Sequence record: NC_061450.1
Reading direction: 5' to 3' (one strand)
DNA length: 64,000 bases
Shown here: positions 1-64,000 of the stretch, piece by piece
Layout: the number at the start of each line of letters is the position of its first letter
How positions within the stretch are numbered: the stretch's first letter is position 1
The notes under the pieces: generated by a model
What the model saw: only the letters and a program-made list of their open reading frames with translations
Database searches by the model: none
Told to the model about the DNA's origin: nothing
Position numbers and translations under genes: made by a program

Positions 1-2237
1 ACACGGCTGCCATCTGAGTAAACAGCATAGCACTCCAGAGTCTGAGTAGTTACCTCATTCATCTGGTCATTGCCGACAATCTCAAGATTGACAACAACAG
101 GTGCCGCGCCAGTCAGCGTTACGTCCATAGTTGCCGACTTGGTGATACCGTTTTCAGTGTAGGTCGCACTGATGGTAACGCTGGACGTGGCCACGTTGAT
201 AGCGCCTACAGTCAAGGTACCGTCAGCAAACGTTGCATACTGAGAAGCGGCCGTCAGCTTAAACTCGTTAGGAGTAATCGTCGCTGTGTGGCCATCAGTG
301 TACGTTGCCAGCACTGTGTAGTTTTCAACAGTGTTCTGGGCAGCAGTGTTAGCACCGATAATCTTAATCGAGGCTAGGTCAACAACCACGATAACATTAA
401 GGATGGTAACAGTCAGGTCAGCAGTCTTGGTGATACCGCCTTCTGCGTAGCTTGCACTGAGAACAACCTGCTCATCTTGAGTCACCTGACCAGCAGTCAC
501 CGTCTTGTTGACGATTGATGCAAACTGCCCACGGTCCACAGTGAAGGTCAATGGGTTGACAGTCTTGGTCGTGCCGTCAGAGTAGGTAGCGAGGAACGTA
601 TAGTTCGCCGTCTTGCCTTCCTGAATCGAGTTGGCACCCTGAATCTCCAGCTTGCTTAGTGTAGGAGCAACTGTAGCGTGCAGGATGGTCACAGGCTTGG
701 TGGCTTGAATCGTCTGGCCGTTAGCCGTGTACGATGCTTGCAGTTCAATCTGACGATCAGCAGTCTCTTCCTTACGCGCAGTCACCACATTTTTATCAAT
801 GACTGTGTAGGTCTGAGGAGCAGCCAAGAAGGTCTGAGGAACTACCAGTTCAGTTTTGCCATTAGAGTACGTGACACGGAAAGTGTACGACGCAGAGGCT
901 TCACTTTTGATTGTGTCTTGACCCAGGATTTCCAGCTTCTCAATCTTCTGGGCTTTGACCAGCACGGCTTTGGTAGCAGTGTAAGTTGTGCCTTTATAGA
1001 AGTAAGTAGCTGTCAGGGTAACTGTTGTATCAACAGCAACTGATCCAGCAGTGCCCACCAGCCCATTCAGAGACAACACTTGGTCGTTATCTGAGGTGAA
1101 GTTGGTAGGAGTTACTGGAGTTGAGCCAGCAGTCTTGAACTGTGCAACAACGCTGAATGTCTGCTTTTGGGCGGCAAACATTGAATCAGCGCCAACAATT
1201 TTGAGGCTGATGAGTTCGTCATCTGACACAAACTTGTTTTTGATCAACAGGTCATAAGTGCCAACAATCCAATCGCCGTACACAGGGTCGCGCAGTCGAG
1301 CCGTAACCTTGAGCACAACATCTGCCTGCAAGTCAGGCGCAGTTACGTTGCCTTGCTGATCGATAGTAACACCCAACACGTTCTGTTGAATAGACCATTC
1401 GATGTTCTTAGGACTCTGCTCAACGTGGTCTTCCCACTCAGCCGTTGCAACCATCTGCACTGTACTGTTGTCCTGCATAAAGCTGGCATCACCAGGCAGA
1501 CTCAGGCGCAGGTTGAGAAGACGTGGACTTGTCCACTTAACGTTTTTGTTGGTAGGCTTAATCCACTGACCGTAGAACTTGTTGAGGTCCTGAGGGTCAC
1601 GGCGTACCAATGCCAACACTGCACCAGCAACAGGAGCAATGCTTGATCCCACCTCAGCAAACTGCTTGCTGTTGATACGAATCATTGTGCGTGGAAAGTC
1701 TGGGTGCTCATGGTAGGTCGGATAACGCGCATCAGACATGCGTGGGTCATCGTCGGATACCACTACAGGGTCTGCTTTATCACGTTGGTCTTCATCGCCG
1801 CTGTCTTGCAGGGCCTGAACAACCACAGTACCAACACGGGTAGTGTTAGCATGAGGCAGAACAACGTCACCTGCTTCAATGCCCAGGTCTGAGGCGTTCT
1901 CGACAACACGACGGTAGATCTGTTTTGAATCAAACAGGTTGGCATAGTCATCGATGGTAATCCAACTACCACGGTGATTGCCGTCCGATACGTGTGAAGT
2001 ACGCAGCAACACAAACTTGTACTGAGGACTACCAGGGTTAGCGTCAACCCAAATCAAGTTGTAAGGCTTGTCTGCGAACGTTGGTTCGGTCATTGAAACA
2101 ACAACGCGATACACATCGCTTTGATCGTTAGCGTTCGGTCGGAACTCGAACTCAATCGGATTACGTGCCGTAAGTCCGCGCTGGCGTGCCAGTTTGATAT
2201 ACTTAGCAGCAAAATCCGCAATGTTCATAGCTGCCAT
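1..2237 (-). CDS. Ig-like repeat virion fibre/tail protein, partial (runs off the window at position 1); missing from the ORF track
   Basis: Manual translation from ATG at 2237 (TGATG overlap with the upstream gene, RBS AGGAGG): MAAMNIADFAAKYIKLARQRG...; VSDDDPRMSDARYPTYHEH motif; repeated Thr/Val-rich Ig-like units (e.g. YTVLATYTDG, ISATYTENGITKSATMDVTLTG). Confidence 0.8.
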   Translation of the reverse strand, partial: MAAMNIADFAAKYIKLARQRGLTARNPIEFEFRPNANDQSDVYRVVVSMTEPTFADKPYNLIWVDANPGSPQYKFVLLRTSHVSDGNHRGSWITIDDYANLFDSKQIYRRVVENASDLGIEAGDVVLPHANTTRVGTVVVQALQDSGDEDQRDKADPVVVSDDDPRMSDARYPTYHEHPDFPRTMIRINSKQFAEVGSSIAPVAGAVLALVRRDPQDLNKFYGQWIKPTNKNVKWTSPRLLNLRLSLPGDASFMQDNSTVQMVATAEWEDHVEQSPKNIEWSIQQNVLGVTIDQQGNVTAPDLQADVVLKVTARLRDPVYGDWIVGTYDLLIKNKFVSDDELISLKIVGADSMFAAQKQTFSVVAQFKTAGSTPVTPTNFTSDNDQVLSLNGLVGTAGSVAVDTTVTLTATYFYKGTTYTATKAVLVKAQKIEKLEILGQDTIKSEASASYTFRVTYSNGKTELVVPQTFLAAPQTYTVIDKNVVTARKEETADRQIELQASYTANGQTIQATKPVTILHATVAPTLSKLEIQGANSIQEGKTANYTFLATYSDGTTKTVNPLTFTVDRGQFASIVNKTVTAGQVTQDEQVVLSASYAEGGITKTADLTVTILNVIVVVDLASIKIIGANTAAQNTVENYTVLATYTDGHTATITPNEFKLTAASQYATFADGTLTVGAINVATSSVTISATYTENGITKSATMDVTLTGAAPVVVNLEIVGNDQMNEVTTQTLECYAVYSDGSR

Positions 2238-2869
2238 CAGTTGCCTCCTGACAGGATTTCAGTGGTACGCACTTGATCGTACTTGGTTGTAGTAGCGTCG
2301 ATACCACGCAACGTCTGTCCGTTTGTTCCAGCAGCGTCATCGATAAGGACTGTGCCACTGGAGGTGCGCAGACTAACAGCAGGCCGCTCTTTGTGCATTT
2401 CATCATGAGGCAGAGGAGTACGCGCATCGGAGTTACGAGGGTCACTGACAGATACAAATGTCGGACGTCCCACGTTCTTCGGACCTGTAGTCAGGCGGGC
2501 AATGCCATACTCATCAACAGTGGCTGTGTTGTACTGATCAGCGTTTGGCAGGTCAGCAACATCATAATACTGCGGTGCCCACATCATGTTGAGGTTAGTC
2601 ACAGGTTCCCAGGTATGCTTGAATGCACCACTGGCCTGCTTGGACTTGCGAACAAGGAAGGTGCGATAGAACGAACTGTTTTTATCCATGTTTAACCAGA
2701 TAACGTTCATCGGCAGAACATAGTCAAACGGCTCTGCGTCACACACAATCTGAGTCGCACTGATTTGCAGCGTGGCGTTGATCTGTCGCGTGACCTTAGC
2801 GACGGAAGTGTCGTCCAAGAATCCCGTAACACTCAACAGGGCGTCCGCAAACTGATTAAGCGTCGTCAT
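2237..2869 (-). CDS. Putative virion protein, paralog of the N-terminal domain of the adjacent fibre protein
   Basis: 210 aa; PMNVIWLNMD and DPRNSDARTPLPHDEMH motifs shared with both neighbours. Confidence 0.65.
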   Translation of the reverse strand: MTTLNQFADALLSVTGFLDDTSVAKVTRQINATLQISATQIVCDAEPFDYVLPMNVIWLNMDKNSSFYRTFLVRKSKQASGAFKHTWEPVTNLNMMWAPQYYDVADLPNADQYNTATVDEYGIARLTTGPKNVGRPTFVSVSDPRNSDARTPLPHDEMHKERPAVSLRTSSGTVLIDDAAGTNGQTLRGIDATTTKYDQVRTTEILSGGN

Positions 2870-2879
2870 GTTGTTTTCC

Positions 2880-3512
2880 TTAGCTGTTGCTCAATTCATC
2901 TTCACGGATAAGACGCCACTGAACAGTGCCATCTTCCACAACCATCACTTGGTTCAGTGCAGGCGCATCCTGATCTTTCACAGGCACATACGCTTCGCCG
3001 TTGGAGCCATCAATGCTCAGCATGGTAGCTGGCTTTTCAGCGTGGGTGTGGTCAAGAGGAGGACGGTTGTCTGTAAGAGTCTCGTCGCCTTCGAGAATAA
3101 CACGAGAGCTGGACTCTGGATATGACAGATAACCAACGCCGTGCGTAAGACTGGTTGCCAGTGGAGGCAATTCAGTATTTACAGTAGCAAGGTCGTTTGG
3201 ATCATACGTCTGTTCCGACATGGCGTCGTCATAGAAGTAGAGTTGTTTCCAAACATCTTGATATGGGTCCACATCGTGTTTGAACGTGCGCTTAAACACC
3301 AAGCCGTAGGTACTTGACTCTGGGTTGAAATCAATCCAGATGGCGTTGATCGGCAGCACGACGTAACGCGGGCACGCATAACCACAATAGAACAGGATGC
3401 CCAATTGACTACCATCCTTCGGCAGTCGGAACAAGATTGGGTTTTTGTTCTGATTATGGATATTCGTGAGAAGTTCGACGTTACCAACGAACTGTGTCAA
3501 TTTCAGTTCCAT
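2880..3512 (-). CDS. Putative virion protein, paralog of the two downstream genes
   Basis: 210 aa; PINAIWIDFNP and LTDNRPPLDHTHAEKP motifs; RBS GGAG; RCTAATTTT motif upstream. Confidence 0.65.
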   Translation of the reverse strand: MELKLTQFVGNVELLTNIHNQNKNPILFRLPKDGSQLGILFYCGYACPRYVVLPINAIWIDFNPESSTYGLVFKRTFKHDVDPYQDVWKQLYFYDDAMSEQTYDPNDLATVNTELPPLATSLTHGVGYLSYPESSSRVILEGDETLTDNRPPLDHTHAEKPATMLSIDGSNGEAYVPVKDQDAPALNQVMVVEDGTVQWRLIREDELSNS

Positions 3513-3543
3513 CGTAATCTCCGGTTGTCCTGAATCAGGTAAT

Positions 3544-3553
3544 AAAAATTAGC
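3544..3553 (-). promoter_or_regulatory. Putative late-type promoter motif GCTAATTTTT
   Basis: Recurrent motif, 32 nt upstream of the start at 3512. Confidence 0.5.
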
Positions 3554-3561
3554 GAAGTAGG

Positions 3562-4260
3562 TTACTCTGACCCAGAACCTGGGGTAGTAGAACCATACAC
3601 AATACTAAACACATAGTCCACGCTGTCGAATGGGAAGTCGTTACGGTAGATGATGTAATCGAACCCTTCGAGGCTTATCTCGGCTGGACCAACAAAGTTA
3701 AAGTCATCAAACTCTTGCGCACCATCCCACGAACCAGAGAAGCCGTAGCTGCCGCTGGTGAAGTCGCGGAAGTAACCATAGCCAAGTGCTTTGGGCCATG
3801 CGACATAGAAGAATTTGTTATTGTCTGAGGTACTCTGATTTGGAGGACAGGTAACAAACTGTTCACCCTCAGAGGTTAACTTGGTTGTGAGTGACTTGAA
3901 GAAGGCGCTGTTGTAGCCCGCGATCGAGGTTACTTTATCATGCAGACCAAAGCGAGGACTGAACTGACCTCCCTCAGGAACGCTGACCAACACGATGCTG
4001 CTACGCTCTTTCTCCGCACCAGCACTATCACGCAACACGGCAACCAATGAATGCTCGCCGCTGTCCAGAGTGATGTTGAACTGGTTGCTTGTTGTCAACG
4101 AACCATCATCAGCACGCAGCGTTTTAATCACTGCCGTTCCGTCAACAATGTCCAACGTGCCTGCTGGTGGAACTGAGGACACGCTGATATTGAACTGTGA
4201 CGACAAGTTGAGATTGACGAAGTTATAAATCAGGTTGCCGTTTACGCTGAGACTGGTCAC
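3562..4260 (-). CDS. Hypothetical virion structural protein
   Basis: 232 aa, GTG start with AGGAG RBS, directly downstream of the tail sheath gene; beta-rich composition. Confidence 0.6.
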   Translation of the reverse strand: MTSLSVNGNLIYNFVNLNLSSQFNISVSSVPPAGTLDIVDGTAVIKTLRADDGSLTTSNQFNITLDSGEHSLVAVLRDSAGAEKERSSIVLVSVPEGGQFSPRFGLHDKVTSIAGYNSAFFKSLTTKLTSEGEQFVTCPPNQSTSDNNKFFYVAWPKALGYGYFRDFTSGSYGFSGSWDGAQEFDDFNFVGPAEISLEGFDYIIYRNDFPFDSVDYVFSIVYGSTTPGSGSE

Positions 4261-4281
4261 GAAAGGCTCCTTAAACGTGCA

Positions 4282-4305
4282 AGGGGAGAACCGTAGTCCT
4301 CCCCT
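4282..4305 (-). terminator. Stem-loop (AGGGGAGGAC-TACG-GTTCTCCCCT) after the tail sheath gene; weak terminator or mRNA-stabilising hairpin
   Basis: 10-bp stem with C(UACG)G tetraloop; no long U tract. Confidence 0.5.
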
Positions 4306-4310
4306 GTTGA

Positions 4311-5996
4311 TTATGCAGCTTCACCAAGAACAGTGGAGGTGCTGCCTTTCGGGTTGATATTGAAGCGATAGATCAGACGTTTGGTAGTACGCGTCGGGTC
4401 CAGCACAATATCAAGCACCAGGTCGCCGTTAGCAATGTTCTGGTTGGTGTTGTTTGTCTTGTCACAGACTACAACATAACCCTGACTACCGCTGTCGCCG
4501 CCACGAAGACCACGAGCGAGTTTGATCTCTTCACAAAACTTCTCAACGATAGATTTCAGATACTGGCGAAGAATGTCATCGTTAGGGTCAAACAGGCCGA
4601 CCTTAGCGCTGCGCTGACAGATCTCAAGCACATAGCCAACCATGCGTTTGATCTGAATCTGCTGGAATGCTGAGTTGGTTGCTTGCAGAGTCGCAGCTTC
4701 CCAAACGGCAAACCCACCACCAGCCTGTGCAGGCAGTTTACGAACATAGTTGACCAGCTCACGGCTCAGTGCATCACGGTCATCTTGGTCATACTTCTGA
4801 GTAAGCTCAGAGATAGACAGGACTTCCGAGGCGCGAATACCAGCAGGCGCGAACCAACTACCACGATTGTTATCGGTGTAGCAGTACACAGCAGCTACCT
4901 GACCGCTGACAGGAACTGTGAGGTAACGAGCGGTGTCCGTGTCAAACATTTTATAGTCTGGCGTATACAGGCTCATGTTCGCAGCACTGAGGTTCAGGGT
5001 CTGACGGCGATACTTGATCGCTTTAGCCACAGATTGCTCAACACTAGGCACGCTACAGATAACGTGACAGTTGATGTGATTATCGGCTGCCAGCTTCATA
5101 CCACGGTGAACGATGTAATCCTCAAGGCCACCACTAACCATCAGCGTCACACGACATTCTTCCGGATCAGAGTAGTAGTCCTGATAGGCTTGCGCCAGTT
5201 CATCGCTAGTAATCTTGTCACCGTCTGTTCCGCCTTTGAGGTACACAAAGTCGGTTGTCAGGAAGTCGAGATCAGTTTTGAAGTATTCGTTTTTGATGAA
5301 ACGGAAGTCCGAGCTTTCATCTTTGAACACTTGCTGGATTTCATACTGACGGTTGAAGTCGTCGGTATAGTTGTTGAGTGAACAGTTGTGGACGGCGATT
5401 GGCACGCTGCCGTTTTGATAGTTCTGATACACGTCCACGTAAAACAGTTTAGTGTTGTACTTGGTGCGGTCATCAAAAGCATCAAGGCCGCGAGGAACAG
5501 CAGGGCGAATTTGCAGCGCCATTTCGTTGTTCCATTCGCCTGGGTTTTCTGTGATAAAGTAACCAATGGTGTTTTCATTGAGAACGTCATCAGGCAGGAA
5601 GCCCAGCTCATTCGGGTCATTGACACCCAAAATGTTGCCATCGTCATCAGTCAGGTTGTTCAGGCGCAGCACAGGCTTGACGGCAGTTGGATCATCCACA
5701 GTCAGGACTGCAACCGCATAACGTGCGTTTTTGACAAGACGCACATAGAACAGTTGGTTGGTTTGTTTAGAGATTGGCAGAGCAACGTACAGACCAAGTC
5801 CGTACTTGGGATCTTTTAGACCAAAGATATTATCCAGGTAATCTTTACTCTCGACGCGGATACGTTGGTTGATGGGCCCACGACGAGCCTGTCCACACAT
5901 TGCGACAACCGCGGTAGATAAAGACGTAGATCCCGCTGACAAATCTCGTTCGCCAGTGTACACACCGGCAGAGGAATGTTTGTTATAAACAGGCAT
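4311..5996 (-). CDS. Tail sheath protein (T4 gp18-like, contractile tail)
   Basis: True start MPVYNKHSSAGVY at 5996 (RBS AAGGAG); sheath signatures GQARRGPIN, GGTDG, WFAPAG, FDPND and C-terminal LVLDIVLDPTR; 561 aa. Confidence 0.92.
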   Translation of the reverse strand: MPVYNKHSSAGVYTGERDLSAGSTSLSTAVVAMCGQARRGPINQRIRVESKDYLDNIFGLKDPKYGLGLYVALPISKQTNQLFYVRLVKNARYAVAVLTVDDPTAVKPVLRLNNLTDDDGNILGVNDPNELGFLPDDVLNENTIGYFITENPGEWNNEMALQIRPAVPRGLDAFDDRTKYNTKLFYVDVYQNYQNGSVPIAVHNCSLNNYTDDFNRQYEIQQVFKDESSDFRFIKNEYFKTDLDFLTTDFVYLKGGTDGDKITSDELAQAYQDYYSDPEECRVTLMVSGGLEDYIVHRGMKLAADNHINCHVICSVPSVEQSVAKAIKYRRQTLNLSAANMSLYTPDYKMFDTDTARYLTVPVSGQVAAVYCYTDNNRGSWFAPAGIRASEVLSISELTQKYDQDDRDALSRELVNYVRKLPAQAGGGFAVWEAATLQATNSAFQQIQIKRMVGYVLEICQRSAKVGLFDPNDDILRQYLKSIVEKFCEEIKLARGLRGGDSGSQGYVVVCDKTNNTNQNIANGDLVLDIVLDPTRTTKRLIYRFNINPKGSTSTVLGEAA

Positions 5997-6021
5997 ACTA
6001 GGGTCTCCTTTTAGACTGATT

Positions 6022-6030
6022 AAAATTAGT
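6022..6030 (-). promoter_or_regulatory. Putative late-type promoter motif ACTAATTTT
   Basis: 26 nt upstream of the tail sheath start, just after a terminator. Confidence 0.55.
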
Positions 6031-6049
6031 GAAACCCTGCCCAAGATCG

Positions 6050-6076
6050 AAAAAGGGCGACCGAAGTCACCCTTTT
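6050..6076 (-). terminator. Rho-independent terminator
   Basis: GGGTGAC-TTCG-GTCGCCC-TTTTT on the minus strand, right after the DHH gene. Confidence 0.85.
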
Positions 6077-6078
6077 GT

Positions 6079-7188
6079 TTAGCAGCAAACTGCATCCTGT
6101 TCTTCTTGTCCGAGTTTGACCTCAGGATAAAGAGCTTCAAAATCAGCCCGAGGCATTTGCCAACCAGCAGCATTAGCATGGCCATTACCGCCGAACAACA
6201 TCGCAATCTGTTTGGCGCTGGTGGTACTGTTTTCGTGCTGGTCTGCACTACGACAACTAATAAACACCAAATCTGGCTTGTGCTTGGTTGTGCGTGGCAT
6301 GATCACCAGCTGGAAGTTAGGATAGTTTTCCAGAACAAAGTGAGCTGCTTCACTACCAATTGCTCGTTCAGCAGGCAGGACAACGTGATTACACTGGATT
6401 GGACCGCGTCCGCTATCGAACAGGCTGTTGTGCTCGATCATGTGCTCAATCTTGCGGTTGCGTTCAACAATACGCTCACGGCCGATAGCACGAATGGTTT
6501 CGATATCACCGGTCATGATAATCGAACGAGCACGCAGAACGGTCTTGGGATATTCAGTACACAATACACCAGACGGATCTTTCTCAGCAAACATTTCAGG
6601 AGCATAGCCTTCATAAAACTCAAAGGCGCGGGTGCTGCTGCGTTGCCAAGTATCACGGTCACTGACCATCTGCGCGATACGAATCAAGTTACCGAGGAAA
6701 CGATTGTATGCCGGACCGTTAAAGCGGCTGAGGTTTTTCATGTACGCCAACAAGGCGCCACTGCCGCTTGCGTTGAAGATAAGCTCAGGACCTGGAGCAA
6801 CATCCAGTTTCTTGCATTCTTCTTCGTAGCGTTGGCGAGTGCGCACATTGTGATGGTCCAGCACGATAAAGTTTGAGCCAAAGCGTTTGGTAAACACAGC
6901 CATCTGACGTTCAGACAGCGAGAAGTCTACCACAATCACTTTATCGTACTGCACACCAGCTTGGTACACAGGCTCTTTACCAGGCTCATGTTCTACTACA
7001 GGATTGGTCTGCATGATATCCTGACGCTGGTCAAGAGGCACGCCTTCGGCATCCACAATATCACCATTGTTTGGTGTATAGTTGGAAGCTAAGAAATGAC
7101 AAACTTCTTCTGCGTGGGCTAGTGCTGCGATTGCGGCGGCAAAACTTCCATCCGCACACGAATGGTGATAAATGATTAGGACTTTCAC
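6079..7188 (-). CDS. DHH/DHHA1 family phosphoesterase (NrnB/oligoribonuclease-like)
   Basis: Motifs YHHSCADG, VVDFS, LDHH, DRDTW, FGGNGHANAAG; GTG start overlapping the upstream TGA. Confidence 0.85.
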   Translation of the reverse strand: MKVLIIYHHSCADGSFAAAIAALAHAEEVCHFLASNYTPNNGDIVDAEGVPLDQRQDIMQTNPVVEHEPGKEPVYQAGVQYDKVIVVDFSLSERQMAVFTKRFGSNFIVLDHHNVRTRQRYEEECKKLDVAPGPELIFNASGSGALLAYMKNLSRFNGPAYNRFLGNLIRIAQMVSDRDTWQRSSTRAFEFYEGYAPEMFAEKDPSGVLCTEYPKTVLRARSIIMTGDIETIRAIGRERIVERNRKIEHMIEHNSLFDSGRGPIQCNHVVLPAERAIGSEAAHFVLENYPNFQLVIMPRTTKHKPDLVFISCRSADQHENSTTSAKQIAMLFGGNGHANAAGWQMPRADFEALYPEVKLGQEEQDAVCC

Positions 7189-8024
7189 ATCCAATTCCTT
7201 CTTTGTTGCAATTCAGACAGCATGGTACGCATCGCAGTAATCTGGAAGCGAAGATTCTCACGCAGAATACGAACTGCGGTTGGATAGTCATGCTCCAGAT
7301 TGATTTGATACATTTGCCACGCACCGGTACTTCTAATGTCGGACAACTCTTGGCGAAGCTGGTCACGACGGCGACGAGCTGTTTCGAGTCGATCAAACAA
7401 ACTACTTTTGCCGTACTCATGTCCGTATACTTTCTTGTATATTGACTTGAGTCCATACAAATTACCTCGATCGCGGTCTGCAACTGCATCGCGATAGTAG
7501 TGTAGCTTGCTGGTATTGCCACATTTATCCGGGTGTGTCTTGAGTGTTATTAGTATGAAAATCTTTTTGATGAGACGACGTTCCTTCTTGTCTTCCTCAT
7601 CTTCTTGATACTCTTCCTCCAATTCAAGATCAGCATGACGGTTTGGAGCATCGTCGTCCTCACTTTCAAGGTCGTATTCGCTCAACACGTCATCAGCTTC
7701 TTTGGCTGCTTGCTGATCTTCAATATCATCAGAATGCGCAAGGTCCTGTTGCAGCATGTTGATTTGCATCGCCAGTTGGGAGATTTCGTCGTTCTCCTCT
7801 TTGACGGAACAGTCCACTTTGGCGATAAATACACGAATGCGCTCACGGTCATCAGAGATAACCTCCGTCAGAGTTACAATCTCTTCTTCGATGTATTGGA
7901 GATTGTTCTGATCTTCTTCGGCATATTCGTGATCGTCAGGGATATCTTGCTCCACATCAGGTTCGGCAGTCAAGTCGCCGTGCACCTGCAATTGGTGTTC
8001 ATCAAGCACCATGAGTTGTGTCAT
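7185..8024 (-). CDS. Acidic coiled-coil protein with a J-domain-like HPD motif
   Basis: 279 aa; ...ILITLKTHPDKCG... preceded by a long acidic/coiled-coil region. Confidence 0.6.
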   Translation of the reverse strand: MTQLMVLDEHQLQVHGDLTAEPDVEQDIPDDHEYAEEDQNNLQYIEEEIVTLTEVISDDRERIRVFIAKVDCSVKEENDEISQLAMQINMLQQDLAHSDDIEDQQAAKEADDVLSEYDLESEDDDAPNRHADLELEEEYQEDEEDKKERRLIKKIFILITLKTHPDKCGNTSKLHYYRDAVADRDRGNLYGLKSIYKKVYGHEYGKSSLFDRLETARRRRDQLRQELSDIRSTGAWQMYQINLEHDYPTAVRILRENLRFQITAMRTMLSELQQRRNWM

Positions 8025-8215
8025 GCGCGACTAAGCTCCTGAATAGATTTCTGGACCAGCTCTTGGATGCGAACGGGGCAGCGTGGATTACGCGGCAGGT
8101 GCTTCTTCAACCAAGGCAAGTTGTTGCCTGATGTAGATACTTCTGAACGGAAGGTAGGAAGCCCTAAGTCTTTGCCGTGTTTTGCCAGCAGCGAGTTCAG
8201 TTCTTGCAGTAACAT
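8021..8215 (-). CDS. Hypothetical protein
   Basis: 64 aa, ATG with RBS, ATGA coupling to the next gene. Confidence 0.6.
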   Translation of the reverse strand: MLLQELNSLLAKHGKDLGLPTFRSEVSTSGNNLPWLKKHLPRNPRCPVRIQELVQKSIQELSRA

Positions 8216-8223
8216 TGTGTTCC

Positions 8224-8838
8224 TTATTGAGTCATCAGGTCAAGAATATTTTTAACGACATGCGTTGGTCCGATTGACACAGCGCCTGCCACAGATAGGT
8301 GAACGCGTGAGGTAAACAGTTCGACGGGATCAATGCCGCCGCCTGTAACTACCACACGTGGAATCTTGGGAAACATTTCAAGAACGTCACGCAGACGCTC
8401 TAGCTTGTAGCTGGTGCTTTCCATTGTGATGTTGGTAATCACCATGAAGTTCGGACGCTTGAGTTTGATCTTATCATAATCAAGACGGTCACCGTACAAC
8501 GTCAGCCACAAGGGTTTTGCTACTTTGCCTGCCGTGTCTTCAACTGCGTTGTTGAAGATGTTTAAGGCGGCTAGCTTGGCACGTTGATCACTGGGAAAAC
8601 TACTCAACACTGTGATACGTGGTTCGCTGTCTAATGGATTGTCCATCAGCTTTGCAAAGTAATCCAGCTGATCTTTTGCTGATACCACTTTGCCTTTGAA
8701 ATAGTTAGAACGCGGCTTAAAGTCCTGCACCGAATCAATCATGTCGAACTCATCCTTGTCGCCCCACAACAACTGCGGGTCAACACCAAGACTTTGCATG
8801 TGCTTGGCACGCGTTGCCTCGAATTGAAACTCTAACAT
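8224..8838 (-). CDS. Hypothetical protein, possible degenerate DnaC/IstB-like P-loop fold
   Basis: 204 aa; ITVLSS...RAK, RPNFMVITNI and PRVVVT fall where Walker A, Walker B and sensor would be, but canonical residues are missing. Confidence 0.35.
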   Translation of the reverse strand: MLEFQFEATRAKHMQSLGVDPQLLWGDKDEFDMIDSVQDFKPRSNYFKGKVVSAKDQLDYFAKLMDNPLDSEPRITVLSSFPSDQRAKLAALNIFNNAVEDTAGKVAKPLWLTLYGDRLDYDKIKLKRPNFMVITNITMESTSYKLERLRDVLEMFPKIPRVVVTGGGIDPVELFTSRVHLSVAGAVSIGPTHVVKNILDLMTQ

Positions 8839-8872
8839 CGTATCGCTCTCTGCTTGTCTTCGTTGTTACTTT

Positions 8873-9199
8873 TTACAGTTTGATAACCTGATAGACTTCG
8901 ATGGTGATTCTGCTTAGATATGGATGGTGGGAGTCTTGGTCAAACTTACCAGGAAAGGTTCCCTCAGATGTTCTTACGGTAGGCTCCTCATACCGAGGAT
9001 TCAATACTTTTTCCTCAGAACAGTTGCGAATAATTTTGAGATTCTCAATAGTTATCAGACCCGGCACACGAAACTCTGTCGGAGCGTGCAGGTTGATAGT
9101 CGGCCTTGACATGCGCTGGTGGTACTTATCAAGTTCGGCTTTAACTACGTCGGCAACGGCGTGAGGAACAACGAGTTCATAGATGACTAAAGTTTCCAT
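8873..9199 (-). CDS. Hypothetical protein
   Basis: Likely start METLVIY at 9199 with GAGG RBS; 108 aa. Confidence 0.6.
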   Translation of the reverse strand: METLVIYELVVPHAVADVVKAELDKYHQRMSRPTINLHAPTEFRVPGLITIENLKIIRNCSEEKVLNPRYEEPTVRTSEGTFPGKFDQDSHHPYLSRITIEVYQVIKL

Positions 9200-9248
9200 A
9201 AATGCCTCAGAGTAAATGGAGGCCCACAACAGGCCTCTCGATACTCTG

Positions 9249-9257
9249 TATTTACAG
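9249..9257 (-). promoter_or_regulatory. Putative phage promoter motif CTGTAAATA
   Basis: Exact recurrent 9-mer, 50 nt upstream of the start at 9199. Confidence 0.6.
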
Positions 9258-9258
9258 T

Positions 9259-9630
9259 TTACATCAGTGGCATATTTGGATCGACAAACGACACAAGGTA
9301 CACAACAGACCAGCCACTAGCAGTATCAGGGTTGGGATACAACTGAGCCTGATACGTGAGGTAGATGCCAGTAGCGCCATCACCAAGGCTGTCATTGTAG
9401 GCAGTATAGCCAGGACCGCCTTTGATTGCCTCTGCTAATCCATCTGCCCACAGATAGGTATCTGGCTGGTCAGGGATATCGTAGTGAACTGCATGGCGTG
9501 GAAAGTGGCTGAACTGGTTATCGGTGTCTTTTGAAATCCAGTCAAGATGGCGATAGCCCAGCTTGGTGCCAATCTCATCAAACAGGCCACGCTGCTGGAT
9601 GAGTCGTTGGACTTGATCTTGTCTTAACAT
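9259..9630 (-). CDS. Hypothetical protein
   Basis: 123 aa, RBS GAGG. Confidence 0.65.
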   Translation of the reverse strand: MLRQDQVQRLIQQRGLFDEIGTKLGYRHLDWISKDTDNQFSHFPRHAVHYDIPDQPDTYLWADGLAEAIKGGPGYTAYNDSLGDGATGIYLTYQAQLYPNPDTASGWSVVYLVSFVDPNMPLM

Positions 9631-9638
9631 AAGTTCCT

Positions 9639-9938
9639 CTATTCGAGTTGTGCAACCATGAATTGAAACACGGTTGTGATTGAGCTAGCCGGAATGCGAA
9701 AGCTGCCTGTAGGCCTGTAAGCACAGCGACGGGCATCAGGAAACAATTCCCGCATCTGACGTGCAAGCTGTCGGCAGTGGCTGCCTGTATGGATATAGCA
9801 GTTAGCTCTGTATTCCAGAGACTGTCCACCAACCATCTCAGGTGCAAGTACGAGTTCTAAATTATACTCAACTGCTGCGGCTTGCTTGAGATCAGCGTGA
9901 GGAATACTTCTCAAACGTTTAGGATATTTTTGTAGCAT
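9639..9938 (-). CDS. Hypothetical protein
   Basis: Likely start MLQKYPKR at 9938 (GGAG RBS); 99 aa. Confidence 0.6.
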   Translation of the reverse strand: MLQKYPKRLRSIPHADLKQAAAVEYNLELVLAPEMVGGQSLEYRANCYIHTGSHCRQLARQMRELFPDARRCAYRPTGSFRIPASSITTVFQFMVAQLE

Positions 9939-9983
9939 ACGTGCTCCAAATGGAAAGAGCCAGCACAAGGCCAGCTCTTTAGA

Positions 9984-10472
9984 TTACATCTTCATTGTCA
10001 TGCGCAGCGTTACGATCTGCGAGATAAAGATTTTCAGCTTAGCTTCGCTGAGTGAGTGATACTCAGGCAGCTTATTGTCCATCTTGCGTAAGTTGTCATA
10101 GATACGCTGCAAGCTGTCACTATTAGGCAGTTCTTTCTCTACGGCGTTAGCCGCAATACGAATACGCTCCTTTTTCGCTTCACCAATTTTACCCACACGG
10201 ATAGTGAACGCAACGCCTGTATCGCTGATCGCCTGAGGCACAGATACCTCATACAAGGCAAAGCCGTCAGGGAACTCCGCATACAAGGAAGATTGTGCGT
10301 TTACACGAAACACGCGGCCTTCACTAGGACTGTGATAGCTTTCACCGTGCATACGGTAAGTCTGTCCTTCCAGAGGGTCGGCGTCAGTTTCAGCAACAAC
10401 GCGCCCCTTAGGGTTGTGTCGCTCCAAAGCATACTGCAAAGCTGCTACAACTTTATCGATAGTAAGTTCCAT
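9984..10472 (-). CDS. Hypothetical protein
   Basis: 162 aa, TGATG coupling to the helicase gene. Confidence 0.65.
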   Translation of the reverse strand: MELTIDKVVAALQYALERHNPKGRVVAETDADPLEGQTYRMHGESYHSPSEGRVFRVNAQSSLYAEFPDGFALYEVSVPQAISDTGVAFTIRVGKIGEAKKERIRIAANAVEKELPNSDSLQRIYDNLRKMDNKLPEYHSLSEAKLKIFISQIVTLRMTMKM

Positions 10473-12076
10473 CAGAATCTCCTGAGTCCTAAGTTACTAG
10501 GCATGCCTTTCACTTTAGCTTCGGGTTCAAAGTAATCTGGCAGTTCATCGCCCAACGCGTCTTCACGCGAGACAACTCCGAGCCAGTTGCGCATCTTCTT
10601 GGGTGTACGTTTGGCCTTAGCATAACCAAACTCCCAACAAAACTTGAGAACACCACGAGCAAAGCCAACACTCTTTTCAAAGCGATGGTCAATGAACATG
10701 CGAATGATTGGCGTGCGCTTGTTGTCTGCTGGAGTCAAGATACGACACGACTCCTGCTTCCAGTTAGGCTTGTTGTTCATTGGCATGATGTAATACAGGG
10801 TGTCCCAAGCAGGCACGTTCAGACCACGTTGCATCAAACGGCGCATACCGATAACACATCGGATTTCACGACGACGAGCCGCATCAATGATTGGCTTACG
10901 CTTCTTGGCCTCTTTAGCTCCGCCAAGGAACGTCACAGCTATCTCCTCACCATAGTGATTGTTGATACGCTCTGCCAGCTTGCGTGCCTGCTCTGTGAAG
11001 CAGATTGGGATTGCAATGCTACGACCTGCATCAAGGTCCTTGATAATCCACTCAAAGATCTTGTCGTTACGATCAGGGTGGTTGGCCAAGAACTTATTGA
11101 AGTTGGTCCAGCCCGCTTTGTTGTTGAACTTGTTGTTGCTGAACACTTTAGGACTTGTTTTGTGCAGCGTTACTTTCGGCACCAACTCTTTCACATAAGC
11201 CTGAGCAACAACAGGTCCCATCACAGACTCAACAATCCAATGCTTGCCATCTTTACGCTTTGGAGTTGCTGTCAGACCGTAACGGTACTTCATGGTAACG
11301 TTGGCAAGAGTACGACTAAAGCACGCGGCGTTTGCTGCATGGACTTCATCAACAAAGATCGTACCGAAGTTCTCACACAACATCTTCATGCGCTTGCGTG
11401 CTGTTTTCGTATCACCGATAAGAGACTGATAGGTCATCAGGATGATCTGGAAGTCTCGATAGTCGCTGTCTTTCTTTGGAAATCCAAACAGCTTCTTACC
11501 ATGCTTCTCTTCCAGATCTGGCAGGTTGGTCATCTGCTCAATGGTTTCATAAAACCCATCAAGGAAGTCCTTTTGGTCTGCCATGATGATGGTCTTGTAG
11601 CCGGTAGCAATCGCACCAGCAGTACCCATCACCGTCTTACCACTACGAGGAGGTGCTTGCAACAGTCCACTCAACTCACCCAGCAGGTCATCGAACGGCT
11701 CTTGTTGGTACTCACGCAAATCGGCTGTGAATTTAACTTTGTAATCGTATGGCACCTGACTGGTCTTGTTAACAAACTTGACTTCTTTTGGTTTAAGGCC
11801 AGTCAGTTCTTCAAAGCGATGAAGTTCACCGTACGGTACGCTAACACAACGCTGTCCTTTCTTTTCAGACAGCTTGGCCAACACTGTAATGTCCACCAGC
11901 CCACCCAAAGAACATGAACGACATTCTTCTGATGGACGAATAGAGCGGAACTCACAGGTCTTGCAGATTGCGTTATCAAACTCGTACTTGGTGAGTCGCT
12001 TGATGATGCTAGCCGAGTCCACAAACTTGATAGGAATGTGAATGCGGCTATCAACAATAACTCTCGGCTTAGACAC
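10472..12076 (-). CDS. SF2 DNA helicase (UvsW-like, DExH)
   Basis: LREYQ (Q motif), APPRSGKT (Walker A), FVDEVH (Walker B), LTAT, QRGLNVP; 534 aa. Confidence 0.9.
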   Translation of the reverse strand: MSKPRVIVDSRIHIPIKFVDSASIIKRLTKYEFDNAICKTCEFRSIRPSEECRSCSLGGLVDITVLAKLSEKKGQRCVSVPYGELHRFEELTGLKPKEVKFVNKTSQVPYDYKVKFTADLREYQQEPFDDLLGELSGLLQAPPRSGKTVMGTAGAIATGYKTIIMADQKDFLDGFYETIEQMTNLPDLEEKHGKKLFGFPKKDSDYRDFQIILMTYQSLIGDTKTARKRMKMLCENFGTIFVDEVHAANAACFSRTLANVTMKYRYGLTATPKRKDGKHWIVESVMGPVVAQAYVKELVPKVTLHKTSPKVFSNNKFNNKAGWTNFNKFLANHPDRNDKIFEWIIKDLDAGRSIAIPICFTEQARKLAERINNHYGEEIAVTFLGGAKEAKKRKPIIDAARRREIRCVIGMRRLMQRGLNVPAWDTLYYIMPMNNKPNWKQESCRILTPADNKRTPIIRMFIDHRFEKSVGFARGVLKFCWEFGYAKAKRTPKKMRNWLGVVSREDALGDELPDYFEPEAKVKGMPSNLGLRRF

Positions 12077-12078
12077 GT

Positions 12079-12630
12079 TTACTTCCTTGGTGAGTTCGGT
12101 AGATTAAACTCGCGCTGGTTGATGATGTGCAGAGTATCGACCATAGACTTGAAGGCAAAGCCAGCCTTGTCGATATCTTTGATGTAGAGTTCAATCTCAT
12201 CAATCAGCAATGACAGTTCATCGCTGTAGCGGTAATACTCTGCCATCACATTACGGATTGCGCGTTCGCGTTCTTTCGCTGCACCAACTGCTTTCAAGTC
12301 ACGCGCATACTCAACAGACGCATAGTCCTGAAAGCGTTCCAGCATGTCATTGAGGTGCTTGCTGGCATTCTTCACATTGGCCAAGATCTCTGTCATACGA
12401 CTGCGATAAGACTGATCTTGAACAACGGATTCTGCTAAATCGTTCAGCGATTTCTGCGAGGCACTTAACGTCAGGCTACGCACTTTACGCATACGAAATA
12501 GGTCACGCACCTCTTGCTGTAACTCAGCTAATGGCAACTGGAATAAATTATTGGTCTTGAAGATCTTACGAACATTTTTGTATCGCTTATCTTCCTTGAT
12601 CTTGAGGCGAATACGCTTTGAATCATCCAT
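12079..12630 (-). CDS. Putative UvsY-like recombination mediator
   Basis: Helical 183 aa protein next to the UvsW-like helicase; C-terminal IKDIDKAGFAFKSMVD resembles the recalled T4 UvsY end (LDAIKSRGFAIKHIQD). Confidence 0.5.
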   Translation of the reverse strand: MDDSKRIRLKIKEDKRYKNVRKIFKTNNLFQLPLAELQQEVRDLFRMRKVRSLTLSASQKSLNDLAESVVQDQSYRSRMTEILANVKNASKHLNDMLERFQDYASVEYARDLKAVGAAKERERAIRNVMAEYYRYSDELSLLIDEIELYIKDIDKAGFAFKSMVDTLHIINQREFNLPNSPRK

Positions 12631-13067
12631 CAATCACCTCTGTCATCGCTTACCAGCAGCGGACTACTTGCTATCTTGGCAGGGATTGCAAAAAAGCTAC
12701 CGTGACCATCGTTGTACACCAACAGGCCGCCACTGTGAGATTCAGTAGGACAAAAGAAAGTTGTGACTTTATCTTGTGGTGGCATGTAACCCACGCTGGT
12801 GCTGTTAAAGCAACACCAACGAGCACTGATATCCAGCAGACTGCCAACAACAGTATCAGACAGACGAAGGTAGCTCTGGCTAAAGTTACGGCTGTGGTTG
12901 ATTGGGTCAGCCGAGTCAACTTCAAGGCTGTCACCGTACACAGTCTGATTTACAATAACAAACATGCGACGCCCACGAGGAGCGTGTATCTCATACAGGC
13001 AATCATGCATGAGTTCAGGCAGGTTACCCACGAGTAACCCTTTCCTGACGATTAAATCCATTATCAT
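12630..13067 (-). CDS. Hypothetical protein
   Basis: 145 aa, translationally coupled on both sides. Confidence 0.65.
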   Translation of the reverse strand: MIMDLIVRKGLLVGNLPELMHDCLYEIHAPRGRRMFVIVNQTVYGDSLEVDSADPINHSRNFSQSYLRLSDTVVGSLLDISARWCCFNSTSVGYMPPQDKVTTFFCPTESHSGGLLVYNDGHGSFFAIPAKIASSPLLVSDDRGD

Positions 13068-14242
13068 ACTGGCAGATAACCGAAGTACAACAGCTTGTCT
13101 TCGCCGAACTTGTAGTTCAGGCTGAATGCGCTGAGCTTCTCAATGTTCGCACCGTGGAATCCCATTGAGTGTTTCTCCTCACGTCCGATGGTACGCAACA
13201 GTTCTTTCATGATGCGCATGTCCAGACGTGTTTTGATTTCACGTTCAACAGGTTTGGCCAGAGTCAAGCTGTCCTGCACGCTGCCGCTGTCGTTTGAGAA
13301 CTTGATACGAAACTCTTTCTTTTTGACAGTCAGAGTTGCCAGCGACTTGGTCTTTTTGTCCAACAGTGTTGCAATGTTGGCAAACGGCGCACTCAGGTCA
13401 CCTTTGACAACACAGCCCAACAGAGGATTGCCAAGCTGAGCCAGCATGTTGTCAATGAAACGATAATCTTCGTCACTGGCCTGGATTGGAGGCAGTGTAA
13501 GAACAAAGCTGTCACCTTCGGCTGCGAATGATGCACTGTCAACATGGAAGTTTACCTTGTCTTCGCCACAGAACTTGCTGACGAGATCAAACATGCCACT
13601 TGACAGGCTGAAACGGAACTTCTCGTTCGTGCTGCCGAGTTGCGCTGTGTAACGTGCTGACGTCCAGTTGCCTGGAGTTGTCACACGCAGACTATCACCC
13701 AAACATTCGACACGGCAGATAACAGCCACTTCGGTGATTGGGTCACGCAGGCGAGTGTAACGAATACCGCGAGTCATCTTCTCGATAACGTCACGCGACA
13801 TTTCATGACCGCCTTTGATGTGGTGGCGCAAGCCCTCTTCTACCATCGGAATCTGTTCTTCCGACACAGGCTTGATACGGAACTCTGACTTGTACTTGCC
13901 TACCTTAGCAACGATGTTTACCACTTTGCCATCAAAGGTAAGAGTCATTTCACCACGCTTGGCGATCAGGCCGCTGAGCTGCACAGGGTCAATGTTGAAC
14001 ATCGCGTCCTTGTCAGCTTTGGCTCCTGGAATATGATGCGCAACAAACGTATCAGGCGTACGGCCCAAGATAAACACATCGGACTCATAGGCCACCAGCA
14101 GGTGGATGTGCGTCAGCTTGTCGTCACTCTCACTGAAACGAGTAACGCTGTCCACGCGCTTGAGAATATCAGACAGTTTGTTGCCGTCAGTTTCAATCGA
14201 ACAGTTCTGACTTGGCTTTTTAGGGAGTCGGCATTTCTTCAT
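13064..14242 (-). CDS. Putative DNA sliding clamp (Pol III beta-like)
   Basis: 392 aa with three repeated alpha/beta units of beta-clamp size; lies beside the DNA polymerase; a DnaX-like loader is also in the window. Confidence 0.65.
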   Translation of the reverse strand: MKKCRLPKKPSQNCSIETDGNKLSDILKRVDSVTRFSESDDKLTHIHLLVAYESDVFILGRTPDTFVAHHIPGAKADKDAMFNIDPVQLSGLIAKRGEMTLTFDGKVVNIVAKVGKYKSEFRIKPVSEEQIPMVEEGLRHHIKGGHEMSRDVIEKMTRGIRYTRLRDPITEVAVICRVECLGDSLRVTTPGNWTSARYTAQLGSTNEKFRFSLSSGMFDLVSKFCGEDKVNFHVDSASFAAEGDSFVLTLPPIQASDEDYRFIDNMLAQLGNPLLGCVVKGDLSAPFANIATLLDKKTKSLATLTVKKKEFRIKFSNDSGSVQDSLTLAKPVEREIKTRLDMRIMKELLRTIGREEKHSMGFHGANIEKLSAFSLNYKFGEDKLLYFGYLPV

Positions 14243-14504
14243 CGTTTTTCTCTGTTATAAACTGAATCTTGTTTTCAATATTTACAGCTTTAATACGGTA
14301 ACCTGTGGTACTCAGCATACCATTGAGCAATCCCTCAAGGGTAGCTACAGGACACCCGCTGCTTGTATTGAGCACCTCAATGTCATCAGGCACATCACCC
14401 GGATCAAGCTGCCAGCAAGTTCGCAAGGCAGCTATCATAAATCCAGGGCGCTGTACCATGTGCATGTTCAAGAATGAACACACCTCTTCGGCACCAATCT
14501 TCAC
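14220..14504 (-). CDS. Hypothetical protein
   Basis: 94 aa, GTG start with AAGGAG RBS. Confidence 0.6.
   Translation of the reverse strand: MKIGAEEVCSFLNMHMVQRPGFMIAALRTCWQLDPGDVPDDIEVLNTSSGCPVATLEGLLNGMLSTTGYRIKAVNIENKIQFITEKNDEEMPTP
14279..14287 (-). promoter_or_regulatory. Putative phage promoter motif CTGTAAATA
   Basis: 37 nt upstream of the clamp start (inside the upstream CDS). Confidence 0.5.
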
Positions 14505-14513
14505 GCCCTCTCC

Positions 14514-17500
14514 TTATTTTGAGATATAACCAGCAACCGCCTGTTTGATGGCTTTGCGACTGATGATAATCTTTTTCTTCGGCTTGTCTGCCAGAGCAGC
14601 TTTGGCTTTCTTGGCCTTCTCCTCGGCTTCGAATTCCTCATACTTGGCTGTATTGTCAGGCAGTTCCTTTTTCCACTGCTTGATGTTCTTCTCATCTGCT
14701 TTGGTCAAAGGATTGGTCTTGCTGCGACTTCTGATCTTAATGTCGTTTGCCCAGAGTTGCTTCTTCATCCAGTCTGACATAAGATGATACTGGTCCTGCA
14801 TAATGCTGTCCAGCATCTTGTCAACGTCTAGGTCTTTCTCACCCAACTCGTCACGCTTCTGTTCAAGTCCAGCACGCAGGATTTTGTTGAGGCTGTTGTA
14901 GGAGAAGTCCCAACCTTTCACATCTTTCTCTGAGGCACCGATTTCAAAATCGATCTCAGGTACGGAAGTGAACTCAAAGTTGTGGCGCTCTTTAACAACC
15001 TGAACTACCGCTGTGGTCATTGCACGTTCAATCATGTCGAGTGCGAGGAAGAACCATTCGTACTTACAGTCCACGGTCAAGCTATCGTGTACCGATACGT
15101 TGAGCAGGAAGTCAGGATATACACCGTTTGCTTTCCAGTAGTCATACTTCATGCGATCAAGGATTCTGATTGCACTCATCATCAGGTCTGAACCAAAGCC
15201 CTGAACTGGACTGTTTACCGCACGACGGTCACAGGCAGCATGTACTTGATCTGCTTCACGATGCGACTTAGGCACCATGTAGCCCCACAGGTGACGACGA
15301 CGACCCACTGGAGATTCGACAAAGTAGTTCTCATGTGCAAAGCGCTTGATGGATTCAAACCATTTGAGTCCTGTTGGGAATCGCTTAAGGAACTTCGCTT
15401 TGATATCAGCGATCTCATCAACTTCACGTCCCGTTGACTTGGCGAGACCCTTGTCACCCTGCTGGTAAATCAGGCCGAAGATTACAGTTTTAACCGCGTT
15501 CCTGATCGGCTTGGTGACTTCCATAATCGGTACGCCGAAGAAGTAACTGGCGTTGATTTTGTGAACATCACCCTCAATATCAACAAGGTGGTGAATCCAA
15601 GGATCAGGAACAGTGCGATAACGGTGGCGCAGACGACGACCAACTTCAAACACTTCTGCAACTTCTGAGTCTCCACTGATAATCGACCAACCTCGGACTT
15701 CGTGTGCCGAGTAGTCGACCTTGATTAGCATACGGCCTGGACGAGCAATCAGGATACGTTTGATCAGCTTGCCCATTTCACTACGCGATGGTACCTGCTG
15801 CAAGTTGGGATCAGACGCTGAGGTACGACCCGTTACAACTCCTAAGTAGCCGTAGCTTGGTCTGATCGCACGGTCATGCTTGAAGTCCTCACTCTCACCC
15901 CAGAGTCTCAGCAGGCTGTTAACATAGGCGTTCTTTAGCTTTTGCGCTTTGCCCAGCTTGTTGTACAAGGCAATCAGAGGCACATCTTTATAGGCCTCTT
16001 GGAAGTCTTTATCCAGCTTGCCTGCCGCTTTACCGTTGTCGCGTTTCTTGGCACCTTCTTTGAGTGGTTTGAGTTTCATCACATCAAAGAACAGAATCTG
16101 CTTGTGCTCCTGCTTGGACAGATCAAACTTGTTGACGTTGACCTTGCCCATTAGACCAAACGCAGGCACATCGTCCGTGGCACAAATCTCTTTGTTGGCG
16201 CGCCTGACCTCAGGACTATCCATGAACTCACGCTCTACGTTGCGCAGTTCTTCGTTGATCTGACTGTTAGGCAGATTGAGTTTAAACAGGTAATCAATGT
16301 CTGCCATTGCACCTGTTGTTTCCATGATACTAAACGCATGTATCTGGTCACTAATCTGCTCACTGACCATAGACCGATACTTCTTGTAGTGAATGTCTTT
16401 GGCACGGCGTACCTGTTGCTCTTGAATCAAGAACGGAACGATAACGTCAAGTCCAGCATACTCCTGCACGTCTTCGTCAAGGTCAACTTCGGCAATTGTC
16501 GCACGTTGCTCTTTACCAAACGCTACGTCAAAGTAAACAGTTGTGCCATACTGCATCGCAAGGTTCGCCAAGCCATAGTAACCATAGCCAGTAACAGACT
16601 GTAGGTTCTTTGCATTCTCATCATTGGCGAACTCACCTGCTTGAATATCCCACACGTTGGCTGCATAGCTACGAATGCCGAAGTTAGAGCGCAATACGTT
16701 AAGGTCAAACTTTGCGTTGGTATAGATCTGGTACTTGTTCTGATTGTCCTCAAAGTAATCACGCATCGCCTCTTCAATCTGGCGAAGTTCTTTGGGACTA
16801 AACGGACTGTCGCGGTGATAGATTGGAATCACGTAAGCAGTCTTGCCGTCATCCGAGAGCTGTACCGTCTGCAATCTGTTTTTGATTCGGTTCAGGTTCT
16901 CGGTTTCTGTATCGACTGCGACCTTCTTGGACTTCTTCAAACGACGCAACAACTTGACCACGTCTTTGACTTGAGTCAGATACACCAGCTTCCAGTTACG
17001 CTTCTTGCCGCACGTTACCTTTGGTATTTTGTACGGCATGCCTTTCTGCAACAGTGGCAGCATCCAGCGCGACATATAGCCCAGAGTATAACTGGTGCCT
17101 ACGATGTTGCGTGGGTTGAGCACGTTGTTGTAGCTGACGTTTGGCACATGGATAAACTCATGTTTACCACGCTTGGTCTTGAGCTTGGTAGGGATCTCAA
17201 CACCAAACCAATGATGGTACATGCCGCCTGAGTAGTCAATGCGTTCGCTGTTCAGAGCACGGAACGGCTGCGTGCCAAACGTCATAACATAGTCAGGCTT
17301 GTAGTCGAGAATCAGATCACGAATACGTTGAGCAAACACCTCATTGGCATCTGTTTTGTACTGCTCAGACTTTTCATAAGTCTTGAACATGTTGTAACTG
17401 ACGACCATGAAGTTCCAATCGTCAATCGTGGTCTTGAGGGGGAAGGTGTCTTCCAGATACTGCATCTGGTTGAGGAACACTTCACCCGTGGTGCCACTAA

Positions 17501-17672
17501 ACATCTTACCGTTTTCTAAATCTTCGGAAGGCATGTGGTCCACAACGAACAACACCTTGCCACCCTTGTTTGTCTTGCTAACGCCTTTGAGGACGCGTAC
17601 ATAATCATAGCTCTGGACGTCACTGAATGCGTCCGGTAGCTGAAAGTCAATCGCCAAATGTTTAGTCTTCAC
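14514..17672 (-). CDS. polA: Family A DNA polymerase with N-terminal UDG-like domain and 3'-5' exonuclease
   Basis: 1052 aa; ExoI VDTET, ExoII NAKFD, ExoIII YAGLD; TGRTSASDPNLQQVP; motif A DYSAHEVR; motif B RNAVKTVIFGLIY; PVQG; motif C VHDS; N-terminal VLFVVDHMP...GKMFSGTTG and KPDYVMTFG resemble the family 4 UDG fold. Confidence 0.93.
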   Translation of the reverse strand: MKTKHLAIDFQLPDAFSDVQSYDYVRVLKGVSKTNKGGKVLFVVDHMPSEDLENGKMFSGTTGEVFLNQMQYLEDTFPLKTTIDDWNFMVVSYNMFKTYEKSEQYKTDANEVFAQRIRDLILDYKPDYVMTFGTQPFRALNSERIDYSGGMYHHWFGVEIPTKLKTKRGKHEFIHVPNVSYNNVLNPRNIVGTSYTLGYMSRWMLPLLQKGMPYKIPKVTCGKKRNWKLVYLTQVKDVVKLLRRLKKSKKVAVDTETENLNRIKNRLQTVQLSDDGKTAYVIPIYHRDSPFSPKELRQIEEAMRDYFEDNQNKYQIYTNAKFDLNVLRSNFGIRSYAANVWDIQAGEFANDENAKNLQSVTGYGYYGLANLAMQYGTTVYFDVAFGKEQRATIAEVDLDEDVQEYAGLDVIVPFLIQEQQVRRAKDIHYKKYRSMVSEQISDQIHAFSIMETTGAMADIDYLFKLNLPNSQINEELRNVEREFMDSPEVRRANKEICATDDVPAFGLMGKVNVNKFDLSKQEHKQILFFDVMKLKPLKEGAKKRDNGKAAGKLDKDFQEAYKDVPLIALYNKLGKAQKLKNAYVNSLLRLWGESEDFKHDRAIRPSYGYLGVVTGRTSASDPNLQQVPSRSEMGKLIKRILIARPGRMLIKVDYSAHEVRGWSIISGDSEVAEVFEVGRRLRHRYRTVPDPWIHHLVDIEGDVHKINASYFFGVPIMEVTKPIRNAVKTVIFGLIYQQGDKGLAKSTGREVDEIADIKAKFLKRFPTGLKWFESIKRFAHENYFVESPVGRRRHLWGYMVPKSHREADQVHAACDRRAVNSPVQGFGSDLMMSAIRILDRMKYDYWKANGVYPDFLLNVSVHDSLTVDCKYEWFFLALDMIERAMTTAVVQVVKERHNFEFTSVPEIDFEIGASEKDVKGWDFSYNSLNKILRAGLEQKRDELGEKDLDVDKMLDSIMQDQYHLMSDWMKKQLWANDIKIRSRSKTNPLTKADEKNIKQWKKELPDNTAKYEEFEAEEKAKKAKAALADKPKKKIIISRKAIKQAVAGYISK

Positions 17673-17713
17673 ACGGTACCCTTATGCTCGGTGTGAGGTA
17701 TGAATCACATTTG

Positions 17714-17722
17714 TATTTACAG
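17714..17722 (-). promoter_or_regulatory. Putative phage promoter motif CTGTAAATA
   Basis: 42 nt upstream of the polymerase GTG, just after a terminator. Confidence 0.65.
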
Positions 17723-17743
17723 ATTCCACCAGCAGCAGAATAG

Positions 17744-17772
17744 AAAAAGGGACAGCCGAAGCCATCCCTTTT
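17744..17772 (-). terminator. Rho-independent terminator
   Basis: GGGATGGC-TTCG-GCTGTCCC-TTTTT. Confidence 0.85.
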
Positions 17773-17775
17773 AGG

Positions 17776-18933
17776 TTACTTTTTGTTGTTGTGAATGAAC
17801 GAGCGCATGCCATCGAAATCGTTGGCAGTAAACGACTCCTGCTCACCATCGTCAAGATCATTCATAGACACAGACCACTTGCCAGTCTGCTCATTGTCGT
17901 ATGGACCGTCAAAGGTGATAAACACATCGCTGCCACCCAGGTGACCCTGCATTTCCCACTCTTCGCCTGGCTCAGACTTGAACGACTCACCGTTGTTTGA
18001 AATACCGTACACAAGGTTATCGAGACCCAGCACCAGATTCAGTTTCTTGGTGAAGGCGACACGCTGAGTATGAGTCATGCGGCGCAGTTCGGTGATCTTG
18101 TAGGTCTTAGGCATGTCCAGCTTTTTGACAGCCTTAGCTACCTTGGAAGCTGTGCCTACAACAGCACGAACTTCTTTAGCCAGCGCCTGAACAGTAGGCT
18201 TGCGCAACTGATTACCAAACGCAAACTTACCGCCTTTAGTCTGAGCACTCACGCCCCAAGCAGAAGACGAGGAGTATTCATTGAAGTGGAACGGAGGATC
18301 AATGTTCACACTGACATAACGTGCGTTAGGATTCAAGGCGATGAAATTCCAAGGGCTTGACTGGCCGTTAGCGTTCTGCACCGGCTGGCCTGCAAACGTC
18401 AGACCTGTCGCTTCTGACAACTGAGCGGCAATGCTGTCAATCTGCGCCTGACTTACAGTGTTCATAAACTTAGGCGTGATTGAACGCAGATTTACCTTAG
18501 GCAAGGCTTTCTGAGTGTCAGTGCGCTGAGCAACAACAGGTTTGGTAGGAGTGCGAGTCTTGGCAACAACACCAGCAGTACCTTTAACGCCTGTCTTGGT
18601 AGCAACGCGTGGGACTTTGATACCACGCAGGGCATTGATGACCTGAACCAAAGACTTGGCACTAACCAAAGCACGCGCTGAGGTGATAGTCGCTTTGCCT
18701 GAGGCAGTTGCTTTCCACTTGCGGAGTTCATCATCAGTGCTGGTCTTGATCTGGTCAAGAATGTAATCGATCTTGGACGTGTCCAACTCTTTTACTTTTA
18801 CCATTTCTTCCATGCGCTTGACGATTGCTTCACCCTTAACGCCAAACACAAGTTTAGCACTTGCGATCACAGCTTGAGTGGCTGAGGTAGACTCAACAGT
18901 ACCGCCATCCAGTTTGAGGTTAATCAAGGACAT
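17776..18933 (-). CDS. Putative internal head/virion protein (basic, N-terminal ESTSA motif)
   Basis: 385 aa; MSLINLKLDGGTVESTSA; Lys/Thr/Ala-rich segment. Confidence 0.5.
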   Translation of the reverse strand: MSLINLKLDGGTVESTSATQAVIASAKLVFGVKGEAIVKRMEEMVKVKELDTSKIDYILDQIKTSTDDELRKWKATASGKATITSARALVSAKSLVQVINALRGIKVPRVATKTGVKGTAGVVAKTRTPTKPVVAQRTDTQKALPKVNLRSITPKFMNTVSQAQIDSIAAQLSEATGLTFAGQPVQNANGQSSPWNFIALNPNARYVSVNIDPPFHFNEYSSSSAWGVSAQTKGGKFAFGNQLRKPTVQALAKEVRAVVGTASKVAKAVKKLDMPKTYKITELRRMTHTQRVAFTKKLNLVLGLDNLVYGISNNGESFKSEPGEEWEMQGHLGGSDVFITFDGPYDNEQTGKWSVSMNDLDDGEQESFTANDFDGMRSFIHNNKK

Positions 18934-19508
18934 TATTGTTTCCTTCTCTTATTGTTGAGCCAGTCGCCGCCGCGCTTTTCAGCCTGATCGCTGGTGGCCT
19001 GTTGCTGGTTAAGTTCTGGTTGTGGGTCGATGTTCTCTTCCACGATTTCATCGTCCTGCTCTTGCTCAGAATCAGGCTCGGGTTGTTCAAACGGCTTGAG
19101 CGTAGTCACCTGAGGTTCAGGCTCAGCACTCGGTCCCTGTGCTTTATACTCAGGCTCCGGTGTAACGTCTTGCTGTTTGTCTTGCGCTTGCATGACGTGA
19201 TCATGAACGTGTTGCGCTGTGAGCATTTCACCCATTTCGCTGTTCAAGATCTCATCGGCACGCGCCTGATCCCACTTGTCCCACAGAATGTCCAGACCTT
19301 TGTGCGTGTAGTTCATGCCCTTAGGCAGTTTACCACGTCCGACAAAAGGCAGACCGTTGGAAGGTACAGCAGGCTCAAAGTCATCTTCTGTTTCCCACTT
19401 GGCCTTAGCAGCAATGCACTTGGGGCCCCAGATGCCATCACACACGCCGTCATAATAACCCAGCATGGTCATGATAAGCTGTTGCTTTTGATAGAAACGA
19501 TTAAGCAT
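18933..19508 (-). CDS. Peptidoglycan-binding domain protein with acidic low-complexity tail
   Basis: Likely start MLNRFYQK (GGAG RBS); LGYYDGVCDGIWGPK matches the PG_binding_1 DGxxGxxT-type signature; Glu/Gln/Pro-rich C-terminus. Confidence 0.65.
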   Translation of the reverse strand: MLNRFYQKQQLIMTMLGYYDGVCDGIWGPKCIAAKAKWETEDDFEPAVPSNGLPFVGRGKLPKGMNYTHKGLDILWDKWDQARADEILNSEMGEMLTAQHVHDHVMQAQDKQQDVTPEPEYKAQGPSAEPEPQVTTLKPFEQPEPDSEQEQDDEIVEENIDPQPELNQQQATSDQAEKRGGDWLNNKRRKQ

Positions 19509-19767
19509 CTTTAGGTTTCTCCGGGCGAGGAATGTCTTTGCCGACAATGCGCTTGTACAGGCGGAGGGCCATGACAGCATTGGTTTGAGCCAGACGAGAT
19601 TGCTGCTGGAACTGCATTGGATGTTCTTTCATCCAATCAACAACCCGCTGCAACTCACGAGCGGTGATTAACTTCTTGGCCAGCTTGTCTTGCAGATACA
19701 GACGCACGGCTGTGGTGTTGATTTTATCCGCGCTGGTACTTTCCGCCAGATTGACTGTGATTTTCAT
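19501..19767 (-). CDS. Small putative virion protein (ESTSA motif)
   Basis: Likely start MKITVNLAESTSADK at 19767; 88 aa. Confidence 0.55.
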   Translation of the reverse strand: MKITVNLAESTSADKINTTAVRLYLQDKLAKKLITARELQRVVDWMKEHPMQFQQQSRLAQTNAVMALRLYKRIVGKDIPRPEKPKDA

Positions 19768-19780
19768 AAATTCATTCCTA

Positions 19781-19802
19781 AAGAAATGGGGCCGAAGCCC
19801 CA
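19781..19802 (-). terminator. Rho-independent terminator
   Basis: TGGGGC-TTCG-GCCCCA followed by TTTCTTT. Confidence 0.65.
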
Positions 19803-19808
19803 CTTGGA

Positions 19809-22800
19809 TTAGACGTCCTTAGACGTTGACTTGGTCGTCTTCAACTTGTCCAGAGCGGCGTTGCAACGTTTGATGTTACTCACGTTGTAGCCTGCTTTCA
19901 CAATCTTAATCACACGGGCTTTAGCACGAGCAGCAGTTTCAGTGAACGCAATCCACATGCCAGGACTCTGCTCAAACGTACCGAACTTACGGCTGTTAGG
20001 CAGCTTCTGTCCAACAGCACGGCGCATCTGAGGGTTGGTCGCAAGGTCGAACATGATGCGCAAGCGGTCCTGCATCACCATCGGATAGCACTTGACGTGT
20101 TTCTTGTCAGTTGCTGCACGGTGGCGAATCTGGAAGAACTGTTTCAGTGTGGTCTGCATGTGTGTTGCCTGCGGCACATTGAAGCTCAAGTTCTTACCTG
20201 CAAACACGTCCTGAATAAACTCCAGACGCTTGGCACTCATCGAATCGAAGTCCAGTTTGCGTTTGATTTCGATATAGTCCAAGAACTTCTCGAAGTCTTC
20301 GTAATAGAACAGGTCGATGTAAACATAATCGCCGAACTGTACAAAGTCAAACTGCTTCATGTCCGCTGCATCAGGGTCTGCGGCATCCGCATAGATAGCC
20401 ACAAATCCGTTGTACACAGTAGGCGTGAGTTCCAGACTCATATCACGACCCGCAGGAAGATCATCCAGTGTCACAGCGCCAGACTTCTTGGCTACCTTAG
20501 TGACAGTGTTACCCAACTTAGGCAGTGAAGCAACCTTGCGGGCACGCACGGCTTCTTTGACACCCTCGTTGACTGGCTTTTCCTTCGCGATGTTCTCGCT
20601 GCGTTTCTTGGCACGTACCGCAGTGCGCTCAACCACTTCAACCTTTTTACGGGTCTCTTCGGTGTTTGCTGTCTGCGTTTCGTCTTTGATAGTGTCTTCC
20701 ACTTCAACGGCGGACGCTTCTGCATTAGCACGCTTGCGTTCCTGCTCAGTTGCCCAAGGCTTGCGAACCTTGAAGAACGTGCTCAGGTCTTTCTTGTTGA
20801 CTTTGGTTGCTACGTGAACTTTGGACGCTGGAATGCTTACCAGTTCTTCGCTGCCACTGAGACGCACACGCACTGTAGAGATTGGCGCGTCTGCTTTCAG
20901 TTTGCCGTCTTGGTTACGCACGTTAACGCCAACGATAACACCGTTGCCGAACTCAGTCACAACAGGCATCAGGTGGCAGGCATTTTTCAGCATTTCACCA
21001 GAGGCAAAGTTATGTCCACGCGCCCAATCAAGCAGTCGCTCCAGGCCCCAGCCGTAACGGTCAGGAATCTTCTGGTTGGCAACGATAGGGAACTGATCGA
21101 TTACACGGAAGTCACGCAGTGGCGCAGCAGGTTCCAGTGGGACCATAGCAGCAGCCGTTGTACGGCGCATCTCCGTAAACTCGGCAGTCTCAATGTCGTT
21201 GAGGTCACGCTTGGCCATGAAGTAATCCAAGAAGTCCTCGATGGTGTTGTTGTTGATCAACAACTCGCGGTTCATCTTGATTGGAGCCAGCTCGTACTTA
21301 TCGAGGTCGGCATAACGCTCGTTGCCTTTCTCATCGAACTGCGTCTTCTCCAGTGTCTTCCACATCAGGCGTGCAACTTTACCAACTTCCAGAGTGTGCA
21401 GTGTCATCACCCAATCGATGAATACCACTTCACGCTTCATGTCACCTGGGCGGCCGTTCTCGTCAAACTCGGCAGCAGCAACATCTGGACGGAAGATACG
21501 TGCAGTAGACTGGTCGTAAACACCAGGAGACCAAGGTGTATCGCAGCGGATGATACGGCTACCCATCTGCATGTTGTGACCTTCACTGATTGCCTGTTCG
21601 TTGGCAATAATGATTTGCACACCCTGATTGGTCTTGAACGCATCGAGGTTAGCGACTTTATCTTGACCCAGCTTGCCAACTTCACCGTGGAACAACACAG
21701 CAACGCGCTTGTATTGCTCAGGCAGGGCTTCGTAGATTGCGTTGGCGCTACGGGTGTAACGAGTAAACACAATCAGCTTGCCTTGCACCTCTTCTTTCCA
21801 GTAGTCTGGATCGTCCGGTGGTGGAGTCATTGAAGGAGGCAGCATTTGACGCTGATACGTCTCAGTTTGCTTACGCGCAAGGTACTTGACGCCGTTGAAC
21901 ACAGCAATATCAAGTTCCTTCGGAGTAACGCCTGGCTTCCATTGGAAGATCTGCTGCGTTGCCTCTTCTGGATTGCGGTCATCCTGCACTTCAAAGTGAC
22001 GCTTGATACGGTCGATGATGGTCAGAACCTTAGCACTCACAAAGTTCTTGACGCCAGCACGTTCGAAAGTCTCACGGCCAATGTCATCACCCATCGGGTC
22101 AGTCAGCAGCATTTCCATACGCTGGAAATACAGGTTCAGGTCAGCGTTGCCTGCCAACAGACTACCCAGGATATCGCCTTCATCCAGCTCGGACTCATCG
22201 ATACCTGCATCGTCGCTGCCGCCTTCCGCTTCTTCACCTTCTTCGTCGTCTTCACTTGCACCGCTGGCTTTGCGTTTGGCTTCGGACGCAGCTTTGTCCA
22301 ACAGCTCCAACACTTCCATATACATGGCGTCATACAGTTGCTTGTGCAGCTCAGAGTTAGGAACAGTCGGGTCCGCAATGTCAACCTGCAAGAAGGTATC
22401 GATTGGGTTAGGCAGCATGAACGCCCACGCCTTACGTTTGTACGAGATAAACGCAGTGTGGTTTGACAGACGGCTGTGAGTACGGCGAATCATCGCAGTA
22501 GTACCGTCACCCTGATCAGCAACTTCAAGGTTGTCACCAAAGATAGCTGGAGTCAACAACGCAGCCTGACCAACAACGTCACTCACACGGTCAGTTACCA
22601 GAGTACCGGTAGCAATACGTGCATAGCGAATTGAAGGTGCTGTGAAGATCGCCTTGGCGTTGAAGTGTACCTGCGAACCACTCTGGCCACCTGAGTAGTT
22701 CTTGACCTTGTGTGATTCATCAATCAGGGCATAGCTGAATCCGAAGCGGTTGACGAACTCAACAGCGCCACGAATACGAACACGCACACCACCGATATCA

Positions 22801-25622
22801 ACGTTGAGCACACCAGTCTGGAGGAAGCTCAGGCCAACAACAAAGATGGTATTCTGTGGAGCCTGAGAGATAACGTCATAAAGACGCTGTTCGCCCCAGG
22901 TGTTCACAGTGTCGCTGGTGATTGGTACAACGTTCCAACCATCAAGGAACTTGTGCGTATCGTCTGCCCAGGTAGTTGCAAGGTTAGAAGGGCACACAAC
23001 CAGAGGCTTGATGTTCTCTTCGCCAAGGTCGTTAAGCTCTTTCATCATGGCAGCAATGTCGGTGATACCGATGATTGTCTTACCACCACCAGGTGCAACA
23101 AACAGTACAGCATAGCGAGGACGACGACGCAGTGTCTGGTGAGCACCCAACTGGTGAGGCATCAACTGCGTGCCTGGCTTGAGTCCAGGGATCTGAATGT
23201 CGCTTGCCTGAATACCAGTGTCTGGCTTGAGGCGATCAACTTCCTGCTCTGCCTGCTCAAAGATTTCCAGCGTGTTTGGAATAACGTCGCTGTACATCGT
23301 TGCGAATGGCAGCACAATGTTCATCAGACGGTTTGACTGAGGAGCATCTTGGCTTTCGCTGAGGCTACTGAACAACGCTTTGCGATCACCACCTTTGATA
23401 GCAGCACACGCCTGACGGAACAACGTACCACCGAAGTAGTTGTTGAGTCGTGCCATGTCACCCAGCTTGTTGGCTGTGGTAGCTTGGAAGAAGTGCGTGT
23501 GGTCCTGTTGCGCTTCCAGCACGGCAGTAATATCACCGCCCATTTCACGCATCAACGTGGTAGTCAGGTTGGAAGCACGCATACCCGCAGCATCGTTTAA
23601 CACACGGGTTACAATGCGCATCAATGCCAGCTCAGGAGCAACGCCTTCATTGACCGTGAAGTTGTTTTCAATCAGGCCCTGATAAAGGTTGTCGTCATAG
23701 CTTGAATCACTGAGGCTTGAGTCTTCGCCAGTGAAACCCATTTCATCACGCGTTGCCTGCACAAGAGACTTGAGATCAGGTACTTGCTTTTGACGCAGCA
23801 TGTGTCCATAGGTGGCACATACCTGACTCACGATTTCATACAGGTCCTTGCTGGCGCCCGGGCTGAACTCGATGTTCTTGTCAACTACCTTGCTAACGTA
23901 ACGGCCGTTGCCTGCTTCTGCAAGTCCCGCACTAACCGCCAAGTCACTTGCTGCCTGATACTTACCAGCACGCGACGAGGTAGCAATGCTTTCCAGCATA
24001 TCTGCCGCATTACGGAAGTTAGGGCTTTCACCTGGCTCAGCAAAGTCATAACCCAGCATGTCTGCTGTGTCCAGCGCTGTTGGAATCTTGGCACCAACGG
24101 TACGGGTTGAGTTTACGCTGATACCGCCAGAAGAGGACGTTTCAACCACAACGGCGAAGTCAGGGTCGATACCGATACAGATGTTGCTGTATTTGGACAG
24201 ACTCTTGGCCAGCTCTTGTGCTTTGCGGTCAATGTCCAAATCGTTTTCACGCGCAGCAAACAGCGGAGTACGCAGCGTATCGTGATCGACGGACAGTGGA
24301 ATGCCTTTAGCAAACAGCTTGGTCAGAACTTCGTTGAGGTCATGCTCATACTTGCTGACGGTCTGGACGTCAATATCGTCACGACTTGGCAGGACACTCA
24401 TCATACCGTTAGGCATGATAGTTAGACCACGATCGTCCGCAACAGTTTGATGCACAGAGTAGCCAAACTTCTCACGCAGTTGTTTCAACATTGGCAGCAT
24501 GGTTGCCGATGTGACGTAGCGTGGGATTGAAGCACGACGGGTTACGTTACCACCACGCGCTGAACCCTGAACACGGCAATAGTATTCTGCCCAGCTCTGG
24601 AACCAACGATAAACACACATGGTGGCAAGGTCACTAGCACCCTGACAGATGTAGTCAACGATTGCCTGTTCAACACGAACCACCAGCGCACCCTCAACGC
24701 GCACATCGATAGCGAGGTTGACAGGGTTGACTTCAACAGGCGTGTCAGCACTGATCTTCATTGCCTGCATCTTACGTTCAAGCAGATTACGACCAGGTAC
24801 GGAACGCAGACCGATGCGCATAAAGTCGCCCAGCGTGTTCACACAGTCTTTGTCCAAGTTTTGGAACAGGTCAATGTTCTGACCATTCAATGACGAGTGA
24901 ATGCTGCTGAGGATGTTGTTGATAGCTTCCCAATCAAAGTCCAGAGGCAGTTTGTCAGTCATGGCATAGAACAGGCTCTGTCCACCACGACGAACATCAC
25001 CAAACACATACTGGTGAATCTGGTTGGCAGCACGGATAGCATTCTGAGCAATCTCAGACTGATACACGGCTACGTTCTTTGAGCGGAACTGTTCGTCATC
25101 GTCGAGACGCGGACGGTTGCTGCCCTGATCGTTAAACACGTTGAAGGTACCCATGGCTGCCACAGGTGTGGTTGCACAGGGAATGCCGCTCATGATAATG
25201 TCGAACCCATCAGAGTAACGCTCAATCACCGCGTTAGCACGACTGGACATGTGTGCAGCCAGCAGCGCTTTAACTTCTTTTGGAATCTTAGGCGAGTTCA
25301 ACAACACGTTGATCTTTTCGCCTTCGGAGCGAATCATCTGGCCTACGCGTGTTGCAAACTCATCAGAGCCAGCATCAAGGATATCCTCGAACTGTGCGCC
25401 ATTCTCAACAATGTAGCCGAGAACATTGTAGGTTGCGTAGAGACGTGCAACGGTGGCAGCAACAAAACGGCCCAGAGTATCGAATGCACCACGCTGCTTA
25501 CCTGCAGGGTACATGAGTTCCATGCGCTGTTTTACTTGCTCATCGATTGGGTGAAGGGCAAGTGCCTTCTCAACCGATTCTGCAATCTGGCTGGAGCCGG
25601 TTTTGGACATACTAATAATCAT
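19809..25622 (-). CDS. Very large SNF2-family helicase/ATPase, possibly virion-associated
   Basis: 1937 aa; LMPHQ, VAPGGGKT, LIDESHKVKN, ATGT, LIVFTRY, SEGHNMQ, PWSPGVYDQSTARIFR. Confidence 0.85.
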   Translation of the reverse strand: MIISMSKTGSSQIAESVEKALALHPIDEQVKQRMELMYPAGKQRGAFDTLGRFVAATVARLYATYNVLGYIVENGAQFEDILDAGSDEFATRVGQMIRSEGEKINVLLNSPKIPKEVKALLAAHMSSRANAVIERYSDGFDIIMSGIPCATTPVAAMGTFNVFNDQGSNRPRLDDDEQFRSKNVAVYQSEIAQNAIRAANQIHQYVFGDVRRGGQSLFYAMTDKLPLDFDWEAINNILSSIHSSLNGQNIDLFQNLDKDCVNTLGDFMRIGLRSVPGRNLLERKMQAMKISADTPVEVNPVNLAIDVRVEGALVVRVEQAIVDYICQGASDLATMCVYRWFQSWAEYYCRVQGSARGGNVTRRASIPRYVTSATMLPMLKQLREKFGYSVHQTVADDRGLTIMPNGMMSVLPSRDDIDVQTVSKYEHDLNEVLTKLFAKGIPLSVDHDTLRTPLFAARENDLDIDRKAQELAKSLSKYSNICIGIDPDFAVVVETSSSGGISVNSTRTVGAKIPTALDTADMLGYDFAEPGESPNFRNAADMLESIATSSRAGKYQAASDLAVSAGLAEAGNGRYVSKVVDKNIEFSPGASKDLYEIVSQVCATYGHMLRQKQVPDLKSLVQATRDEMGFTGEDSSLSDSSYDDNLYQGLIENNFTVNEGVAPELALMRIVTRVLNDAAGMRASNLTTTLMREMGGDITAVLEAQQDHTHFFQATTANKLGDMARLNNYFGGTLFRQACAAIKGGDRKALFSSLSESQDAPQSNRLMNIVLPFATMYSDVIPNTLEIFEQAEQEVDRLKPDTGIQASDIQIPGLKPGTQLMPHQLGAHQTLRRRPRYAVLFVAPGGGKTIIGITDIAAMMKELNDLGEENIKPLVVCPSNLATTWADDTHKFLDGWNVVPITSDTVNTWGEQRLYDVISQAPQNTIFVVGLSFLQTGVLNVDIGGVRVRIRGAVEFVNRFGFSYALIDESHKVKNYSGGQSGSQVHFNAKAIFTAPSIRYARIATGTLVTDRVSDVVGQAALLTPAIFGDNLEVADQGDGTTAMIRRTHSRLSNHTAFISYKRKAWAFMLPNPIDTFLQVDIADPTVPNSELHKQLYDAMYMEVLELLDKAASEAKRKASGASEDDEEGEEAEGGSDDAGIDESELDEGDILGSLLAGNADLNLYFQRMEMLLTDPMGDDIGRETFERAGVKNFVSAKVLTIIDRIKRHFEVQDDRNPEEATQQIFQWKPGVTPKELDIAVFNGVKYLARKQTETYQRQMLPPSMTPPPDDPDYWKEEVQGKLIVFTRYTRSANAIYEALPEQYKRVAVLFHGEVGKLGQDKVANLDAFKTNQGVQIIIANEQAISEGHNMQMGSRIIRCDTPWSPGVYDQSTARIFRPDVAAAEFDENGRPGDMKREVVFIDWVMTLHTLEVGKVARLMWKTLEKTQFDEKGNERYADLDKYELAPIKMNRELLINNNTIEDFLDYFMAKRDLNDIETAEFTEMRRTTAAAMVPLEPAAPLRDFRVIDQFPIVANQKIPDRYGWGLERLLDWARGHNFASGEMLKNACHLMPVVTEFGNGVIVGVNVRNQDGKLKADAPISTVRVRLSGSEELVSIPASKVHVATKVNKKDLSTFFKVRKPWATEQERKRANAEASAVEVEDTIKDETQTANTEETRKKVEVVERTAVRAKKRSENIAKEKPVNEGVKEAVRARKVASLPKLGNTVTKVAKKSGAVTLDDLPAGRDMSLELTPTVYNGFVAIYADAADPDAADMKQFDFVQFGDYVYIDLFYYEDFEKFLDYIEIKRKLDFDSMSAKRLEFIQDVFAGKNLSFNVPQATHMQTTLKQFFQIRHRAATDKKHVKCYPMVMQDRLRIMFDLATNPQMRRAVGQKLPNSRKFGTFEQSPGMWIAFTETAARAKARVIKIVKAGYNVSNIKRCNAALDKLKTTKSTSKDV

Positions 25623-26125
25623 TGTGCGTCACCTACTTTTCCATGATTATCAACGATGGTCTGCCACAGAGGAGACGCAGGGATTTTACGATCAGTAGCA
25701 AGGTCCAGCAGCGCTGCCGCAAGAGCATACGACTGATTGCGAGACAGGCGACGAAATACATCCCGCGTGTCCATGCCACGAATGTCTTCGTTGGTACGGA
25801 GCTTGTAGATATCGCGGTAGTCAGTGATCATCTTAGACAGATCACCGTCTGCGTCGTCTTGGTCAATCTCAGCACTCTGCTGGGTGTAGCTAATGGTTTT
25901 AGCCAGCACGTCAATCAGACGCAACAGGTCCTGTTGTGTGTACGCAACAAAGTTAGGCAGACCGCCTTTACCCAGTACGTCCAGCACCGACTTGGGAAGT
26001 TCAATCGGTGTGCGTTGATCGGCGCTGACACTTTCAAGCAGTGACTGAGCAGCACGGGAATACGGAGTATCACCTCGCGCGGCATCAGCCAAGACTTGTC
26101 TCAGCTTTTGGTTGGTTTCAGACAC
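25619..26125 (-). CDS. Hypothetical protein
   Basis: 168 aa, GTG start with GGAG RBS, ATGA coupling to the SNF2 gene. Confidence 0.65.
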   Translation of the reverse strand: MSETNQKLRQVLADAARGDTPYSRAAQSLLESVSADQRTPIELPKSVLDVLGKGGLPNFVAYTQQDLLRLIDVLAKTISYTQQSAEIDQDDADGDLSKMITDYRDIYKLRTNEDIRGMDTRDVFRRLSRNQSYALAAALLDLATDRKIPASPLWQTIVDNHGKVGDAQ

Positions 26126-26134
26126 GTTCTTCTC

Positions 26135-26917
26135 CTAAACAAATGTGCTGCGTACAATGCTAATCAGTTTACGTTCCACTTCGTTTTTGTTGTGACGTCC
26201 TAGGAACATCAACAGGCGAGGACTAGACAGCTTGAGTACAATGCTATCGCCTTTCGCTCTGATACAGCTAATGCCCAGGTCAGTGTTCCACTCATGCCAC
26301 AGTCTGGGTTGCGCCATAACATAATCAACAGTTGGATATGTGTCAGGCACAACAGGAAGTGGAGACTTAGCCAGCTTCTTGGTCAAATTATCAGTTTTGA
26401 ACAAAGCACGAGGCTCTTTACCACTAAACCAGTAAGGAACTCGACTGTGCAGCACTTGACCAATCTTGGGCACTTTGCCTTTTACTGGCTTGGGCACATA
26501 CACAAGATACACAGTAGCGGTAGTGTTGATGCAGTGTGCAATCGGGTTGTATGAACTATCCAATGTAACACGAACATCAGCAACCCGCAACAGATCAAGA
26601 AACTTGATTCTGTCCAGCCAGAACTTGTAGCCGTATTGCATTGACTTGATGAGTTGTCGCGCCTCTTTGATGCTGTCAGACATTGGACCAGGCACGGTGT
26701 GAATCAGAAACTTGCTGCTGTAGCGACTAACACTGGACAGGAAGCCCATCACAACACGCTGCATACCCATTGGTTGAGGAGCAGAGTTATAAAGGTCCTG
26801 CACTGTTTGGGTTGAGATATAAGAGGCCCAAGCCTCAAGATACTCAGGGTCCACACAGTCAGGAAAGCCGTGAATGTCCAGCGTTGGTTCGCTGCCATAC
26901 GTTTTCAGCGTGGCCAC
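26135..26917 (-). CDS. Hypothetical protein
   Basis: 260 aa, GTG start overlapping the HNH stop. Confidence 0.65.
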   Translation of the reverse strand: MATLKTYGSEPTLDIHGFPDCVDPEYLEAWASYISTQTVQDLYNSAPQPMGMQRVVMGFLSSVSRYSSKFLIHTVPGPMSDSIKEARQLIKSMQYGYKFWLDRIKFLDLLRVADVRVTLDSSYNPIAHCINTTATVYLVYVPKPVKGKVPKIGQVLHSRVPYWFSGKEPRALFKTDNLTKKLAKSPLPVVPDTYPTVDYVMAQPRLWHEWNTDLGISCIRAKGDSIVLKLSSPRLLMFLGRHNKNEVERKLISIVRSTFV

Positions 26918-27276
26918 TATCGACCTCCATGCAACAGGCGGCTGCCTCTACGGTTAGCCGTACCAATCTGATTGTTGTCACACGTATGGCACAACAGTTC
27001 AAGGTTGTGTTTAAGATTGCTGCCTCCACGAGAGTGAGGTACTTTGTGGTTGAGGATAAGCTGAGTAGTAGCCACTCCACAACGTTCACATTTTTGCCCA
27101 CGCTCCTGAATCAACAGCGATCTGTAAGCAGACCAATCGCCACGTTCCATTCGACTGTGAGTTCCAGCGCGATTACGATCAAGACCAGACACGCCAGCAA
27201 GGCGCTGTGAGGTGCTGGGCTTTCCCCAACTATTGTTCTTGCGGGCAGCAATGCCACCACGAGGTCTATAGGCCAT
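26917..27276 (-). CDS. HNH endonuclease
   Basis: CERCG...NHKVPHSRGGSNLKHNLELLCHTCDN: HNH motif with two CxxC pairs; 119 aa. Confidence 0.9.
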   Translation of the reverse strand: MAYRPRGGIAARKNNSWGKPSTSQRLAGVSGLDRNRAGTHSRMERGDWSAYRSLLIQERGQKCERCGVATTQLILNHKVPHSRGGSNLKHNLELLCHTCDNNQIGTANRRGSRLLHGGR

Positions 27277-27304
27277 ATTGTGTCTCTCACAAAGGTAACA
27301 CAGA

Positions 27305-27313
27305 TATTTACAG
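27305..27313 (-). promoter_or_regulatory. Putative phage promoter motif CTGTAAATA
   Basis: 29 nt upstream of the HNH start, intergenic. Confidence 0.6.
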
Positions 27314-27318
27314 TATTG

Positions 27319-28140
27319 TTAGGCGCTTGAGCTGAATATCTGCACCGTTTTATTCAGGCTGCCCTCGTAGGCTGTCTGAATGTCTTTGGCGTTGCGTCGA
27401 ACTATCTTGTCCAGGGCTGCACTAAAGTTAGCGAGATCATCAGGATTGAGGTGGCCGTTGGACCACGCGAGAAGTTCTTGGCGAATCTTAACAATGCTGT
27501 TAGCGCTGGACTCAACAAGTGGACCAAGCACCTCAGTATTAAGGATTTCACCCAGCTGGCCAACATCACGCAATGCACGCAGGTCAGCAATCACTTCACG
27601 CATTTGGTTGTACAGTTGCATCAAGGCATAAATATCACGGCTCTCTTTCTTGGCCATGTACTTTGCCTCACACTCACGCGCCATAGCACGCAGCTTGTCG
27701 AACATGATCATGTACTCACCGATCTGTTCGTTTTCCTGTTTGATTATGTCAGGAATGTCAGCCATGAGTTCACCAACTTGCGCCTCCATCATGGCAATCT
27801 CTGTACCACTTGGAACGCCAGCTTTCTTCTTGACCTTCTTTTCTATCTCACGTTGAGCAGCGTTTACTTTCTTTTTCTTGGGCTTAGCGTCCTTGGCAGG
27901 CTTTGGGACTCGGGTTTTCTTTGCCTGTGGAGCTTCCGGAAGAAGGTCATCAAGGCTGGGATTGGAATCAAACAAATCACCAGTCTTCTTTTTCTTCTTA
28001 ACCTTTACTGAGCTAACCACTTTTGCAGACTTGGCCCGTTTAGCAGTTGATTTGGCTTTGATGCCAGATTTCTTTTTCTTTGACTTCTGCGCCGCACCGC
28101 CAATGGCGTCTAGATCGTCAAGGCTTAATGCCGTGGCCAT
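27319..28140 (-). CDS. Possible small terminase subunit (T4 gp16-like) with Lys-rich N-terminus
   Basis: 273 aa; ESRDIYALMQLYNQMREVIADLRAL aligns by eye with recalled T4 gp16 [25 protein letters not shown]; adjacent to an HNH gene. Confidence 0.4.
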   Translation of the reverse strand: MATALSLDDLDAIGGAAQKSKKKKSGIKAKSTAKRAKSAKVVSSVKVKKKKKTGDLFDSNPSLDDLLPEAPQAKKTRVPKPAKDAKPKKKKVNAAQREIEKKVKKKAGVPSGTEIAMMEAQVGELMADIPDIIKQENEQIGEYMIMFDKLRAMARECEAKYMAKKESRDIYALMQLYNQMREVIADLRALRDVGQLGEILNTEVLGPLVESSANSIVKIRQELLAWSNGHLNPDDLANFSAALDKIVRRNAKDIQTAYEGSLNKTVQIFSSSA

Positions 28141-28163
28141 AGGAAAATCCTCTGTGGAAACAG

Positions 28164-28190
28164 AAAAGGGAACCCCGTGAGGCTCCCTTT
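28164..28190 (-). terminator. Rho-independent terminator
   Basis: GGGAGCC-TCACGG-GGTTCCC-TTTT. Confidence 0.75.
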
Positions 28191-28200
28191 AGGGTTCTGC

Positions 28201-28998
28201 TTAGAAGTTGTGTGCCAGAATACGTGCAGCCAGTTGCTCGTAATACTCAGGCGCGTAGCGGAATACCTGGGCATAGTAGTCCAGCAGCTTCTGAGTATCA
28301 ACACCACCAGCAGCGCTGAGACTGTCCAGCTGTGGGAACTGTTTCGGGTCCAGCTCATCACCATCAACCAGGGCAACCATTGACTTGCTGGTGATCTGTT
28401 CTTCGTTGCCTTCACGGTCAACAACCAGGAATGAGTTATCGTCAGTTACCTGGGCTGCTACAAAGCCAACTTTGACTTCGCCGCTGTTAGAAACAAAGCT
28501 GACCATGTCGCCGCCAACAGCACCGGCCAACAGCAGATTGTGGTTGGCATAAAGATGCGCAACTTCTGGGTTCTGGCTACGCAGTTGTTCAGGAGTCGCA
28601 GAGCTAACGCTACGCAGCATTTCCAGCAGCTCGGCGTTGTCATTGATATCCTGATTACGCACCAGCACGTCTTGACCAGACTCTGATTTGCGGATTGTCC
28701 ACATGCGCTCGTTTTGGTCGAGGTACATGTTTTTGGACAGGGCACGCATTTCAGTGACCTCAGCAACGTCTTTAACGTCCTGCATACGCTGCATGATCAC
28801 ACGAGCGTAGGTGTGGGTACGGCCATCGTCGATGATAGAAGCCGAGCCGCTGACCGACATGTATTCGCGATCAGTTGCAGCACTAACAGATGCGCCGAAG
28901 TTCTGGGTAATATCTTCACCAGGCGCATGAACGAGTTGAACGAGAGCCAGAGCCTGGTTAGTACCGATAGGTTCAAGCTGTTTGATAAAAGCCTTCAT
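28201..28998 (-). CDS. Putative virion structural protein
   Basis: 265 aa; AGGAG RBS; ACTAATTT motif 28 nt upstream; own terminator. Confidence 0.55.
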   Translation of the reverse strand: MKAFIKQLEPIGTNQALALVQLVHAPGEDITQNFGASVSAATDREYMSVSGSASIIDDGRTHTYARVIMQRMQDVKDVAEVTEMRALSKNMYLDQNERMWTIRKSESGQDVLVRNQDINDNAELLEMLRSVSSATPEQLRSQNPEVAHLYANHNLLLAGAVGGDMVSFVSNSGEVKVGFVAAQVTDDNSFLVVDREGNEEQITSKSMVALVDGDELDPKQFPQLDSLSAAGGVDTQKLLDYYAQVFRYAPEYYEQLAARILAHNF

Positions 28999-29025
28999 GA
29001 TTATCTCCTGAATATAGACTTTGTG

Positions 29026-29033
29026 AAATTAGT
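29026..29033 (-). promoter_or_regulatory. Putative late-type promoter motif ACTAATTT
   Basis: Intergenic, 28 nt upstream of the start at 28998. Confidence 0.45.
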
Positions 29034-29042
29034 ATATTGAGG

Positions 29043-30209
29043 TTAGCGTGCAACGTTATATCTGGCATTAACCCAGATGCTGCGGTTGCCGAACGTAGCC
29101 CACTTGGTGGTAGGTGCATTGATAACACCAAGACGGCCCATAGCACGCGCACCGTCAATTGCTTTGCCACCAGCACTACCATCACCAGAATTGATGCCAG
29201 CTTTGGACAGCTTGTTTTTGAGATTGGTCACTGGCCCCTGAATCTCGGTTTCAATACGTCCCAAAGCAGCTTCGATTGCTGGCGTTCGGTCCATATTCAA
29301 GTTTACTACCTGGCCTGTAAAGTCAAACGCAAGAGCACCCTCTGCTTGAAGCTGCGCGGCAAGTGCGTAGTAACACGCACACACAACCCAACCGTTGAGA
29401 ATGGTACCCTGCATGTTTGTACCGGTAAAGCCAGTAACACGCGAACCGATCTGATTAAACAAAGCCAGACCACGATACAGATACGTGATAATATCGCTTT
29501 GCGTATACTCCAGTTGGGGGATAACGTTTTGCATCTTGGCCTTGTTGATATAGCCTTCAACCAAGCCAATAGCAATAGTCATCTGTGGAGTAATGGGCCA
29601 GATGGTGAACGGATAAAAACGTTGTGCCTTGCGACGTTTGTCATCGTGACGAACAACAAGAGCAAGAGGCTCAAGTCTGTTGCTGGCAACCCACAACGGT
29701 AGACGGAAGGTGCAGCTATCACGGCGGTTGGCCATCAGCCTAACACCTTCATCACCTGCTCCAATACCATCAACAAACACACGGTTGTTTATCGAGATCT
29801 GAAAAGATATCGTGTCGCAGTTAATGTCGTAGTGGAATGGCAGGTTAACGTCAAACGTCTCTGCTTCACCTACCAGCGTAATGATATCAGAGCTGGCTCG
29901 AACATCCAGTGTGGGAGTCACCGTCAGTGATTGGCGACTACGCTCTGTACCTTGCTCAGACTCATAGGTCCAAGTGATCAAGAACTCACGGTCGTCATCC
30001 AATCCCATTTCAGGAATGCCGAAATCAGCAACCCATTGACCAGGCACTTCACCAACTGTGGCAACAATCTCTGCTACAATCGATTTGTCCTGAGGGTCAA
30101 TCATTCGGACAATGGGCCCCATTTCGTCAACTTTTGGAAATAGGGGCTCACCGAATTCATCAAGAAATGTTTCCTCTACCGAGAGGATAGTGCCTTCTAC
30201 AGCCTGCAT
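29043..30209 (-). CDS. Putative virion structural protein (possible neck/head-tail adaptor)
   Basis: 388 aa; two beta-rich domains followed by a helical domain; structural-gene context; function inferred only. Confidence 0.4.
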   Translation of the reverse strand: MQAVEGTILSVEETFLDEFGEPLFPKVDEMGPIVRMIDPQDKSIVAEIVATVGEVPGQWVADFGIPEMGLDDDREFLITWTYESEQGTERSRQSLTVTPTLDVRASSDIITLVGEAETFDVNLPFHYDINCDTISFQISINNRVFVDGIGAGDEGVRLMANRRDSCTFRLPLWVASNRLEPLALVVRHDDKRRKAQRFYPFTIWPITPQMTIAIGLVEGYINKAKMQNVIPQLEYTQSDIITYLYRGLALFNQIGSRVTGFTGTNMQGTILNGWVVCACYYALAAQLQAEGALAFDFTGQVVNLNMDRTPAIEAALGRIETEIQGPVTNLKNKLSKAGINSGDGSAGGKAIDGARAMGRLGVINAPTTKWATFGNRSIWVNARYNVAR

Positions 30210-30210
30210 A

Positions 30211-31314
30211 TTACACCTCGGTCAAGGCAAGATACTCAGCCAAGGTACGCAGTTGATTGTTGTATGACCCAACGATCAAGCTACGCGCCATGGCCAAATG
30301 GTTTGAACTAGCAGCCACAACAATCTTGGACTGATATTCCGGCAGGCGTTGCATGTTCTGATTCAGGGCATCAAAGAACTGCCGCACAAAGTTAATACGA
30401 TTTGTTGCCGTTGACTCAAGAGGGCTTGCGTCCAGCTGTGAATTAAGCAGCAAATACAGGGCGGCTTGAAGTTCAGGACCCACGTCTGGAATTCCAGTTG
30501 CGAGGGCTGCGCTGATCTTCATAAGCCCCCTCGCAACGAAATCGACCACAGTCGTATCAATGTAGGCGGCAGCGCTTGGACCCAAGTCAGGAAGATACAA
30601 CTCAGGCAAGACGTAGGTGCAGAAGTATTGCGGAAACTGTTTGTCGAACAGCTTGGGCGACAGGGCTTGACTGTTGCGTTTCCACATATCAATCGAGTTA
30701 TGCCACGATGTGTAAGGCAGGTTGCGCATCGCCTGACTCACACTCAAGCTACCGTCTTGATCCCTCAATACGTTCATGTCCTGACTGACATAGCGTGGGC
30801 CAACAACAGGCACAGGGTCAACAGTAACAAAGTTACGTGTCACCGTACCTACAACGTTGTACAGCACATTCAGAAAGTCAATGCCGCTCCCGTTAAGAGC
30901 AAACGAGAACTGGCGAGGAACACCAATCGTTAGGTATTCGTTTATATCAGCTTCTCCCCACATACGGAAGTAGCGACCACGTCCGTTAATCACAAGCGGC
31001 TTGGGCAAGTTCTTGACTGGACGTGGCTTGAGGCTGAATGTAAACACCAGCCCGCTGTCTACCATGATAGTGCTTGGGTCTGGCTGACCAGCGTAGCCCA
31101 TGCTCATGTGAGCATCAGGACTGTACACGTTCACTAGGCAGAATTGCTGTGCTTTGGTGAACGGCATTTGTGCGCTGATCATGCCAAGGAGAACCTGTTC
31201 GAGAATCGCATCCACCACATACTGATTTGCCGTGCGCATCTGATTGGGACGGTACTGGCCACTGTATGTGTTCTCTTTGAATGTACGATCTACCTTGAAA
31301 TGCCTTACTGCCAT
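30211..31314 (-). CDS. Hypothetical protein, probably structural
   Basis: 367 aa, TAATG coupling. Confidence 0.6.
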   Translation of the reverse strand: MAVRHFKVDRTFKENTYSGQYRPNQMRTANQYVVDAILEQVLLGMISAQMPFTKAQQFCLVNVYSPDAHMSMGYAGQPDPSTIMVDSGLVFTFSLKPRPVKNLPKPLVINGRGRYFRMWGEADINEYLTIGVPRQFSFALNGSGIDFLNVLYNVVGTVTRNFVTVDPVPVVGPRYVSQDMNVLRDQDGSLSVSQAMRNLPYTSWHNSIDMWKRNSQALSPKLFDKQFPQYFCTYVLPELYLPDLGPSAAAYIDTTVVDFVARGLMKISAALATGIPDVGPELQAALYLLLNSQLDASPLESTATNRINFVRQFFDALNQNMQRLPEYQSKIVVAASSNHLAMARSLIVGSYNNQLRTLAEYLALTEV

Positions 31315-32597
31315 TACTTGACGGACTGTTTCAGCAGGCGTTTCTGTTGTGGGTTAAGACCCATGACCTGTGCGATCTGATCAATCTTCGCAACAGTCAG
31401 GATGCCTTTCTCTGTACCTTGGCTGGTGGTTACGCTGATGATAACGTACTCACGTCCTGTGCGGCCTTTAGCAACACGATGGATGATTGAGTTACGTCCT
31501 GCACGACCGCCGCGGAACAGGGCACTGGCCATTGCTACGATTTCCTGCACAGCATCGCGCTTCTCAGTAGAAGTCAAGCCACGGACCAGGCGAACATACA
31601 GGTTGTCGTTTTGGATGCGCACATCATCAAAGATCTCAGTGTCTTTGCCTTTGACGTTGTGGACTTCTGAACCGAACTGCGTGTTGCGTTTCAGGAAGCC
31701 GGTAGTCTTGTTGAGCGGCTTGCGCTCAGAATAGTTAAGGAAGCCGTCGATAGCCAACATGTTGTTGATTGTTTTCTTCAACGTAGGCGCAGTCTCAACC
31801 AGAGTACCCATAGGGAATGAGCCAGGAACTTTCTCATCCACCAGCGTGGTCACAAAGTTTTCGCTGATACCAGTTGCCACAGCGATCTTGGTACTAAGCA
31901 CCAAGGCATAGTTCTGATAGTGTTCACCTTCTGAGTTAACGAAATCGTCAACGTAGATATAGGTCTGAAACACAATCGGGTCTGAACCGTGAGCGATAAA
32001 GGTACGCTGACGCAGACGGCTGTACTGTTCTTTGTTGAGGATCTTAGACAGGTAGTTAGCCATTGTTGCCACCAGCTTACGGTGTTCAATAGGCGTACCT
32101 TCTTTGTTGTTAAGACTCATCAACTTGACCATACGGCTCTGCGTGGTCGTGGCGTCTTTGATAACTTTCAGCAGGTTATCAGCAGCGGCCTTTTGATCTT
32201 TGAAAGCGCTGAATGTGCGGCTTGCCAAAATCTGGTAGGCAACGCCCAGCTCACTGAGTGCTTGATTGAGTTCAGCAACTTGGTTGTTGTACTCCGCTTT
32301 CTTTTGCACGTCACCGATGTCGATTTTGCTAACGTCGATCACTTGGTTAAGGTTAATAGCTTTGGCCTGCTTGCGTGTAACAGCCCCTTCAATGTCTGCA
32401 AGGTCAACAGCTTTGGCGCTGATGCTTTCAAGTTCACGAGGGATGGCAAAGCCGGAAGCAATAGAGACTACACGTTGGAGAATATTGCGAAATTCTGTAG
32501 CAGTACGCGCCTGGCGCAGGCCCTGCATATTCTCTGACTTGTAATCGATGGAGGCGCTAAGTGATGCGACCTCTTGTTTTTTAGCCATCTTAGGCAT
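31314..32597 (-). CDS. Putative virion protein (SLSA motif)
   Basis: 427 aa; MPKMAKKQEVASLSASIDY; both promoter-like motifs upstream. Confidence 0.55.
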   Translation of the reverse strand: MPKMAKKQEVASLSASIDYKSENMQGLRQARTATEFRNILQRVVSIASGFAIPRELESISAKAVDLADIEGAVTRKQAKAINLNQVIDVSKIDIGDVQKKAEYNNQVAELNQALSELGVAYQILASRTFSAFKDQKAAADNLLKVIKDATTTQSRMVKLMSLNNKEGTPIEHRKLVATMANYLSKILNKEQYSRLRQRTFIAHGSDPIVFQTYIYVDDFVNSEGEHYQNYALVLSTKIAVATGISENFVTTLVDEKVPGSFPMGTLVETAPTLKKTINNMLAIDGFLNYSERKPLNKTTGFLKRNTQFGSEVHNVKGKDTEIFDDVRIQNDNLYVRLVRGLTSTEKRDAVQEIVAMASALFRGGRAGRNSIIHRVAKGRTGREYVIISVTTSQGTEKGILTVAKIDQIAQVMGLNPQQKRLLKQSVK

Positions 32598-32634
32598 GAT
32601 CGTCCTCTCGGGGTTTGAGAATATGAATACTGAT

Positions 32635-32644
32635 AAAAATTAGC
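32635..32644 (-). promoter_or_regulatory. Putative late-type promoter motif GCTAATTTTT
   Basis: 38 nt upstream of the start at 32597; a TTGTAAATA variant is at 32683-32691. Confidence 0.5.
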
Positions 32645-32710
32645 GTTTAGGTCAGGTAATCTTGGGAAATACCCCGCAGTCGTATTTACAAAAATTTCTG
32701 ATCAAGATGC

Positions 32711-32740
32711 AAAAAGGGCCACCCGAAGGCAGCCCTTTTT
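32711..32740 (-). terminator. Rho-independent terminator (A/T tracts on both sides)
   Basis: AAAAAGGGCTGCC-TTCG-GGTGGCCC-TTTTT. Confidence 0.85.
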
Positions 32741-32773
32741 GTTTCGTGCAACTACTGGCAGAAGCCCGCAGAA

Positions 32774-33484
32774 TTAAACAGTCACTTTACCAGCTTTCTT
32801 GGTACGTGTTGCTTTCTTCGCGCCAGCTTTCTGAGCAGCGGTGCCTTTGTGATGCGTGGTTACTTTAGCAGTAGTCTGCTTACCACCTTTCAGACGCGGC
32901 AGCGGCTTCAGGGTAGGTTTAACCAGATTCACTTTGGCCGGCTTAGCTTTAGGAGTAACGATTTTGTTACCCTGCAGAGCTGGCTTGCGTGCGATGCGTG
33001 AAGCCATACGCGCTTTCTGTTTTGCCAGCAGGTTGGTTTTAGCAGCTTTCTGTTTCGCGATCAGGTTGCTACGAGCAACTTTCTGGCGAGAGATCAGCAG
33101 GCTGCGAACCTGTGCCTGAGACTTCTTGGCAGCTTTCAGGCCAGCAGAGTATTTCTGCAGGCGAGCTTTCAGACGAGCCTGGATTGATTTACCTTTAGCC
33201 TGGCCACGGCGAGTTGCCATTACCTTAGCGCGGTCTTTATCCAGTTTCTTGTCAGCGCTTGACTTGTTAGCAGCGCGGGTTTTCTTGGCAGGCGCAGCAG
33301 CACCAGCTTTGGCAGCACGCGGCTTACGAGTGGTCGCAGGCTTGGTGGTTGCTTTCGCAGCACGAGGCTTACGGGTTTTAGCAGCAGTTGCAGCTCCGCC
33401 TTTGGCGCCAGCAGCAGCTTTCTTCGCACGAGAACCGCCTTTAACAGGGTCGGTAGCGGAAGTGATTTTACGTTTCACAGCCAT
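32774..33484 (-). CDS. Histone H1-like Lys/Ala-rich DNA-binding protein
   Basis: Likely start MAVKRKITSA at 33484 (GAGG RBS); 236 aa dominated by K/A/R/T repeats (KTRKPRAAK, TTRKPRAAK), few acidic residues. Confidence 0.75.
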   Translation of the reverse strand: MAVKRKITSATDPVKGGSRAKKAAAGAKGGAATAAKTRKPRAAKATTKPATTRKPRAAKAGAAAPAKKTRAANKSSADKKLDKDRAKVMATRRGQAKGKSIQARLKARLQKYSAGLKAAKKSQAQVRSLLISRQKVARSNLIAKQKAAKTNLLAKQKARMASRIARKPALQGNKIVTPKAKPAKVNLVKPTLKPLPRLKGGKQTTAKVTTHHKGTAAQKAGAKKATRTKKAGKVTV

Positions 33485-33556
33485 GGTTATATCCTCATTA
33501 CAGGTTAGCGCCCTGTTGTTGTGGGCACGAGAAGTTATTCTCAAAAATAAGCATAG

Positions 33557-33566
33557 AAAAATTAGT
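33557..33566 (-). promoter_or_regulatory. Putative late-type promoter motif ACTAATTTTT
   Basis: Intergenic, 73 nt upstream of the H1-like gene. Confidence 0.5.
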
Positions 33567-33607
33567 ATAAATCCTTAGGTTTATTTAAGGATTAAACCAA
33601 AATCTTT

Positions 33608-34657
33608 TTACGCTGACGCATACCCGATTTCTGACAGCACTGCGTCTATTTCTTTCTCTGCGCGTTTACGCAAAGCCTTGTCCAGTCCAGCTTCCTTAAG
33701 GTAATCCTTAAGGCCGTCTTTAGGATTAATCTCGGCGAGTTCCAATTCTGAAACATCGATGTGATCTATATTATCGAGATCTACCTTTTTATTAGAGGTA
33801 TTTAACTGGGAAATATTTGGGACACGAATGCGAATGTCTGCGGGTATTGAGACACCTTCACGTACAATAACACGGTAACGAATTGCCTTGTTAACTTCCA
33901 GCTTTGACCAATCCTTTTGATCGGCTACTACCACAGTCTCCAAACGGAATCCAGGCTTGCTGTCGATGAACTTCTGCTTGACTACCAACTGTTTCTTTTT
34001 GTACTGCACACGGATATGCATAAAGCCTTTCGGTAAACCTTCACCAAAGGTCTTTTGATAAGGACTGCCACAGTATGTGAATCGCTTAGCTTCGAGAATC
34101 TGGTGCAGGTGGATATGGCCGCTAAACGTGTAATCGCGGGGGTCTACAGCGATATCCTTCTTGGCGTGCAAAGGACGTCCATTATCACCCAACGCACCGA
34201 CAGCTTCAACGTGGCAGAAGTTTAAGCAAGGACGTTTGTTCTTGATGCTCTTCTTGGCTGGGTGTGGTAGGAAGTTTACCACAATGCCTTCAAGTTCAAT
34301 CTGAGTCGGCGTCATGTAAACGTGCAACGACTTGAGGAAACTCCATTTGGTGAACTGATTGATCAAGTCCATGGAAGTTTTCTTTTCATCTGCACGGTCA
34401 TGGTTACCGCCACAGTAATGTGTATCGATAATACCTTCGTACTTACGGAAGTGGGCCAACAGCTTTTCTTTAGTGTCATCTGACATACGATAGCTGTCGG
34501 TGATATCTCCTGGAACGATGATGATATTGATGCCGTGCTCGACTGCATACTGATAGATGCGTTCGATTGTTTCAAGCTGGCGTTCAATATGATCTTCAGG
34601 GAAATGTTTGGCCATTGCTTCTAAGTGCCAGTCGGCTGTAACCAGGGCTTCTAACAT
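33608..34657 (-). CDS. SbcD/Mre11-like metallophosphoesterase nuclease (T4 gp47-like)
   Basis: ADWH, PGDI, GGNHD, FCHVE, GHIH; 349 aa. Confidence 0.9.
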   Translation of the reverse strand: MLEALVTADWHLEAMAKHFPEDHIERQLETIERIYQYAVEHGINIIIVPGDITDSYRMSDDTKEKLLAHFRKYEGIIDTHYCGGNHDRADEKKTSMDLINQFTKWSFLKSLHVYMTPTQIELEGIVVNFLPHPAKKSIKNKRPCLNFCHVEAVGALGDNGRPLHAKKDIAVDPRDYTFSGHIHLHQILEAKRFTYCGSPYQKTFGEGLPKGFMHIRVQYKKKQLVVKQKFIDSKPGFRLETVVVADQKDWSKLEVNKAIRYRVIVREGVSIPADIRIRVPNISQLNTSNKKVDLDNIDHIDVSELELAEINPKDGLKDYLKEAGLDKALRKRAEKEIDAVLSEIGYASA

Positions 34658-34690
34658 TTGCGATTATTCTTAATGTTGGATGATGGTCGA

Positions 34691-34699
34691 TATTTACAG
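34691..34699 (-). promoter_or_regulatory. Putative phage promoter motif CTGTAAATA
   Basis: Directly after a terminator, 34 nt upstream of SbcD. Confidence 0.65.
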
Positions 34700-34727
34700 A
34701 AAAAAGGGAACCCGAAGGCTCCCTTTT
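34700..34727 (-). terminator. Rho-independent terminator
   Basis: GGGAGCC-TTCG-GGTTCCC-TTTTTT. Confidence 0.85.
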
Positions 34728-34730
34728 GGC

Positions 34731-36908
34731 TTACATGTATGGAATACCGTTGTCGTCAAACTCCGCGTCCCAATCAGAGTCATCGAACTCCTCGTCGTCC
34801 TCAGGCTCGTCGTCACGATCTGTTTGCTGACCACGAATATCACGCAGACGTTGATCCAACAGGTCAGGAGTTAGTGGACGATCGTCTTCGCCTTCTTTGG
34901 CAAGCTGATCAAAGTCCTCGTCATCCCAATCTTCGTCTTCCTCATCAGCATCACCATCCATATACGGAATACCATCGTCATCGTACTCGGCATCTTCTGG
35001 AGGTTCTTCATGAGGCTTCATTGGATCATATGTCGATTTACCATTGGCGAGTTTGGCAAGTGCCTCATCAAGGAGCTCCTCAAGAATCGATTGAGCATCC
35101 TCTGCACAATAACCAATAAATTCCTCACGGATTTCCTGCCATGTACTATCGGTGTTGAGCAGCAAGGCTTCGGTATCTTTGCGTGGCGTGAAGTCATGCA
35201 CCACATTGAGACTCATTCTCTCCATCGCCATACGCGTTACTTCGCCATAATCAAAATCGATATGGTACAAGCTACGTGCGGCAAACACTGGATTAACGCC
35301 AGAAAGCTCAACAAAGCGATCAATGATCTGCTGACGAGCATCCTGAGCATCAAGACGAACAAACACAGCACCGCTCAACAACATTTCAGCACAGTGATAA
35401 TAGGTCTTGTTGAGAACGCTTTTGTGCTTGCGTAGGCTTTCGAGACTTACAGGGGTTGCGCCTTCACGAATGGCCAAGCTGGCGATACTCAAAGTAAGAA
35501 CAACCTCCTCCCACCGACGACTCCCAACTTCGTACTCTTCAAATGCATCACTTGGAGAAACAGCAGAGGGGTTTATTGTAGAGGCCCACATCCAGAACGT
35601 GTTGTCCGGCTTAGGAGCCATCTGAACAAAATCCCAAATCTGAGCAAGTGCTTTAGGAAAACCGCCATTGACTCGGTCGTTGTAGTTGGCATCATAGAAC
35701 CCACCACGGGATAACATGTCGTCAACCTTTTCAGCACGCTCAAGTCTAGGCAGAGTCTTGATCAGCATGGTCATCAGAGTTACGTTTGGATAGGCAGCTT
35801 CCAACACCTTGTTCTTCATGATGCTGGTGGCGTTGCTTTCATGAAGATACTGCCAGAACTCTTTAATCTGATCATAACTACCTGCGGCGCTGAGTCCAGC
35901 AACAATAGACTTGAAAGCTGCAACATTGACGTAGCCTGCTTTGTACAGTGGAATTATTGCTTTTGGATATTCAACAACCGTGTTGACCACAACAGTACGC
36001 AACACGTCAGGGTCCATGGTAGGGTTGCTGCGCTCAGCATAAGCCAGCTGGCCGAACTCCTGATACTTACCAGCACGCGCCAGTTCAGCGAGATTAACGT
36101 GATGGACTTCACTGCGCTTGTCGTTGTACAGTCGGTCTTTGAGATAGTACACGCCGTTACGTTCAGTGGTAGCCAGATGAGGATTGATGTGTTCGTCAAA
36201 CCACTCTTGCAGCACATGAACAAAAGGCATGGTGCTGTCTGGATAGGCAAAGTCTACCAAATACATGGCATTGACTTTGCCATCACCCACTTGATTCTTG
36301 AGATTGCCCTGACGTTCAAAATAAGGCTTGGCCAAGGCACGCGCAACAGGCTTGTTGATGTTACGGTCTTTGGGATCGATGAGATAGGCAATCAACGTGC
36401 CTGAGGTCACATCCTGTTTGACATACTTCTTGTTGCTGCCATCTTTGATGTTCATGCAGCTTGTCCAACCACGATCTGTAGACATACCTGCAATATCGTA
36501 GGGATGCATGGAGATACAGATCAGTTGGTTGTTGCGAGTGGCGTTGGTCATCGACTTTCTGTTTGGGTCAGAGTCAAACGCACGCTTAACATCAGGGTCT
36601 TTCAAGGCGCGACCGATGCGCACAATACGACCTTGACTGTCTTTGCCTGTGCCTGCAATATAGTCAACGATCTCAATGTTCTTGGCACGCAATGCTTCTT
36701 CGACAACTGACGGAGCTTTCACGTCCTGTGCAATGTTTTTCATCACACGGTCAGTTTTGGCATCGATGTAGATGCGCATTGCTTTGCGGCCTTTCTTGCC
36801 ACTCAGTTGTTCAAACAACTTGAGCAGCACGGGATTTGCCTTCCATCCTTTAACGTACTTGCGATACAGCGACGGAGGAAGTGCGCTGAGGCTGACGGCG
36901 ATTTCCAT
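34731..36908 (-). CDS. Putative virion protein (SLSA motif) with highly acidic C-terminal tail
   Basis: 725 aa; MEIAVSLSA; SMHPYDIAGMSTDRGWTSCMN block; D/E-rich tail with the repeated DDGIPYM/DNGIPYM; ACTAATTTT at 36938-36946 upstream. Confidence 0.6.
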   Translation of the reverse strand: MEIAVSLSALPPSLYRKYVKGWKANPVLLKLFEQLSGKKGRKAMRIYIDAKTDRVMKNIAQDVKAPSVVEEALRAKNIEIVDYIAGTGKDSQGRIVRIGRALKDPDVKRAFDSDPNRKSMTNATRNNQLICISMHPYDIAGMSTDRGWTSCMNIKDGSNKKYVKQDVTSGTLIAYLIDPKDRNINKPVARALAKPYFERQGNLKNQVGDGKVNAMYLVDFAYPDSTMPFVHVLQEWFDEHINPHLATTERNGVYYLKDRLYNDKRSEVHHVNLAELARAGKYQEFGQLAYAERSNPTMDPDVLRTVVVNTVVEYPKAIIPLYKAGYVNVAAFKSIVAGLSAAGSYDQIKEFWQYLHESNATSIMKNKVLEAAYPNVTLMTMLIKTLPRLERAEKVDDMLSRGGFYDANYNDRVNGGFPKALAQIWDFVQMAPKPDNTFWMWASTINPSAVSPSDAFEEYEVGSRRWEEVVLTLSIASLAIREGATPVSLESLRKHKSVLNKTYYHCAEMLLSGAVFVRLDAQDARQQIIDRFVELSGVNPVFAARSLYHIDFDYGEVTRMAMERMSLNVVHDFTPRKDTEALLLNTDSTWQEIREEFIGYCAEDAQSILEELLDEALAKLANGKSTYDPMKPHEEPPEDAEYDDDGIPYMDGDADEEDEDWDDEDFDQLAKEGEDDRPLTPDLLDQRLRDIRGQQTDRDDEPEDDEEFDDSDWDAEFDDNGIPYM

Positions 36909-36925
36909 AGTGTTCTCGATATTGG

Positions 36926-37435
36926 TTAACGATGCACAAAATTAGTTTTAAACCTCAACCAATCGCGCCACAAATGAACAACACGTTTGTTATGTCGGAC
37001 TGCGTAGTCCACACAGTTCTGAGTACCAGAGGGTGCGCCGCAAGCCAACGCACGTAACTCCTGAGTCTTATCGACAATGAAGTTGTTGCGTTGGTTCAGC
37101 GCTAAAGAGGCGTGTTCCTGTGCCCATTCTTTTTCCGACACGACTATTATTACTTCATGACTCTTGTTTAATATCGTGTCGAGTTCCAGCACGCTGGTGA
37201 CTGGCCAGCGCTTGTTGAAGCCAAGAAAAGGTATGCAACTAACCACCCGGTGGCCCTGTTGTAGTGCTGCCGTTGCTATTGCCATATCCCATCCTAAAGC
37301 ACAGCCGTGATAGACTGTGTTGTTGTCTTCAAGGCGTAACATCTGCCAAGAAGCAAACTTATACAGGCAGTTTTGTGCCTGCTGATCGTAGCCACCGAGG
37401 CGATTAGGTCTGTGGCCCGTAAACCCTATGTTCAT
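36926..37435 (-). CDS. YspA/DUF1273-like SLOG-family protein
   Basis: MNIGFTGHRP, GCALGWDMAIA, RNNFIVD, SGTQNCVDYA; 169 aa. Confidence 0.8.
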   Translation of the reverse strand: MNIGFTGHRPNRLGGYDQQAQNCLYKFASWQMLRLEDNNTVYHGCALGWDMAIATAALQQGHRVVSCIPFLGFNKRWPVTSVLELDTILNKSHEVIIVVSEKEWAQEHASLALNQRNNFIVDKTQELRALACGAPSGTQNCVDYAVRHNKRVVHLWRDWLRFKTNFVHR

Positions 37436-37445
37436 CCATATAGAT

Positions 37446-38330
37446 TTACAGAGTTATCTTTTGTTGGCCCTTCAGGAACGTTATGTTGGGCCTGGTGCCT
37501 GGCTCGACACTGGCTGCGACATTGTAGTCCGTGCCTCGTGCTAGCCGAATGTAAACATTGCTGTCAGCCGCATATCCAAGGCCGTACTGTAGCGTTACCT
37601 TTTCGGCAGTGCGTACAGTTGCCAAGTTACATGAGAATTGTCCACTAACTGCATACGCCGGATTAGGCACGAAGTTGGTTGGAGCAACACTACATGTATA
37701 CGGAGCAGCAATGTAGTCAACCTTTTTAGTATTAGCCACCGTCATTGCAGGACTAACTGAATAGTCCGACAACAGCAGGGTTAGACCAGGGTAGGATTTT
37801 GTGTACGTCCCTTTTGTGCTAAACGTTCCATCGTTATACGCAAGCCACCCATTGAATGTGACAGATACGGTACCGGCCCACAGATTCAGGAACGTTGAGT
37901 TCTTGATTCCATACTTGGGACTAACCAGTTCTTGGGTGCTGATAGCATCAAGAGTGGTTGGCCAAAGCACGGGTGTTGGACCAGCAGTGTCGTTGTATGG
38001 ATAGTTAGGAGCCACGCTTGCGAATGGACTCTTTCCCCATGCAACACTGTTGTGGAATATCGAGCGCAAACTTGCATACGTCTCACTTCCCTGCGCATAC
38101 CTTAACGAAGTGAGATGATACGTCTTCAAGTCAGAGGCAACTCCTCGCACGGGATTCGCGGCATTATTGAATCCCAACGCGGCTCGGCAGTCCCGCATTA
38201 CACTATCTAAGTTGGCAATCAACTTGTCTGATTTCAGATTGGTAGAAGTATCGAGAGTTGGATCAAAGAACAATACCTCACGACATTGACCTACTAGATC
38301 TGAGGCTGAAAAGTTGGTGACAAATTGCAT
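37446..38330 (-). CDS. Putative tail/virion protein, paralog of 38429..39304
   Basis: 294 aa; Thr/Ser/Tyr/Asn-rich; EVLFFDPTLD and PGTRPNITF motifs. Confidence 0.5.
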   Translation of the reverse strand: MQFVTNFSASDLVGQCREVLFFDPTLDTSTNLKSDKLIANLDSVMRDCRAALGFNNAANPVRGVASDLKTYHLTSLRYAQGSETYASLRSIFHNSVAWGKSPFASVAPNYPYNDTAGPTPVLWPTTLDAISTQELVSPKYGIKNSTFLNLWAGTVSVTFNGWLAYNDGTFSTKGTYTKSYPGLTLLLSDYSVSPAMTVANTKKVDYIAAPYTCSVAPTNFVPNPAYAVSGQFSCNLATVRTAEKVTLQYGLGYAADSNVYIRLARGTDYNVAASVEPGTRPNITFLKGQQKITL

Positions 38331-38428
38331 ATCTGTCTCCTTTAGGTTTTTTGAAGGTGCGTCTCCTCTTATTGCTGTGCAGGGCCCACTAGTGGGTTGT
38401 TGTTAATCCTCTTCCATGAGGAAATTCT

Positions 38429-39304
38429 TTAGACTGCAATCACATCCTTTCGAATAAATTGCAGCGTCGGTTTAGTTCCTGGTGTGGCGGTATTATTCGT
38501 ACCTACGAGAAAATCATGTTGGTCGAATTTGAAGACACGACCAACATCTGGATGATACAGCAGAGCACAATTGAAGTTGACAGTTTCATCTGCCGCAGCA
38601 AGTTGCCCGTTGATGCATCCAAGCAATGTGTCGCTTATTGCATCAGACGTCCACAGTATTTGATTTGTACCAGAGGCATAACTCACGTTATACGGATAAC
38701 TCAGCCTGCCCCAAGTGGATTGCATATCAACATTTGGCCTGAGTTGCAGTGTTTGATAGGGCTTGCTCTCAGAACCAGAATTGGACACATAAGAACTCCA
38801 TCGTGCGTCACTATATCCTGTATAGAGATTAAATGAATATCCTATGTTCCACGAATATCCACCATACGAGCCTGCGTTATAGCTGTTGCGGTACTGCAAC
38901 AAACTCATTGAGACATTACGCTTAGTTGCGGTATACAATCGAGAAACTAGGATATCCTTTCGGCCCCAAGAAAGGTCATAGCTGGCAGTCACCAATTCAG
39001 AACTACTACCAAATGCCAGAGCAGTCTGCGCAACAGTGAAACTTTTAGCATACAGAATGGTGCTGCTTGTATCGGCGTATTTGAAATTCGTCAGCCAAAA
39101 CTTATCTGCTTTTTGGCCAACAACGCCGTTAATAAGTCCAACGCCAGCAAGACCACGAGTGAAGCCTGTAATGTCGATATAGTCATTCAGGCTTTTCATA
39201 GTGCTGAGATCATACTGACCCTTATCGAGGTCAGTATCAAAGAATGCCATCTCAGGTATCTTGGTCTGCTGTGCTAAGTACCAATTGCCCATAATAAGCT
39301 GCAT
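38429..39304 (-). CDS. Putative tail/virion protein, paralog of 37446..38330
   Basis: 291 aa; EMAFFDTDLD and PGTKPTLQF motifs. Confidence 0.5.
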   Translation of the reverse strand: MQLIMGNWYLAQQTKIPEMAFFDTDLDKGQYDLSTMKSLNDYIDITGFTRGLAGVGLINGVVGQKADKFWLTNFKYADTSSTILYAKSFTVAQTALAFGSSSELVTASYDLSWGRKDILVSRLYTATKRNVSMSLLQYRNSYNAGSYGGYSWNIGYSFNLYTGYSDARWSSYVSNSGSESKPYQTLQLRPNVDMQSTWGRLSYPYNVSYASGTNQILWTSDAISDTLLGCINGQLAAADETVNFNCALLYHPDVGRVFKFDQHDFLVGTNNTATPGTKPTLQFIRKDVIAV

Positions 39305-39350
39305 GGCATTTTCCCCAGCATTGGTTCAATGTTGAACCCACTCAACTGCT

Positions 39351-39716
39351 TTATGCGATTACTTCGATGCGATGATCAAGGCTGGACCACACGCGCTCAC
39401 GAATAGCACGAGGCATGATGATGCAGCCGCTAGACGCTGTTCCTGGGTTACGCAGTGAGTCGCCATGCATCTGGAATGCTGAACGACCAAACATGGAGTT
39501 TGAACTGTCTGGCTGTAAGTCCATTGCATACGGACCTGTCTTCAAACTTTGATGAGGAGGGTTGATTGTGTAGCAGCCGACAGGGATAGGACCCATGCCT
39601 ACAACACCCTGAGCCTCATGCTTGTTCTTGTATTCGCCTTTACCAGAGTAGCCCTTTGCAACAACGTTGCCTTGACCATCGCGGAGTTCACCAGTTGTCT
39701 GTTTGTATTGCCACAT
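39351..39716 (-). CDS. Tlde1/DUF2778-like L,D-transpeptidase-fold protein
   Basis: Likely start MWQYKQTTGEL (GAGG RBS); GYSG, GPIPVG, HGDSLRNPGTASSGCI catalytic His/Cys motif; 121 aa. Confidence 0.8.
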   Translation of the reverse strand: MWQYKQTTGELRDGQGNVVAKGYSGKGEYKNKHEAQGVVGMGPIPVGCYTINPPHQSLKTGPYAMDLQPDSSNSMFGRSAFQMHGDSLRNPGTASSGCIIMPRAIRERVWSSLDHRIEVIA

Positions 39717-39755
39717 AGTGTATAGTCCTCTTAGGAAAAACGTGGAGAAACGACA

Positions 39756-39775
39756 AAGCCCCAATTAAGGGGCTT
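39756..39775 (-). terminator. Stem-loop / probable terminator
   Basis: AAGCCCC-TTAATT-GGGGCTT right after the 39782 stop. Confidence 0.55.
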
Positions 39776-39781
39776 ATGGTA

Positions 39782-41710
39782 TTAAGCGGATGTTACACCA
39801 ATCTCACGAGCAACAGCCGCTGCTTCACGAGAAGTAATGCCATCTGATTTCAGGTCATCGGCACTCAAGGTAAAACTTTTGTGAGTGCTTGCGTTGATGA
39901 AGGTGATCTTGTTTGCGTACATTCTGTAATGCCACTGCTTTGTCAGGCCGCCTTTGATTTTGTCATGCACAAGACGATTTAACGCACTGCGCATGGGGCC
40001 ATCAACTTTGATTGCAGCTTTTGGACGAGCATAAGGAGCAGAAGTCGAACGGACGCGCACGGCTGGATCATTCTCTTTGACATAGCGGTCAGGGCGGACA
40101 ATCACAACGCCAGTCGGACCTGTCTTGACTTCCAGAAGACCAGGAATCTCAAAGCCATCATCAGTATCTTGAACGTCAAACTTTTTAGCCAAGGCATCGC
40201 GCATTTTTGCGATGTTATCATTGGATTTCATAACTTTGCCGCCTTTCGCATTGCGAATTAGACCCGCACTACGTTTGGCATTAAACTTGAATCCAACTTT
40301 AGCCAAGATACCAGGTAAGGCTTTGTCGATGGCTGCGGCAGTTGCCGCATCAGACTTTTTTGCAGCCACCTTTTTAGGCTTGAGTGTACCATTGGCACGC
40401 TTCTCACCAGCACGCTGTTTGGTAGGCTTGACAGTCGGGGCCTTGGCTTTACCTGTAAGACCCATCTTTTCCGCTACACGAATGCTGTTAGCAGCTTTCT
40501 TGGCAGCAGTTTTTGGACCAGTCATAGGATGAAGGCTCTTGCCTGTAAGTTGAGCGAACTTGGCATCAGGAGTGAAACGAGGCTTGAACTTACCGCGCTT
40601 GCCAGTAGCGCCGAAAGTATCAGTCTTGGCAGCGGCCAGTTTCTTGGCGCTTGCCAGGATATCAGTGCTGATAGGCAGAGTCAGGCCACCCAGACCATGG
40701 CTACGGGCAGATTTGTTGGCAGCACTCAGGGCAGCTTTAGCGCTTTTGTTCAAAGCACTTACCTGACCTTTGATGGTCTTGGCTTTAGCTTTGAGGGCAG
40801 TGCGGCGTTCTTTGGTAGAAGCAGTACCTACCTGTTTTAACACAGAGGCGTGACTGGCGACCAGACGCAGAGCTTTGGTACGATCTGATTTAGCACGTTT
40901 CAGATGGGTTTTGATCTCAGTCAGACCTGCACGAGCGCTGCTTGGCAGAACCATAGTGGCCTGACCGCTGACGCGCGCAAATGTATACTTGGCAGGTTTA
41001 GCAGCGGATTCGGATGAAACGTCATCGCCGCCCAGATTAATTGTAATGATAGACATGTTGTGAGTCCTGTTGTTGATTGGTCGGCGAGTGTATCGTCCTG
41101 ACGGCTGGGTTTCATCTGCAACGGCGTGACGACTCTCAAACAGTTCACGGAGCTGTTTGCCAATTGCCTCTTTGATCCGCAATTGGTGTTCTTCATCATT
41201 GTGTGCAGACGGGTCTTGGAAACTAACTTCAATCTCATTGCGCTGTGGGTTATACACAGCATAACGCAGAGGTGCAATGTCCTGAGTAGCCATCCAATCA
41301 GCCAAGATGCTGTCCAACAATGGACTAGGTTCAAGACCCAACTCGTTGAGACTAAACATCGCACTGGACAGAGGTGGTGGCCCACTCAAGCTGCGGAACT
41401 TGCCTGTACGCTGTGCGTCAACGATCTGCAACGCATGATACAACGTCTGGTATGTTCCATCGACTGCCATGATCTTGCTTGTGGCGCGATACTGATTTGA
41501 TGCCAAGCCGGTGCGTGTCAGTTTAATCTTGCTGACTAGATAGTCGCCGTCCTCATTAGCTGTGACGTAAGCGTAAATTGGATTGCGATCATCGCCAGCA
41601 ACTTGTTCGCACGCCAAGACACGGACAGGATATCCTGGTGTTGCGATAATGTTCTGTAGCTGCAAAGCATCAAGTGCTGGAGCAGAAACAGAGACGACGA
41701 TCTGGGTCAT
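39782..41710 (-). CDS. Putative virion protein; the single ORF appears to hold two genes (41710 start MTQIVVSVSA, internal 41056 start MSIITINLGGDDVSSESA; the second is Lys/Ala-rich)
   Basis: Both ATGs have an RBS (GGAG; CAGGA); both N-termini carry the SxSA motif. Confidence 0.55.
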   Translation of the reverse strand: MTQIVVSVSAPALDALQLQNIIATPGYPVRVLACEQVAGDDRNPIYAYVTANEDGDYLVSKIKLTRTGLASNQYRATSKIMAVDGTYQTLYHALQIVDAQRTGKFRSLSGPPPLSSAMFSLNELGLEPSPLLDSILADWMATQDIAPLRYAVYNPQRNEIEVSFQDPSAHNDEEHQLRIKEAIGKQLRELFESRHAVADETQPSGRYTRRPINNRTHNMSIITINLGGDDVSSESAAKPAKYTFARVSGQATMVLPSSARAGLTEIKTHLKRAKSDRTKALRLVASHASVLKQVGTASTKERRTALKAKAKTIKGQVSALNKSAKAALSAANKSARSHGLGGLTLPISTDILASAKKLAAAKTDTFGATGKRGKFKPRFTPDAKFAQLTGKSLHPMTGPKTAAKKAANSIRVAEKMGLTGKAKAPTVKPTKQRAGEKRANGTLKPKKVAAKKSDAATAAAIDKALPGILAKVGFKFNAKRSAGLIRNAKGGKVMKSNDNIAKMRDALAKKFDVQDTDDGFEIPGLLEVKTGPTGVVIVRPDRYVKENDPAVRVRSTSAPYARPKAAIKVDGPMRSALNRLVHDKIKGGLTKQWHYRMYANKITFINASTHKSFTLSADDLKSDGITSREAAAVAREIGVTSA

Positions 41711-41711
41711 G

Positions 41712-42284
41712 TTATGCTCCAACGTTTTTGGAGATATTGACTACGCGAGTAACCCAGCCCCAGAAGTTTTCTTCCTGAGACTTATCCGCATAGGCGAGGT
41801 TATACAGCTTGCCAATACGCAAACCGTTGTAGACATAGCTGAAAATTTTCATGCCCTCTTCGCCTCTGGCTTTCTGCAATGCGCCTAAAGCATTCAGTGT
41901 ACCAGGCCCGATAGCACCATCTTCGGCAATATCTTTCCACAGCTTTTGCTGGTTGTTCGAAGTGTTGAGCAAGCCCTGCAAGGCTCTAGCAGCAGCACCG
42001 GTACCAGAGTTCACACCGTAGTCAAATACCCATACGGCAAGACTTGGACTGTAGCGTTCAAGATCATCACAGCGACAACGATCCCAAAACGCTTTAGAGT
42101 AAATGGCGTATGCTTGATCATAGGTCATGTCGCGCATGTCGCCGGTGTATCCACACTCGCGAGCTTTTGCCTCGGTGATACCCCACTTTGTGGCTTTACC
42201 ACGATCATTGGCGCGGTTGGTATAAGTATCCCAACCTTCACGGCGCATAACTTCAATGATTGATTTTTCTTTGAATGCGGTCAT
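41712..42284 (-). CDS. Endolysin, glycoside hydrolase family 108 with C-terminal peptidoglycan-binding domain
   Basis: REGWDTYTNRANDRGKATKWGIT, FDYGVNSGTGAAARALQ, DGAIGPGTL, FWGWVTR; 190 aa. Confidence 0.88.
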   Translation of the reverse strand: MTAFKEKSIIEVMRREGWDTYTNRANDRGKATKWGITEAKARECGYTGDMRDMTYDQAYAIYSKAFWDRCRCDDLERYSPSLAVWVFDYGVNSGTGAAARALQGLLNTSNNQQKLWKDIAEDGAIGPGTLNALGALQKARGEEGMKIFSYVYNGLRIGKLYNLAYADKSQEENFWGWVTRVVNISKNVGA

Positions 42285-42327
42285 ATTTTTACCCTCCTAG
42301 CAGGTTGGTAAAAATTACTATCAAAAA

Positions 42328-42354
42328 CAAAAATGGGCGGCACAAGGCCACCCA
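42328..42354 (-). terminator. Rho-independent terminator
   Basis: TGGGTGGC-CTTGT-GCCGCCCA-TTTTT. Confidence 0.75.
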
Positions 42355-42452
42355 AGTCTATCTGCGACGATTACGCCACATAGTCACTGCAAGAGCTACT
42401 GAGGCAACAGCAAGCACAACACCGCTACCAAGCAATTCCGTTTGATAAGCTG

Positions 42453-42785
42453 CTAACGGATTATAAGCCACATTAAAACTCCATTGACTAGGCCAACGTC
42501 TATGACATAGACAGTCCTGAGTGTTGTGCTGGGATGCATCTGAGCAACTAACCACTCATAGACGTAGGCTGAGAGCAGAATAGCAGCGACAAAAACACTG
42601 ACGGCAGGAATGGTTAAGCTGCTAGGAACTTCCATTACGTCATTCACGAAAAAACTCACACACAAAGCGATAAACAGCAGTAACCAGAACTGATCACGAG
42701 CCTGCGTGATATTGCGATACATAATGCCGCACGCCAAGATCGAAAGTATCATGCACATGTCAAAGTCAGGAGACTGCACGGTCAT
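42453..42785 (-). CDS. Multi-pass membrane protein (holin candidate)
   Basis: 110 aa with 3-4 hydrophobic segments, just upstream of the endolysin; possible out-of-frame continuation to 42358. Confidence 0.5.
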   Translation of the reverse strand: MTVQSPDFDMCMILSILACGIMYRNITQARDQFWLLLFIALCVSFFVNDVMEVPSSLTIPAVSVFVAAILLSAYVYEWLVAQMHPSTTLRTVYVIDVGLVNGVLMWLIIR

Positions 42786-43501
42786 TTCTCAACTCCCTGA
42801 TTACCCACACGGGCATCAACAATGTTGTCTACCTTCTCAACGTTGCCTCGGATGTATCCCAGCTCAAACACCTGCACATCATGACGCAACACAGCTTCAC
42901 CAACTGTTTCACACTTGCCGCTTTTAATATCAAGGAAAGCAGCGCACAGGCGGCGAGTAACAGGCTGTGCCATGATCTTGACCAGACGATGTTTGTTGAT
43001 AGGACTCAGCTTGACAGGCAAGGCGTCAATCATCTTGTTAACGTCCGTCTTGCCCCCAGCATAAATCCACTGACAGATGGAACTGGTCACGGGCTTTTGA
43101 TGCGTCTTGGAAGGCAGGGTGTAGATGAACGTCATCAGGCTGTGCAGCAAACTGTTGGCGATAGCACGTCGTGTTATCTCTTCCAAGTAGCTGCCGATTG
43201 GCGTCATGCGGGCACGCACAGGAACTGCTTGGTCTAGGTCAGTATCAACATCCAGACCGTAGTTCTTTAGCACTCGGCGATTGCCAAACACAAACACGAT
43301 GTGATCAGTGAGATCCCGAATAGCAGCAGCGTTGCGGTCATACTCTTTGGTACCTACGATAAAGATATGTTTACGATAACGACCGTTGGGATCGAGATAG
43401 CCCGATTGTGGCAAGAAGGTAACTTTGTCTACCTTGTGCTCACGCAACAGCCATGCCCTGACCTGTTCAGGGCTTTTGTCAGTTACTGCAATGACTGGCA
43501 T
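42782..43501 (-). CDS. Hypothetical protein
   Basis: 239 aa in the SbcC operon, coupled start/stop. Confidence 0.65.
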   Translation of the reverse strand: MPVIAVTDKSPEQVRAWLLREHKVDKVTFLPQSGYLDPNGRYRKHIFIVGTKEYDRNAAAIRDLTDHIVFVFGNRRVLKNYGLDVDTDLDQAVPVRARMTPIGSYLEEITRRAIANSLLHSLMTFIYTLPSKTHQKPVTSSICQWIYAGGKTDVNKMIDALPVKLSPINKHRLVKIMAQPVTRRLCAAFLDIKSGKCETVGEAVLRHDVQVFELGYIRGNVEKVDNIVDARVGNQGVEK

Positions 43502-43792
43502 TTACTTATCCTTAAACGGGTTTTCTTCTGAGCTGATTACCAAGAGGCGTAGGCGCAATGCCGCTGCAATCTCTGGGTGAGCGTACAAACACGTATGAGT
43601 AATGCGAACGTCTTCGCGAGGAACAATGCTTGTACGTGGAACCTGTTCGCCCATGAGGTAGTATTTCAGACGCTGCCACACATTGGGCGTGATGGCAACT
43701 TCCTGAATCATGCGGAAGTCATCAACAACGCGATGGTATTTGTAAGGCAGCAGGTCCTGCTTAATCTCATCAAACGTTTTGTACACAATCAT
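43502..43792 (-). CDS. Hypothetical protein, paralog of 43789..44061
   Basis: 96 aa; YHRVVDD...WQRL...LYAHP. Confidence 0.6.
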   Translation of the reverse strand: MIVYKTFDEIKQDLLPYKYHRVVDDFRMIQEVAITPNVWQRLKYYLMGEQVPRTSIVPREDVRITHTCLYAHPEIAAALRLRLLVISSEENPFKDK

Positions 43793-44061
43793 TTACAGCC
43801 TCTCTTCCTCGATTCTTCTAATTGTTTTCGATAGCGTGGATGAATGTGCAGGGTGTCTCCCTCTACCCATACTTGCCGAGCAGGTCGAGTCTTGGTCTTG
43901 TACTCCGTCTTGGATGAACCAAACAGTCTTCGCAGCCAAGACACATCACATTCCACACGAGTGGTGGTGATCACCTTGTCGTCATACACAACATGGTACT
44001 GACGGAAGATTTCGGGATGATGCAATACAAGTTCTAGGGAATACACCGAGCACGTTTTCAT
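43789..44061 (-). CDS. Hypothetical protein, paralog of 43502..43792
   Basis: 90 aa; YHVVYDD...WLRRL...LHIHP. Confidence 0.6.
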   Translation of the reverse strand: MKTCSVYSLELVLHHPEIFRQYHVVYDDKVITTTRVECDVSWLRRLFGSSKTEYKTKTRPARQVWVEGDTLHIHPRYRKQLEESRKRGCK

Positions 44062-46364
44062 ACGCTTACCTTGTCCAGAGTAGATATGCCTTTCTCTTTT
44101 GTCACTGTCCAGCGATTCTCAGAGAAGCCATCATCAAGAGGAGTTATCCAGAAGATGTTTGGCACAATCTGTTTCAGAATCGGAAGGAAGTTCTCGCGCA
44201 TGTGATCAATAACGCTTTCACTGCAATGAGACTCAGGCTCATCCAACACAATAAAGTTGGTACGACGTGACTGAGGAATGAAAGGCATGATGGCGATTGC
44301 ATACAACAGGCGGAAGCAGTTGCTTTCAGCACCGCTCATGATACTAATGTCCGTTGTTTGGTTAGCAGTAGCGCGAGTCACAAGCGCAGACACACCTTGC
44401 TTGCTGGTGGTCAAAGTAAAACGCATGGGTTCAGGAAACACCAATGGGCTGTACTCATTGAGCTTGTTCTCGATCTGCTTCAATCGACCTTCAACTGCTT
44501 TGAGTTTCAGGCTGGTATTGCTATAGCCCTTATACAGGATTTCAAACAGCTTGCGCTTCTCTATCAGAGGAAGAAGTTTCTCCAGCTTGTCATTCAGGCT
44601 GTCCAGAGTTTCCTGGTGATGATCAAACTCCTGCAATTTGCTTTTCAGCGCTTGCACCTTAGTCTCACGTTCAGCAATGTCCGTTGTGAGTTCCTTGATA
44701 GCCGTGTCGGCAGCGGCATACTGTTTATCAATCGATTTAAAACTTGTCTCAGGACGTTTGAATGCCTTGAGTGTTTGTTCCAGAGCCATCAGTGTTTCAA
44801 GATCTTTGATACGCTGCTTGACTTCATTGCGCTTGCCCTTTGGCTTCTTAACCTTTTTAGGACGACGCAGTGATTCGAGTTTGGTAGTCAGCTTGTCATA
44901 CAACTTGGCCTGTTCAAAATCCTGCTCAAGCTGTTCAATCTTGGCCTGCACGGCAGTCAACTTTTTCTTCAACTGCTTTTTACTGTGCTTGGGCTTCTTA
45001 ACTGGTTTCTTTTTCAGGGCATCGAGTTCATCCCTGAGCATGTAGAAATAGATCGCATCGTCACAATCCTGTTCCGTTTTCTCCGCGCGGTCAGCAGCAC
45101 GTTTCATGCTCTTAATGTCAACATCCTGACTACAGGTAGGACACGTTGTGCCATTGATGTGTTGATGGAGACGGTCATAAGCCTTTCTTACTGCTCGGGC
45201 TTCTGCTCTTTCTTCCTGAGCTTCTTCCGGAGTTCGTTTAGGACTTTTGAGGTCAGAGAGGGTGTCTTCCAACTCGTGGATTCTTCCTCTGTAGGCGTCG
45301 TAGGCTTCTCCTTGCTCATCAAGGTCTTCCAAGTCTTGTTCGATCTGTTCTTCTTCCTTGACGAGTGCTGAGTGGCGCTTGGCCAACTTCTTGGTGTCCA
45401 CACTCTCAGACAGACCTAACTTTTCGATTCGTGACTCAAGCTCCTTGCGAGTCTCATCATATTCGTCCAGCTCTTCCAAGTATTCTTTATAGTTGGCAAA
45501 TAGCTGGAGTTCTGCACGCAGCAGTTTAAGTTCGGCCTTTGCGTCAGTGCTGGTTACGCCAAGCTGTTCAATCTTGGCCAGCGTCGCCTCATACTGCTTG
45601 GCATTGTTGCGTACCGTACTCAGTTCAACAAAACTTTCATACAGTTCATTGCGCTGCTCTTTGAGTTGATCACACATGGCGATCATCTTTTTAAGACGCT
45701 TGCGATCTTTATCGCGGATCTTGATGGCGTTCTGCTTTCGCTGAGTAATGTCCAGCATGTCAGCCAGACCTTTTGATTCGGTCTCTGCATCACGGGCAGC
45801 TTCCAGCTTTTCTTTCAGCTTGGCACGAATGCGGTCATACACATCAAGATTGAAGATGTTGGTCAGGTACTGGAGACGCTCACTTGGTGTTGCACGCTGA
45901 AACGGATGAGGTATCTGCGTTGTGATATAGGCATACGAATAAAACTCTTCCCGGTTAAGAGGAAAGTGTTTTGAAATCCAACCACGAGCTACGTCCTGAC
46001 GATCGACCTTTTGATCTTCACCGTCATGCGTAACTTGATATTTCTTTGCTGTCTGGACAACGGTAATGTCCTTGCCATCAGGTGCGCCCCAAGTAAGTTC
46101 AATCTCACTTTCCTTGTTGCCCAGCATGTTGGTCTTTGATTTCTTGGACATTGCCAAGGGGTCTGCTTCATACAACAGGTTTGGAATAGAACCAAACATC
46201 AAACTCTTGCCAACACCGTTACGGTTGTCTTTGAGATTCAGACTGTCCTTGTTCAGGCCACTGATTGTTACAAACCCTTCATTATCGAGGTCTTTAAGAT
46301 CAAGCTCCTCGTAGACGCCTACTTTTTTGAGACGTATAGACTTGAGGCGTATGCCGTGCTGCAT
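44058..46364 (-). CDS. SbcC/Rad50-like ATPase (T4 gp46-like)
   Basis: NGVGKS Walker A, YITTQ Q-loop, CPTC zinc hook within a coiled coil, MSGAE signature, IVLDEPE Walker B; 768 aa. Confidence 0.92.
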   Translation of the reverse strand: MQHGIRLKSIRLKKVGVYEELDLKDLDNEGFVTISGLNKDSLNLKDNRNGVGKSLMFGSIPNLLYEADPLAMSKKSKTNMLGNKESEIELTWGAPDGKDITVVQTAKKYQVTHDGEDQKVDRQDVARGWISKHFPLNREEFYSYAYITTQIPHPFQRATPSERLQYLTNIFNLDVYDRIRAKLKEKLEAARDAETESKGLADMLDITQRKQNAIKIRDKDRKRLKKMIAMCDQLKEQRNELYESFVELSTVRNNAKQYEATLAKIEQLGVTSTDAKAELKLLRAELQLFANYKEYLEELDEYDETRKELESRIEKLGLSESVDTKKLAKRHSALVKEEEQIEQDLEDLDEQGEAYDAYRGRIHELEDTLSDLKSPKRTPEEAQEERAEARAVRKAYDRLHQHINGTTCPTCSQDVDIKSMKRAADRAEKTEQDCDDAIYFYMLRDELDALKKKPVKKPKHSKKQLKKKLTAVQAKIEQLEQDFEQAKLYDKLTTKLESLRRPKKVKKPKGKRNEVKQRIKDLETLMALEQTLKAFKRPETSFKSIDKQYAAADTAIKELTTDIAERETKVQALKSKLQEFDHHQETLDSLNDKLEKLLPLIEKRKLFEILYKGYSNTSLKLKAVEGRLKQIENKLNEYSPLVFPEPMRFTLTTSKQGVSALVTRATANQTTDISIMSGAESNCFRLLYAIAIMPFIPQSRRTNFIVLDEPESHCSESVIDHMRENFLPILKQIVPNIFWITPLDDGFSENRWTVTKEKGISTLDKVSV

Positions 46365-46552
46365 CAATCTTTCTCTACAACTTCATCAACATGTAGGCCT
46401 TCCACACCATTTTGTTTGGCAAGCTGGTCCAGTTCTCTTTCCGTGAACTCTCGTGTACCCTGAGCGACAACTACGATCTCATCGTTGCCATCGATATCAT
46501 GGGTTGACTTGCGGTAGTACGCGCGATGAATAATCACATGATGTTTTGGCAT
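46364..46552 (-). CDS. Hypothetical protein
   Basis: Likely start MPKHHVII at 46552; 62 aa; coupled to SbcC. Confidence 0.5.
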   Translation of the reverse strand: MPKHHVIIHRAYYRKSTHDIDGNDEIVVVAQGTREFTERELDQLAKQNGVEGLHVDEVVEKD

Positions 46553-46554
46553 AG

Positions 46555-46749
46555 TCAGGACCAGATGGTTGTTGGTTGAACCCAAACGTTTGCGCCGTAG
46601 CGTGCCTGATACTCTTGCAGAGTCTGTTCGGTCACTGGAGCAAATGTCTCTTTGATAACTTCAAGTTCTGACACAGGCTCATTGGTGTATGGGTCAATGT
46701 CCTGGACATAACGACAAATCTGGAATGCTGGGTGCGGTTTAAAGTGCAT
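46555..46749 (-). CDS. Hypothetical protein
   Basis: 64 aa; first gene after a CTGTAAATA motif. Confidence 0.55.
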   Translation of the reverse strand: MHFKPHPAFQICRYVQDIDPYTNEPVSELEVIKETFAPVTEQTLQEYQARYGANVWVQPTTIWS

Positions 46750-46784
46750 AATCGAACCTGTAATTGTGTTTTATCTATACCCAA

Positions 46785-46793
46785 TATTTACAG
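46785..46793 (-). promoter_or_regulatory. Putative phage promoter motif CTGTAAATA
   Basis: Intergenic, after a terminator, 36 nt upstream of the start at 46749 (SbcC operon). Confidence 0.65.
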
Positions 46794-46811
46794 AATTTTC
46801 TCACACAACGC

Positions 46812-46839
46812 AAAAAGGACCACCAAGAGGCAGTCCTTT
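46812..46839 (-). terminator. Rho-independent terminator
   Basis: GGACTGCC-TCTT-GGTGGTCC-TTTTT. Confidence 0.8.
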
Positions 46840-46841
46840 GT

Positions 46842-47249
46842 CTAGCGTGTCCACAGGTGTCCTGGGAAGATCAAGTCAATGCGCCAACCACACAAGTTAG
46901 ACCCATCGGACAGATACTCGTTAACACCGCGTCCCATATTAGGGTCCATGACAACATAGTATTCATCACGGTGATCAATGACCAGTTGATGCATTCCACC
47001 AGCGTTGTTTAGACTTGGCACACTGCAAAGGTACACGTTACCCTGATACAAGGTGTTTCGTCCTGGTTTGGCATACTCGTAGGGAAAGTTTAGATCATCC
47101 AGAATATCATCAAACCAAAAGTCTAAACTGTAGAGCTTGTCGTGATACAGAGCAATGCTCTCATCAGTAGTAATGTCCAACAACATCGCCAAGCTGGTGG
47201 CCATACAGGATGTAGGCGTAGGCTGCTGTCTCAGGCGGAGTTGTCTCAT
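46842..47249 (-). CDS. Peptidase C39-like (papain-fold) protein
   Basis: QQPTPTSCMATSLAMLL (Q...C), GMHQLVI (H), VMDPN (D); 135 aa. Confidence 0.75.
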   Translation of the reverse strand: MRQLRLRQQPTPTSCMATSLAMLLDITTDESIALYHDKLYSLDFWFDDILDDLNFPYEYAKPGRNTLYQGNVYLCSVPSLNNAGGMHQLVIDHRDEYYVVMDPNMGRGVNEYLSDGSNLCGWRIDLIFPGHLWTR

Positions 47250-47686
47250 GCACGCCTCAACTTCTTACGCTTGTCTGGATTGGCGCGGGCAGGCCGTTTG
47301 ATTTGATTAGCGGACTTGCGTGCCTGAGCAATACGTCGCTTGAGATCTTCACGCTGACGTTTATTGCTGTCAGTGTCCTGATCGGTACCTTCCAGTTTCT
47401 TCAAACGGTCAAGCTGTTCAACCATTCGATCAATTTGTGCAGCACGTCCCAGCTTTTGCTGGTGGACGCGTACAGAGTCCTGCTGGACCATACGACTACG
47501 TTGGGCCTGTCTCATTTTCTTTCTGGCAGGCGCTGGGTCACGCCCTTTTGACTGCGCATCAGCAACGGCTTTGCGTGCTTCTGTTTCATTGCGCTTAGCA
47601 TTCTGGAGATCGTTCTTGCTGTTCTCCAGTGCTGTCTTTTGATTCTCTGTCATCTTGGAATCGCTGAGGCTGATAACAATTTCCAT
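47246..47686 (-). CDS. Basic coiled-coil protein, putative virion protein (SLSD motif)
   Basis: Likely start MEIVISLSD at 47686 (GGAG RBS); 146 aa. Confidence 0.55.
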   Translation of the reverse strand: MEIVISLSDSKMTENQKTALENSKNDLQNAKRNETEARKAVADAQSKGRDPAPARKKMRQAQRSRMVQQDSVRVHQQKLGRAAQIDRMVEQLDRLKKLEGTDQDTDSNKRQREDLKRRIAQARKSANQIKRPARANPDKRKKLRRA

Positions 47687-47696
47687 ACGTGCTCCA

Positions 47697-47736
47697 AAAG
47701 AAAAGGGGATGAGCCACGCTTGGTGAGTCATCCCCT
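47697..47736 (-). terminator. Stem-loop / terminator
   Basis: GGGGATGA...TCATCCCC followed by TTTTCTTTT. Confidence 0.65.
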
Positions 47737-47835
47737 ATTGGTCAAAGTGCGCTATGCACTCGGCCTTCTGGCCTACCATATTTGATAACCCTGATGTGGT
47801 CACAGGGAGATAGGGATCACCTCCAAACGCACTAC

Positions 47836-48303
47836 TCATGCCGATGCTGTATGCCATGCCACATGCCTACGAACAAATCGTTGAACATCTGGCTCGACGC
47901 CACTTTCACGGTAATAGTTTATGAGTTCTTGCTCACTACGGAACCACATTAAGTCCTGCCCTAAAAATGAAATGACAAGATACTGGTGGCGGCCCAGCAC
48001 GTTAACGCTGAGGTAGGTATCCCCGTTGTACTTTTTGTTTGCGACTGGTAGAACTGACATTATCTCACGAAAGTCTGGAGCCGACTCTAGGCGTTTGCCG
48101 CCCACGCTCCACACTGCACCATTTTGTCCGTCATGTTTTATAATCACAGGTCCCATGCAAGATACAAAGCGTGCAACTTCTGGATTGTTGACACGTTGTG
48201 CACCAAACATAAAGCGTGCTAGATTCTTGAGATCAGAAGAAGTGAACGGATGCTTAACTGTGCAGCGGTCTTTACTTGTGCTAAGTAGACCGGACATATA
48301 CAA
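47836..48303 (-). CDS. Hypothetical protein
   Basis: 155 aa; GCTAATTT motif at 48339-48346 upstream. Confidence 0.6.
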   Translation of the reverse strand: MYMSGLLSTSKDRCTVKHPFTSSDLKNLARFMFGAQRVNNPEVARFVSCMGPVIIKHDGQNGAVWSVGGKRLESAPDFREIMSVLPVANKKYNGDTYLSVNVLGRHQYLVISFLGQDLMWFRSEQELINYYRESGVEPDVQRFVRRHVAWHTASA

Positions 48304-48375
48304 CCCCTTTTGGCGTGCAGTCTCATCGCCTTGAATCTAAATTAGCAAATCGACTGAGTTTATGAGTGGAAGCAG

Positions 48376-48403
48376 AAAAGGGAAGGCTTGCGCCCTCCCT
48401 TTT
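48376..48403 (-). terminator. Rho-independent terminator
   Basis: GGGAGGGC-GCAA-GCCTTCCC-TTTT (GNRA loop). Confidence 0.85.
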
Positions 48404-48406
48404 AAA

Positions 48407-49714
48407 TTAGTCCCGAGACTTAGCTTTCTTTTTCTTCTTCTTCTTTTCAGACTTATCTGCTTTGTCTTCGACTGGTATTGCTTCCACGCTTAACTTGCCT
48501 TCATTCAGGTCTGCCATCAAGGTCATGATCTGCGCTTCAATCATAATCTCGGCCGGAATGGTTGTGGTGTTAAAACCAATCTCAGCTTCGGCCAATGCTT
48601 TCTGCAAATAGATCAATCGAACAGGGTTCACGTTGATCTTGTTTTGCTTGGCCATGTTGAGGAACATCTTGAGTCCAGCAGTCTGCCACTTGTTGGTCTC
48701 TGCCATGTGACCAATGATGCCGTGAATAATCCAACGAGCTTTCATGACAATGCCGCGAGGGTTGTTTGCTTCACGAATGAACTGAACAACACTGATCAGG
48801 TCCATGTCGAGATAAGCACCAATCATCTGAACCGCTTTGGCTTCCATTTCGATTTCTGGATCAGCCGAAGCAAGGTCATTCACCAGCGCCTTATCAAACT
48901 TCTCTCCACCCATAACCGAGGAGTAGATTGTCTGCAACATGCCGATTGCGCCACGCATCTGGCCACCAGCATACTCCGCCACGGATTTGATTGCTTCTTC
49001 GGCACGTTCACGCGACTTGTCTTTCTTGGGCATGATGCCCTCAGCTTCTGCAATCTCGGTCAAACGCTTGGCGATCACATCGAGCTTGATAGGCTGAATC
49101 GGCAGGATGGTTGCACGACTTACGATAGTCGGCTTCATCTTCTGCGGGTCTGTTGTAACAAACACCCACACCGTATGCTCAGGCGGTTCTTCCGTTGTCA
49201 CAAGGAACTTGGACTCGGCCTGAGGACTCATCAGGTGCGCTTCGTCGAGAATGTACACACGACGTTTAAACATCGGACTAAGTTCTGCGCTGTCGATGAT
49301 CTTCTGACTGCCATCAACTTTACCATGATCGCCACCCATGTCATAACTCATGATATCGGGGTGCGCGTCTTTGCTCATGTCTGCCATGCGGCATGATCGA
49401 CATTTACCACAGGCACTAAACGTGTCGCAGTTAATGTACTTGGCCAGCAGTCGTGCAAACGTTGTTTTGCCTGAACCATAATGTCCTGTGACAAGAATGG
49501 TTGCAGGGATAACGCCTGTCTTGGTCCAGCCGCGAAAGATCTTGACGATGTGGTCTTGACCTACATAATCATCGATAACGCGAGGACGATACTTGGCAGG
49601 AAAGTTTACGGTCTTGAGTTCAACAATCTCACCGTCTTTGCTGCTCTTTTTCTTGCTGGACTTTGGCTCGTCATCACTCGCGCCAAAGCTCCGCTTCTTT
49701 TTATCTTTCGCCAT
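48407..49714 (-). CDS. Clamp loader ATPase, DnaX (gamma/tau)-like
   Basis: Likely start MAKDKKK; KYRPRVIDDYVGQDH, GHYGSGKTT, INC...CGKCRSC zinc module, ILDEAH, SRA; 435 aa. Confidence 0.9.
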   Translation of the reverse strand: MAKDKKKRSFGASDDEPKSSKKKSSKDGEIVELKTVNFPAKYRPRVIDDYVGQDHIVKIFRGWTKTGVIPATILVTGHYGSGKTTFARLLAKYINCDTFSACGKCRSCRMADMSKDAHPDIMSYDMGGDHGKVDGSQKIIDSAELSPMFKRRVYILDEAHLMSPQAESKFLVTTEEPPEHTVWVFVTTDPQKMKPTIVSRATILPIQPIKLDVIAKRLTEIAEAEGIMPKKDKSRERAEEAIKSVAEYAGGQMRGAIGMLQTIYSSVMGGEKFDKALVNDLASADPEIEMEAKAVQMIGAYLDMDLISVVQFIREANNPRGIVMKARWIIHGIIGHMAETNKWQTAGLKMFLNMAKQNKINVNPVRLIYLQKALAEAEIGFNTTTIPAEIMIEAQIMTLMADLNEGKLSVEAIPVEDKADKSEKKKKKKKAKSRD

Positions 49715-49743
49715 TTTGAAAATACCTTTCGTGTGTTTAGTCT

Positions 49744-49752
49744 TATTTACAG
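49744..49752 (-). promoter_or_regulatory. Putative phage promoter motif CTGTAAATA
   Basis: After a terminator, 30 nt upstream of the clamp loader. Confidence 0.65.
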
Positions 49753-49770
49753 ATTTCCAGTGCCATAGAC

Positions 49771-49804
49771 AAAAAAAAAGGACAGACCAAATCCATGGCT
49801 GTCC
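49771..49804 (-). terminator. Rho-independent terminator
   Basis: GGACAG-CCATGGATTTGGT-CTGTCC followed by 9 T. Confidence 0.75.
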
Positions 49805-49888
49805 CAGATAGCAATGCTGAAAATAACAAAAAGACACGGTTTATCGGACGATGAATCCGAAGGTATTTGCAGTGTGGCATCTACAAAT

Positions 49889-50101
49889 TCAGGCAACAAA
49901 AGCGACACTCGGTTCAAAGCGAGGAGTCACTTCTGTGTAATCTTGGTAGGCCGCATCGTTCTGGCGGCGGGCACGCTTAACACGTTCAATCTCACGTTGA
50001 ACGTCAGAGTAACTCTGGATATTGCTGCGTACAGTACGGGTTTCAAACGTGCCATCGTGGCGGACTAAATCCACGACAACACGATAACGACTTCTGATCA
50101 T
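49889..50101 (-). CDS. Hypothetical protein
   Basis: Likely start MIRSRYRV at 50101 (AAGGAG RBS); 70 aa; CTGTAAATA at 50152-50160. Confidence 0.6.
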   Translation of the reverse strand: MIRSRYRVVVDLVRHDGTFETRTVRSNIQSYSDVQREIERVKRARRQNDAAYQDYTEVTPRFEPSVAFVA

Positions 50102-50192
50102 GTTAGTCTCCTTAATAGGGCCTTTCAGCCCTAGAATTATCTGCTGCTTTATATTTACAGAAAGCAGCCACATGCGGAGGCTAAGATAACTC

Positions 50193-50552
50193 TTATTTTT
50201 TAGCCAGTGGATCGACGACAATCTGTGGCTCAGGAATCTGGTCTGTCTTGGCACCAAGTCGCTCCAGGCCCAACTTGATATCCTGCACCAAGTTATGCAT
50301 TTCTTGAGCAACGCCGGCAACGGACGAGGCGGACTGTTCAACTGAGGTCAGGCGATTATCAAGTCCGTCAACAACGGTACTGAGTTTGTCAGTCTGTTGC
50401 TTAACAGCGGTTTCGAGGTCGAGACGAGTTTTCTCGAAGTCAGCAAAATAACGTTGCGACTCGTTGGGATGGCGTTTAGTCCACCACACACCGAACACAA
50501 ACATCAAAGCGGCTACGATCACTAGAACGACTAACCAAGCAAATGTGGTCAT
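50193..50552 (-). CDS. Membrane-anchored coiled-coil protein
   Basis: 119 aa; one N-terminal TM helix followed by a heptad coiled coil; GGAG RBS. Confidence 0.65.
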   Translation of the reverse strand: MTTFAWLVVLVIVAALMFVFGVWWTKRHPNESQRYFADFEKTRLDLETAVKQQTDKLSTVVDGLDNRLTSVEQSASSVAGVAQEMHNLVQDIKLGLERLGAKTDQIPEPQIVVDPLAKK

Positions 50553-50574
50553 AAGGAAATCTCCAAGGATAGTT

Positions 50575-50965
50575 ACGAAACCAGCCTTGTAAGATATGAC
50601 CAGGGCTGGCGTGGTTCAGCCCCAAACGGTGAGACTCCAATATGCACTCGTAAATGCATATTGGAGTCCACCCAGTGAGCAACGCGAATCAATCAACTGG
50701 GCTTTCTCCCCCTCAGTTTAAGGCGCCTAGAGGGATTGGCGCCCGAGAGAGTCTTACACCTATTGCGCACAGCCGACGACGGCACAGGTAGCACTGTTGG
50801 CATCGGCGTGCTGCAGGTTGCTCTGCTCATAACCAGCATGACGGTGCTGGCCAGAGTGTCCTACACACAAGGCAGCTCCCTGATGTGACGGACACATACT
50901 CCCACTAATAAGCCTTCTAACATCGCTGACCGTGAGAGCATGAATTGGTTGCGATGCGCACAATG
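50575..50965 (-). ncRNA. Candidate structured non-coding RNA / long leader
   Basis: About 400 nt without a convincing CDS; 14-bp perfect inverted repeat at 50633-50668, further hairpins and mutually exclusive stems. Confidence 0.3.
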
Positions 50966-50968
50966 CAC

Positions 50969-51010
50969 AAAAAGGGGAAGGGTCAGAGGGATTGCTTCCG
51001 ACCCTTCCCA
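50969..51010 (-). terminator. Probable terminator of the HAD-gene operon
   Basis: GGGAAGGGTC...GACCCTTCCC 10-bp stem followed by CTTTTT. Confidence 0.65.
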
Positions 51011-51091
51011 AACGTGCAGAAGAACACTCCGTGTCCTTCATTTGTTACGCTATTTAATTAGTGAAATTTGCCGAAGTGGCTAAGATTTTTC

Positions 51092-51679
51092 TTAACTATT
51101 TATGGTACTAAGGTCGCGTTGCATTTGCTCGATTGCGCCAAAAAATTCATCACGTTCAAACGTTTCAATGCGGTACGGATGTTGAATGTGACTGTTCCAG
51201 GGTTGACTTTGGAGCAATACATTGGAAGGCAGGGGTCGAGATTGATCGAATATCGGTTTGTCGTCAACAAGGATAAAGTTATTGTGGCCAAACACCTGAT
51301 GCAGGTACTCCAGCTTGTCGGCAATCTCATAGGGATTGATAACATGCAAACGTCCAATCAATCCATTGAGGTTGTTTTGTTCCAGACTTTTAACTGTGTA
51401 CTCAAAGCCTTTGTCCGAGTAACCGCGATGAGTACACACATGAACACAACGGCCCGAGGCACGCAACAGGTCAAGAGTGTTTGCCACAAACGGACGTAGT
51501 GGAACGTGTAACATGAATTCGGCTGCCGCCAACATTTCAAGGAAGTGTGGCCCGCCGTTGGCTGCTGTTAAATAATGACCTTGACAATCCACGCCACGAC
51601 GTTTCAACTCCTGATCGAAGTATGGGTAGGTCGCAAACGCAGTATCGTCAAGGTCAATAACAATGTCTCGTATAAACAT
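51092..51679 (-). CDS. HAD-superfamily hydrolase (5'(3')-deoxyribonucleotidase-like)
   Basis: Likely start MFIRDIVIDLDDT (DxD), VCTHRG, LVDDK; 195 aa. Confidence 0.8.
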   Translation of the reverse strand: MFIRDIVIDLDDTAFATYPYFDQELKRRGVDCQGHYLTAANGGPHFLEMLAAAEFMLHVPLRPFVANTLDLLRASGRCVHVCTHRGYSDKGFEYTVKSLEQNNLNGLIGRLHVINPYEIADKLEYLHQVFGHNNFILVDDKPIFDQSRPLPSNVLLQSQPWNSHIQHPYRIETFERDEFFGAIEQMQRDLSTINS

Positions 51680-52068
51680 TAATGTTCCACACAAGGTAGG
51701 AGCAGAGGCAGTCCGTTGATCGTCGCCATAGTGAGGTTGTACTCAGAGTAGGAGCGAATGAACGCGTCCGGCTCTGCAACAAATCCACAGTCTTCGTCCT
51801 CATCAAGCTGGAAGCTGTCACGGCTAATAAGCTCAAGGCCATACTTGCGTGACGGCACAACTTCATGAGGATTGATCATCCAGATCTGCCCTTTGCTGTC
51901 TGTTAATAGGTGACCGACAAAATCGTGACTGCCGCGCTGCACGTAACGAAGCACAGGTCCAACAGTCTCGATCACAAGAACGTCTTGTGTATCGTCTAGG
52001 TCAATTGGGTCAACGAAATCATCGTCGGAAAAATCAAGATCAAAGTCATCATGCTCTACGCTTCGCAT
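51679..52068 (-). CDS. Hypothetical protein with acidic N-terminus
   Basis: 129 aa; TAATG coupling. Confidence 0.6.
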   Translation of the reverse strand: MRSVEHDDFDLDFSDDDFVDPIDLDDTQDVLVIETVGPVLRYVQRGSHDFVGHLLTDSKGQIWMINPHEVVPSRKYGLELISRDSFQLDEDEDCGFVAEPDAFIRSYSEYNLTMATINGLPLLLPCVEH

Positions 52069-52651
52069 CAGGTACTACTCCTTTGAGACCACGTATCACG
52101 GCAGGACTCATACCGATTAGCATCGATCGTCCAACCGTTGTATGCATACGTTGGTTAACTGCGAGATTAATAAGGTTATCCACTACAAAGTCAATGTCTC
52201 TGCCTGTCTTGGTACAAACATGGCTAATCATCACATCGCTGGGTTGAGCAAAGAACGTTAGTATCTCGGCGTCGTGCAGAATCTTTCCCTCATCTGTCAA
52301 CGGCGCTAGCGGTGTCTCTTGGTCTCTGATGTAACTCGTAATAACAGGACCTTCAATTTTATTCGACAAGTTGCCGAACACCTGAACGAGATTGAGTGCC
52401 GAGGTCACACTGTACTTGTGATCAACGGCAACCAGTCGCAAGAAAAGGCTTGCTGCCAAAAGATTGTGGTCAATGCGCAGACGCTCCGATGTCAGAGTCA
52501 GAATATCATGCGACAGGCTAACCACGTTCAAGGCAAAATCTCGGGTGTACATGGAGTGCAGTTTGTTGTGCTTGTCAAAGAACTGAGTGGCTGGCACCAG
52601 TCCAATGCGAGACAACAATAACTCTCCTTTTACGCTGTTTATGTTATACAC
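52049..52651 (-). CDS. Hypothetical protein, possibly degenerate HD-domain fold
   Basis: 200 aa; LLAASLFLR and KILHDAEIL resemble HD helices, but the HD dyad is absent. Confidence 0.35.
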   Translation of the reverse strand: MYNINSVKGELLLSRIGLVPATQFFDKHNKLHSMYTRDFALNVVSLSHDILTLTSERLRIDHNLLAASLFLRLVAVDHKYSVTSALNLVQVFGNLSNKIEGPVITSYIRDQETPLAPLTDEGKILHDAEILTFFAQPSDVMISHVCTKTGRDIDFVVDNLINLAVNQRMHTTVGRSMLIGMSPAVIRGLKGVVPDAKRRA

Positions 52652-52655
52652 GGCA

Positions 52656-53624
52656 TCACTCAGCGCGTACTTCTTTCAGGCTGTTCTTGATTGCCTTACG
52701 CAGTGTTTTGCCAACGTCGATACCAGACACATGTCGGGCAAACGTATAGGCAAACAGGCTTGGGGCATTTTTCATTGCGGCTTTTTCAAGATCAGGGCGG
52801 CCCTCGGCTACCTCAATCTCTCCTGGCCACAAATCAGCAACTGACGTTCCGTCTTGCTGTGCCATGAGTTCCAACTCTCTGACCGAGATAGAACGCTGTC
52901 TGGAGATTGATCGGAAGATCAGATCGACAAACGGCAGCAGGTCTTCGGACACCACGTTCTTAACGTCTTTCGCATCACCAGCATGGAGAAAGTCTTCCAG
53001 CAATCCTGCCAAGACTTGTTTATCCAAGCGGTGAACATTACGCAGCTTGTTGAACAACACCAGCCAGCGAAATCTGCGTCTGGAACTCAACAGGTGAGTC
53101 CAAATGCTTTCGCCGAGTCCGTACATCAAGCGGTTGAAAACATCTTCTCCGACATGGGTCGAATCGAGGTATACTGTGAGTTCGTCCTGCCACTCTTCCT
53201 TTTTAAAACGTGAACGGAAGGTGTGAGTCTTGCTACCGGACTGCTGAATAAAGTTGATAGCCGTCATGCGGCGAATAGCCTCATGCAGGTTATACTTGTC
53301 AACAATCTTGGGAAGACGCTTGAGACCCAAACGTGCAGCCTTACGAATTTCTTCAGGACGACCGTACAGATGCATCTTGGGCAGCGTGCTGATATCAGGC
53401 AGGCTGTGATACGGTCTGACGGTAACGCCAAATGCGCTGGCGCCTGGTTCAGGGTCAGCGCCAAGTACGCAGAGCACGTCTACGCTTGGACTAAATTTGA
53501 TTGTCTCTACTTCGCTCTTGTGCATGGTGTTTGCGATGATGCCAACTGTTTTACCAGTGGCGAGTACCAGCACGTTTTTGTTACCAGAGCGAACCACGAT
53601 ATAATCATTCTCTTTATGTTTCAT
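52656..53624 (-). CDS. Hypothetical protein
   Basis: 322 aa, ATGA coupling. Confidence 0.65.
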   Translation of the reverse strand: MKHKENDYIVVRSGNKNVLVLATGKTVGIIANTMHKSEVETIKFSPSVDVLCVLGADPEPGASAFGVTVRPYHSLPDISTLPKMHLYGRPEEIRKAARLGLKRLPKIVDKYNLHEAIRRMTAINFIQQSGSKTHTFRSRFKKEEWQDELTVYLDSTHVGEDVFNRLMYGLGESIWTHLLSSRRRFRWLVLFNKLRNVHRLDKQVLAGLLEDFLHAGDAKDVKNVVSEDLLPFVDLIFRSISRQRSISVRELELMAQQDGTSVADLWPGEIEVAEGRPDLEKAAMKNAPSLFAYTFARHVSGIDVGKTLRKAIKNSLKEVRAE

Positions 53625-53830
53625 CTTTTATCCTGAGAATGTTGTTTCTCGTACAAAGAAATTACGACGGTACGAACGGAATTTACAGGAACGGACAGGC
53701 CGAACAAGTTGAGACTTTTCTTAATCTTCTTCAACGCCTGTTCCTGATGAGGATGGAGCTTGGGACGGATGTTCTGCAACTCAGGACGAGTTTGCAAACG
53801 ACCTGTTGGACTACGCTGATTTTTGTTCAT
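53621..53830 (-). CDS. Hypothetical protein
   Basis: 69 aa, fills the gap and is coupled to the next gene. Confidence 0.5.
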   Translation of the reverse strand: MNKNQRSPTGRLQTRPELQNIRPKLHPHQEQALKKIKKSLNLFGLSVPVNSVRTVVISLYEKQHSQDKR

Positions 53831-54320
53831 TGCTTACTCCCAGATATTCTGTGCAACTGTTAGGACATGCCTCACACCAAGCTCCTGGTTTGCAGGCTGT
53901 GGTGTTGGCTGCTCTGTGGGTATCGTCAAGAACGATCACAAGCTGCTCATACCACTGGTCGGTATCTTCCAGTGCGAGGCAGATGCTGGACAGTCCATGA
54001 TTGACCGCCAGCATCTTGTCGATAACAATGTATTGAGGACAGCCAAGCTCACCCAGTATTTGTCCGACACCTAAAGCTGGTGGCACGATATAACGATCTA
54101 CATCTTGGCGAAGGAAGCGGTCATCTTTTGTAATGAAAGCAACCTCGAAGCCAGCAAGGTCCATGTTGTTGCAAAACACTGTGTCGAACTGCCGATAAGT
54201 CTCGGAGCTAACACTGACTTCAACAACGTTCAGTCCCATCGGATTGTCTCTGACGGTAAGGCAGTTAAATCCAATTTGGTCTGACATGGAAACCAAGAGC
54301 TTATTAATAATGGCGGACAT
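53811..54320 (-). CDS. Hypothetical protein
   Basis: 169 aa; C-terminal Cys cluster (CKPGAWCEACPNSC). Confidence 0.6.
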   Translation of the reverse strand: MSAIINKLLVSMSDQIGFNCLTVRDNPMGLNVVEVSVSSETYRQFDTVFCNNMDLAGFEVAFITKDDRFLRQDVDRYIVPPALGVGQILGELGCPQYIVIDKMLAVNHGLSSICLALEDTDQWYEQLVIVLDDTHRAANTTACKPGAWCEACPNSCTEYLGVSNEQKSA

Positions 54321-54336
54321 TCTAGGTGATGCCTCT

Positions 54337-55005
54337 CTACGATGCGAAGTGAATCAAGAACTGCACGGGTCGAACTCGCGGGTTATGGACGGCGCGGAGC
54401 AGTTGCTCAAAGCGCACGTCACGACCACGTAAATAGTTGGCGTTGTCGAACACGATCAAGCTGTACGGATCAGACTGTTTAAAAGTGACGGGATCAAACA
54501 TAGACAACGGCTGAGGTTCTCGGCTTTCTTTAAGCTGCTTGCACATACGGCCGTAGCCTGCGCTGTCGTGAATCTCAAACGCGTCACAGTTAACGTCAGG
54601 GTTCGTTACACAGAACAGGTCTGGCTCTCTGGTGCCGATGTACAAACACTTGGCACCAGGATACTTCTCCATAAAGTCCATCAGGAGATATTGAGCAAAC
54701 ACAGTCGCGCCGCTGCGTTGAGGCAAGTGAAAGCCCAACGTGTGGAAATCGCGCATTGTTTCAAATGAGATTTCCATTGAGGCAACAACTTCGTCAATCT
54801 GGTCGGGTGTTGGCCGGACGCGTGTGCCATCAAGTTCAGCATAACTGAGTTTACCAATGGCTGCCTGAAACTCACGGTCGCCATTAAGTCTCTCGTCAAC
54901 GTGGTGATAGGCAGAGCGCTGGACGTTTTCAAAGGCACGCTGTTGTGCTGTTTGAATAATCGTGAGCAAAGACTGCTGGACAGGGTTGAGTTGAATATCA
55001 ATCAT
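54337..55005 (-). CDS. Hypothetical protein with degenerate P-loop NTPase motifs
   Basis: HLPQRSGAT (Walker A with Lys to Ala), LYIG, LIVFDNA (Walker B-like); 222 aa. Confidence 0.45.
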   Translation of the reverse strand: MIDIQLNPVQQSLLTIIQTAQQRAFENVQRSAYHHVDERLNGDREFQAAIGKLSYAELDGTRVRPTPDQIDEVVASMEISFETMRDFHTLGFHLPQRSGATVFAQYLLMDFMEKYPGAKCLYIGTREPDLFCVTNPDVNCDAFEIHDSAGYGRMCKQLKESREPQPLSMFDPVTFKQSDPYSLIVFDNANYLRGRDVRFEQLLRAVHNPRVRPVQFLIHFAS

Positions 55006-55014
55006 GATAGTTCC

Positions 55015-55164
55015 TTATTCGTCGGGCTCAAGGCCCAGTTTACGGCAGAGTTCCTCGAACTCGTCTTCCGACATAGTATCGAGGCAGTTGTTACGGAATG
55101 CGTCCCAGTGTTCTTCGGCGTGGCGACGCAGGGCGTTGACTTCATCTTCGTTTAAATGTGTCAT
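55015..55164 (-). CDS. Small acidic hypothetical protein (below the ORF-track cut-off)
   Basis: MTHLNEDEVNALRRHAEEHWDAFRNNCLDTMSEDEFEELCRKLGLEPDE, 49 aa; AGGAG RBS; fills the gap exactly. Confidence 0.7.
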   Translation of the reverse strand: MTHLNEDEVNALRRHAEEHWDAFRNNCLDTMSEDEFEELCRKLGLEPDE

Positions 55165-55172
55165 GATAACTC

Positions 55173-55466
55173 CTATTGAGGATCGTCAGGAAGATTTAGA
55201 ATAGCATCCAGATCAAGACCGTGTAGACCATGGCCTTCAGGAAACGGATCATGTTTGACATACTGAAAATTGGGACTGTAGTAGGCAAAGCTGTTGCGTG
55301 CTACGTTCTGCGTCTCGCGCTTACCTGCTGCCTGCTTGTTAGCCACGTGGCGATCAATGCGTGCCTTGCGCGGGTCAGGCTTTTTGTCCAGGTCGTCAAA
55401 AATACCAACGACACGACAACGACGGTAGTTCGGATGAACGCTGATATGTTTGACGGTTGCTGTCAT
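55173..55466 (-). CDS. Hypothetical protein
   Basis: 97 aa, ATGA-coupled to the TnpB-lobe gene. Confidence 0.6.
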   Translation of the reverse strand: MTATVKHISVHPNYRRCRVVGIFDDLDKKPDPRKARIDRHVANKQAAGKRETQNVARNSFAYYSPNFQYVKHDPFPEGHGLHGLDLDAILNLPDDPQ

Positions 55467-56497
55467 TTATACTTCCCCTTAACGGAGTAGATAAGACCTT
55501 CTTTACGCATGACAATAAGGTATTTGGCCTTGCGGTCAGAATTGATCTCACCACGAATCACATTGCTGATGTGGATTTTCTTTGCGTCACCAACACTGAG
55601 CGCTGTATTGGATTCAACAAAGCTAAAGCCAGAATCAGAGACAGATAAGGTATTGTTTTTTGCATCCGGGTTTAGTTTATCCGGACGACTACCTTGCTTG
55701 TTGGTATTGTCGGACCAACGTTGCCAATGGGCTGCACAAGAAGTCAAAGCACGACTAACAAGGCTGCGAGGGATTTTCAGGCCATGCTTTAAGTAAGCTG
55801 ATCGCAGCTCCGTGATATAGGTGCTGGTCGGCAATGGAGCTTCTTTGCTTTTCTGCTTAGGGAATCGATTGATTGTATATGCCCACCAATGATTGTAAGC
55901 ATCAACCTTGATAGCAATATACTTCTCAAGGATTGCAGCCTGTTCCAAAGTACACTCGATTTCAAATTCAAATGCTTTTGGATCGTCTTTGTCGCGGAGC
56001 TTGATTTCATTCTGCTCTGCAAGCCAGACCTTCTTGTTCATAAATCGAACGCAGTTAATCCAAGAGTACAGGAAAGAAACCTTGGACGAGTCTTTTGGAG
56101 GAACATCACCAAACAACTCCACCAGCAACGGAATGGCAAAACCAAAATCAATCTTTTGCTGAATGAACAACAGTTTGATGTCGGCATCGGTAAGATTGGT
56201 TCCAGCACGATAGGAATCAAAGAACTTTTTAGTTCTGCCATAACTAGCCAACAAGTCAGCAGGCATTACGTCCAATTCCTTGGAGGTATATTCCTTATCA
56301 ATCAAGATCGACAAAGCCTGAGCGATTGAAATCTCAGGCCAGGTACGATAGTCTTCTAATGGAAATTTTCTGCGATGATGCTCATACAGATAAAGGAAAT
56401 CCCCGATGCGGGAATAACGCGACTCAATATCTGCGAGGTTGTCGCTCTGGCTTGACACCCGGTCTGCGGTTTTCGCGGGGCGCTCTGTCTTCGCCAT
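55463..56497 (-). CDS. Protein with unknown N-terminal domain fused to a TnpB/IS605-OrfB-like REC-WED lobe, no RuvC
   Basis: aa 174-344: KAFEFEIECTLEQAAILEK...AYN (HTH_OrfB_IS605-like), YITELRS, KIPRSLVSRALTSCAAHWQRW, GSRPDKL, then WED-like strands; stop before any RuvC Asp. Confidence 0.55.
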   Translation of the reverse strand: MAKTERPAKTADRVSSQSDNLADIESRYSRIGDFLYLYEHHRRKFPLEDYRTWPEISIAQALSILIDKEYTSKELDVMPADLLASYGRTKKFFDSYRAGTNLTDADIKLLFIQQKIDFGFAIPLLVELFGDVPPKDSSKVSFLYSWINCVRFMNKKVWLAEQNEIKLRDKDDPKAFEFEIECTLEQAAILEKYIAIKVDAYNHWWAYTINRFPKQKSKEAPLPTSTYITELRSAYLKHGLKIPRSLVSRALTSCAAHWQRWSDNTNKQGSRPDKLNPDAKNNTLSVSDSGFSFVESNTALSVGDAKKIHISNVIRGEINSDRKAKYLIVMRKEGLIYSVKGKYK

Positions 56498-56505
56498 AGG
56501 TCCTC

Positions 56506-58179
56506 TCAGTGTTTTTCGGTGTAGTATTTGATATACGCACTATTTACAGTTTCTTGCTGATCACGAGAAACCTTCTTACTTGTGATACAACGTCGGTCAC
56601 TGCTAAACGTATGGCCATTCTCCCACACCTTCTTGAAAAGAAGCACCGAATCGGTATCGTCGTAGAAAGGCTTTACATCCATTGGGATGACGTTGTTGTA
56701 CTCACCTAGTATGGAGGCACCATCAAATTCAGCGCTGCACCAAAGGTTGGTAGCAATCACAGAAAGCAGTTGACGAGATTCGGTCCCCTGAAGAAAATGA
56801 CTCAACACAGAGTAACGTTCCCGTTTGAACTTGGAGACGCCAACACGCTGCACACAGCCCATGTCATTTTTAAAATGATACACACCATCAGGGCAACGAG
56901 TTTTTGAGGCAATGGTTGTCAGCAAAGTTTCAATCGATTTACTGATCTCCTTGTGCAGACTTTTCCAGTTGCGCCAAATGTCCATCACAAACTTTCTATG
57001 CAACTGCTTAGTTTCGTTGTTGTCCACTCCTTCAATTTTCTTCAACTTGGCACGTACCTTGCTGTCGCGCCAAAGACTTTCAAACAGAGGTGTTCTGTAA
57101 GGAATCAAAGATTGCTTGTCGTGGTCGAATACGATAATGATAGGAACGTTGTTCCAGCCTTTGAAAATCCCACCAAAGTTAAGTTGCTTGGCAGTCTCGC
57201 GAGTTATGCCTAAGATTTTGGCAAGCTCCGTGTGACTAAGCTGGATTTTCTCAGGAAAAGGTACTTCGTATTTGATGAACAACTCTTTGAGGATTGTAAC
57301 CTGAGCCTGAGGCATGTCGTAGTTTGAGGCGTAGTCGTGATCAAAGCACAGGTGTTTTACCACACGGAGCAAGGCCTGACTATTGCCAAACATCCTGCTG
57401 CCCACTTCGTTTATCCTGTAGCTATCGTAAAACTCAACTATCCTATCACCAGGAACTCCGCCCACTACCTTCATTTTAAGATTGCAGATCTGCTCCAGCA
57501 CAACCCACAGTCTCTGATAGCTGCTCTTTTTACCTTTCGCCGATAAATTTCTCAGGCAGTCCATCATACGGTCCAAATAAAAGCGATAGGGCCTTTGATT
57601 CTCCCACGCCTGCTTGATTAGTTGCTCAAGCTCCTTGTTGCCCCGACGCATGTGTTTAGCATCAGGACGACGGAATTTTGGCTTTTTGATCTCCGCCACA
57701 ATACTTTTTTCGACAATTCCTGCAATAGACGGAGCTTTCGCCTTGCGTCGCCTGCGGACCGTAATGTCATACAGGGGCTCATCTATGATAAAGGCCTTGC
57801 GAAATGCCCGTAGGAAGCTTGGCTTGAACTGCCATTCGCGGCTAAGACCTAAAATTTTGCTGTGTTTTGTGACAATTAAGGTTTTCTCCAACCACTCCTG
57901 AACAGCAACCGATTTATGGTAGTGCATGGCATATCTGGCGGGATTCCCCCTTTGATTGAACCACGACCACGCCATAGGGATTTGACCCTTGTCGCTGCGG
58001 CTGGTTAACCCTGTGCGTTCTGCAAGGTGCAGGAATAAGAAACCAAGACTCTCTCTAAACTTTGTTGCATCGGCCCCTTGAGGTACTGGGCACTTATCTA
58101 TGGTCTGATCCCAAAACAGCCTGTGGACAGACAGAGGAACAAGACGCGTTCCACGGTAAGTGATTTTCTTCATCAACAC
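56506..58179 (-). CDS. Compact family-A-like polymerase (TV-Pol-like), no exonuclease, possible N-terminal wHTH
   Basis: GSRMFGNSQAL (motif 2), NYDMPQAQVTIL (motif A, D288), RETAKQLNFGGIF (motif B, R327/K331), FLQGTES, SAEFDGA (motif C, D486); 557 aa. Confidence 0.7.
   Translation of the reverse strand: MLMKKITYRGTRLVPLSVHRLFWDQTIDKCPVPQGADATKFRESLGFLFLHLAERTGLTSRSDKGQIPMAWSWFNQRGNPARYAMHYHKSVAVQEWLEKTLIVTKHSKILGLSREWQFKPSFLRAFRKAFIIDEPLYDITVRRRRKAKAPSIAGIVEKSIVAEIKKPKFRRPDAKHMRRGNKELEQLIKQAWENQRPYRFYLDRMMDCLRNLSAKGKKSSYQRLWVVLEQICNLKMKVVGGVPGDRIVEFYDSYRINEVGSRMFGNSQALLRVVKHLCFDHDYASNYDMPQAQVTILKELFIKYEVPFPEKIQLSHTELAKILGITRETAKQLNFGGIFKGWNNVPIIIVFDHDKQSLIPYRTPLFESLWRDSKVRAKLKKIEGVDNNETKQLHRKFVMDIWRNWKSLHKEISKSIETLLTTIASKTRCPDGVYHFKNDMGCVQRVGVSKFKRERYSVLSHFLQGTESRQLLSVIATNLWCSAEFDGASILGEYNNVIPMDVKPFYDDTDSVLLFKKVWENGHTFSSDRRCITSKKVSRDQQETVNSAYIKYYTEKH
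56541..56549 (-). promoter_or_regulatory. Putative phage promoter motif CTGTAAATA
   Basis: 44 nt upstream of the start at 56497 (inside the 3' end of the upstream CDS). Confidence 0.5.
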
Positions 58180-58203
58180 TCGCTTTTGTACTTCGATGCC
58201 AGT

Positions 58204-58212
58204 TATTTACAA
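58204..58212 (-). promoter_or_regulatory. Promoter motif variant TTGTAAATA
   Basis: 25 nt upstream of the polymerase-like gene. Confidence 0.5.
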
Positions 58213-58665
58213 ATTCCTTTGCGTTCGCTGGCTTTTCTTCGGAGCATGGACATGAAAGGCTTATAAAATCTCTGGGTACGTCTATAAAACAAGAATATCC
58301 TCTATACCAACATGGGATCAGAGGCAGATAACACGATGAATGAGACAGTTAGGGTCTCATGATTTTAGCGATATTTTTCGGCTAGATCTGGTCTATGGCA
58401 CACCGTAGGCAGGTCACTAGGCGCGGTATGGACGCCATAGGTCGATCCCGTCAATAGCACCCAAAAACCGTACATTAGAGGGCTATTTCGAACAGTGAGC
58501 TTCATAGGTCGCCCAGGAGCGAAATCTGTGGAGGTCGAAAAGTGCCGTCCTCAAGGAATTACGCCCAGGGCATCCGTAGACACCCTATAGGCGCTTCCTC
58601 TGCTGGTCAAAAATTTCTAATCCAAGATTTTCAGACGAATCTCAGAGATTTTTACCCGCCATAGA
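58213..58665. other. Long non-coding region with long-range inverted repeats (origin or ncRNA candidate)
   Basis: AAAATCTCTG (58265-58274) / CAGAGATTTT (58643-58652); GTCTATGGC (58391-58399) / GCCATAGAC (58658-58666); ATGAGAC hairpin at 58340-58360. Confidence 0.4.
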
Positions 58666-59367
58666 CTATTTTTTACGGCTGACCACTTTGTTTAGCTTAA
58701 CGCCGATGGACGTTAGAATGCGCTGAACCGTCTGGCCATCATGATTTTTAATTGCCTGAGCCAGTTCATCACCCTGCTCACGGCTTAATTCAGGCATGAT
58801 CAGCTTCAACATCTGGCTGCGTGCTTTAGCGCTAGGGCTTTTTCCACGCGATTCGCTGGCCATAATCGTTGTAGCAGGCACGCCTTCACGCTCCTGATCT
58901 TCCAAAGGAGCGGCTTCAACGCCTGGAGGACGTTTGACAATGCGCTGCGGACCCTCGCCACGCAGGATAGCAGCCAGACGTTCGCCCAGAGGTGCAAACA
59001 GGCGCTCAAACTCTGACTTTGGCTGCCACGTATCGCTGTTGCTGTAGGTGAACACCTCTGTATCGCGCAGATTCTCACCCTTGTTGCCCAGATTCGCTGC
59101 CTTGCGTGCCAGATCCCGGCCCACTTCCTGCTCATCGTCCTTGAGGCGACCACCTTCAACAGCTTTAGGCCCGGGCGCAGCACGGAAATCAGTGTTGTCC
59201 ACGCCTACCCGCTTATCGGTCAAACGAGATTGATCCCCAATGGCCGTAGGCTTAACATCGCGTACGGGATCTGGATTGTTGGTAGAATCATTGATTGACT
59301 GATTAGGCGTTACATTAGGTGGCTGAGTCACGGAGTTCTCGCGGCTCAGGCTTAAACGTAGTTTCAT
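58666..59367 (-). CDS. Putative virion protein (SLSR motif)
   Basis: Likely start MKLRLSLSRENS (GAGG RBS); 233 aa. Confidence 0.55.
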   Translation of the reverse strand: MKLRLSLSRENSVTQPPNVTPNQSINDSTNNPDPVRDVKPTAIGDQSRLTDKRVGVDNTDFRAAPGPKAVEGGRLKDDEQEVGRDLARKAANLGNKGENLRDTEVFTYSNSDTWQPKSEFERLFAPLGERLAAILRGEGPQRIVKRPPGVEAAPLEDQEREGVPATTIMASESRGKSPSAKARSQMLKLIMPELSREQGDELAQAIKNHDGQTVQRILTSIGVKLNKVVSRKK

Positions 59368-59378
59368 TTCGTTTCCTC

Positions 59379-60479
59379 TTAGCGGACTACAAAGCCCTTG
59401 TTGATGTTGTATTGAATTTCTTTGCGTTGAACAGGACGTGTGGTAGCAACCCATTCCCATGCCTGCTGACGTGAGTTGCGTTTCTTGGGCGCCTCCATAA
59501 CCTTGAGCACATAGTTCCTGTCCGGCAGAACAATAAGGTCCTCAGGCTCAATCATACCAACAGAAGCCGGCAGGACAACCGTGATGTTGCCGATGGTCAG
59601 CTCCTGATCGTAGTTCAACACGTTGGCTTCTTCACTGATATTACACTTAACAGGCGTAACACCCTGATCAAAAATCATAACGCAGTGTGTGAACGTTTCG
59701 ACATTGCGAACGCGAATGATAATATTCTGTCCACGATGCTGATCAAGCAAGGCCATTGTGAGTTCCGTAGGCTGTTTATTGATAACTGCCATTGGTCGGT
59801 ACTCTGCACCATACAGCTTATCGTTTTCCCTGATGCTGTATTTAACTGTTTTGAAATACTTGGGCACGGTAACGTCAAAGTCCACATAGCCGTCCTTGCG
59901 TACCTGCCTGAACAGCAATGGAGCAACTGATGGGTCAAGGCTGTAGCCTGTGTAACTGTCCACGTGATGGTGAGTCATTACAACGTATTGATAGCCTACT
60001 GCTGCAAACCCTGGCTGCACACCCTGACGGTAGCAGATGCCACAGTTGACCACGTTGCCTCCATCCCAGCGTGTATCAAAGTCACCACCGTCTGTTGCGA
60101 GATCTACTGCATCAATCATGGCACGCTCTGCGCCATTGATCTCATCCAGAGAAATGGCATTCGGACGGCCACCACCAAACATGGTACGGTTGGCAGGAAC
60201 GATTTCAACATTGCGCTGGTGGATATCAGACTCACGTCCAACAGACTTCAATCCGCCTTTTGTTTCGCCTGGCAGATTATCAACACGGTTGCAGCTACAC
60301 ACAAGACCAAACTTGGCCTTCTTGAAGATAATGCAACGTGTGGCATCCACGGCAAGCGCCTGTTCAACTTTGGACTGTACTGCAGGAATGATGCTGTCCA
60401 TCCTTTGTTGGACGCGGTCTCCTTCAAACGTTTTGTAGCGGGTAAACGGAACATTTTTACCGCGTTTAATCCAGCTCAT
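59379..60479 (-). CDS. Putative neck/head-closure structural protein
   Basis: 366 aa; CSC and CGICY zinc-type cysteines, beta-rich C-terminus; late-type motif upstream; function inferred only. Confidence 0.45.
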   Translation of the reverse strand: MSWIKRGKNVPFTRYKTFEGDRVQQRMDSIIPAVQSKVEQALAVDATRCIIFKKAKFGLVCSCNRVDNLPGETKGGLKSVGRESDIHQRNVEIVPANRTMFGGGRPNAISLDEINGAERAMIDAVDLATDGGDFDTRWDGGNVVNCGICYRQGVQPGFAAVGYQYVVMTHHHVDSYTGYSLDPSVAPLLFRQVRKDGYVDFDVTVPKYFKTVKYSIRENDKLYGAEYRPMAVINKQPTELTMALLDQHRGQNIIIRVRNVETFTHCVMIFDQGVTPVKCNISEEANVLNYDQELTIGNITVVLPASVGMIEPEDLIVLPDRNYVLKVMEAPKKRNSRQQAWEWVATTRPVQRKEIQYNINKGFVVR

Positions 60480-60499
60480 ATAGTTCTCCTCTAGTCATG

Positions 60500-60508
60500 A
60501 AAATTAGT
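60500..60508 (-). promoter_or_regulatory. Putative late-type promoter motif ACTAATTTT in the divergent promoter region
   Basis: 21 nt upstream of the start at 60479; the strand switch occurs here. Confidence 0.5.
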
Positions 60509-60583
60509 GACAAGATTTTAGCATTCACTCCTAAGAATAGTTATTTCTTGTTGCTTATAACTTTTAGCCCATGTGAGGCCATT

Positions 60584-61132
60584 ATGCGCATTCTTACGGG
60601 CGACCCTGGTAAAGTTAATTTTGCCCTCTCAGTTATTGAGGTCAAAGGTAAACACCTAGATGTGATTGGCACGCGTATGTTTCGCAAGCCTATCCAGAAT
60701 TTGCATCTGGACATGCGTCAGCCTACCAAAGAGTTCCTTCAAGAACTGCGCGAAATGAACAAGAAATATGGACCGTTTGATGCCTTGTGCTTTGAACGAT
60801 TCCAGTCGCGTGGACTAGGAGGCAACACAATAGAGGCGATCAGTTTGATGCTGGGTGTTGTATCAGTGTTTGCCCTACAACAAAACATACCTCTTGACTT
60901 GATCACAGCAAGCCAGTGGAAAAATGCTTTCAATCGTCAGATGGTCCTCAAAGACTTTTATGCCGAGTTCAACCTAACGTCCAAAAAGAGTCGCAAAGCA
61001 ATCCATGAGTTTGATGCGACGCTTATCGGCATTTATACCTTCTGCCGACACAACAACGTTAAACCATTTGCTGGGTTCAATAAGGTGATCTATCCCTTTA
61101 TTGAGAAGTTCCTGTCCAGCCCCGTCCTTTAG
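60584..61132 (+). CDS. RuvC-like Holliday junction resolvase
   Basis: Likely start MRILTGDPGKVNFA (GAGG RBS); catalytic D (GDPG), E (CFERF), D (HEFDA); 182 aa. Confidence 0.8.
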   Translation: MRILTGDPGKVNFALSVIEVKGKHLDVIGTRMFRKPIQNLHLDMRQPTKEFLQELREMNKKYGPFDALCFERFQSRGLGGNTIEAISLMLGVVSVFALQQNIPLDLITASQWKNAFNRQMVLKDFYAEFNLTSKKSRKAIHEFDATLIGIYTFCRHNNVKPFAGFNKVIYPFIEKFLSSPVL

Positions 61133-61140
61133 GAGCGAAC

Positions 61141-61434
61141 ATGATTTCTGAATACGATATCGTTGGCGTGATCAACCAATTTGCAATGCCTGTGTACGTG
61201 CACCAGAGCCAAGTTGCTCGACTGACCGAAACCCGTCTGTTCCTTGAAGAACCTGTCAAGTTGAAACAAGATGCCGACGTGTCTGAGCAGGACCAACTCA
61301 GCGAGGCTATTCGCCTTAAGCTGGAGAAACTGGGCATCAAAGATCGCACCTATATTTCTTTCCGCGAGCCTCAGGAAGTCCAAGCGGGGGACAACAAACT
61401 GACCTTTGTTTACCTGGGCTTTCTCCAACAGTAG
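61141..61434 (+). CDS. Hypothetical protein
   Basis: 97 aa, AGGAG RBS. Confidence 0.65.
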   Translation: MISEYDIVGVINQFAMPVYVHQSQVARLTETRLFLEEPVKLKQDADVSEQDQLSEAIRLKLEKLGIKDRTYISFREPQEVQAGDNKLTFVYLGFLQQ

Positions 61435-61444
61435 CCACCAAATA

Positions 61445-61453
61445 CTGTAAATA
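61445..61453 (+). promoter_or_regulatory. Putative phage promoter motif CTGTAAATA (plus strand)
   Basis: 43 nt upstream of the plus-strand gene at 61496; CTGTAAATC variant at 61474-61482. Confidence 0.65.
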
Positions 61454-61495
61454 AACCTCAGGTTAAAGTATATCTGTAAATCAGAGGATTTGTTT

Positions 61496-62152
61496 ATGGC
61501 ACAGGCAACAAAAAAGAAATTGAAACAGCGGCGGGCAAAGCCCTTACCTGCCGCTATTCCTGTGCGTGTGATTGAGGACACGAGGCCTGTCAATACGTGT
61601 CCCGAATTGGAAAGCGATACGGAACCATTTATGTTCCGAGGCCAGTGTCCAATCACTCGCTGCCAGTATTGCACCACCAGCAGTTCAACAGGATGTATGG
61701 CTCTGGACCGCCGTGAAGCTAGTGACCGTAGCATCAGCCACAAGGAGATTGCATACTACAAACGTGGTCTGTTTCCTGAACTGCGTGACTACGACCAAAA
61801 GCAACTTGATACAATCATCCGCCAGGCGCAGACGCGTGCTAAAGCCGCAGTCGCCCTGAGCAGTTACATTGCCCAGCTTGATGATACCGACTGTGATAAA
61901 ACTTTCACGTATCAGCCAGGCAAGAACCAGTGGATTGATCATGTTCACAACTACATGACTCAAACGTTCTCTGGTTATCGACCGTGGATGATGGCATATC
62001 TGGACGACGCCGTGCGCTTCCGTGCTGCCGTCAAAAAGATTGCCGATGTTGAAATTCAATTAGGCACAACGCTGCGCCTCACTCCCAAGAAGTATCTTGG
62101 CTTTTGCGCGGCGCTGAAAAAACTTAAACAGTCTGGAGATAAAAATGTCTGA
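61496..62152 (+). CDS. Hypothetical protein with Cys cluster, possible Zn-binding DNA-binding regulator
   Basis: CPITRCQYC...GC, then an ISHKEIAYY HTH-like segment; 218 aa. Confidence 0.45.
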   Translation: MAQATKKKLKQRRAKPLPAAIPVRVIEDTRPVNTCPELESDTEPFMFRGQCPITRCQYCTTSSSTGCMALDRREASDRSISHKEIAYYKRGLFPELRDYDQKQLDTIIRQAQTRAKAAVALSSYIAQLDDTDCDKTFTYQPGKNQWIDHVHNYMTQTFSGYRPWMMAYLDDAVRFRAAVKKIADVEIQLGTTLRLTPKKYLGFCAALKKLKQSGDKNV

Positions 62153-63884
62153 GATTACGCTGGAGCAGTATAAGGAGTTGCGTGCGCGTAACATTCTTGC
62201 AGAGCCACCTTTTCTCGTTATCAACAAAACAAGTCCGCAGGGTTCAATCAGTTTTGAAGTTGTAGGCGATAACCTCAAATCGAAAACTGTTACCCTGCCA
62301 GCATCGTATGCCTCTGTTGACCTGACGCACGTTGCCAGCGTTGATGCCCTGTTGTCCAGCTCAAGCCTCAAAGCATTGCTGGATAAAAACATGGTAGCAA
62401 TCGTTAACGCTGACCAGATCGTTCCGCCTGTAAAAGCAATTGACCAGCCTACAGTTGATGCTGTGAATGCTGGTGGAACTGTTATCAGCGGTACCACTGT
62501 TCCCAACGCAACAGTAATCGTGATGCAGGGTACCAACACGTGGCGCGGTGCATCTGACCCAAGTGGTCGCTTCTCAATTCCAATCTCGGGCCTGGTCGAA
62601 GGTGATTACACCATCATGATCAGTGCGGAAGGCTATCAGACTCAGGGCTTCACGTTTACCGCTGGTCCAGTGGTTGAACAAGCATACCCTGCTGTCACTG
62701 ACATTCAAGGTGAATATCGTGGAACGCATGTTACGGGCACCACAGTTCCTGACGCTGATGTATCTGCTACTTTTGGGGGCAAATCCTACGACGCTACTGC
62801 CAACAGCAACGGCGCGTTTGATATTACCACCGACCCGCTGCCATTCGAGCCTGTCACTCTGACGTTTGCCGCCGAGGGCTACACAACTCATGAGCAGACC
62901 TTCACACCAGCCGCAATCGAAATGACTGGTCTGTCTGTCAGCAAGCCTGAGTTCTTTGACACAGAGATCACTGGCTCAAGCGTTGCAGGCGAAGAAGATC
63001 TGGTAGTCATGGTTGCTCCTGATGGTCAGCAAGAAGTGCAGGCCGAAGTTGCAACTGACGGCACGTACAAGGCAACCATTCAGCCTCTGAAAGGCAGTGT
63101 GAAAGTCTATGCCAATGCTCCTGGCTATCGTCAGTCCGAAGTTACTGCACAGCCTGATCGCGGTACTCTGGGTAATGTGACTGTTGAAAGTGTTAGCGAG
63201 ACTTCTACTGAACTGCGTGGTAGTGTGGCTGGTATCAACAGCGCTGCCGGTGCAACGGTTGAAGTTGTGACTGAGGCGGGACAGACTAACGGCGTGGTAA
63301 ATGCTGACGGTTCATTTGTTGTGCCTAACGTGAACTTCTCCAAAGGCACAACAGGTACTGTTACAGTCAAGTCTGATTTCTATCAGGACAAGACAACCAA
63401 GTTTGATATCCTGAAGGACTTCTCAACGTTCACTATCGACCGTGCCGTTGAAGGCAATCCTGTTACTGGTACCACTGAGCCCAGCGCTAACATCGTCCTG
63501 ACTCAGAGCAACAACACCGCATCTGGTACATCAAACACTGATGGCCAGTACGCTATCGACTTCCCAGAAGTTGTTTCTGGTGAGTTGCAGGTAGACCTCA
63601 GCAAGCCGGGCTTTGCGCCTGAGCAGATTGAAGTACGCGTTGAAGTTGAAACGCGTCTGGTACTCAACCCTGTTGCGGTTGATGCTGCGTCTATCACAGG
63701 TCAAGGCACGCCTAACGCAGACGTTACCTTTACACAGGGTGCAAACACTGCAACTGGTAAAGTCGGCACCGACGGTCAACTTGACCTGCCTCTGACTTCT
63801 AACGTAGTTGCTGGTGAGTATACCGTAACTGCAAGTTTGTCTGGTTATGAAACCAAGACTTTGACTGAAACTGTTTCTGCTTAA
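62145..63884 (+). CDS. Ig-like (carboxypeptidase-regulatory-like) repeat virion decoration/fibre protein
   Basis: 579 aa with about 6 repeats (ISGTTVPNATV, VTGTTVPDADV, ITGSSVAG, LRGSVAG, VTGTTEPSANI, ITGQGTPNADV). Confidence 0.75.
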   Translation: MSEITLEQYKELRARNILAEPPFLVINKTSPQGSISFEVVGDNLKSKTVTLPASYASVDLTHVASVDALLSSSSLKALLDKNMVAIVNADQIVPPVKAIDQPTVDAVNAGGTVISGTTVPNATVIVMQGTNTWRGASDPSGRFSIPISGLVEGDYTIMISAEGYQTQGFTFTAGPVVEQAYPAVTDIQGEYRGTHVTGTTVPDADVSATFGGKSYDATANSNGAFDITTDPLPFEPVTLTFAAEGYTTHEQTFTPAAIEMTGLSVSKPEFFDTEITGSSVAGEEDLVVMVAPDGQQEVQAEVATDGTYKATIQPLKGSVKVYANAPGYRQSEVTAQPDRGTLGNVTVESVSETSTELRGSVAGINSAAGATVEVVTEAGQTNGVVNADGSFVVPNVNFSKGTTGTVTVKSDFYQDKTTKFDILKDFSTFTIDRAVEGNPVTGTTEPSANIVLTQSNNTASGTSNTDGQYAIDFPEVVSGELQVDLSKPGFAPEQIEVRVEVETRLVLNPVAVDAASITGQGTPNADVTFTQGANTATGKVGTDGQLDLPLTSNVVAGEYTVTASLSGYETKTLTETVSA

Positions 63885-63952
63885 CCGCAGACTGTCTTTA
63901 AAACTAATGGGAGTCCCTGTGGCTCCCCAAAACAATTTATCGGAGAGTACCC

Positions 63953-64000
63953 ATGGCTAAAGTAAAACCCATTACCCTGCGTCAGTATATGGATGACACT
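63953..64000 (+). CDS. Start of a CDS truncated by the window end
   Basis: MAKVKPITLRQYMDDT..., GGAG RBS; ITLxQY echoes the N-terminus of the preceding gene (ITLEQY). Confidence 0.55.
   Translation, partial: MAKVKPITLRQYMDDT

Follow-up and report, generated by a model that had tools for sequence, protein, structure and literature searches.

The window analysed here is a 64,000-nucleotide stretch of record NC_061450.1, from the Erwinia jumbo phage pEa_SNUABM_5 of the PaBG/Lu11-like group (GenBank annotation MW366843). This group is not phiKZ-like; the annotation lists a sigma-70-type factor, and its tail and baseplate genes resemble those of T4. The initial annotation drew attention to ten peptides in the window, described as short hydrophobic leaders ending in Ser-x-Ser at the starts of about ten unrelated proteins. 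All ten were found on the minus strand at the positions given, and eight coincide with annotated start codons (Table 1). Of the remaining two, the start placed at 48303 is a TTG; the annotated ATG lies two codons further downstream, at 48297, and has a better ribosome-binding site. From this ATG the protein begins MSGLLSTSK, so that the Ser-x-Ser leader itself is present. The leader at 41056 is also present but is not a gene start. The hydrophobic description failed for g191, whose leader (MPKMAKKQEV...) is basic. By all-against-all BLAST the bearers are mutually unrelated, except for g180 and its paralogue g256, which has the same leader, and for the related leader of the C-terminal part of g199. 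Weaker cases in g196 (FSASD), g220 (VSMSD) and g224 (SSQSD), and internal sites in g184, g188 and g191, had been overlooked.

Table 1. Ser-x-Ser leaders, internal sites and neighbouring head genes in the window
Feature	Coordinates	Strand	Remarks
g180 leader MSLINLKLDGGTVESTSA, long form	18880..18933	-	annotated start; 385 aa, CDS 17776..18933
g182 leader MKITVNLAESTSA	19729..19767	-	annotated start; 88 aa, CDS 19501..19767
g183 tag MIISMSK	25602..25622	-	annotated start; SNF2-type helicase, 1937 aa, CDS 19809..25622
g184 internal site LLESVS/A, residues 28-35 (slash, putative cut after second Ser)	26021..26044	-	CDS 25619..26125
g188, 265 aa	28201..28998	-	adjoins head-tail connector gene
g189 head-tail connector	29043..30209	-	PHROG 17327, connector, E = 3e-167
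g191 leader MPKMAKKQEVASLSA	32553..32597	-	annotated start; 427 aa, CDS 31314..32597
g191 second site ELESIS, then AK, residues 54-61	32415..32438	-	
g194 tag MEIAVSLSA	36882..36908	-	annotated start; 725 aa, CDS 34731..36908
g199 tag MTQIVVSVSA	41681..41710	-	annotated start; 642 aa, CDS 39782..41710
g199 internal leader MSIITINLGGDDVSSESA, residues 219-236	41003..41056	-	in-frame internal Met
g209 tag MEIVISLSD	47660..47686	-	annotated start; 146 aa, charged, CDS 47246..47686
g210 N-terminus MSGLLSTSK	48271..48297	-	CDS 47836..48297
g220 N-terminus ...LLVSMSD, weak candidate	54279..54320	-	tight regex match; CDS 53811..54320
g226 tag MKLRLSLSR	59341..59367	-	annotated start; 233 aa, CDS 58666..59367

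In pEa_SNUABM_5 and its close relatives, a short N-terminal tag ending in Ser-x-Ser is found on about 15-20 unrelated proteins. The tag has a short form, M-x-h-x-h-S-h-S, and a long form, MSLIxLxL...V-x-S-x-S-A. The motif logo has V/F/L/I at P5, Ser at P3 and P1, and A/S/G at P1', the hydrophobic positions being P4 and P6 in short tags versus P5 in internal sites. Since the Ser codons vary between copies (mixed TCN and AGY), selection acts on the peptide. Sec and lipoprotein signal peptides, which combine a positively charged n-region and 7-15 residues of hydrophobic core with a small-x-small site or lipobox Cys, were rejected on direct reading of the tags, in which two to four hydrophobic residues alternate with polar ones, Glu is frequent at position 2 and Cys is lacking.

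Of the 72 proteins of the window, 12 carry the loose motif S-x-S-[AKRD] within their first 20 residues, compared with 1.3-1.7 expected, and none of 1000 shuffles reached 12; the tight motif (hydrophobic-x-hydrophobic-S-[LVMI]-S) occurs in 6, compared with 0.12-0.14 expected. A scan of the whole proteome bore out the N-terminal enrichment, with 26 loose matches versus 6-8 expected and tight matches at 12 of 352 N-termini versus 0.5-0.7, an approximately 20-fold enrichment for which the shuffle maximum was 3. Further into the proteins, the 20-residue bins as far as residue 200 together held only 4 tight matches. Genome-wide, plain S-x-S numbered 43 within the 20 N-terminal residues, versus 23-29 by shuffling.

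Orthologues were compared in Yoloswag, AD1, Y3 and JA29, which together with pEa_SNUABM_5 are here taken as the enterobacterial clade of PaBG-like jumbo phages. STSA of g180 is kept in Yoloswag, AD1 and Y3, and for g182 tblastn gave no orthologue. The g194 tag reads MEIVVSLSA in Yoloswag and MEIEVSLSA in JA29 (the annotation of g194 as 'SbcD' is unsupported by Pfam or PHROGs), and orthologues of g199 start with MEKVVSLSA (Yoloswag), MEIYVSLSK (AD1) and MEILVSISA (JA29). Those of g209 start with MEILISLSQ, MEIMVSLSV, MKILISLSA and MQVLISLSK, at a flank identity of 18%. Orthologues of g210 begin MEIFVSLSK in AD1 and Y3 and lack S-x-S in Yoloswag, and the g226 tag is partly conserved (MKLKINLSE in Yoloswag, MARIKISLSG in AD1). 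Conservation of the g220 tag is doubtful because its sole orthologue (Yoloswag) reads ISSFS. The ligase tag is not kept in any relative, where QLSLKRL or QISLKRL is found. Among internal positions, the S-x-S of g184 is invariant in four genomes and the second site of g191 in the quartet, each with a flank identity of 29% and each also kept in JA29; the g184 site in PaBG gp201 reads IIDSLS, then R. The g191 leader has an invariant S-[LI]-S in the quartet.

Orthologues in which the tag is kept while the linkers drift include those of the Nudix protein g126 and of g125, g140, g183, g191, g199, g209 and g237. The PaBG orthologues of g126 and g125 lack the whole N-terminal extension, so that the tag is an addition to the domain. 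A homologue of the C-terminal part of g199 forms an ORF of its own in AD1 and Y3, with its own Met and a leader ending in SESAAK, and is fused in frame in SNUABM5 and Yoloswag; the leader at 41056 is therefore an ancestral N-terminus, retained after the gene was joined to the one upstream of it.

For the SNF2-type helicase, [ILF]-S-x-S-[KA] is present within the first 10 residues in 27 of 27 homologues found, down to 35% identity. Its PaBG orthologue, PaBG_00202 (gp202), has the N-terminus MGSLFTLNSLSAA. This protein of 1969 aa and 221,159 Da is band 1 in the virion gel, visible with Coomassie and identified by mass spectrometry (PMC7412058 Table 1). A literature search gave no proteomic or N-terminal data for pEa_SNUABM_5 or its close relatives.

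The helicase gene lies in the block g181-g192, which is syntenic with PaBG gp190-gp202 and, in the context of this synteny and of the connector g189, is a virion module within the 'replication' region. No protein of the proteome is denser in S-x-S than its member g188 (9 versus 1.7 expected, p = 6e-5), and the quartet keeps three of these unchanged, at residues 130, 170 and 226. A late-type motif, [CG]TAATTT, which elsewhere precedes sheath, portal-operon and other virion genes, also precedes several of the tagged genes that lie dispersed among replication genes. It is found as ACTAATTT upstream of g188, and as GCTAATTT 46 nt upstream of g191 and 48 nt upstream of g210; the operon of g199 begins at g200, which has the motif, and g226 lies downstream of g227, which also has it.

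Conserved Ser pairs gave a view of the motif away from the N-termini. Among 181 orthologue quartets, 66 invariant Ser pairs were found at spacing 2 versus 26-38 at spacings 1 and 3-7, which serve as internal control (Poisson 5e-7), and within poorly conserved flanks the numbers were 17 versus 2-6 (1e-7). None of the other residues in the quartets exhibited a spacing-2 excess like that of Ser. Head-region proteins with conserved S-x-S islands are the portal (at residues 57 and 545), the protease (at its N-terminus, residue 9), the major capsid protein (at residues 34 and 67), the small protein g004, and g145, g152, g184, g188 and g191. Processing sites are here read from sequence conservation rather than from observed cuts.

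In the AlphaFold model of the major capsid protein, S67-x-S69 lies at the sole internal stretch with pLDDT below 50 (residues 69-71), which divides a 68-residue N-terminal part from the HK97-type body; from residue 79 the body aligns to residues 3-278 of the solved 280-residue capsid protein 6WKK. A cut at S67-x-S69 is predicted to remove 18%, close to the loss of 'about 20%' measured for the PaBG capsid protein. This site (B) is S-x-S in all homologues at least 55% identical to the query and I-I-E or V-P-E in PaBG/Lu11. Linkers of the enterobacterial clade read Q or H at the position of the PaBG Glu, and S-x-S is kept through register shifts. Site A (LALSxS-TGE) is part of a conserved structural motif and reads D-x-K-T in more distant homologues, so that not every conserved S-x-S is a site. 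In g148, 24 S-x-S (11 expected) flank long acidic repeats, a layout resembling that of cleaved core or scaffold proteins.

As judged from its model (pLDDT 83.7), g150 is a prohead protease of the gp21/assemblin fold. The best Foldseek match was T4 gp21 (5JBL, probability 0.98), structural alignment gave a VIA Z of 10.0 over 136 residues with an rmsd of 2.7, and herpesvirus proteases scored Z 5.5-5.8; g150 also falls in PHROG 18299, head maturation protease (E = 1e-118). Residues H122, S179, S190, S236, D136 and E234 are invariant in 42 homologues, and the N-terminal S-x-S-F is conserved in most of 41 aligned homologues, fading only in the most distant.

The enterobacterial-clade genomes have 7-10 tags each, compared with 0-2 in PaBG and Lu11. 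An S-x-S excess was present in the SNUABM5-JA29 and SNUABM5-Y3 comparisons, and none was seen between PaBG and Lu11 (18 versus 15-35). The excess, the tags and the Ser-type capsid site thus occur together in one clade, and all three are missing from PaBG and Lu11.

We consider it probable that the tag directs its bearers into the head and marks them for cutting by the capsid-maturation protease, in the manner of the T4/phiKZ propeptide and capsid-targeting system but in a Ser-based variant. A Ser-based capsid-targeting or maturation-protease signal, as put forward in the initial annotation, best fits several independent indirect lines: the enrichment, the conservation at the protein level with tags kept while flanks drift, the motif at the expected processing points of capsid, portal and protease, the gp21-fold protease, the virion helicase of PaBG and the clade co-distribution. 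A hydrophobic residue, x, Ser-x-Ser and then a small residue (A/S/G) would form the recognition and cleavage motif of prohead maturation in the enterobacterial clade, with the scissile bond presumably after the second Ser. Placed at the extreme N-terminus, the motif would work like a T4 capsid-targeting sequence, bringing otherwise unrelated proteins into the assembling prohead, where it would be removed, most likely by g150. Among the proteins predicted to be packaged are the SNF2 helicase of 1937 aa, a Nudix hydrolase, an MmcB-like nuclease, proteins with KMPT-N domains and several small proteins that are basic or charged, all of which would leave the capsid together with the DNA.

Several points speak against this reading. 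To our knowledge every characterised gp21-type protease cuts after Glu, and Ser at P1 would therefore be a real change of specificity. A Nudix hydrolase and similar enzymes would be unusual capsid cargo. The hydrophobic register of short tags does not match that of internal sites, and the ligase tag is unconserved.

The motif could instead be a docking signal only, a short beta-strand that binds scaffold, core or portal, with protease cuts remaining of the Glu type, as in T4. The N-termini of the PaBG virion helicase and protease carry S-x-S, yet the PaBG capsid site looks like I-I-E, so that the motif could be docking signal rather than scissile site. Moreover, g209 orthologues keep [AS]-L-E-N about 20 residues past the tag, which fits phiKZ-type S/A/G-x-E, I-Q-E stands beside S-E-S at the capsid site of JA29, and the fixed distance of short tags from Met suggests recognition of a free N-terminus. 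We nevertheless regard docking alone as unlikely, as no Glu site is conserved between tag and domain in the Nudix protein and g140, the enterobacterial capsid linker has Q or H in place of the PaBG Glu and keeps S-x-S, and the S-x-S repeated on either side of the g148 acidic repeats resemble cut sites.

A quite unlikely candidate for the cutting enzyme, in place of the gp21-fold protease, is the HExxH metallopeptidase g149 (HELAH at residue 269, two KMPT-N domains). Its gene lies in the head module adjoining the prohead protease gene, Yoloswag, AD1, Y3 and JA29 have it and PaBG/Lu11 lack it, the same distribution as the S-x-S excess, and gp21-type enzymes characterised to date cut after Glu. 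However, such co-occurrence is weak evidence because about three quarters of all genes are missing from PaBG. In addition, the KMPT-N proteins g140 and g156 carry tags themselves, which suits cargo better than a processing enzyme, and a wide range of homologues of the gp21-fold protease begin with the motif themselves, as expected for autoprocessing.

That S-x-S is a modification sequon of virion proteins, O-glycosylated by the glycosyltransferase g153 or phosphorylated, is very improbable. The conserved residues are indeed two serines, and the g153 gene lies in the head module, between head genes and the ligase gene; but PaBG and Lu11 have g153 homologues too and no S-x-S excess, and a sequon leaves unexplained the fixed extreme N-terminal position on unrelated proteins, the upstream hydrophobic requirement and the location of the capsid site within a portion that PaBG removes at maturation. 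We give equally little credence to a role outside the virion, whether in timed turnover, as a degron or a handle for chaperones, or in docking to a shared replication partner such as the phage sliding clamp. Many bearers lie among replication genes, and QLSLS in the ligase leader is similar to the bacterial beta-clamp motif QL[SD]LF, which was tried as a candidate and rejected: only the ligase comes near it, its motif is unconserved in every relative, and the tags have neither Gln nor an aromatic end. The bearers are mostly not replication proteins, the capsid protein, portal and protease bear the same motif, and PaBG virions contain the orthologue of the tagged helicase. An origin by chance or composition (Ser-rich, AT-rich codon preference near starts and a pattern-seeking eye) has next to no standing: plain S-x-S is only 1.5-1.9 times the shuffle expectation, but this reading is contradicted by the tight-motif enrichment and its confinement to N-termini, by conservation of the tag across five genomes and by the internally controlled spacing-2 excess.

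The cutting and head-loading signal that we favour has parallels in known systems. The T4 prohead protease cuts after Glu, in L/I-x-E. Like the tag described here, the T4 capsid-targeting sequence (MKTYQEFIAE) is of fixed length, about 8-10 residues, forms the very N-terminus of proteins that are otherwise unrelated and ends in a motif that also marks head-protein maturation sites, and T4 gp21 shares its fold with g150 (Z 10). In contrast to T4, P1 and P3 are Ser, the tags have no sequence similarity to the T4 sequence, the predicted cargo includes large enzymes, and the pEa_SNUABM_5 case is known from sequence. With Ser at P1 and P3, and Q or H for Glu in the capsid linker, the system would therefore be a variant rather than a member of the Glu-type code. 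Foreign proteins that carry the T4 sequence are directed into the head and can be processed (Mullaney and Black 1996, cited by PMC10052503 and PMC9024508).

In the jumbo phages phiKZ, 201phi2-1 and SPN3US, many head and ejection proteins lose N-terminal propeptides through gp175/gp245, and capsid, portal and protease proteins of phiKZ-type phages are all processed. The cleavage motif of phiKZ/SPN3US is S/A/G-x-E with Ser preferred at P1' (A-x-E in SPN3US), and shares with the logo found here a small P3, any P2 and a small P1', with an upstream hydrophobic residue at P4 in SPN3US and at P4 or P5 here (PMC10052503). The two motifs differ essentially only at P1, Ser here versus Glu. Propeptide length is mostly 111-254 residues in SPN3US compared with mostly 8-18 for the tags.

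For the tagged SNF2 helicase, whose PaBG orthologue is in the virion, a parallel is found in another very large helicase-type protein, DarB of phage P1, a head-packaged 250-kDa anti-restriction protein of helicase/methyltransferase type, which is directed to the head by an N-terminal signal shorter than 30 residues; the signal also works on a reporter protein (PMC9024508). The two have no sequence relation, and the DarB signal is not reported to be common to many proteins or to match a cleavage site, the P1 capsid protein being cut at E120/S121.

The herpesvirus assemblin maturation site is V/L-x-A, then S. Assemblin differs from the case described here in the residues and their register, in its eukaryotic host and in having no N-terminal cargo tag; it has the same fold as g150 (Z 5.5-5.8), and the two sites share small residues at the scissile bond, an upstream hydrophobic residue, and Ser/Ala flanking the cut.

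Ten leader peptides ending in Ser-x-Ser (S-x-S) had been claimed for the window in the initial annotation and read there as a Ser-based capsid-targeting or maturation-protease signal. All ten were found in the sequence, eight of them at annotated starts; those at 48303 and 41056 are not annotated starts. The source, Erwinia phage pEa_SNUABM_5 (MW366843, genus Rivsvirus, 267,169 bp, 352 CDS), of which the window covers bases 124001-188000, is annotated with T4-like tail and baseplate genes, a sigma-70-type factor and a prohead protease, and is not a phiKZ-like phage. Its nearest phages by DNA are Yoloswag, pEa_SNUABM_33, AD1, 2910A and Alexandra, and the Pseudomonas phages PaBG and Lu11 have been grouped with Yoloswag, Y3, Alexandra and the Dickeya phages AD1 and JA29 (PMC7412058).

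Motifs were counted from the GenBank starts of all 352 genes, since our own start caller agreed with just 48 of 66 annotated starts and was dropped. The loose motif S-x-S-[AKRD] lies within the first 20 residues of 26 proteins, where 6-8 were expected, and the tight motif [ILVMF]-x-[ILVMF]-S-[LVMI]-S was found genome-wide at 12 N-termini (0.5-0.7 expected; at most 3 in shuffles). Beyond the first 20 residues the tight motif gave four matches in total over 20-residue bins to residue 200. In the window, 12 of 72 proteins carry the loose motif (1.3-1.7 expected) and six the tight one (0.12-0.14 expected). The first Ser follows exactly five residues after Met in eight proteins, as in MEIAVSLS, MEIVISLS, MEIIISLS, MEIMISLS, MKLRLSLS and MKLRVSLS. 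The serines are encoded by TCA, TCT, TCG, AGC and AGT, differing from copy to copy, and the constraint therefore acts at the peptide rather than the nucleic-acid level; a signal at the DNA or RNA level was ruled out, as both Ser and Leu codons vary among the tags. All-against-all BLAST of the tag bearers gave a single link, g180-g256, and paralogy as the origin of the common leader was ruled out save for g180/g256 and the C-terminal part of g199. A clamp-binding motif was rejected as the identity of the tag. Pfam and PHROGs searches assigned no function to most tag bearers.

The tag was also found in related phages. When start codons followed by the tag were sought without recourse to annotation, 7-9 tagged long ORFs were obtained in each of Yoloswag, AD1 and Y3, about nine in JA29 and two in Lu11, and no convincing one in PaBG; the independent annotation of Y3 calls identical starts. 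Orthologues of the Nudix hydrolase begin with MKLRVSLSA, MEIIVSLSA, MMINVSLSA and MMLNVSLSA, behind which the linkers diverge up to the conserved domain, and the tag is likewise retained beside a diverged linker in the orthologues of g079, g125, g140, g180/g256, g183, g191, g199, g209 and g237. In PaBG, the orthologues of g125 and of the Nudix protein have no N-terminal extension, so that the tag is an addition to the domain. Among homologues of the SNF2 helicase g183 from a large protein collection, 27 of 27 have [ILF]-S-x-S-[KA] inside the first ten residues, down to 35% identity. The homologue in Yersinia phage fHe-Yen9-02 is longer (2458 aa against about 1940), with an extra PF14528 (LAGLIDADG-type) domain between SNF2 and helicase-C that is probably an intein or a homing-endonuclease insertion. 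The ligase tag was seen in pEa_SNUABM_5 only and is probably non-functional; it was not counted as a member, and neither were g196, g220 and g224, all being poorly conserved.

As read from aligned orthologues, the motif extends beyond N-termini. Invariant Ser pairs were tallied by spacing in 181 orthologue quartets (pEa_SNUABM_5, Yoloswag, AD1 and Y3), and 66 pairs occurred at spacing 2 against 26-38 at spacings 1 and 3-7 (Poisson 5e-7); when only flanks of at most 35% identity were considered, the numbers were 17 against 2-6 (1e-7). No comparable excess at spacing 2 was seen in the same quartets for Ala, Thr, Gly, Asp, Glu, Asn, Lys, Leu or Pro. The conserved islands share a logo with V/F/L/I at P5, Ser at P3, any residue at P2, Ser at P1 and A/S/G at P1'. 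The S-x-S density outliers of the proteome are g188 (9 against 1.7 expected) and g148 (24 against 11), the latter having, like its orthologues, long acidic repeats bracketed by S-x-S. A run of about 150 residues in g148 is almost pure Asp/Glu, and the AD1 and Y3 orthologues carry several acidic repeats with [FI]-[DE]-S-E-S-[GS] between them. Protein g148 looks like a scaffold or core protein, and its PHROG label 'ATPase' seems wrong.

Coordinates of leaders, genes, intergenic motifs and conserved S-x-S islands in pEa_SNUABM_5
Feature	Frame	Position	Strand	Remark
S-x-S leader	window	48303		TTG, two codons 5' of the annotated ATG at 48297
S-x-S leader	window	41056		Met inside gene 199
Annotated DNA polymerase III beta subunit	window	13064-14242	-	
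Gene 193	window	33608-34657	-	
Gene 194	window	34731-36908	-	annotated 'exonuclease SbcD'
Gene 199	window	39782-41710	-	
g148	genome	103834-105936	-	700 aa; outside the window
g149	genome	106016-107095	-	outside the window; adjoins the prohead protease gene
CTAATTT	window	e.g. upstream of 32597, 28998, 48297, 5996		
CTGTAAATA	window	e.g. upstream of 17672, 34657, 49714		
GC-rich hairpin and T-run	window	9938, 47686; upstream of 19767		9938, upstream of gene 172; 47686, upstream of gene 209
GC-rich hairpin and T-run	genome	upstream of 97975, 196817		
S-x-S island, portal	residues	57 and 545-548		quartet conservation
S-x-S island, g004				quartet conservation; small protein, gene between terminase and portal genes
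S-x-S island, major capsid protein	residues	34 and 67		quartet conservation
S-x-S island, prohead protease		N-terminus		quartet conservation
S-x-S islands, g145, g152, g122, g184				quartet conservation
S-x-S islands, g188				quartet conservation; three sites
S-x-S islands, g191				quartet conservation; two sites
S-x-S islands, tagged proteins		N-termini		quartet conservation

The capsid-protein site varies among four genomes (IVQSTS|S, LVHSES|S, LVHSHS|G and LVHSQS|A), with a flank identity of 8%. Among 90 capsid homologues, all those at least about 55% identical to the query have S-x-S at most four residues after a conserved G-x-h-h, even under register shift, and more distant ones have I-V-E, V-V-E or P-E in its place. 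Another capsid site, LALSxS-TGE, is doubtful, its serines being replaced in more distant homologues. The AlphaFold model of the capsid protein (pLDDT 87.7) has a single internal stretch with pLDDT below 50, residues 69-71, which divides a 68-residue N-terminal part from an HK97-type body; the body aligns from residue 79 with residues 3-278 of the solved 280-residue capsid protein 6WKK (E = 1e-8). A cut at the predicted S-x-S site would remove 69 of 371 residues (18.6%); the PaBG capsid protein loses about 20% on maturation, and several PaBG virion proteins undergo multiple proteolysis (PMC7412058). The prohead protease g150 itself has S-x-S-F near its N-terminus in most of 41 aligned homologues, fading in the most distant ones only. 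A sequence search of the PDB with g150 gave no match and only the fold search did: its model (pLDDT 83.7) best matches T4 gp21 (Foldseek probability 0.98; VIA-align Z 10.0 over 136 residues, rmsd 2.7), followed by herpesvirus proteases (Z 5.5-5.8). Capsid and helicase homologues labelled 'Salmonella enterica serovar Infantis' sit on contigs of about 266-267 kb, apparently a jumbo phage of this group deposited inside a bacterial assembly.

The spacing-2 excess, abundant N-terminal tags and the S-x-S capsid site are united in one clade. In pairwise comparisons, the excess was seen between pEa_SNUABM_5 and Y3 (180 against 130-141) and between pEa_SNUABM_5 and JA29 (88 against 44-64), and no excess between PaBG and Lu11 (18 against 15-35). 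The capsid site is I-I-E in PaBG and V-P-E in Lu11, resembling the T4 L/I-x-E code, and that of JA29, I-Q-E-V-S-E-S, is both Glu-type and S-x-S.

Packaging of the SNF2 helicase, predicted in the initial annotation, could be compared with a measured virion, that of PaBG. Virion band 1 of PaBG was assigned to gp202, a 'RuvB helicase-like protein' of 221,161.95 Da (Table 1 of PMC7412058). PaBG_00202 is a helicase of 1969 residues and 221,159 Da, and the gp numbering also agrees with the mass of gp191 and with the annotated products of gp213 and gp215. PaBG_00202, with the N-terminus MGSLFTLNSLSAA, is the orthologue of g183 (31% identity over 93% of the length), and both lie in a syntenic block with the head-tail connector. 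The packaging prediction therefore has experimental support in a relative. Trimming of the N-terminus would not show at gel resolution. In the Creative Commons literature, no virion proteome was found for pEa_SNUABM_5, Yoloswag, AD1, Y3 or fHe-Yen9-02, and no S-x-S prohead-protease motif or link.

Among known systems, three come closest: the T4 capsid-targeting sequence with gp21; the propeptides of phiKZ/SPN3US, which are cleaved at S/A/G-x-E (PMC10052503); and the N-terminal packaging signal of the 250-kDa P1 protein DarB (PMC9024508). The phiKZ/SPN3US logo has in common with S-x-S a hydrophobic upstream position, a small P3, a free P2 and a small P1', but P1 is Glu in phiKZ/SPN3US and Ser in pEa_SNUABM_5. 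With a like architecture and Ser for Glu at P1, S-x-S is therefore rather probably a Ser-based variant of the T4/phiKZ type of system.

The remaining probability is shared by five other readings. S-x-S may be a docking-only signal, with cuts of the Glu type, a sequence type that JA29 carries next to S-x-S in its capsid site. It may also be cleaved by g149, a clade-specific HExxH peptidase. This protein combines two KMPT-N domains with a HELAH zinc-peptidase motif and occurs in Yoloswag, AD1, Y3 and JA29 but in neither PaBG nor Lu11; the KMPT-N proteins g140 and g156 bear the Ser tag. A modification sequon is a further candidate, but the head-module glycosyltransferase g153, rejected as a partner of the motif, has homologues in PaBG and Lu11 and does not co-vary with it. 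Against a tag role unrelated to the virion stands the presence of the helicase orthologue in PaBG particles. Chance faces counts in the window that were reached in none of 1000 shuffles for either motif.

Within the Ser-based reading, a more specific scheme is put forward tentatively. It supposes that, in one enterobacterial clade of PaBG-like jumbo phages, the P1 preference of the gp21-type prohead protease changed from Glu to Ser and that every substrate (capsid, portal, core and the protease itself) co-evolved with the enzyme; the JA29 capsid site would represent a transitional state. The eight residues M-E-I-x-V-S-L-S would then serve as a portable code directing at least 15 enzymes into the capsid, to be injected as a first-minute counter-defence cargo that would include the 215-kDa SNF2 helicase, the Nudix hydrolase and a PD-(D/E)xK-type nuclease. 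If the interpretation is right, the proteins that a poorly known group of jumbo phages injects could be listed straight from the genome sequence, giving as early-effector candidates the helicase, the Nudix hydrolase, the nuclease, the KMPT-N proteins and several small basic proteins. This would be the first gp21-family protease system without Glu at P1, as far as the literature found goes, and, as relatives appear to retain the ancestral code, a natural case of a protease and its substrates changing specificity together. A defined tag of 8-9 residues might be used to load foreign proteins into large capsids, like the T4 and P1 signals. pEa_SNUABM_5, Y3 and Yoloswag are under study for fire-blight biocontrol, and their virion content is thus of practical value.

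Two motifs, CTGTAAATA and [CG]TAATTT, recur in intergenic regions. The former lies upstream of polymerase, ligase, clamp-loader, primase, SSB and sigma genes, with 21 of 31 copies within the intergenic 4.6% of the genome. The latter lies upstream of both sheath genes, the g004-portal operon, g163 and g188, and of the tagged genes or operon heads g004, g156, g191, g210 (then g209), g200 (then g199), g227 (then g226) and g254 (then g255 and g256). They could be middle and late promoters, respectively, [CG]TAATTT perhaps being read by the phage sigma factor g248. As a weaker line and side observation, the pattern agrees with late expression, of the virion type, for tagged genes situated amid replication genes. 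Just 5' of several genes, a GC-rich hairpin is followed by a T-run that passes into a ribosome-binding region of almost identical sequence, and genes 172 and 209 share TTTGGAGCACGT-ATG exactly; such starts resemble units of terminator read-through or re-initiation.

The leader at 41056 belongs to a region whose homologue stands alone as a gene in AD1 and Y3, with its own Met and a leader that has SESAAK at its end; gene 199 in pEa_SNUABM_5 and Yoloswag consists of two genes fused in frame. The C-terminal 424 residues of gene 199 are very basic and Lys/Ala-rich, retain their own leader and have a further RSTS|A site near residue 555. For the annotated DNA polymerase III beta subunit no Pfam clamp match was obtained at E = 0.01 or better; support for the assignment comes from the depositor's annotation and from 24% identity to PaBG_00207, an annotated beta subunit. 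Gene 194 had no Pfam match and a weak PHROG match of unknown function. Its neighbour, gene 193, is orthologous to the PaBG SbcD subunit and starts with MLEALVTADWHLE, a motif I of the Mre11/SbcD type; the name SbcD seems to have been given to the wrong gene.

Follow-up and report, generated by a model that had tools for sequence, protein, structure and literature searches.

Locus and domain layout

Erwinia phage pEa_SNUABM_5 is a 267-kb jumbo phage of the fire-blight bacterium. Within the stretch of its genome analyzed here (64,000 nt, hereafter the window), the gene pEaSNUABM5_00224 starts with an ATG and carries the GenBank label "hypothetical protein" (Table 1). The initial annotation had delimited this ORF and quoted from its translation the strings KAFEFEIECTLEQAAILEK..YN, YITELRS, KIPRSLVSRALTSCAAHWQRW, and GSRPDKL. 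The ORF was recovered on the minus strand with its 344 aa and with full-length homologs elsewhere, and all of these strings are found from residue 174 on. The stop codon overlaps the next ORF, which leaves no room for a 3' UTR.

Table 1. Features of pEaSNUABM5_00224 and its surroundings (positions in the window)
Feature	Position	Strand	Description
Whole ORF pEaSNUABM5_00224	55463..56497	-	344 aa + stop; full-length homologs
N-terminal domain, aa 1-173	55979..56497	-	Predicted helical (low confidence); no match to a known family
TnpB-like recognition lobe (WED-REC-WED), aa 174-344	55466..55978	-	AF2, Foldseek, hhalign; pI 9.6, net charge +10
WED strand beta-1, aa 175-181 (FEFEIEC)	55955..55975	-	AF2 and hhalign; counterpart of the TnpB first strand
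REC-like helical insert, aa 184-263	55709..55948	-	Three long helices: 184-211, 225-238, 244-263
WED strands beta-2 to beta-7, aa 283-343	55469..55651	-	AF2 and hhalign
Shine-Dalgarno-like GAGAGGA	56501..56507	-	Read directly; overlaps the TGA stop of the upstream gene
Promoter-like motif CTGTAAATA	56541..56549	-	Within the upstream ORF, at its 3' end
Upstream partner gene, 557 aa	56506..58179	-	GenBank "putative helicase"; phrog_30690
Intergenic region	58180..58665	-	Part of the exchanged cassette; TGTAAATA at 58204-58211

The N-terminal domain gave no family match in Pfam, PHROGs, NCBIfam, or PDB sequences, but the motifs LYE, RTWP, IPL, and YxW are kept across the family, and its second half is also kept in the distant ortholog P0009. 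The C-terminal lobe is basic in most family members (net charge of +6 to +12), and in the family alignment of its REC-like insert the residues Q186, A187, Y193, T229, R232, and P243-R244-S245-L246 are invariant or nearly so.

A motif of its own had been ascribed to the gene, and it is indeed present upstream as a promoter-like sequence that occurs 11 times in the window, against 0.39 expected. Its core, TGTAAATA, begins 51 nt upstream of the ATG in pEa_SNUABM_5. In each of the 12 relatives examined it precedes the homologous gene by 41 to 51 nt, in differing reading-frame contexts. Independent expression of the gene is therefore also possible.

The 557-aa "helicase" encoded directly upstream is probably a cryptic family-A/T7-type polymerase devoid of an exonuclease domain, as suggested by its motifs and its predicted fold. 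The invariant motif A Asp, the motif B Lys, the QGxE motif, and the motif C (H/F)DGA appear in the right order, and its sole PDB sequence matches are to Pol gamma motif B. The best 37 Foldseek matches of its model (mean pLDDT of 63.6, no match below E 0.01) include nothing but DNA polymerases of family A and mitochondrial RNA polymerase.

A TnpB-type fold in the C-terminal half

In the AF2 model, which rests on a 9-sequence alignment, residues 174 to 344 have pLDDT values of 80 to 91 and are predicted to form a first strand, then a helical insert, and then six further strands (seven strands in total). Such a layout, a WED beta-barrel into which REC helices are inserted behind strand 1, is that of TnpB and Cas12, and AF2, Foldseek, and hhalign alike recovered it. 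The resemblance to the WED/REC lobe of TnpB put forward in the initial annotation is thus supported at the structural level: the best Foldseek match in the PDB is ISDra2 TnpB (8exa_A, E 8.3e-5, probability 1.0), with a TM of 0.70 to 8ex9_A, an ISDra2 TnpB chain in which WED and REC alone are resolved. All of the best 37 PDB matches (37/37) are TnpB, Cas12f/n/k/h/m, Fanzor2, or TranC, the order after ISDra2 being Cas12f, ISFba1 TnpB, Fanzor2, Cas12n, and TranC, and a search of BFVD structures returned the own family first, followed by viral TnpB/Fanzor proteins.

The published limits of ISDra2 TnpB are residues 1 to 12 and 117 to 176 for WED, 13 to 116 for REC, and 185 onward for RuvC (PMC10097598), and the phage lobe agrees with those of the REC lobe in topology and size. 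Compared with ISDra2 TnpB (8exa/8ex9/8h1j) and IS609 InsQ, it has the same WED strand 1, REC helices, and six WED strands, a similar size (171 aa versus 176 aa in TnpB), and a similar N-terminal strand-helix motif, in an alignment that is collinear up to the WED/RuvC linker. The protein ends directly after the last WED strand, at a position equivalent to InsQ residue ~166 and ~15 residues short of the TnpB RuvC-I motif. The early stop had been pointed out before, and the C-terminus does lie 171 residues past the start of the TnpB-like region.

Sequence comparisons lend weaker, but independent, support to the TnpB link. The 344-aa protein had no meaningful match among the Pfam, PHROGs, NCBIfam, or PADLOC models; a match to MCM_C (E 0.046) was taken as chance. 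A word-index homolog search with this protein yielded just three proteins, IMG/VR scans found family members only, and a search with the C-terminus of P0009 retrieved P0009 itself alone. The comparison with Pfam HTH_OrfB_IS605 suggested in the initial annotation gave a divided result: neither the 344-aa protein nor 10 close relatives match this model, whereas P0009 does (PF12323, E 2.1e-4, 21.1 bits against a cutoff of 21). Four Cas12 models (Cas12f, Cas12u) also match P0009 at the model N-termini (E 3e-5 to 1e-3). With the family profile, P0009 is recovered from among 1.84 billion proteins at E 4.5e-5; the match covers the same stretch as those of PF12323 and the Cas12 models and includes the first ~85 lobe residues. 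With hhalign, 156 collinear columns were aligned to IS609 TnpB (P 0.003, probability of 10%) with a score above those of 100 of 100 column-shuffled decoys. The sensitivity of this comparison is limited, as the IS609 TnpB profile was built from genome loci at 59 to 100% identity, the search for InsQ homologs having given near-identical Escherichia coli copies alone.

Loss of the nuclease lobe and domestication

Full-length homologs are encoded by 15 phage isolates and by metagenomic contigs, with identities of 25 to 69% across five phage genera and the metagenomes and with the same end point. All of the homologs, 14 or more in number, stop at the same last WED strand and none carries a RuvC domain or a zinc finger; no relative continuing into an intact RuvC was found. 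A RuvC (RNase H-fold) nuclease domain with its D-E-D triad is absent: Pfam gave no match to OrfB_IS605 (PF01385) in the protein or its relatives, nor to the TNB zinc ribbon (PF07282), the sequence ending before that region. The downstream ORFs showed no similarity to TnpB by Pfam or hhalign, and an IS609 TnpB HMM, in a search of low sensitivity, found nothing in the window. The downstream proteins of 97, 222, and 169 aa were considered as the missing nuclease lobe and rejected (hhalign over just 15 to 19 columns, P 0.06 to 0.5), as was a standalone RuvC-family resolvase ~4.5 kb away, which matches a true resolvase family. The reported lack of a nearby tnpA or IS ends also stands: Pfam scans of the neighboring ORFs on both sides detected no transposase family, and the gene is present in one copy per phage genome, at a syntenic position fixed in all relatives.

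That gene order is kept was verified across the relatives, the gene being part of the replication/recombination module in a clade of jumbo phages that infect Erwinia and Dickeya. Values of dN/dS of 0.06 to 0.25 in both halves of the protein confirm purifying selection and therefore indicate domestication, not decay. Fold, common end point, and dN/dS together back the view, already advanced from the initial annotation, that the nuclease lobe was lost and the remainder domesticated. We conclude that a TnpB/Cas12-type RNA-guided nuclease gave rise, by domestication, to this protein, which keeps the recognition lobe alone behind a family-specific helical N-terminal domain, the homology being based on a predicted structure (from nine sequences), one bridging ortholog, and the 10% hhalign match.

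Two other origins have to be weighed. TnpB elements do occur in phages, as the BFVD matches illustrate, and the gene could be what is left, in a state of decay, of an IS605/IS607 tnpB once carried by a phage. We find this scarcely credible considering its full-length conservation with one end point over such a range of identities and genera, its dN/dS, its conserved promoter-like motif, and the failure to find a RuvC remnant downstream in searches of limited sensitivity. It is also very improbable that there is no homology to TnpB at all, the fold being an independent OB-like barrel with a helical insert or the AF2 model being misleading. Among PDB sequences, phmmer and hmmsearch did find no TnpB or Cas12, whether the query was the protein alone or a profile of the full length or of the C-domain, and the low hhalign probability and the small alignment used for folding point the same way. 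Against this, the best 37 Foldseek PDB matches all belong to the TnpB/Cas12 clan, the REC insertion point after beta-1 is identical, five independent TnpB/Cas12 HMMs match the bridging ortholog P0009 at their N-termini, and the hhalign result withstood the decoy controls.

An exchangeable cassette with the upstream gene

In the Erwinia phages, the gene and its upstream neighbor are separated by 7 to 9 nt or overlap. Comparison of phages Y3 and pEp_SNUABM_52 showed flanking genes that are 94 to 100% identical, polymerase-like genes that share 27% identity, and partner genes that cannot be aligned, with homology breakpoints at the exact ends of the segment formed by the intergenic region, the polymerase-like gene, and the partner. 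The same breakpoints were found between AD1 and pEa_SNUABM_18. In near-identical phages, these three elements are swapped as one unit. The intergenic region (~490 nt) has sequence islands kept in the closest relatives and a modest folding z-score of -1.9. These islands were discarded as a universal cognate element, since carriers of the gene among the Alexandravirus and Dickeya phages lack them, and the 174-aa protein found in sister phages was not recognized as an equivalent of the N-terminal domain (hhalign not significant).

Some observations on this arrangement run against a partnership between the two proteins. Co-exchange of adjacent genes can come from linkage alone, two small genes intervene between the pair in the contig with the most distant ortholog (L018), and the gene, having a promoter-like motif of its own, may also be expressed separately. 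Loci for host interaction or anti-defense, too, typically show allelic cassettes in phages that are otherwise near-identical.

Possible role of the recognition lobe

The best explanation overall, to which we give roughly even chances, is that a domesticated recognition lobe acts as a non-cutting nucleic-acid-binding partner of the polymerase-like enzyme encoded upstream. Partnership with the 557-aa protein is the most likely biochemical function, and the coupling is suggested by linkage, namely, adjacency and co-replacement in the cassette. In TnpB, the recognition lobe grips the DNA duplex that contains the TAM, together with one side of the hybrid between guide and target. The phage lobe would work as a binding subunit with its upstream neighbor, for example by positioning the enzyme at a particular DNA site, a primer-template, or an RNA-DNA hybrid, and the N-terminal domain would provide the contact between both proteins. 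An RNA guide would not be needed, and Rfam searches found none. A more speculative proposal, which we advance tentatively, is that a cryptic single-subunit polymerase recruited a TnpB lobe as the subunit that targets it or holds its substrate, with the cis region, the polymerase, and the lobe forming a self-contained, exchangeable module. The lobe could then recognize a duplex site or stabilize an R-loop or RNA-DNA hybrid for the polymerase to extend or transcribe, and the 174-aa protein of the alternative cassette may be a still more reduced version of it.

The lobe could instead belong to a stand-alone, sequence-specific DNA-binding regulator, i.e., an origin or transcription factor whose WED-REC cleft reads a TAM-like motif in phage or host DNA and that has no functional tie to the polymerase-like gene. 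Residues of WED and REC alone read the TAM duplex in TnpB (PMC10097598), and the basic lobe, the conserved promoter-like motif of the gene, and its place within the replication module fit such a role. We nevertheless regard it as unlikely, since exchange takes in both genes and the intergenic region together, with breakpoints at the edges of this cassette, the spacing to the upstream gene is tight, and no repeated candidate site was found besides the general promoter motif. A host-interaction or counter-defense cassette, a variable module under diversifying selection that would produce, e.g., a decoy or inhibitor of nucleic-acid-guided or DNA-sensing systems of the host, seems distinctly unlikely. 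Two very different cassette alleles between nearly identical flanks are a pattern common at anti-defense loci, but modular exchange is equally classical for replication modules, all relatives have the locus, always at one set position amid replication genes, purifying selection within each type is strong, and PADLOC did not match the 344-aa protein.

Equally to be considered, given the descent from an RNA-guided enzyme, is that the protein is still RNA guided. A small phage RNA, coming for instance from the intergenic region that travels with the cassette and has conserved islands and some folding propensity, would be held by WED and direct the protein, and perhaps also the polymerase-like enzyme, to complementary DNA. 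This is improbable: in TnpB, WED and RuvC jointly hold the omega-RNA scaffold, and RuvC, absent here, is required for the heteroduplex channel (PMC10097598). Moreover, although a new kind of RNA encoded elsewhere may exist, Rfam gave no match to any known RNA at the gathering score or at E 1, a 3' UTR is lacking, dS is not lowered in the 3' half of the gene, and the intergenic islands are not shared by all carriers.

Comparison with other derivatives of TnpB and implications

The phage protein differs from TnpB in having no RuvC, TNB zinc finger, or C-terminal domain, in the extra 173-aa N-terminal domain, and in being immobile and syntenic, with no tnpA, IS ends, or omega-RNA detected. Nuclease-dead relatives are known, such as TldR and other inactive TnpBs associated with flagellin, oppF, or sigma-E, as well as Cas12k and Cas12m (PMC10691335). 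Like them, the phage protein employs a TnpB/Cas12 scaffold in a presumably non-cutting role, fixed beside a partner gene. Unlike it, they keep the RuvC scaffold and the guide RNA, their losses amounting at most to RuvC-III and catalytic residues (PMC10691335); the retained but inactivated RuvC scaffold that is the hallmark of TldR is absent here. In the second protomer of Cas12f dimers, some chains have the REC lobe alone ordered (e.g., 7wju_B and 8dzj_B, ~200 residues), to which the phage model has a TM of 0.53 to 0.55 by Foldseek. They illustrate the lobe as a possible nucleic-acid-binding unit, although each Cas12f protomer is a full-length nuclease and has a zinc finger within the lobe, neither of which applies to the phage protein.

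Polymerases have acquired accessory subunits by exaptation, as with Pol gamma B, from an aminoacyl-tRNA-synthetase fold, and thioredoxin, used by T7 DNA polymerase. In the split polymerase of chimalliviruses, a subunit derived from a clamp is reported as another case (PMC13648687). The analogy is purely functional, a fold that binds nucleic acid or protein being recruited to a family-A-type polymerase: these subunits have no sequence or fold relation to the phage protein, whose own interaction is suggested by gene linkage alone.

In the literature searched, Cas12 effectors, Cas12k in CAST, Cas12m, TldR, sigma-E-linked dCas12f, and Fanzor all keep a bilobed body, and no TnpB derivative discarding the whole nuclease lobe was found. 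A RuvC-less fusion would thus be a new reuse of the TnpB scaffold. The survival of the lobe alone under strong selection implies that the recognition half is a functional unit by itself, and it offers a minimal natural DNA/RNA-recognition module of ~170 aa for study. Its link to a probable second polymerase of the family-A type, not annotated as such, leads to unexplored replication or transcription biology in jumbo phages, and the two interchangeable cassette versions in otherwise near-identical phages are natural variants that make the question directly testable. If the lobe does serve as a polymerase subunit, it would be the first exaptation of TnpB without any nuclease lobe and would tie the TnpB/Cas12 lineage to nucleic-acid synthesis, not to cleavage or repression.

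The TnpB-lobe gene and its family

The window is part of the 267-kb jumbo phage pEa_SNUABM_5 (100% identity), which infects Erwinia and belongs to the genus Rivsvirus. The gene for the 344-aa protein sits there in a replication and recombination block (primase, exonucleases, RuvC-family resolvase, clamp-loader subunit, and SbcC). The residues that the initial annotation had quoted as the start of a TnpB recognition lobe were found from position 174, and the protein ends 171 residues further. By sequence, the protein had no meaningful match in Pfam, PHROGs, NCBIfam, PADLOC, or the PDB sequences. Full-length homologs with 25-34% identity were detected by tblastn in 15 phage isolates (carriers: Yoloswag; pEp_SNUABM_52; pEa_SNUABM_7, 14, 16, 18, 21, 28, 35, and 36; Dickeya phages JA11, 13, 29, and 33), and an index of 5.8 billion proteins gave two further metagenomic relatives (68% and 45% identity). 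The family is narrow: searched exhaustively with HMMER, 1.84 billion representative proteins yielded seven members in total.

Alignment of the family members is full-length, and they share an end point (...V.G(K/Q)Y), followed by at most about 20 residues; none of them continues into RuvC. Pairwise dN/dS ranges from 0.06 to 0.25, with similar values for the N- and C-terminal halves. Both a recent truncation and a decaying tnpB remnant are therefore excluded, and the earlier reading of domestication rather than decay is upheld.

Features of the locus in the window (NC_061450.1) and in relatives (loci L004-L110, own coordinates)
Feature	Position	Strand	Remarks
TnpB-lobe gene	55463-56497	minus	344 aa; annotated as hypothetical protein pEaSNUABM5_00224
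Polymerase-like gene	56506-58179	minus	557 aa; 'putative helicase' in GenBank; phrog_30690, unknown function
Intergenic region upstream of polymerase-like gene	58180-58665		490 nt
Canonical family-A DNA polymerase	14514-17672	minus	1052 aa, with 3'-5' exonuclease domain
CTGTAAATA/TGTAAATA sites	3176, 9249, 14279, 17714, 27305, 32683, 34691, 46785, 49744, 50152, 56541, 58204	minus
CTGTAAATA/TGTAAATA site	61445	plus
Exchanged block, pair Y3/pEp_SNUABM_52	L004:1864-4950 vs L108:489-3572
Exchanged block, pair AD1/pEa_SNUABM_18	L008:909-3950 vs L104:5503-8085
174-aa replacement protein	L104:7528-8052, L105:7509-8033, L106:7513-8037, L108:2501-3025, L109:2501-3025, L110:3480-3974
P0009 (most distant ortholog)	L018:3297-4898		533 aa

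Relationship to the TnpB recognition lobe

In the AlphaFold2 model, built on an alignment of nine family members, residues 1-173 are helical and poorly modeled (pLDDT 33-69), and residues 174-344 are confident, most of them at pLDDT 80-91 and three blocks of 10 residues lower (67-68 and 75-77). This second region consists of a strand at 175-181, then three long helices spanning 184-263 and six further strands spanning 283-343. In ISDra2 TnpB, residues 1-12 and 117-176 make up the WED domain, a barrel of seven strands into which REC (13-116) is inserted behind the first strand; RuvC begins at residue 185 (PMC10097598); the phage lobe has the same order of elements and the same size as this recognition lobe. 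The structural match to TnpB that had been predicted was obtained, with ISDra2 TnpB at the top of the Foldseek search of the PDB (8exa_A; E 8.3e-5, probability 1.0, 179 columns, rmsd 3.8) and a TM-score of 0.70, normalised to the target, for 8ex9_A, in which WED and REC alone are resolved. Next came Cas12f, ISFba1 TnpB, Fanzor2, Cas12n, dCas12f, TranC, and Cas12k, and all of the first 37 PDB matches fell in the TnpB/Cas12 clan. In BFVD, the protein's own family ranked first, ahead of TnpB/Fanzor 'transposases' from giant viruses and from a Campylobacter phage.

Support from sequence is weaker and independent of the fold. The 533-aa protein P0009 was found in the scan of 1.84 billion proteins at E 4.5e-5, through a stretch that covers strand 1 and the REC helices. 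It is a positional ortholog of the 344-aa protein; its contig also carries a homolog of the polymerase-like gene (E 5e-13) and a peptidase-like gene 43% identical to the copy downstream of the TnpB-lobe gene in the window. The same stretch matched Pfam HTH_OrfB_IS605 (E 2.1e-4, 21.1 bits for a cutoff of 21) and the N-termini of four Cas12f and Cas12u models in PADLOC (E 3e-5 to 1e-3). The N-terminal region of P0009 (380 aa) is twice as long as that of the window protein, and its gene is set apart from the polymerase-like one by two small ORFs of 143 and 208 aa.

With hhalign, the C-domain alignment of 14 sequences was compared with the first 204 columns of an IS609-type TnpB profile (30 sequences from genome contigs), giving a single alignment, collinear over 156 columns (query 4-167 to residues 5-164 of InsQ, the TnpB of Escherichia coli IS609; P 0.003, probability 10%). 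None of 100 column-shuffled decoys reached its score of 26.2 (the best scored 20.3, and the longest spanned 73 columns), nor did the reversed profile. Here the end of the phage protein falls some 15 residues short of InsQ's RuvC-I motif, at the domain boundary, in agreement with the proposed loss of the nuclease lobe there. Plain HMMER profiles of the family or of TnpB found no link between the two; therefore, the case for homology stands jointly on the fold, the bridge sequence P0009, and the profile-profile match. On this basis we consider it very likely that residues 174-344 are homologous to the TnpB recognition lobe, and a lobe of unrelated origin is correspondingly improbable.

Pfam found neither RuvC, TNB, nor zinc ribbon in the 344-aa protein, and scans of the neighboring ORFs detected no transposase family, which bears out the reported lack of a nearby tnpA. 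The downstream ORFs (97, 49, 222, and 169 aa) had no family matches; as candidates for the lost nuclease half they were discarded, hhalign against TnpB yielding short chance-level matches alone. Rfam returned no family in the window, and none even at E 1 within 5.5 kb around the TnpB-lobe gene. The stop codon of the gene overlaps the start of the next ORF, so that there is no 3' UTR, and no depression of synonymous divergence was seen in its 3' half; hence, nothing points to an embedded omega-RNA. An alternative in which the protein is a factor still guided by RNA, using an unrecognised phage RNA, is considered unlikely.

A proposed polymerase-like partner in an exchangeable cassette

In an alignment of the 557-aa protein with seven homologs, the invariant residues are ordered and spaced like the motifs of family-A polymerases: motif A (N-x-D-M-x-x-x-Q), motif B (a basic residue, then A/T-K-x-x-x-F/Y-x-x-x-F/Y), QGxE, and motif C ((H/F)-D-G-A). 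At position 293, the site of the steric-gate Glu in family-A DNA polymerases, Gln is invariant. The profile matched only Pol gamma among PDB sequences, weakly and at motif B (E 0.18-1.3), and the first 37 Foldseek matches of the AlphaFold2 model (mean pLDDT 63.6) were all family-A DNA polymerases or mitochondrial RNA polymerase (best E 0.015, probabilities of at most 0.94). Given these motifs and matches, the 'helicase' label looks wrong, and the protein is likely a cryptic right-hand polymerase that belongs to the PolA/T7 superfamily, lacks an exonuclease domain, and would make either DNA or RNA. With the canonical enzyme, the phage therefore has two PolA-superfamily proteins, one of them probable.

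The TnpB-lobe gene comes directly downstream of the polymerase-like gene; the two are 7-9 nt apart or overlap in Erwinia phages and are 37 nt apart in Dickeya phages. An alternative version of the locus, with a polymerase-like gene just 22-27% identical followed by a gene for a 174-aa protein, is carried by the sister phages AD1, Y3, pEa_SNUABM_1, 2, 13, 33, 34, 45, and 46, phB78, 2910A, and Yersinia phage fHe-Yen9-02. Between Y3 and pEp_SNUABM_52, assigned to the same species, identity is 94-100% for the flanking genes and 27% for the polymerase-like genes, and no alignment of the partner genes is possible; in blastn, homology breaks off where the upstream gene ends and resumes where the gene following the partner begins. 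AD1 and pEa_SNUABM_18, of the same genus, show the same pattern (flanks 81-91% identical). Thus, intergenic region, polymerase-like gene, and partner gene are exchanged whole, which is the best available argument for joint action of the two proteins. The 174-aa protein has two weak collinear hhalign matches, one of 24 columns (P 0.01) to helix 1 of the lobe and one of 57 columns (P 0.0065, 33% identity) to InsQ residues 77-134; judging by these, it may derive from the same lobe by further reduction. pEa_SNUABM_32 has a pair of small genes in the slot, for proteins of 167 aa and 164 aa; the latter is the replacement protein.

The intergenic region (RNA folding z-score -1.9) shares conserved islands with the closest relatives: GAGATTCGTCTGAAAATCTTGGATTA near 58621-58646, TTGGTATAGAGGAT, and a GAGAC...GTCTC hairpin. 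Alexandravirus and Dickeya phages that carry the TnpB-lobe gene lack these islands. The region may have a regulatory role, serve as an origin, or give rise to a small RNA. In all 12 relatives examined, the start of the TnpB-lobe gene is preceded at a distance of 41-51 nt by the motif TGTAAATA, most often in the form CTGTAAATA. It is inside the polymerase-like ORF in the Erwinia group, read Thr-Val-Asn, and across the stop codon of that ORF in the Dickeya group, so it is the DNA motif that is conserved and not the peptide. The window has 11-13 copies 25-70 nt upstream of starts, for 0.4-1.4 expected (about 10-30 times over). The motif resembles the T4 late promoter TATAAATA and is probably a phage promoter class. 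A phage sigma factor has been reported for this phage group in the PaBG paper (PMC7412058).

Possible role of the recognition-lobe protein

In TnpB, the TAM duplex is bound by the WED-REC cleft, the channel for the guide-target hybrid is lined by the recognition lobe and RuvC, and the omega-RNA scaffold sits on WED and RuvC (PMC10097598). A lobe without RuvC would keep the cleft that reads the duplex, but no more than half of the surface that holds the RNA. Most members of the family have a basic lobe (pI 9.5-9.8). Fold, nuclease-lobe loss, selection, and cassette exchange are shown here, and from there we infer binding, partnership, and substrate: in our best reading, the 344-aa protein would be a non-cutting nucleic-acid-binding subunit serving the adjacent polymerase-like enzyme, to which the N-terminal domain would be the adaptor. 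The same cleft could also serve an independent TAM-like DNA-binding regulator, against which the joint exchange of the two genes can be set, and allelic cassettes would also fit a host-interaction or anti-defence function.

By fold, the closest systems are TnpB and Cas12f, and by life-style the exapted nuclease-dead TnpBs (TldR, sigma-E-associated dCas12f, and Cas12k). The latter all keep the RuvC scaffold, and they keep guide RNAs; the most truncated exapted TnpB described loses RuvC-III alone (PMC10691335). Lacking RuvC, TNB, and a transposon, the phage protein is not a TnpB proper; lacking the RuvC scaffold, it is not a TldR either, and it is best called a TnpB-derived recognition-lobe protein. 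Searches of the accessible full-text literature for a RuvC-less TnpB derivative, for TnpB in jumbo phages, and for PF12323 in phages returned no description of this protein, which is not proof of novelty. Overall, the original observation is confirmed and its interpretation as a recognition lobe without nuclease supported. The protein is a new architecture within the known exaptation of TnpB, and the natural variants of the cassette make its function testable.

What the first reader, a model, noticed from the sequence alone, without database searches (positions are those of the whole stretch)
56506..58179. Second, minimal family-A-like polymerase with intact catalytic motifs and no proofreading domain
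Seen in sequence: GSRMFG-NSQAL, YD288MPQAQ, R327ETAK331QLNFGGIF, LQGTES and EFD486G occur in the order and spacing of Pol A motifs 2, A, B, the QG motif and C. No exonuclease motifs are present, and the N-terminal 250 aa has a wHTH-like HSKILGLSREWQF segment. Established: such divergent PolA/T7-RNAP-related enzymes resemble the TV-Pol family (Iyer, Abhiman and Aravind), which were proposed to act as primases or specialised polymerases. Inference: the phage already has a complete replicative Pol A, so this enzyme probably does something else, such as origin-specific priming, short RNA/DNA synthesis or modified-nucleotide incorporation. Three spot-checked 60-nt lines in this gene and its neighbour were about 35-48% GC versus about 60% in one SNF2 line, which weakly hints at a separately acquired module.
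Basis: partly seen in the sequence, partly recalled or inferred. Interest (0 to 1): 0.75.

Follow-up and report, generated by a model that had tools for sequence, protein, structure and literature searches.

The report
Unannotated TV-Pol-type polymerase in jumbo phage
A gene that databases call "hypothetical" or "putative helicase" in an Erwinia jumbo phage encodes a stripped-down relative of DNA polymerase I (TV-Pol type) with its catalytic residues intact, kept as a core gene by a whole group of jumbo phages alongside their normal replicative polymerase; this makes it a good candidate for a second, specialised DNA-synthesis enzyme such as a primase-polymerase.

Summary
The window is Erwinia jumbo phage pEa_SNUABM_5 (99.8%).

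No Pfam polymerase model hits the protein. Three independent lines still place it in the Pol I / T7-RNAP superfamily:
- A confident AlphaFold model (pLDDT 89) whose 50 best PDB matches are all family-A DNA polymerases or single-subunit RNA polymerases.
- A family profile whose only PDB sequence hits are Pol gamma, aligned on motif B.
- Invariance of the hairpin Arg, both catalytic Asp and the O-helix Lys in 33 homologs.

HHalign links the family end to end (99.1%, E 4.6e-19) to Microcystis phage Ma-LMM01 MAP_030. That protein is very probably the founding phage member of the TV-Pol family of Iyer, Abhiman and Aravind.

The gene is a single-copy, syntenic core gene in 57 Erwinia, Dickeya and Yersinia jumbo-phage records. 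Each of these also has a full exo+ Pol A. The profile is nearer to DNA polymerases than to T7-like RNA polymerases, but Gln/His replaces the steric-gate Glu.

Most likely function (inferred): a primase-polymerase or initiator. The GC "foreign module" hint is not supported. Verdict: a new member of a known but almost uncharacterised family.

The parts
56506..58173 (-). CDS of the TV-Pol-type polymerase (555 aa from the annotated ATG; the ORF extends to a GTG at 58179). GenBank pEaSNUABM5_00225, annotated 'putative helicase'.
   Evidence: phrog_30690, function unknown, E 1e-155. No Walker A motif.
57604..58173 (-). N-terminal accessory domain (aa 1-190), mostly helical, with a winged-helix-like helix plus beta-hairpin at aa 86-118 (window 57820-57918; contains HSKILGLSREWQF). 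Homologous to the N-terminal domain of Ma-LMM01 MAP_030.
   Evidence: AF2 secondary structure. HHalign alignment starts at aa 6 and covers this domain. The fold identity of the domain was not tested on its own.
57481..57588 (-). Thumb: strand E196-199 leading into two antiparallel helices (aa 200-212 and 216-231).
   Evidence: AF2 DSSP. Matches the TV-Pol definition of a bi-helical coiled-coil thumb.
57376..57474 (-). Beta-hairpin plus the 'T/DxxGR'-type motif (VGSR260 ... Q266). R260 is invariant.
   Evidence: Aligned to VTGRTSA..PNLQQIP of the phage Pol A and to T7 DNAP.
57289..57327 (-). Motif A: SNYD286MPQAQ291VTIL. D286 is invariant. Q291 sits at the D+5 position held by the steric-gate Glu in Pol A DNA polymerases.
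   Evidence: HHalign places the family's conserved Q opposite T7 DNAP E480.
57157..57240 (-). Fingers HTH / O-helix with motif B (LSHTELAKILGITR325ETAK329QLNF333GGIF337KG). K329 is invariant.
   Evidence: Family profile hits Pol gamma motif B only. Weak HTH Pfam hits here. Residue table.
56776..56811 (-). Palm helix with the H459..Q462-G463-x-E465 motif (equivalent to the 'QG' helix of Pol I).
56710..56742 (-). Motif C beta-turn-beta: WCSAE482-F-D484-G. D484 and G485 are invariant. Most of the family has EHDG.
58180..58665 (-). Gene-free gap directly upstream (486 nt). A gap is kept at this position in all relatives examined (218-740 nt), with conserved sequence blocks and a modest excess of predicted structure. 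It may be a leader, promoter, ncRNA or origin. That it belongs to the system is a hypothesis.
55463..56497 (-). Immediately downstream 344-aa gene (8-nt spacing), a possible partner. Conserved next to the polymerase gene in several lineages but replaced in Alexandra, AD1 and Y3.
   Evidence: No family assignment.

Best explanation
The ORF encodes a catalytically competent, proofreading-less, minimal polymerase of the Pol I / T7-RNAP superfamily, of the TV-Pol type.

Its parts are an N-terminal helical domain with a winged-helix-like element, a two-helix thumb, a beta-hairpin that donates an invariant Arg, a palm with the two metal-binding Asp (D286, D484), and an HTH-based fingers domain with the invariant O-helix Lys (K329). 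The fold, the family link and the conservation are shown here.

It is a vertically inherited, single-copy core gene of the enterobacterial 'Lupandier-group' jumbo phages. It lies in the replication/recombination gene region and coexists with a complete replisome: exo+ Pol A, clamp, clamp loader and a DnaG-type primase.

Inferred mechanism: it is a DNA-templated primase-polymerase or initiator. Through its N-terminal domain and/or a partner protein it would start or restart DNA synthesis at particular sites and hand the short product to the replicative Pol A and clamp. This is analogous to the only characterised TV-Pol, CCPol-MP of SCCmec.

Sugar specificity is open. The motif pattern and the profile comparisons are DNA-polymerase-like, but Gln/His replaces the steric-gate Glu throughout the family.

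Sub-confidences: Pol A-superfamily fold and TV-Pol homology about 0.9; active enzyme about 0.8; DNA rather than RNA product about 0.6; priming or initiation role about 0.35-0.4.
For: - Structure: AF2 with the 22-sequence alignment gives pLDDT 89 and pTM 0.81. All 50 top Foldseek PDB matches are family-A DNAPs (Taq, Pol theta, gamma, nu, apicoplast Pol, DpoZ; 314-378 aligned columns in most, probability 0.72-1.0) or T7/mitochondrial RNAPs. In BFVD, after its own family, the best matches are giant-virus proteins of about 1000 aa (E 2e-5) and phage Pol I.
- Sequence to known polymerases: the family profile against PDB sequences hits Pol gamma only, on motif B, best E 0.012.
- Profile comparison: HHalign against the phage-group Pol A domain gives P 0.0013 over 211 collinear columns covering all motifs. 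Reversed-profile controls give P 0.25-0.78.
- DNAP versus RNAP: against T7-like DNAPs P is 0.023. Against T7-like RNAPs P is 0.39, the same as the control.
- TV-Pol link: the family HMM hits Ma-LMM01 MAP_030 and nothing else in that genome, at 38.8 bits and E 5e-12. HHalign A2 against A7 gives 99.1% and E 4.6e-19. MAP_030 lies beside IS200/IS605 tnpA and tnpB, as Iyer et al. describe for TV-Pol elements.
- Conservation: catalytic residues are invariant in 33 homologs.
- Distribution: the gene is present in 57 phage records, single copy, in the same position. Synteny is conserved in metagenomic relatives.
- Precedent: CCPol-MP is a biochemically shown primase-polymerase (PMC7581432).
Against: - No biochemical, genetic or expression data exist for any member of this branch.
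- These phages already encode a DnaG-type primase, so a second primase is not obviously needed.
- None of the partners that led to the prim-pol prediction for TV-Pols is adjacent here: no D5-like helicase, resolvase or integrase.
- Statistical support for the link to canonical Pol A is modest at the sequence level: Foldseek E-values are 2e-3 or worse, HHalign probability is 18%, and there is no Pfam DNA_pol_A hit.
- That MAP_030 is the exact Ma-LMM01 protein listed by Iyer et al. is inferred from context. Their supplement was not readable.
- The Arg of RxxxK is not conserved.
- The protein evolves fast: 54% identity to Yoloswag against 91% for Pol A.
Confidence: 0.5

Rival explanations
1. It is a minimal single-subunit DNA-dependent RNA polymerase (T7/N4-like in principle). 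It would transcribe a subset of phage genes or make long RNA primers, with the N-terminal domain acting as a promoter-recognition module.
For: - The top three Foldseek PDB hits are mitochondrial and T7 RNAPs.
- The steric-gate Glu of DNA polymerases is absent; the position is Q or H in all 33 members.
- The protein has an N-terminal domain with a winged-helix-like element.
- No phage RNAP is known in this phage group (PMC7412058).
Against: - The profile comparison with T7-like RNAPs gives P 0.39, equal to the reversed control, while DNAP profiles give 0.0013 and 0.023.
- Motif B has the DNAP pattern Kxxx[YF]GxI[FY], and the residue equivalent to T7 Y639 is Phe in most members.
- The RNAP Foldseek alignments are long, with rmsd of 19-27 A.
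- There is no Pfam RNA_pol hit.
- The phage group encodes sigma-like factors for the host RNAP.
Confidence: 0.1
2. It is an accessory repair, gap-filling or translesion DNA polymerase, analogous to the exo-less Pol theta or Pol nu. It would serve recombination-dependent replication together with the nearby SbcCD, RuvC-like resolvase and exonucleases, and would not prime.
For: - The architecture is DNAP-like and lacks an exonuclease domain.
- It lies among recombination and repair genes.
- CCPol without MP is only a primer-dependent polymerase.
Against: - The short two-helix thumb and the N-terminal DNA-binding-like domain resemble initiator-type TV-Pols more than repair enzymes.
- There is no direct evidence either way.
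Confidence: 0.2
3. It is a decaying remnant of a TV-Pol mobile element with no function for the phage.
For: - TV-Pols are typical of transposons.
- Relatives lie next to transposases in Ma-LMM01 and in L009.
- The sequence evolves fast.
Against: - The ORF is intact and single copy at the same position in 57 phage genomes.
- The active-site residues are invariant despite 17-25% overall identity.
- No transposase is adjacent in the jumbo phages.
Confidence: 0.04
4. It is a helicase (the GenBank annotation) or an HTH transcription regulator (the weak Pfam hits).
For: - GenBank product name is 'putative helicase'.
- HTH_Crp_2 and Sigma70_r4 hit aa 311-336 at E about 0.01.
Against: - There is no Walker A or DEAD motif.
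- No helicase family hits the protein.
- The HTH stretch is the O-helix region of the fingers, which in this superfamily is itself an HTH.
- The HTH hits are below the gathering thresholds.
Confidence: 0.02

Closest known systems
TV-Pol family (Iyer, Abhiman & Aravind 2008, PMC2579912), specifically the subset with an N-terminal globular domain, represented by Microcystis phage Ma-LMM01 MAP_030
   Same: - Homologous over the N-terminal domain and the whole polymerase core (HHalign 99.1%, E 4.6e-19).
- Minimal architecture: bi-helical thumb, Arg hairpin, two-Asp palm and HTH fingers with a conserved Lys.
- No nuclease domain.
- Coexists with the genome's own replicative polymerase.
   Different: - It is not in a recognisable mobile element. 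No D5-like helicase, resolvase, integrase or transposase is adjacent in the jumbo phages.
- It is a syntenic core gene of a jumbo-phage clade.
- The Arg of RxxxK is variable.
- The Ma-LMM01 clade itself has a degenerate motif B.
CCPol-MP primase-polymerase of staphylococcal SCCmec (PMC7581432; PMC10201439)
   Same: - A TV-Pol-class, exonuclease-less family-A polymerase carried in addition to the normal replisome.
- The model for how such an enzyme can prime de novo with help from a small partner, and for initiation at a site next to its own operon.
   Different: - CCPol is recognised by PolA domain models; this protein is not.
- No MP-like OB-fold partner or Cch2 helicase has been identified next to it.
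- No sequence-level hit between the two was obtained here.
Canonical family-A DNA polymerases (E. coli Pol I Klenow, Taq, T7 gp5, Pol gamma, Pol theta, and the phage's own Pol A at 14514-17672)
   Same: - Fold.
- Order and spacing of the GR...QxxP motif, motif A, motif B (Kxxx[YF]GxI[FY]), the QG helix and motif C.
   Different: - No 3'-5' or 5'-3' exonuclease domain and a much smaller thumb.
- Gln/His replaces the steric-gate Glu, and HDG/FDG replaces HDE.
- Below detection by Pfam DNA_pol_A.
- About 555 aa, against 1052 aa for the phage's Pol A.
T7-like / mitochondrial single-subunit RNA polymerases
   Same: - Same superfamily fold and the top Foldseek scores.
- An N-terminal accessory domain precedes the thumb.
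   Different: - No profile-level similarity (P 0.39).
- Phe rather than Tyr at the Y639-equivalent position in most members.
- No specificity loop was identified.
- About 300 aa shorter.

Membership tests
Pol I / T7-RNAP polymerase superfamily (family-A fold) | Right-hand fold with an RRM-type palm, helical fingers inserted after the first palm strand, and a helical thumb | tested here: met
   AF2 model with pLDDT 89. All 50 best PDB Foldseek matches are family-A DNAPs or ssRNAPs. Phage Pol I appears among the BFVD matches.
Pol I / T7-RNAP polymerase superfamily (family-A fold) | Two catalytic Asp (motifs A and C), the O-helix Lys (motif B) and the Arg of the T/DxxGR hairpin | tested here: met
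   D286, D484, K329 and R260 are invariant in 33 homologs. The motif B Arg (R325) is not conserved.
Pol I / T7-RNAP polymerase superfamily (family-A fold) | Recognition by curated sequence models (Pfam DNA_pol_A PF00476 or RNA_pol PF00940) | tested here: not met
   No hit for any of the 22 members, even at E<=1. NCBIfam also gives none. Only profile-level links were found: Pol gamma motif B at E 0.012 and HHalign P 0.0013.
Family-A DNA polymerases proper | Steric-gate Glu five residues after the motif A Asp | tested here: not met
   The position is Q (29 sequences) or H (4 Ma-LMM01-clade members and Yoloswag) in all 33 members, never E. Register is supported by the HHalign alignment to T7 DNAP E480.
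TV-Pol family | Sequence homology to a founding member | tested here: met
   The family HMM hits only Ma-LMM01 MAP_030 in that genome (E 5e-12). HHalign gives 99.1% and E 4.6e-19. Caveat: that MAP_030 is the protein Iyer et al. listed is inferred from its position next to IS605-type genes; the supplement was not readable.
TV-Pol family | Minimal polymerase domain (bi-helical thumb, Arg hairpin, palm, HTH fingers) never fused or linked to nuclease domains | tested here: met
   AF2 secondary structure, no exonuclease domain, weak HTH hits on the fingers, family definition.
TV-Pol family | Fusion or neighbourhood with a D5-like helicase, or with a resolvase, integrase or transposase (mobile-element context) | tested here: not met
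   None is adjacent in the window or in syntenic relatives. This context is seen only for distant members: L009 next to IS21-type genes and Ma-LMM01 next to IS200/605.
TV-Pol family | Primase plus polymerase activity | not testable with these tools
   Needs biochemistry. It has been shown only for CCPol-MP.
CCPol-MP type primase | Small OB-fold ssDNA-binding partner encoded next to the polymerase, plus a cognate helicase | tested here: inconclusive
   The downstream 344-aa gene is conserved in some lineages only and has no assignable family. No helicase is adjacent.
T7-like single-subunit RNA polymerase | Profile similarity to T7/SP6/phiKMV RNAPs, and a Tyr at the motif B position that reads the 2'-OH | tested here: not met
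   HHalign P is 0.39, equal to the reversed control. The position is Phe in most members.

The most novel reading that the evidence does not exclude
The polymerase and the positionally conserved, structure-prone gene-free region directly upstream (58180-58665) form one functional unit. A transcript or strand of that region would serve as the specific primer or template for the enzyme. This would be either an RNA-primed phage origin, in the manner of ColE1 RNA II and Pol I, or a templated-synthesis module loosely comparable to polymerase + ncRNA pairs such as retrons. Either would be a new way of initiating or diversifying DNA synthesis in jumbo phages.
Probability: 0.07. Interest if true: 0.85.

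Novelty: new member of a known kind. Interest (0 to 1): 0.45.

Why it matters
TV-Pols are thought to resemble the ancestor of both Pol I-type DNA polymerases and T7-type RNA polymerases, yet only one (CCPol-MP) has been studied biochemically.

This work gives a well-supported functional class to a protein that is 'hypothetical' or mis-annotated in 57 jumbo-phage genomes and has no Pfam or PHROG function.

It also shows that a TV-Pol can be a stable core gene of large phages that already have a full replisome and a DnaG primase.

That raises a concrete, testable question: what does a second, proofreading-less family-A enzyme that lacks the steric-gate Glu do in jumbo-phage replication?

If it primes, it would be a second example of the third, non-DnaG and non-AEP, class of primases. 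It is also a compact candidate enzyme for unusual nucleotide incorporation.

Tried and rejected
- First AF2 run with only 5 close homologs gave pLDDT 59 with a disordered palm and was unusable. It was replaced by the 22-sequence run.
- phmmer against PDB found nothing.
- Pfam, NCBIfam and PADLOC scans of all members found no polymerase or defence family.
- The search for related loci on IMG/VR failed. The alignment was too diverse, and the one usable pattern gave no confirmed relative.
- The Ma-LMM01 clade profile alone shows no link to Pol A (P 0.44). The link to Pol A rests on the jumbo-phage branch.
- The neighbour gene as a TnpB fragment was not supported. HHalign against Ma-LMM01 TnpB gave probability 0.1% with 5- and 9-sequence profiles, and there was no PDB sequence hit. 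By eye its pattern does resemble the WED/REC part of TnpB, but no tool result supports that.
- For the upstream gap, Rfam gave no hit and there are no iteron-like repeats.
- A long-range closing stem in the gap looked compensatory in the window, L006 and Yoloswag. It did not generalise in a duplex test against shuffles across 14 phages; only the window, L006 and L003 reached p<0.05.
- The consensus fold of the gap is weak (-18 kcal/mol over 579 columns).
- The GC/codon argument for recent acquisition is rejected.
- The helicase annotation is rejected because there is no P-loop.
Full report
**What is there.** The window matches Erwinia jumbo phage pEa_SNUABM_5 (MW366843, 267 kb, genus Rivsvirus) at 99.8% protein identity over this gene. 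Window position equals record position minus 124000. The ORF 56506..58179 on the minus strand is real. GenBank starts it at the ATG at 58173 (555 aa, P0001) and calls it 'putative helicase'.

**Curated libraries say nothing about a polymerase.** Pfam gives only sub-threshold HTH hits at aa 311-336. PHROGs gives phrog_30690, function unknown, at E 1e-155. NCBIfam and PADLOC give nothing. phmmer against PDB sequences gives nothing. There is no Walker A motif, so the helicase annotation has no basis.

**The family is very small.**
- The word-indexed search found 4 relatives.
- An exhaustive HMMER profile search of 1.84 billion representative proteins found 23 at E<=1e-3.
- In 50,697 cultured-phage records, tblastn with four different members finds it in up to 57 records: Erwinia 48, Dickeya 8, Yersinia 1. 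It is always single copy, always at about 172-187 kb in all but two records (Yersinia fHe-Yen9-02 and Erwinia vB_Ea_2910A, whose records start elsewhere), and always 'hypothetical' apart from the helicase label.
- These are the enterobacterial members of the 'Lupandier' jumbo-phage group (PMC7412058).
- Gene order around it is conserved even in a metagenomic relative whose protein is only about 17% identical (L004).

**Is it a polymerase?** Five lines of evidence bear on this.

1. *Conservation.* The 22-sequence alignment has a mean column identity of 24%, yet the invariant or >=90% columns are exactly the putative active-site positions. The family consensus reads VGGRxFExxGGFQxLP / NYDxxSSQLxILK / KxxxYGxIF / LAHxIQGxE / SxEHDG. 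In a 33-sequence alignment that adds eight further jumbo phages and the Ma-LMM01 clade, G258, R260, D286, K329, E465, D484 and G485 are invariant.
2. *Structure.* AlphaFold with 5 sequences failed (pLDDT 59). With 22 sequences it gave pLDDT 89 and pTM 0.81. The elements in order are two antiparallel helices (thumb), a beta-hairpin before R260, a strand ending in D286, a helical fingers block that includes the K329 helix, and a beta-turn-beta carrying D484. All 50 best Foldseek matches in the PDB are family-A DNA polymerases or T7/mitochondrial RNA polymerases. The E-values are modest (2e-3 to 0.3) but probabilities are mostly 0.9-1.0, and most of the DNA-polymerase matches align over about 314-378 columns. 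In BFVD, after its own family come two giant-virus proteins of about 1000 aa (E 2e-5 and 1e-4) and phage Pol I proteins.
3. *Profile against PDB sequences.* All 14 hits are Pol gamma, aligned on motif B, with best E 0.012.
4. *HHalign.* Against a profile of the phage group's own Pol A polymerase domain, P is 0.0013 over 211 collinear columns that pair every motif with its counterpart. Reversed-profile controls give P 0.25-0.78.
5. *The HTH hits are not a contradiction.* Iyer et al. showed that the fingers core of this superfamily is a tri-helical HTH carrying the RxxxK motif.

**Which branch?** Iyer et al. listed cyanophage Ma-LMM01 among TV-Pol carriers, so I fetched that genome.
- The family HMM hits one ORF only, MAP_030 (506 aa, 'hypothetical'), at 38.8 bits and E 5e-12 over all 156 ORFs of at least 120 aa.
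- MAP_030 lies next to an IS200/IS605 pair: Y1 TnpA and TnpB. [quoted passage not shown]
- HHalign between the jumbo-phage family and the MAP_030 clade gives probability 99.1% and E 4.6e-19 over 393 columns, starting at residue 6. The N-terminal domain is therefore shared too.
- I conclude the protein is a member of the TV-Pol family. One caveat remains: the paper's supplement with gi numbers could not be read.
- Ma-LMM01's own replicative polymerase is the separate split Pol A, MAP_178/180.

**DNA or RNA?**
- HHalign of the family against T7/SP6/phiKMV RNA polymerases gives P 0.39, the same as the control.
- Against the DNA polymerases of the same three phages it gives P 0.023, and against the Lupandier Pol A P 0.0013.
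- Motif B has the DNA-polymerase pattern K-x3-[YF]-G-x-I-[FY]. The position equivalent to T7 RNAP Y639 is Phe in most members.
- On the other side, the residue five positions after the motif A Asp is Gln or His in all 33 sequences and never Glu (register). In Klenow (E710) and T7 DNAP (E480) this residue is the steric gate against ribonucleotides, which is established knowledge (Astatke et al. 1998, cited in PMC10201439).
- I therefore rate a DNA product as more likely than an RNA product (about 0.6) but treat sugar selectivity as open.

**What does it do?** The following is shown here.
- The phage has a complete replicative Pol A with an exonuclease domain at 14514-17672. It also has a clamp, a clamp loader, helicases, SbcCD, a RuvC-like resolvase and, just outside the window, a DnaG-type primase.
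- The TV-Pol gene is kept intact, with an invariant active site, across a clade in which its overall identity falls to about 17-25%. Pol A stays above 80%.

So it is a functional enzyme under selection for catalysis, and fast-evolving elsewhere.

The following is inferred. By analogy with the only characterised TV-Pol, CCPol-MP, it could be a primase-polymerase or initiator that hands over to the replicative enzyme. CCPol-MP becomes a de novo DNA primase with a small partner and prefers a site next to its own operon. Iyer et al. also predicted prim-pol activity for the family. I favour this reading at about 0.35-0.4. An exo-less repair or gap-filling polymerase is the main rival (0.2), and a minimal RNA polymerase is a weaker one (0.1).

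- GC: the gene is 46.1% GC against a window mean of 48.6% (sd 1.6%). Its GC3 and codon usage are ordinary, and the SNF2-like gene is 51.4%, not 60%. Together with the deep synteny, this rejects the idea of a recently acquired module.
- The downstream 344-aa gene sits next to the polymerase gene in the Rivsvirus, Yoloswag, SNUABM_18/21/36 and Dickeya JA lineages (69-25% identity). It is replaced by unrelated proteins of about 165-174 aa in Alexandra, AD1 and Y3.
- A relationship of that gene to TnpB could not be shown.

**The upstream gap.**
- Every relative examined has a gene-free gap directly upstream of the polymerase gene. It is 486 nt in the window (58180-58665) and 218-740 nt elsewhere.
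- It has no ORF longer than 46 aa on the coding (minus) strand, and the longest ORF on either strand is 62 aa. It has no Rfam match and no repeats.
- Close relatives share conserved blocks and several hairpins with compensatory changes. One is a 5-6-bp stem just before the start codon, 58228-58232 paired with 58198-58202.
- Predicted folding energy on the sense strand is lower than for shuffles in all 7 phages tested (z -1.7 to -4.9). It is always lower than for the antisense strand. Six coding controls averaged about -1.
- A long-range closing stem that looked compensatory in three phages did not generalise.
- Several relatives begin the gap with a terminator-like hairpin, seen in the sequences printed.
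- The gap is therefore most simply a terminator plus a promoter and a long structured leader. A role as an origin, a primer RNA or a template is the speculative 'novel case'.

**Verdict.** The protein is a previously unrecognised branch of the known TV-Pol family, fixed as a core gene in a group of jumbo phages. Its biochemical activity and biological role remain to be tested.

Noticed in passing
window 58180-58665 (minus-strand sense); also L006:5509-6000, L007:5334-6000, L008:5507-6006, L004:7556-8000, L012:2583-2970, L003:7265-8000: A gene-free gap of 390-740 nt is kept directly upstream of the polymerase gene in these loci (L011 has a shorter gap of 218 nt). It has conserved blocks (for example TGAGACCCTAACTGTCTCA and GTCTGAAAATC) and no Rfam hit. 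Sense-strand folding z-scores are -1.7 to -4.9 in 7 phages, always lower than antisense. A long-range closing stem is significant only in the window, L006 and L003.
   Followed up: partly
window 58198-58202 pairing with 58228-58232: A small stem in the 5' leader about 20-55 nt before the start codon encloses AAGGAAT..TGTAAATAA. It keeps pairing through double changes in 4 phages (A4 columns 520-525 with 549-554). It may be a translational control element.
   Followed up: no
window 55463-56497 (-): The 344-aa downstream neighbour has no family in Pfam, PHROGs or PDB sequences. By eye its C-terminal two thirds resemble the WED/REC pattern of TnpB without a RuvC domain, and the last ~70 aa look beta-rich. 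HHalign to a real TnpB (Ma-LMM01 MAP_031) shows nothing. It is present in some lineages and replaced by a ~170-aa protein in Alexandra, AD1 and Y3.
   Followed up: partly
L021 (Dickeya phage AD1) 1501-3087; L022 (JA11) 1501-3141: The deposited CDSs AD1_214 and JA11 gp200 start about 140-180 codons too late, although the upstream frame is open and homologous. This explains the truncated JA11 entry in BFVD (405 aa); the 284-aa JA13 entry may have the same cause but was not checked.
   Followed up: partly
window 14514-17672 versus 56506-58173: Evolutionary rates differ sharply. The replicative Pol A is 91% identical to Yoloswag's and 52% to Pseudomonas phage Lu11's. The TV-Pol is 54% identical to Yoloswag's and undetectable by tblastn outside the Erwinia, Dickeya and Yersinia phages.
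   Followed up: partly
L009 (GCA_024449895.1 contig, 3532-4500) and L013 (Ma-LMM01 22746-26129): Distant family members sit beside transposase genes: an rve + IstB IS21-type pair in L009, and an IS200/IS605 tnpA + tnpB pair in Ma-LMM01. P0012 in L009 is a 322-aa version that lacks the N-terminal domain.
   Followed up: partly
L010 2509-8684: Another family member (P0018) lies in a phage-like contig near a UvrD-type helicase, a UDP-glucose dehydrogenase-like gene and QueC (7-deazaguanine pathway). This hints at a DNA-modification context in that lineage.
   Followed up: no
window 60480-60584: Transcription diverges here, between the 366-aa gene (minus strand) and the RuvC-like resolvase gene (plus strand), about 2 kb upstream of the gap. 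Cumulative GC skew shows no turning point anywhere in the window.
   Followed up: no
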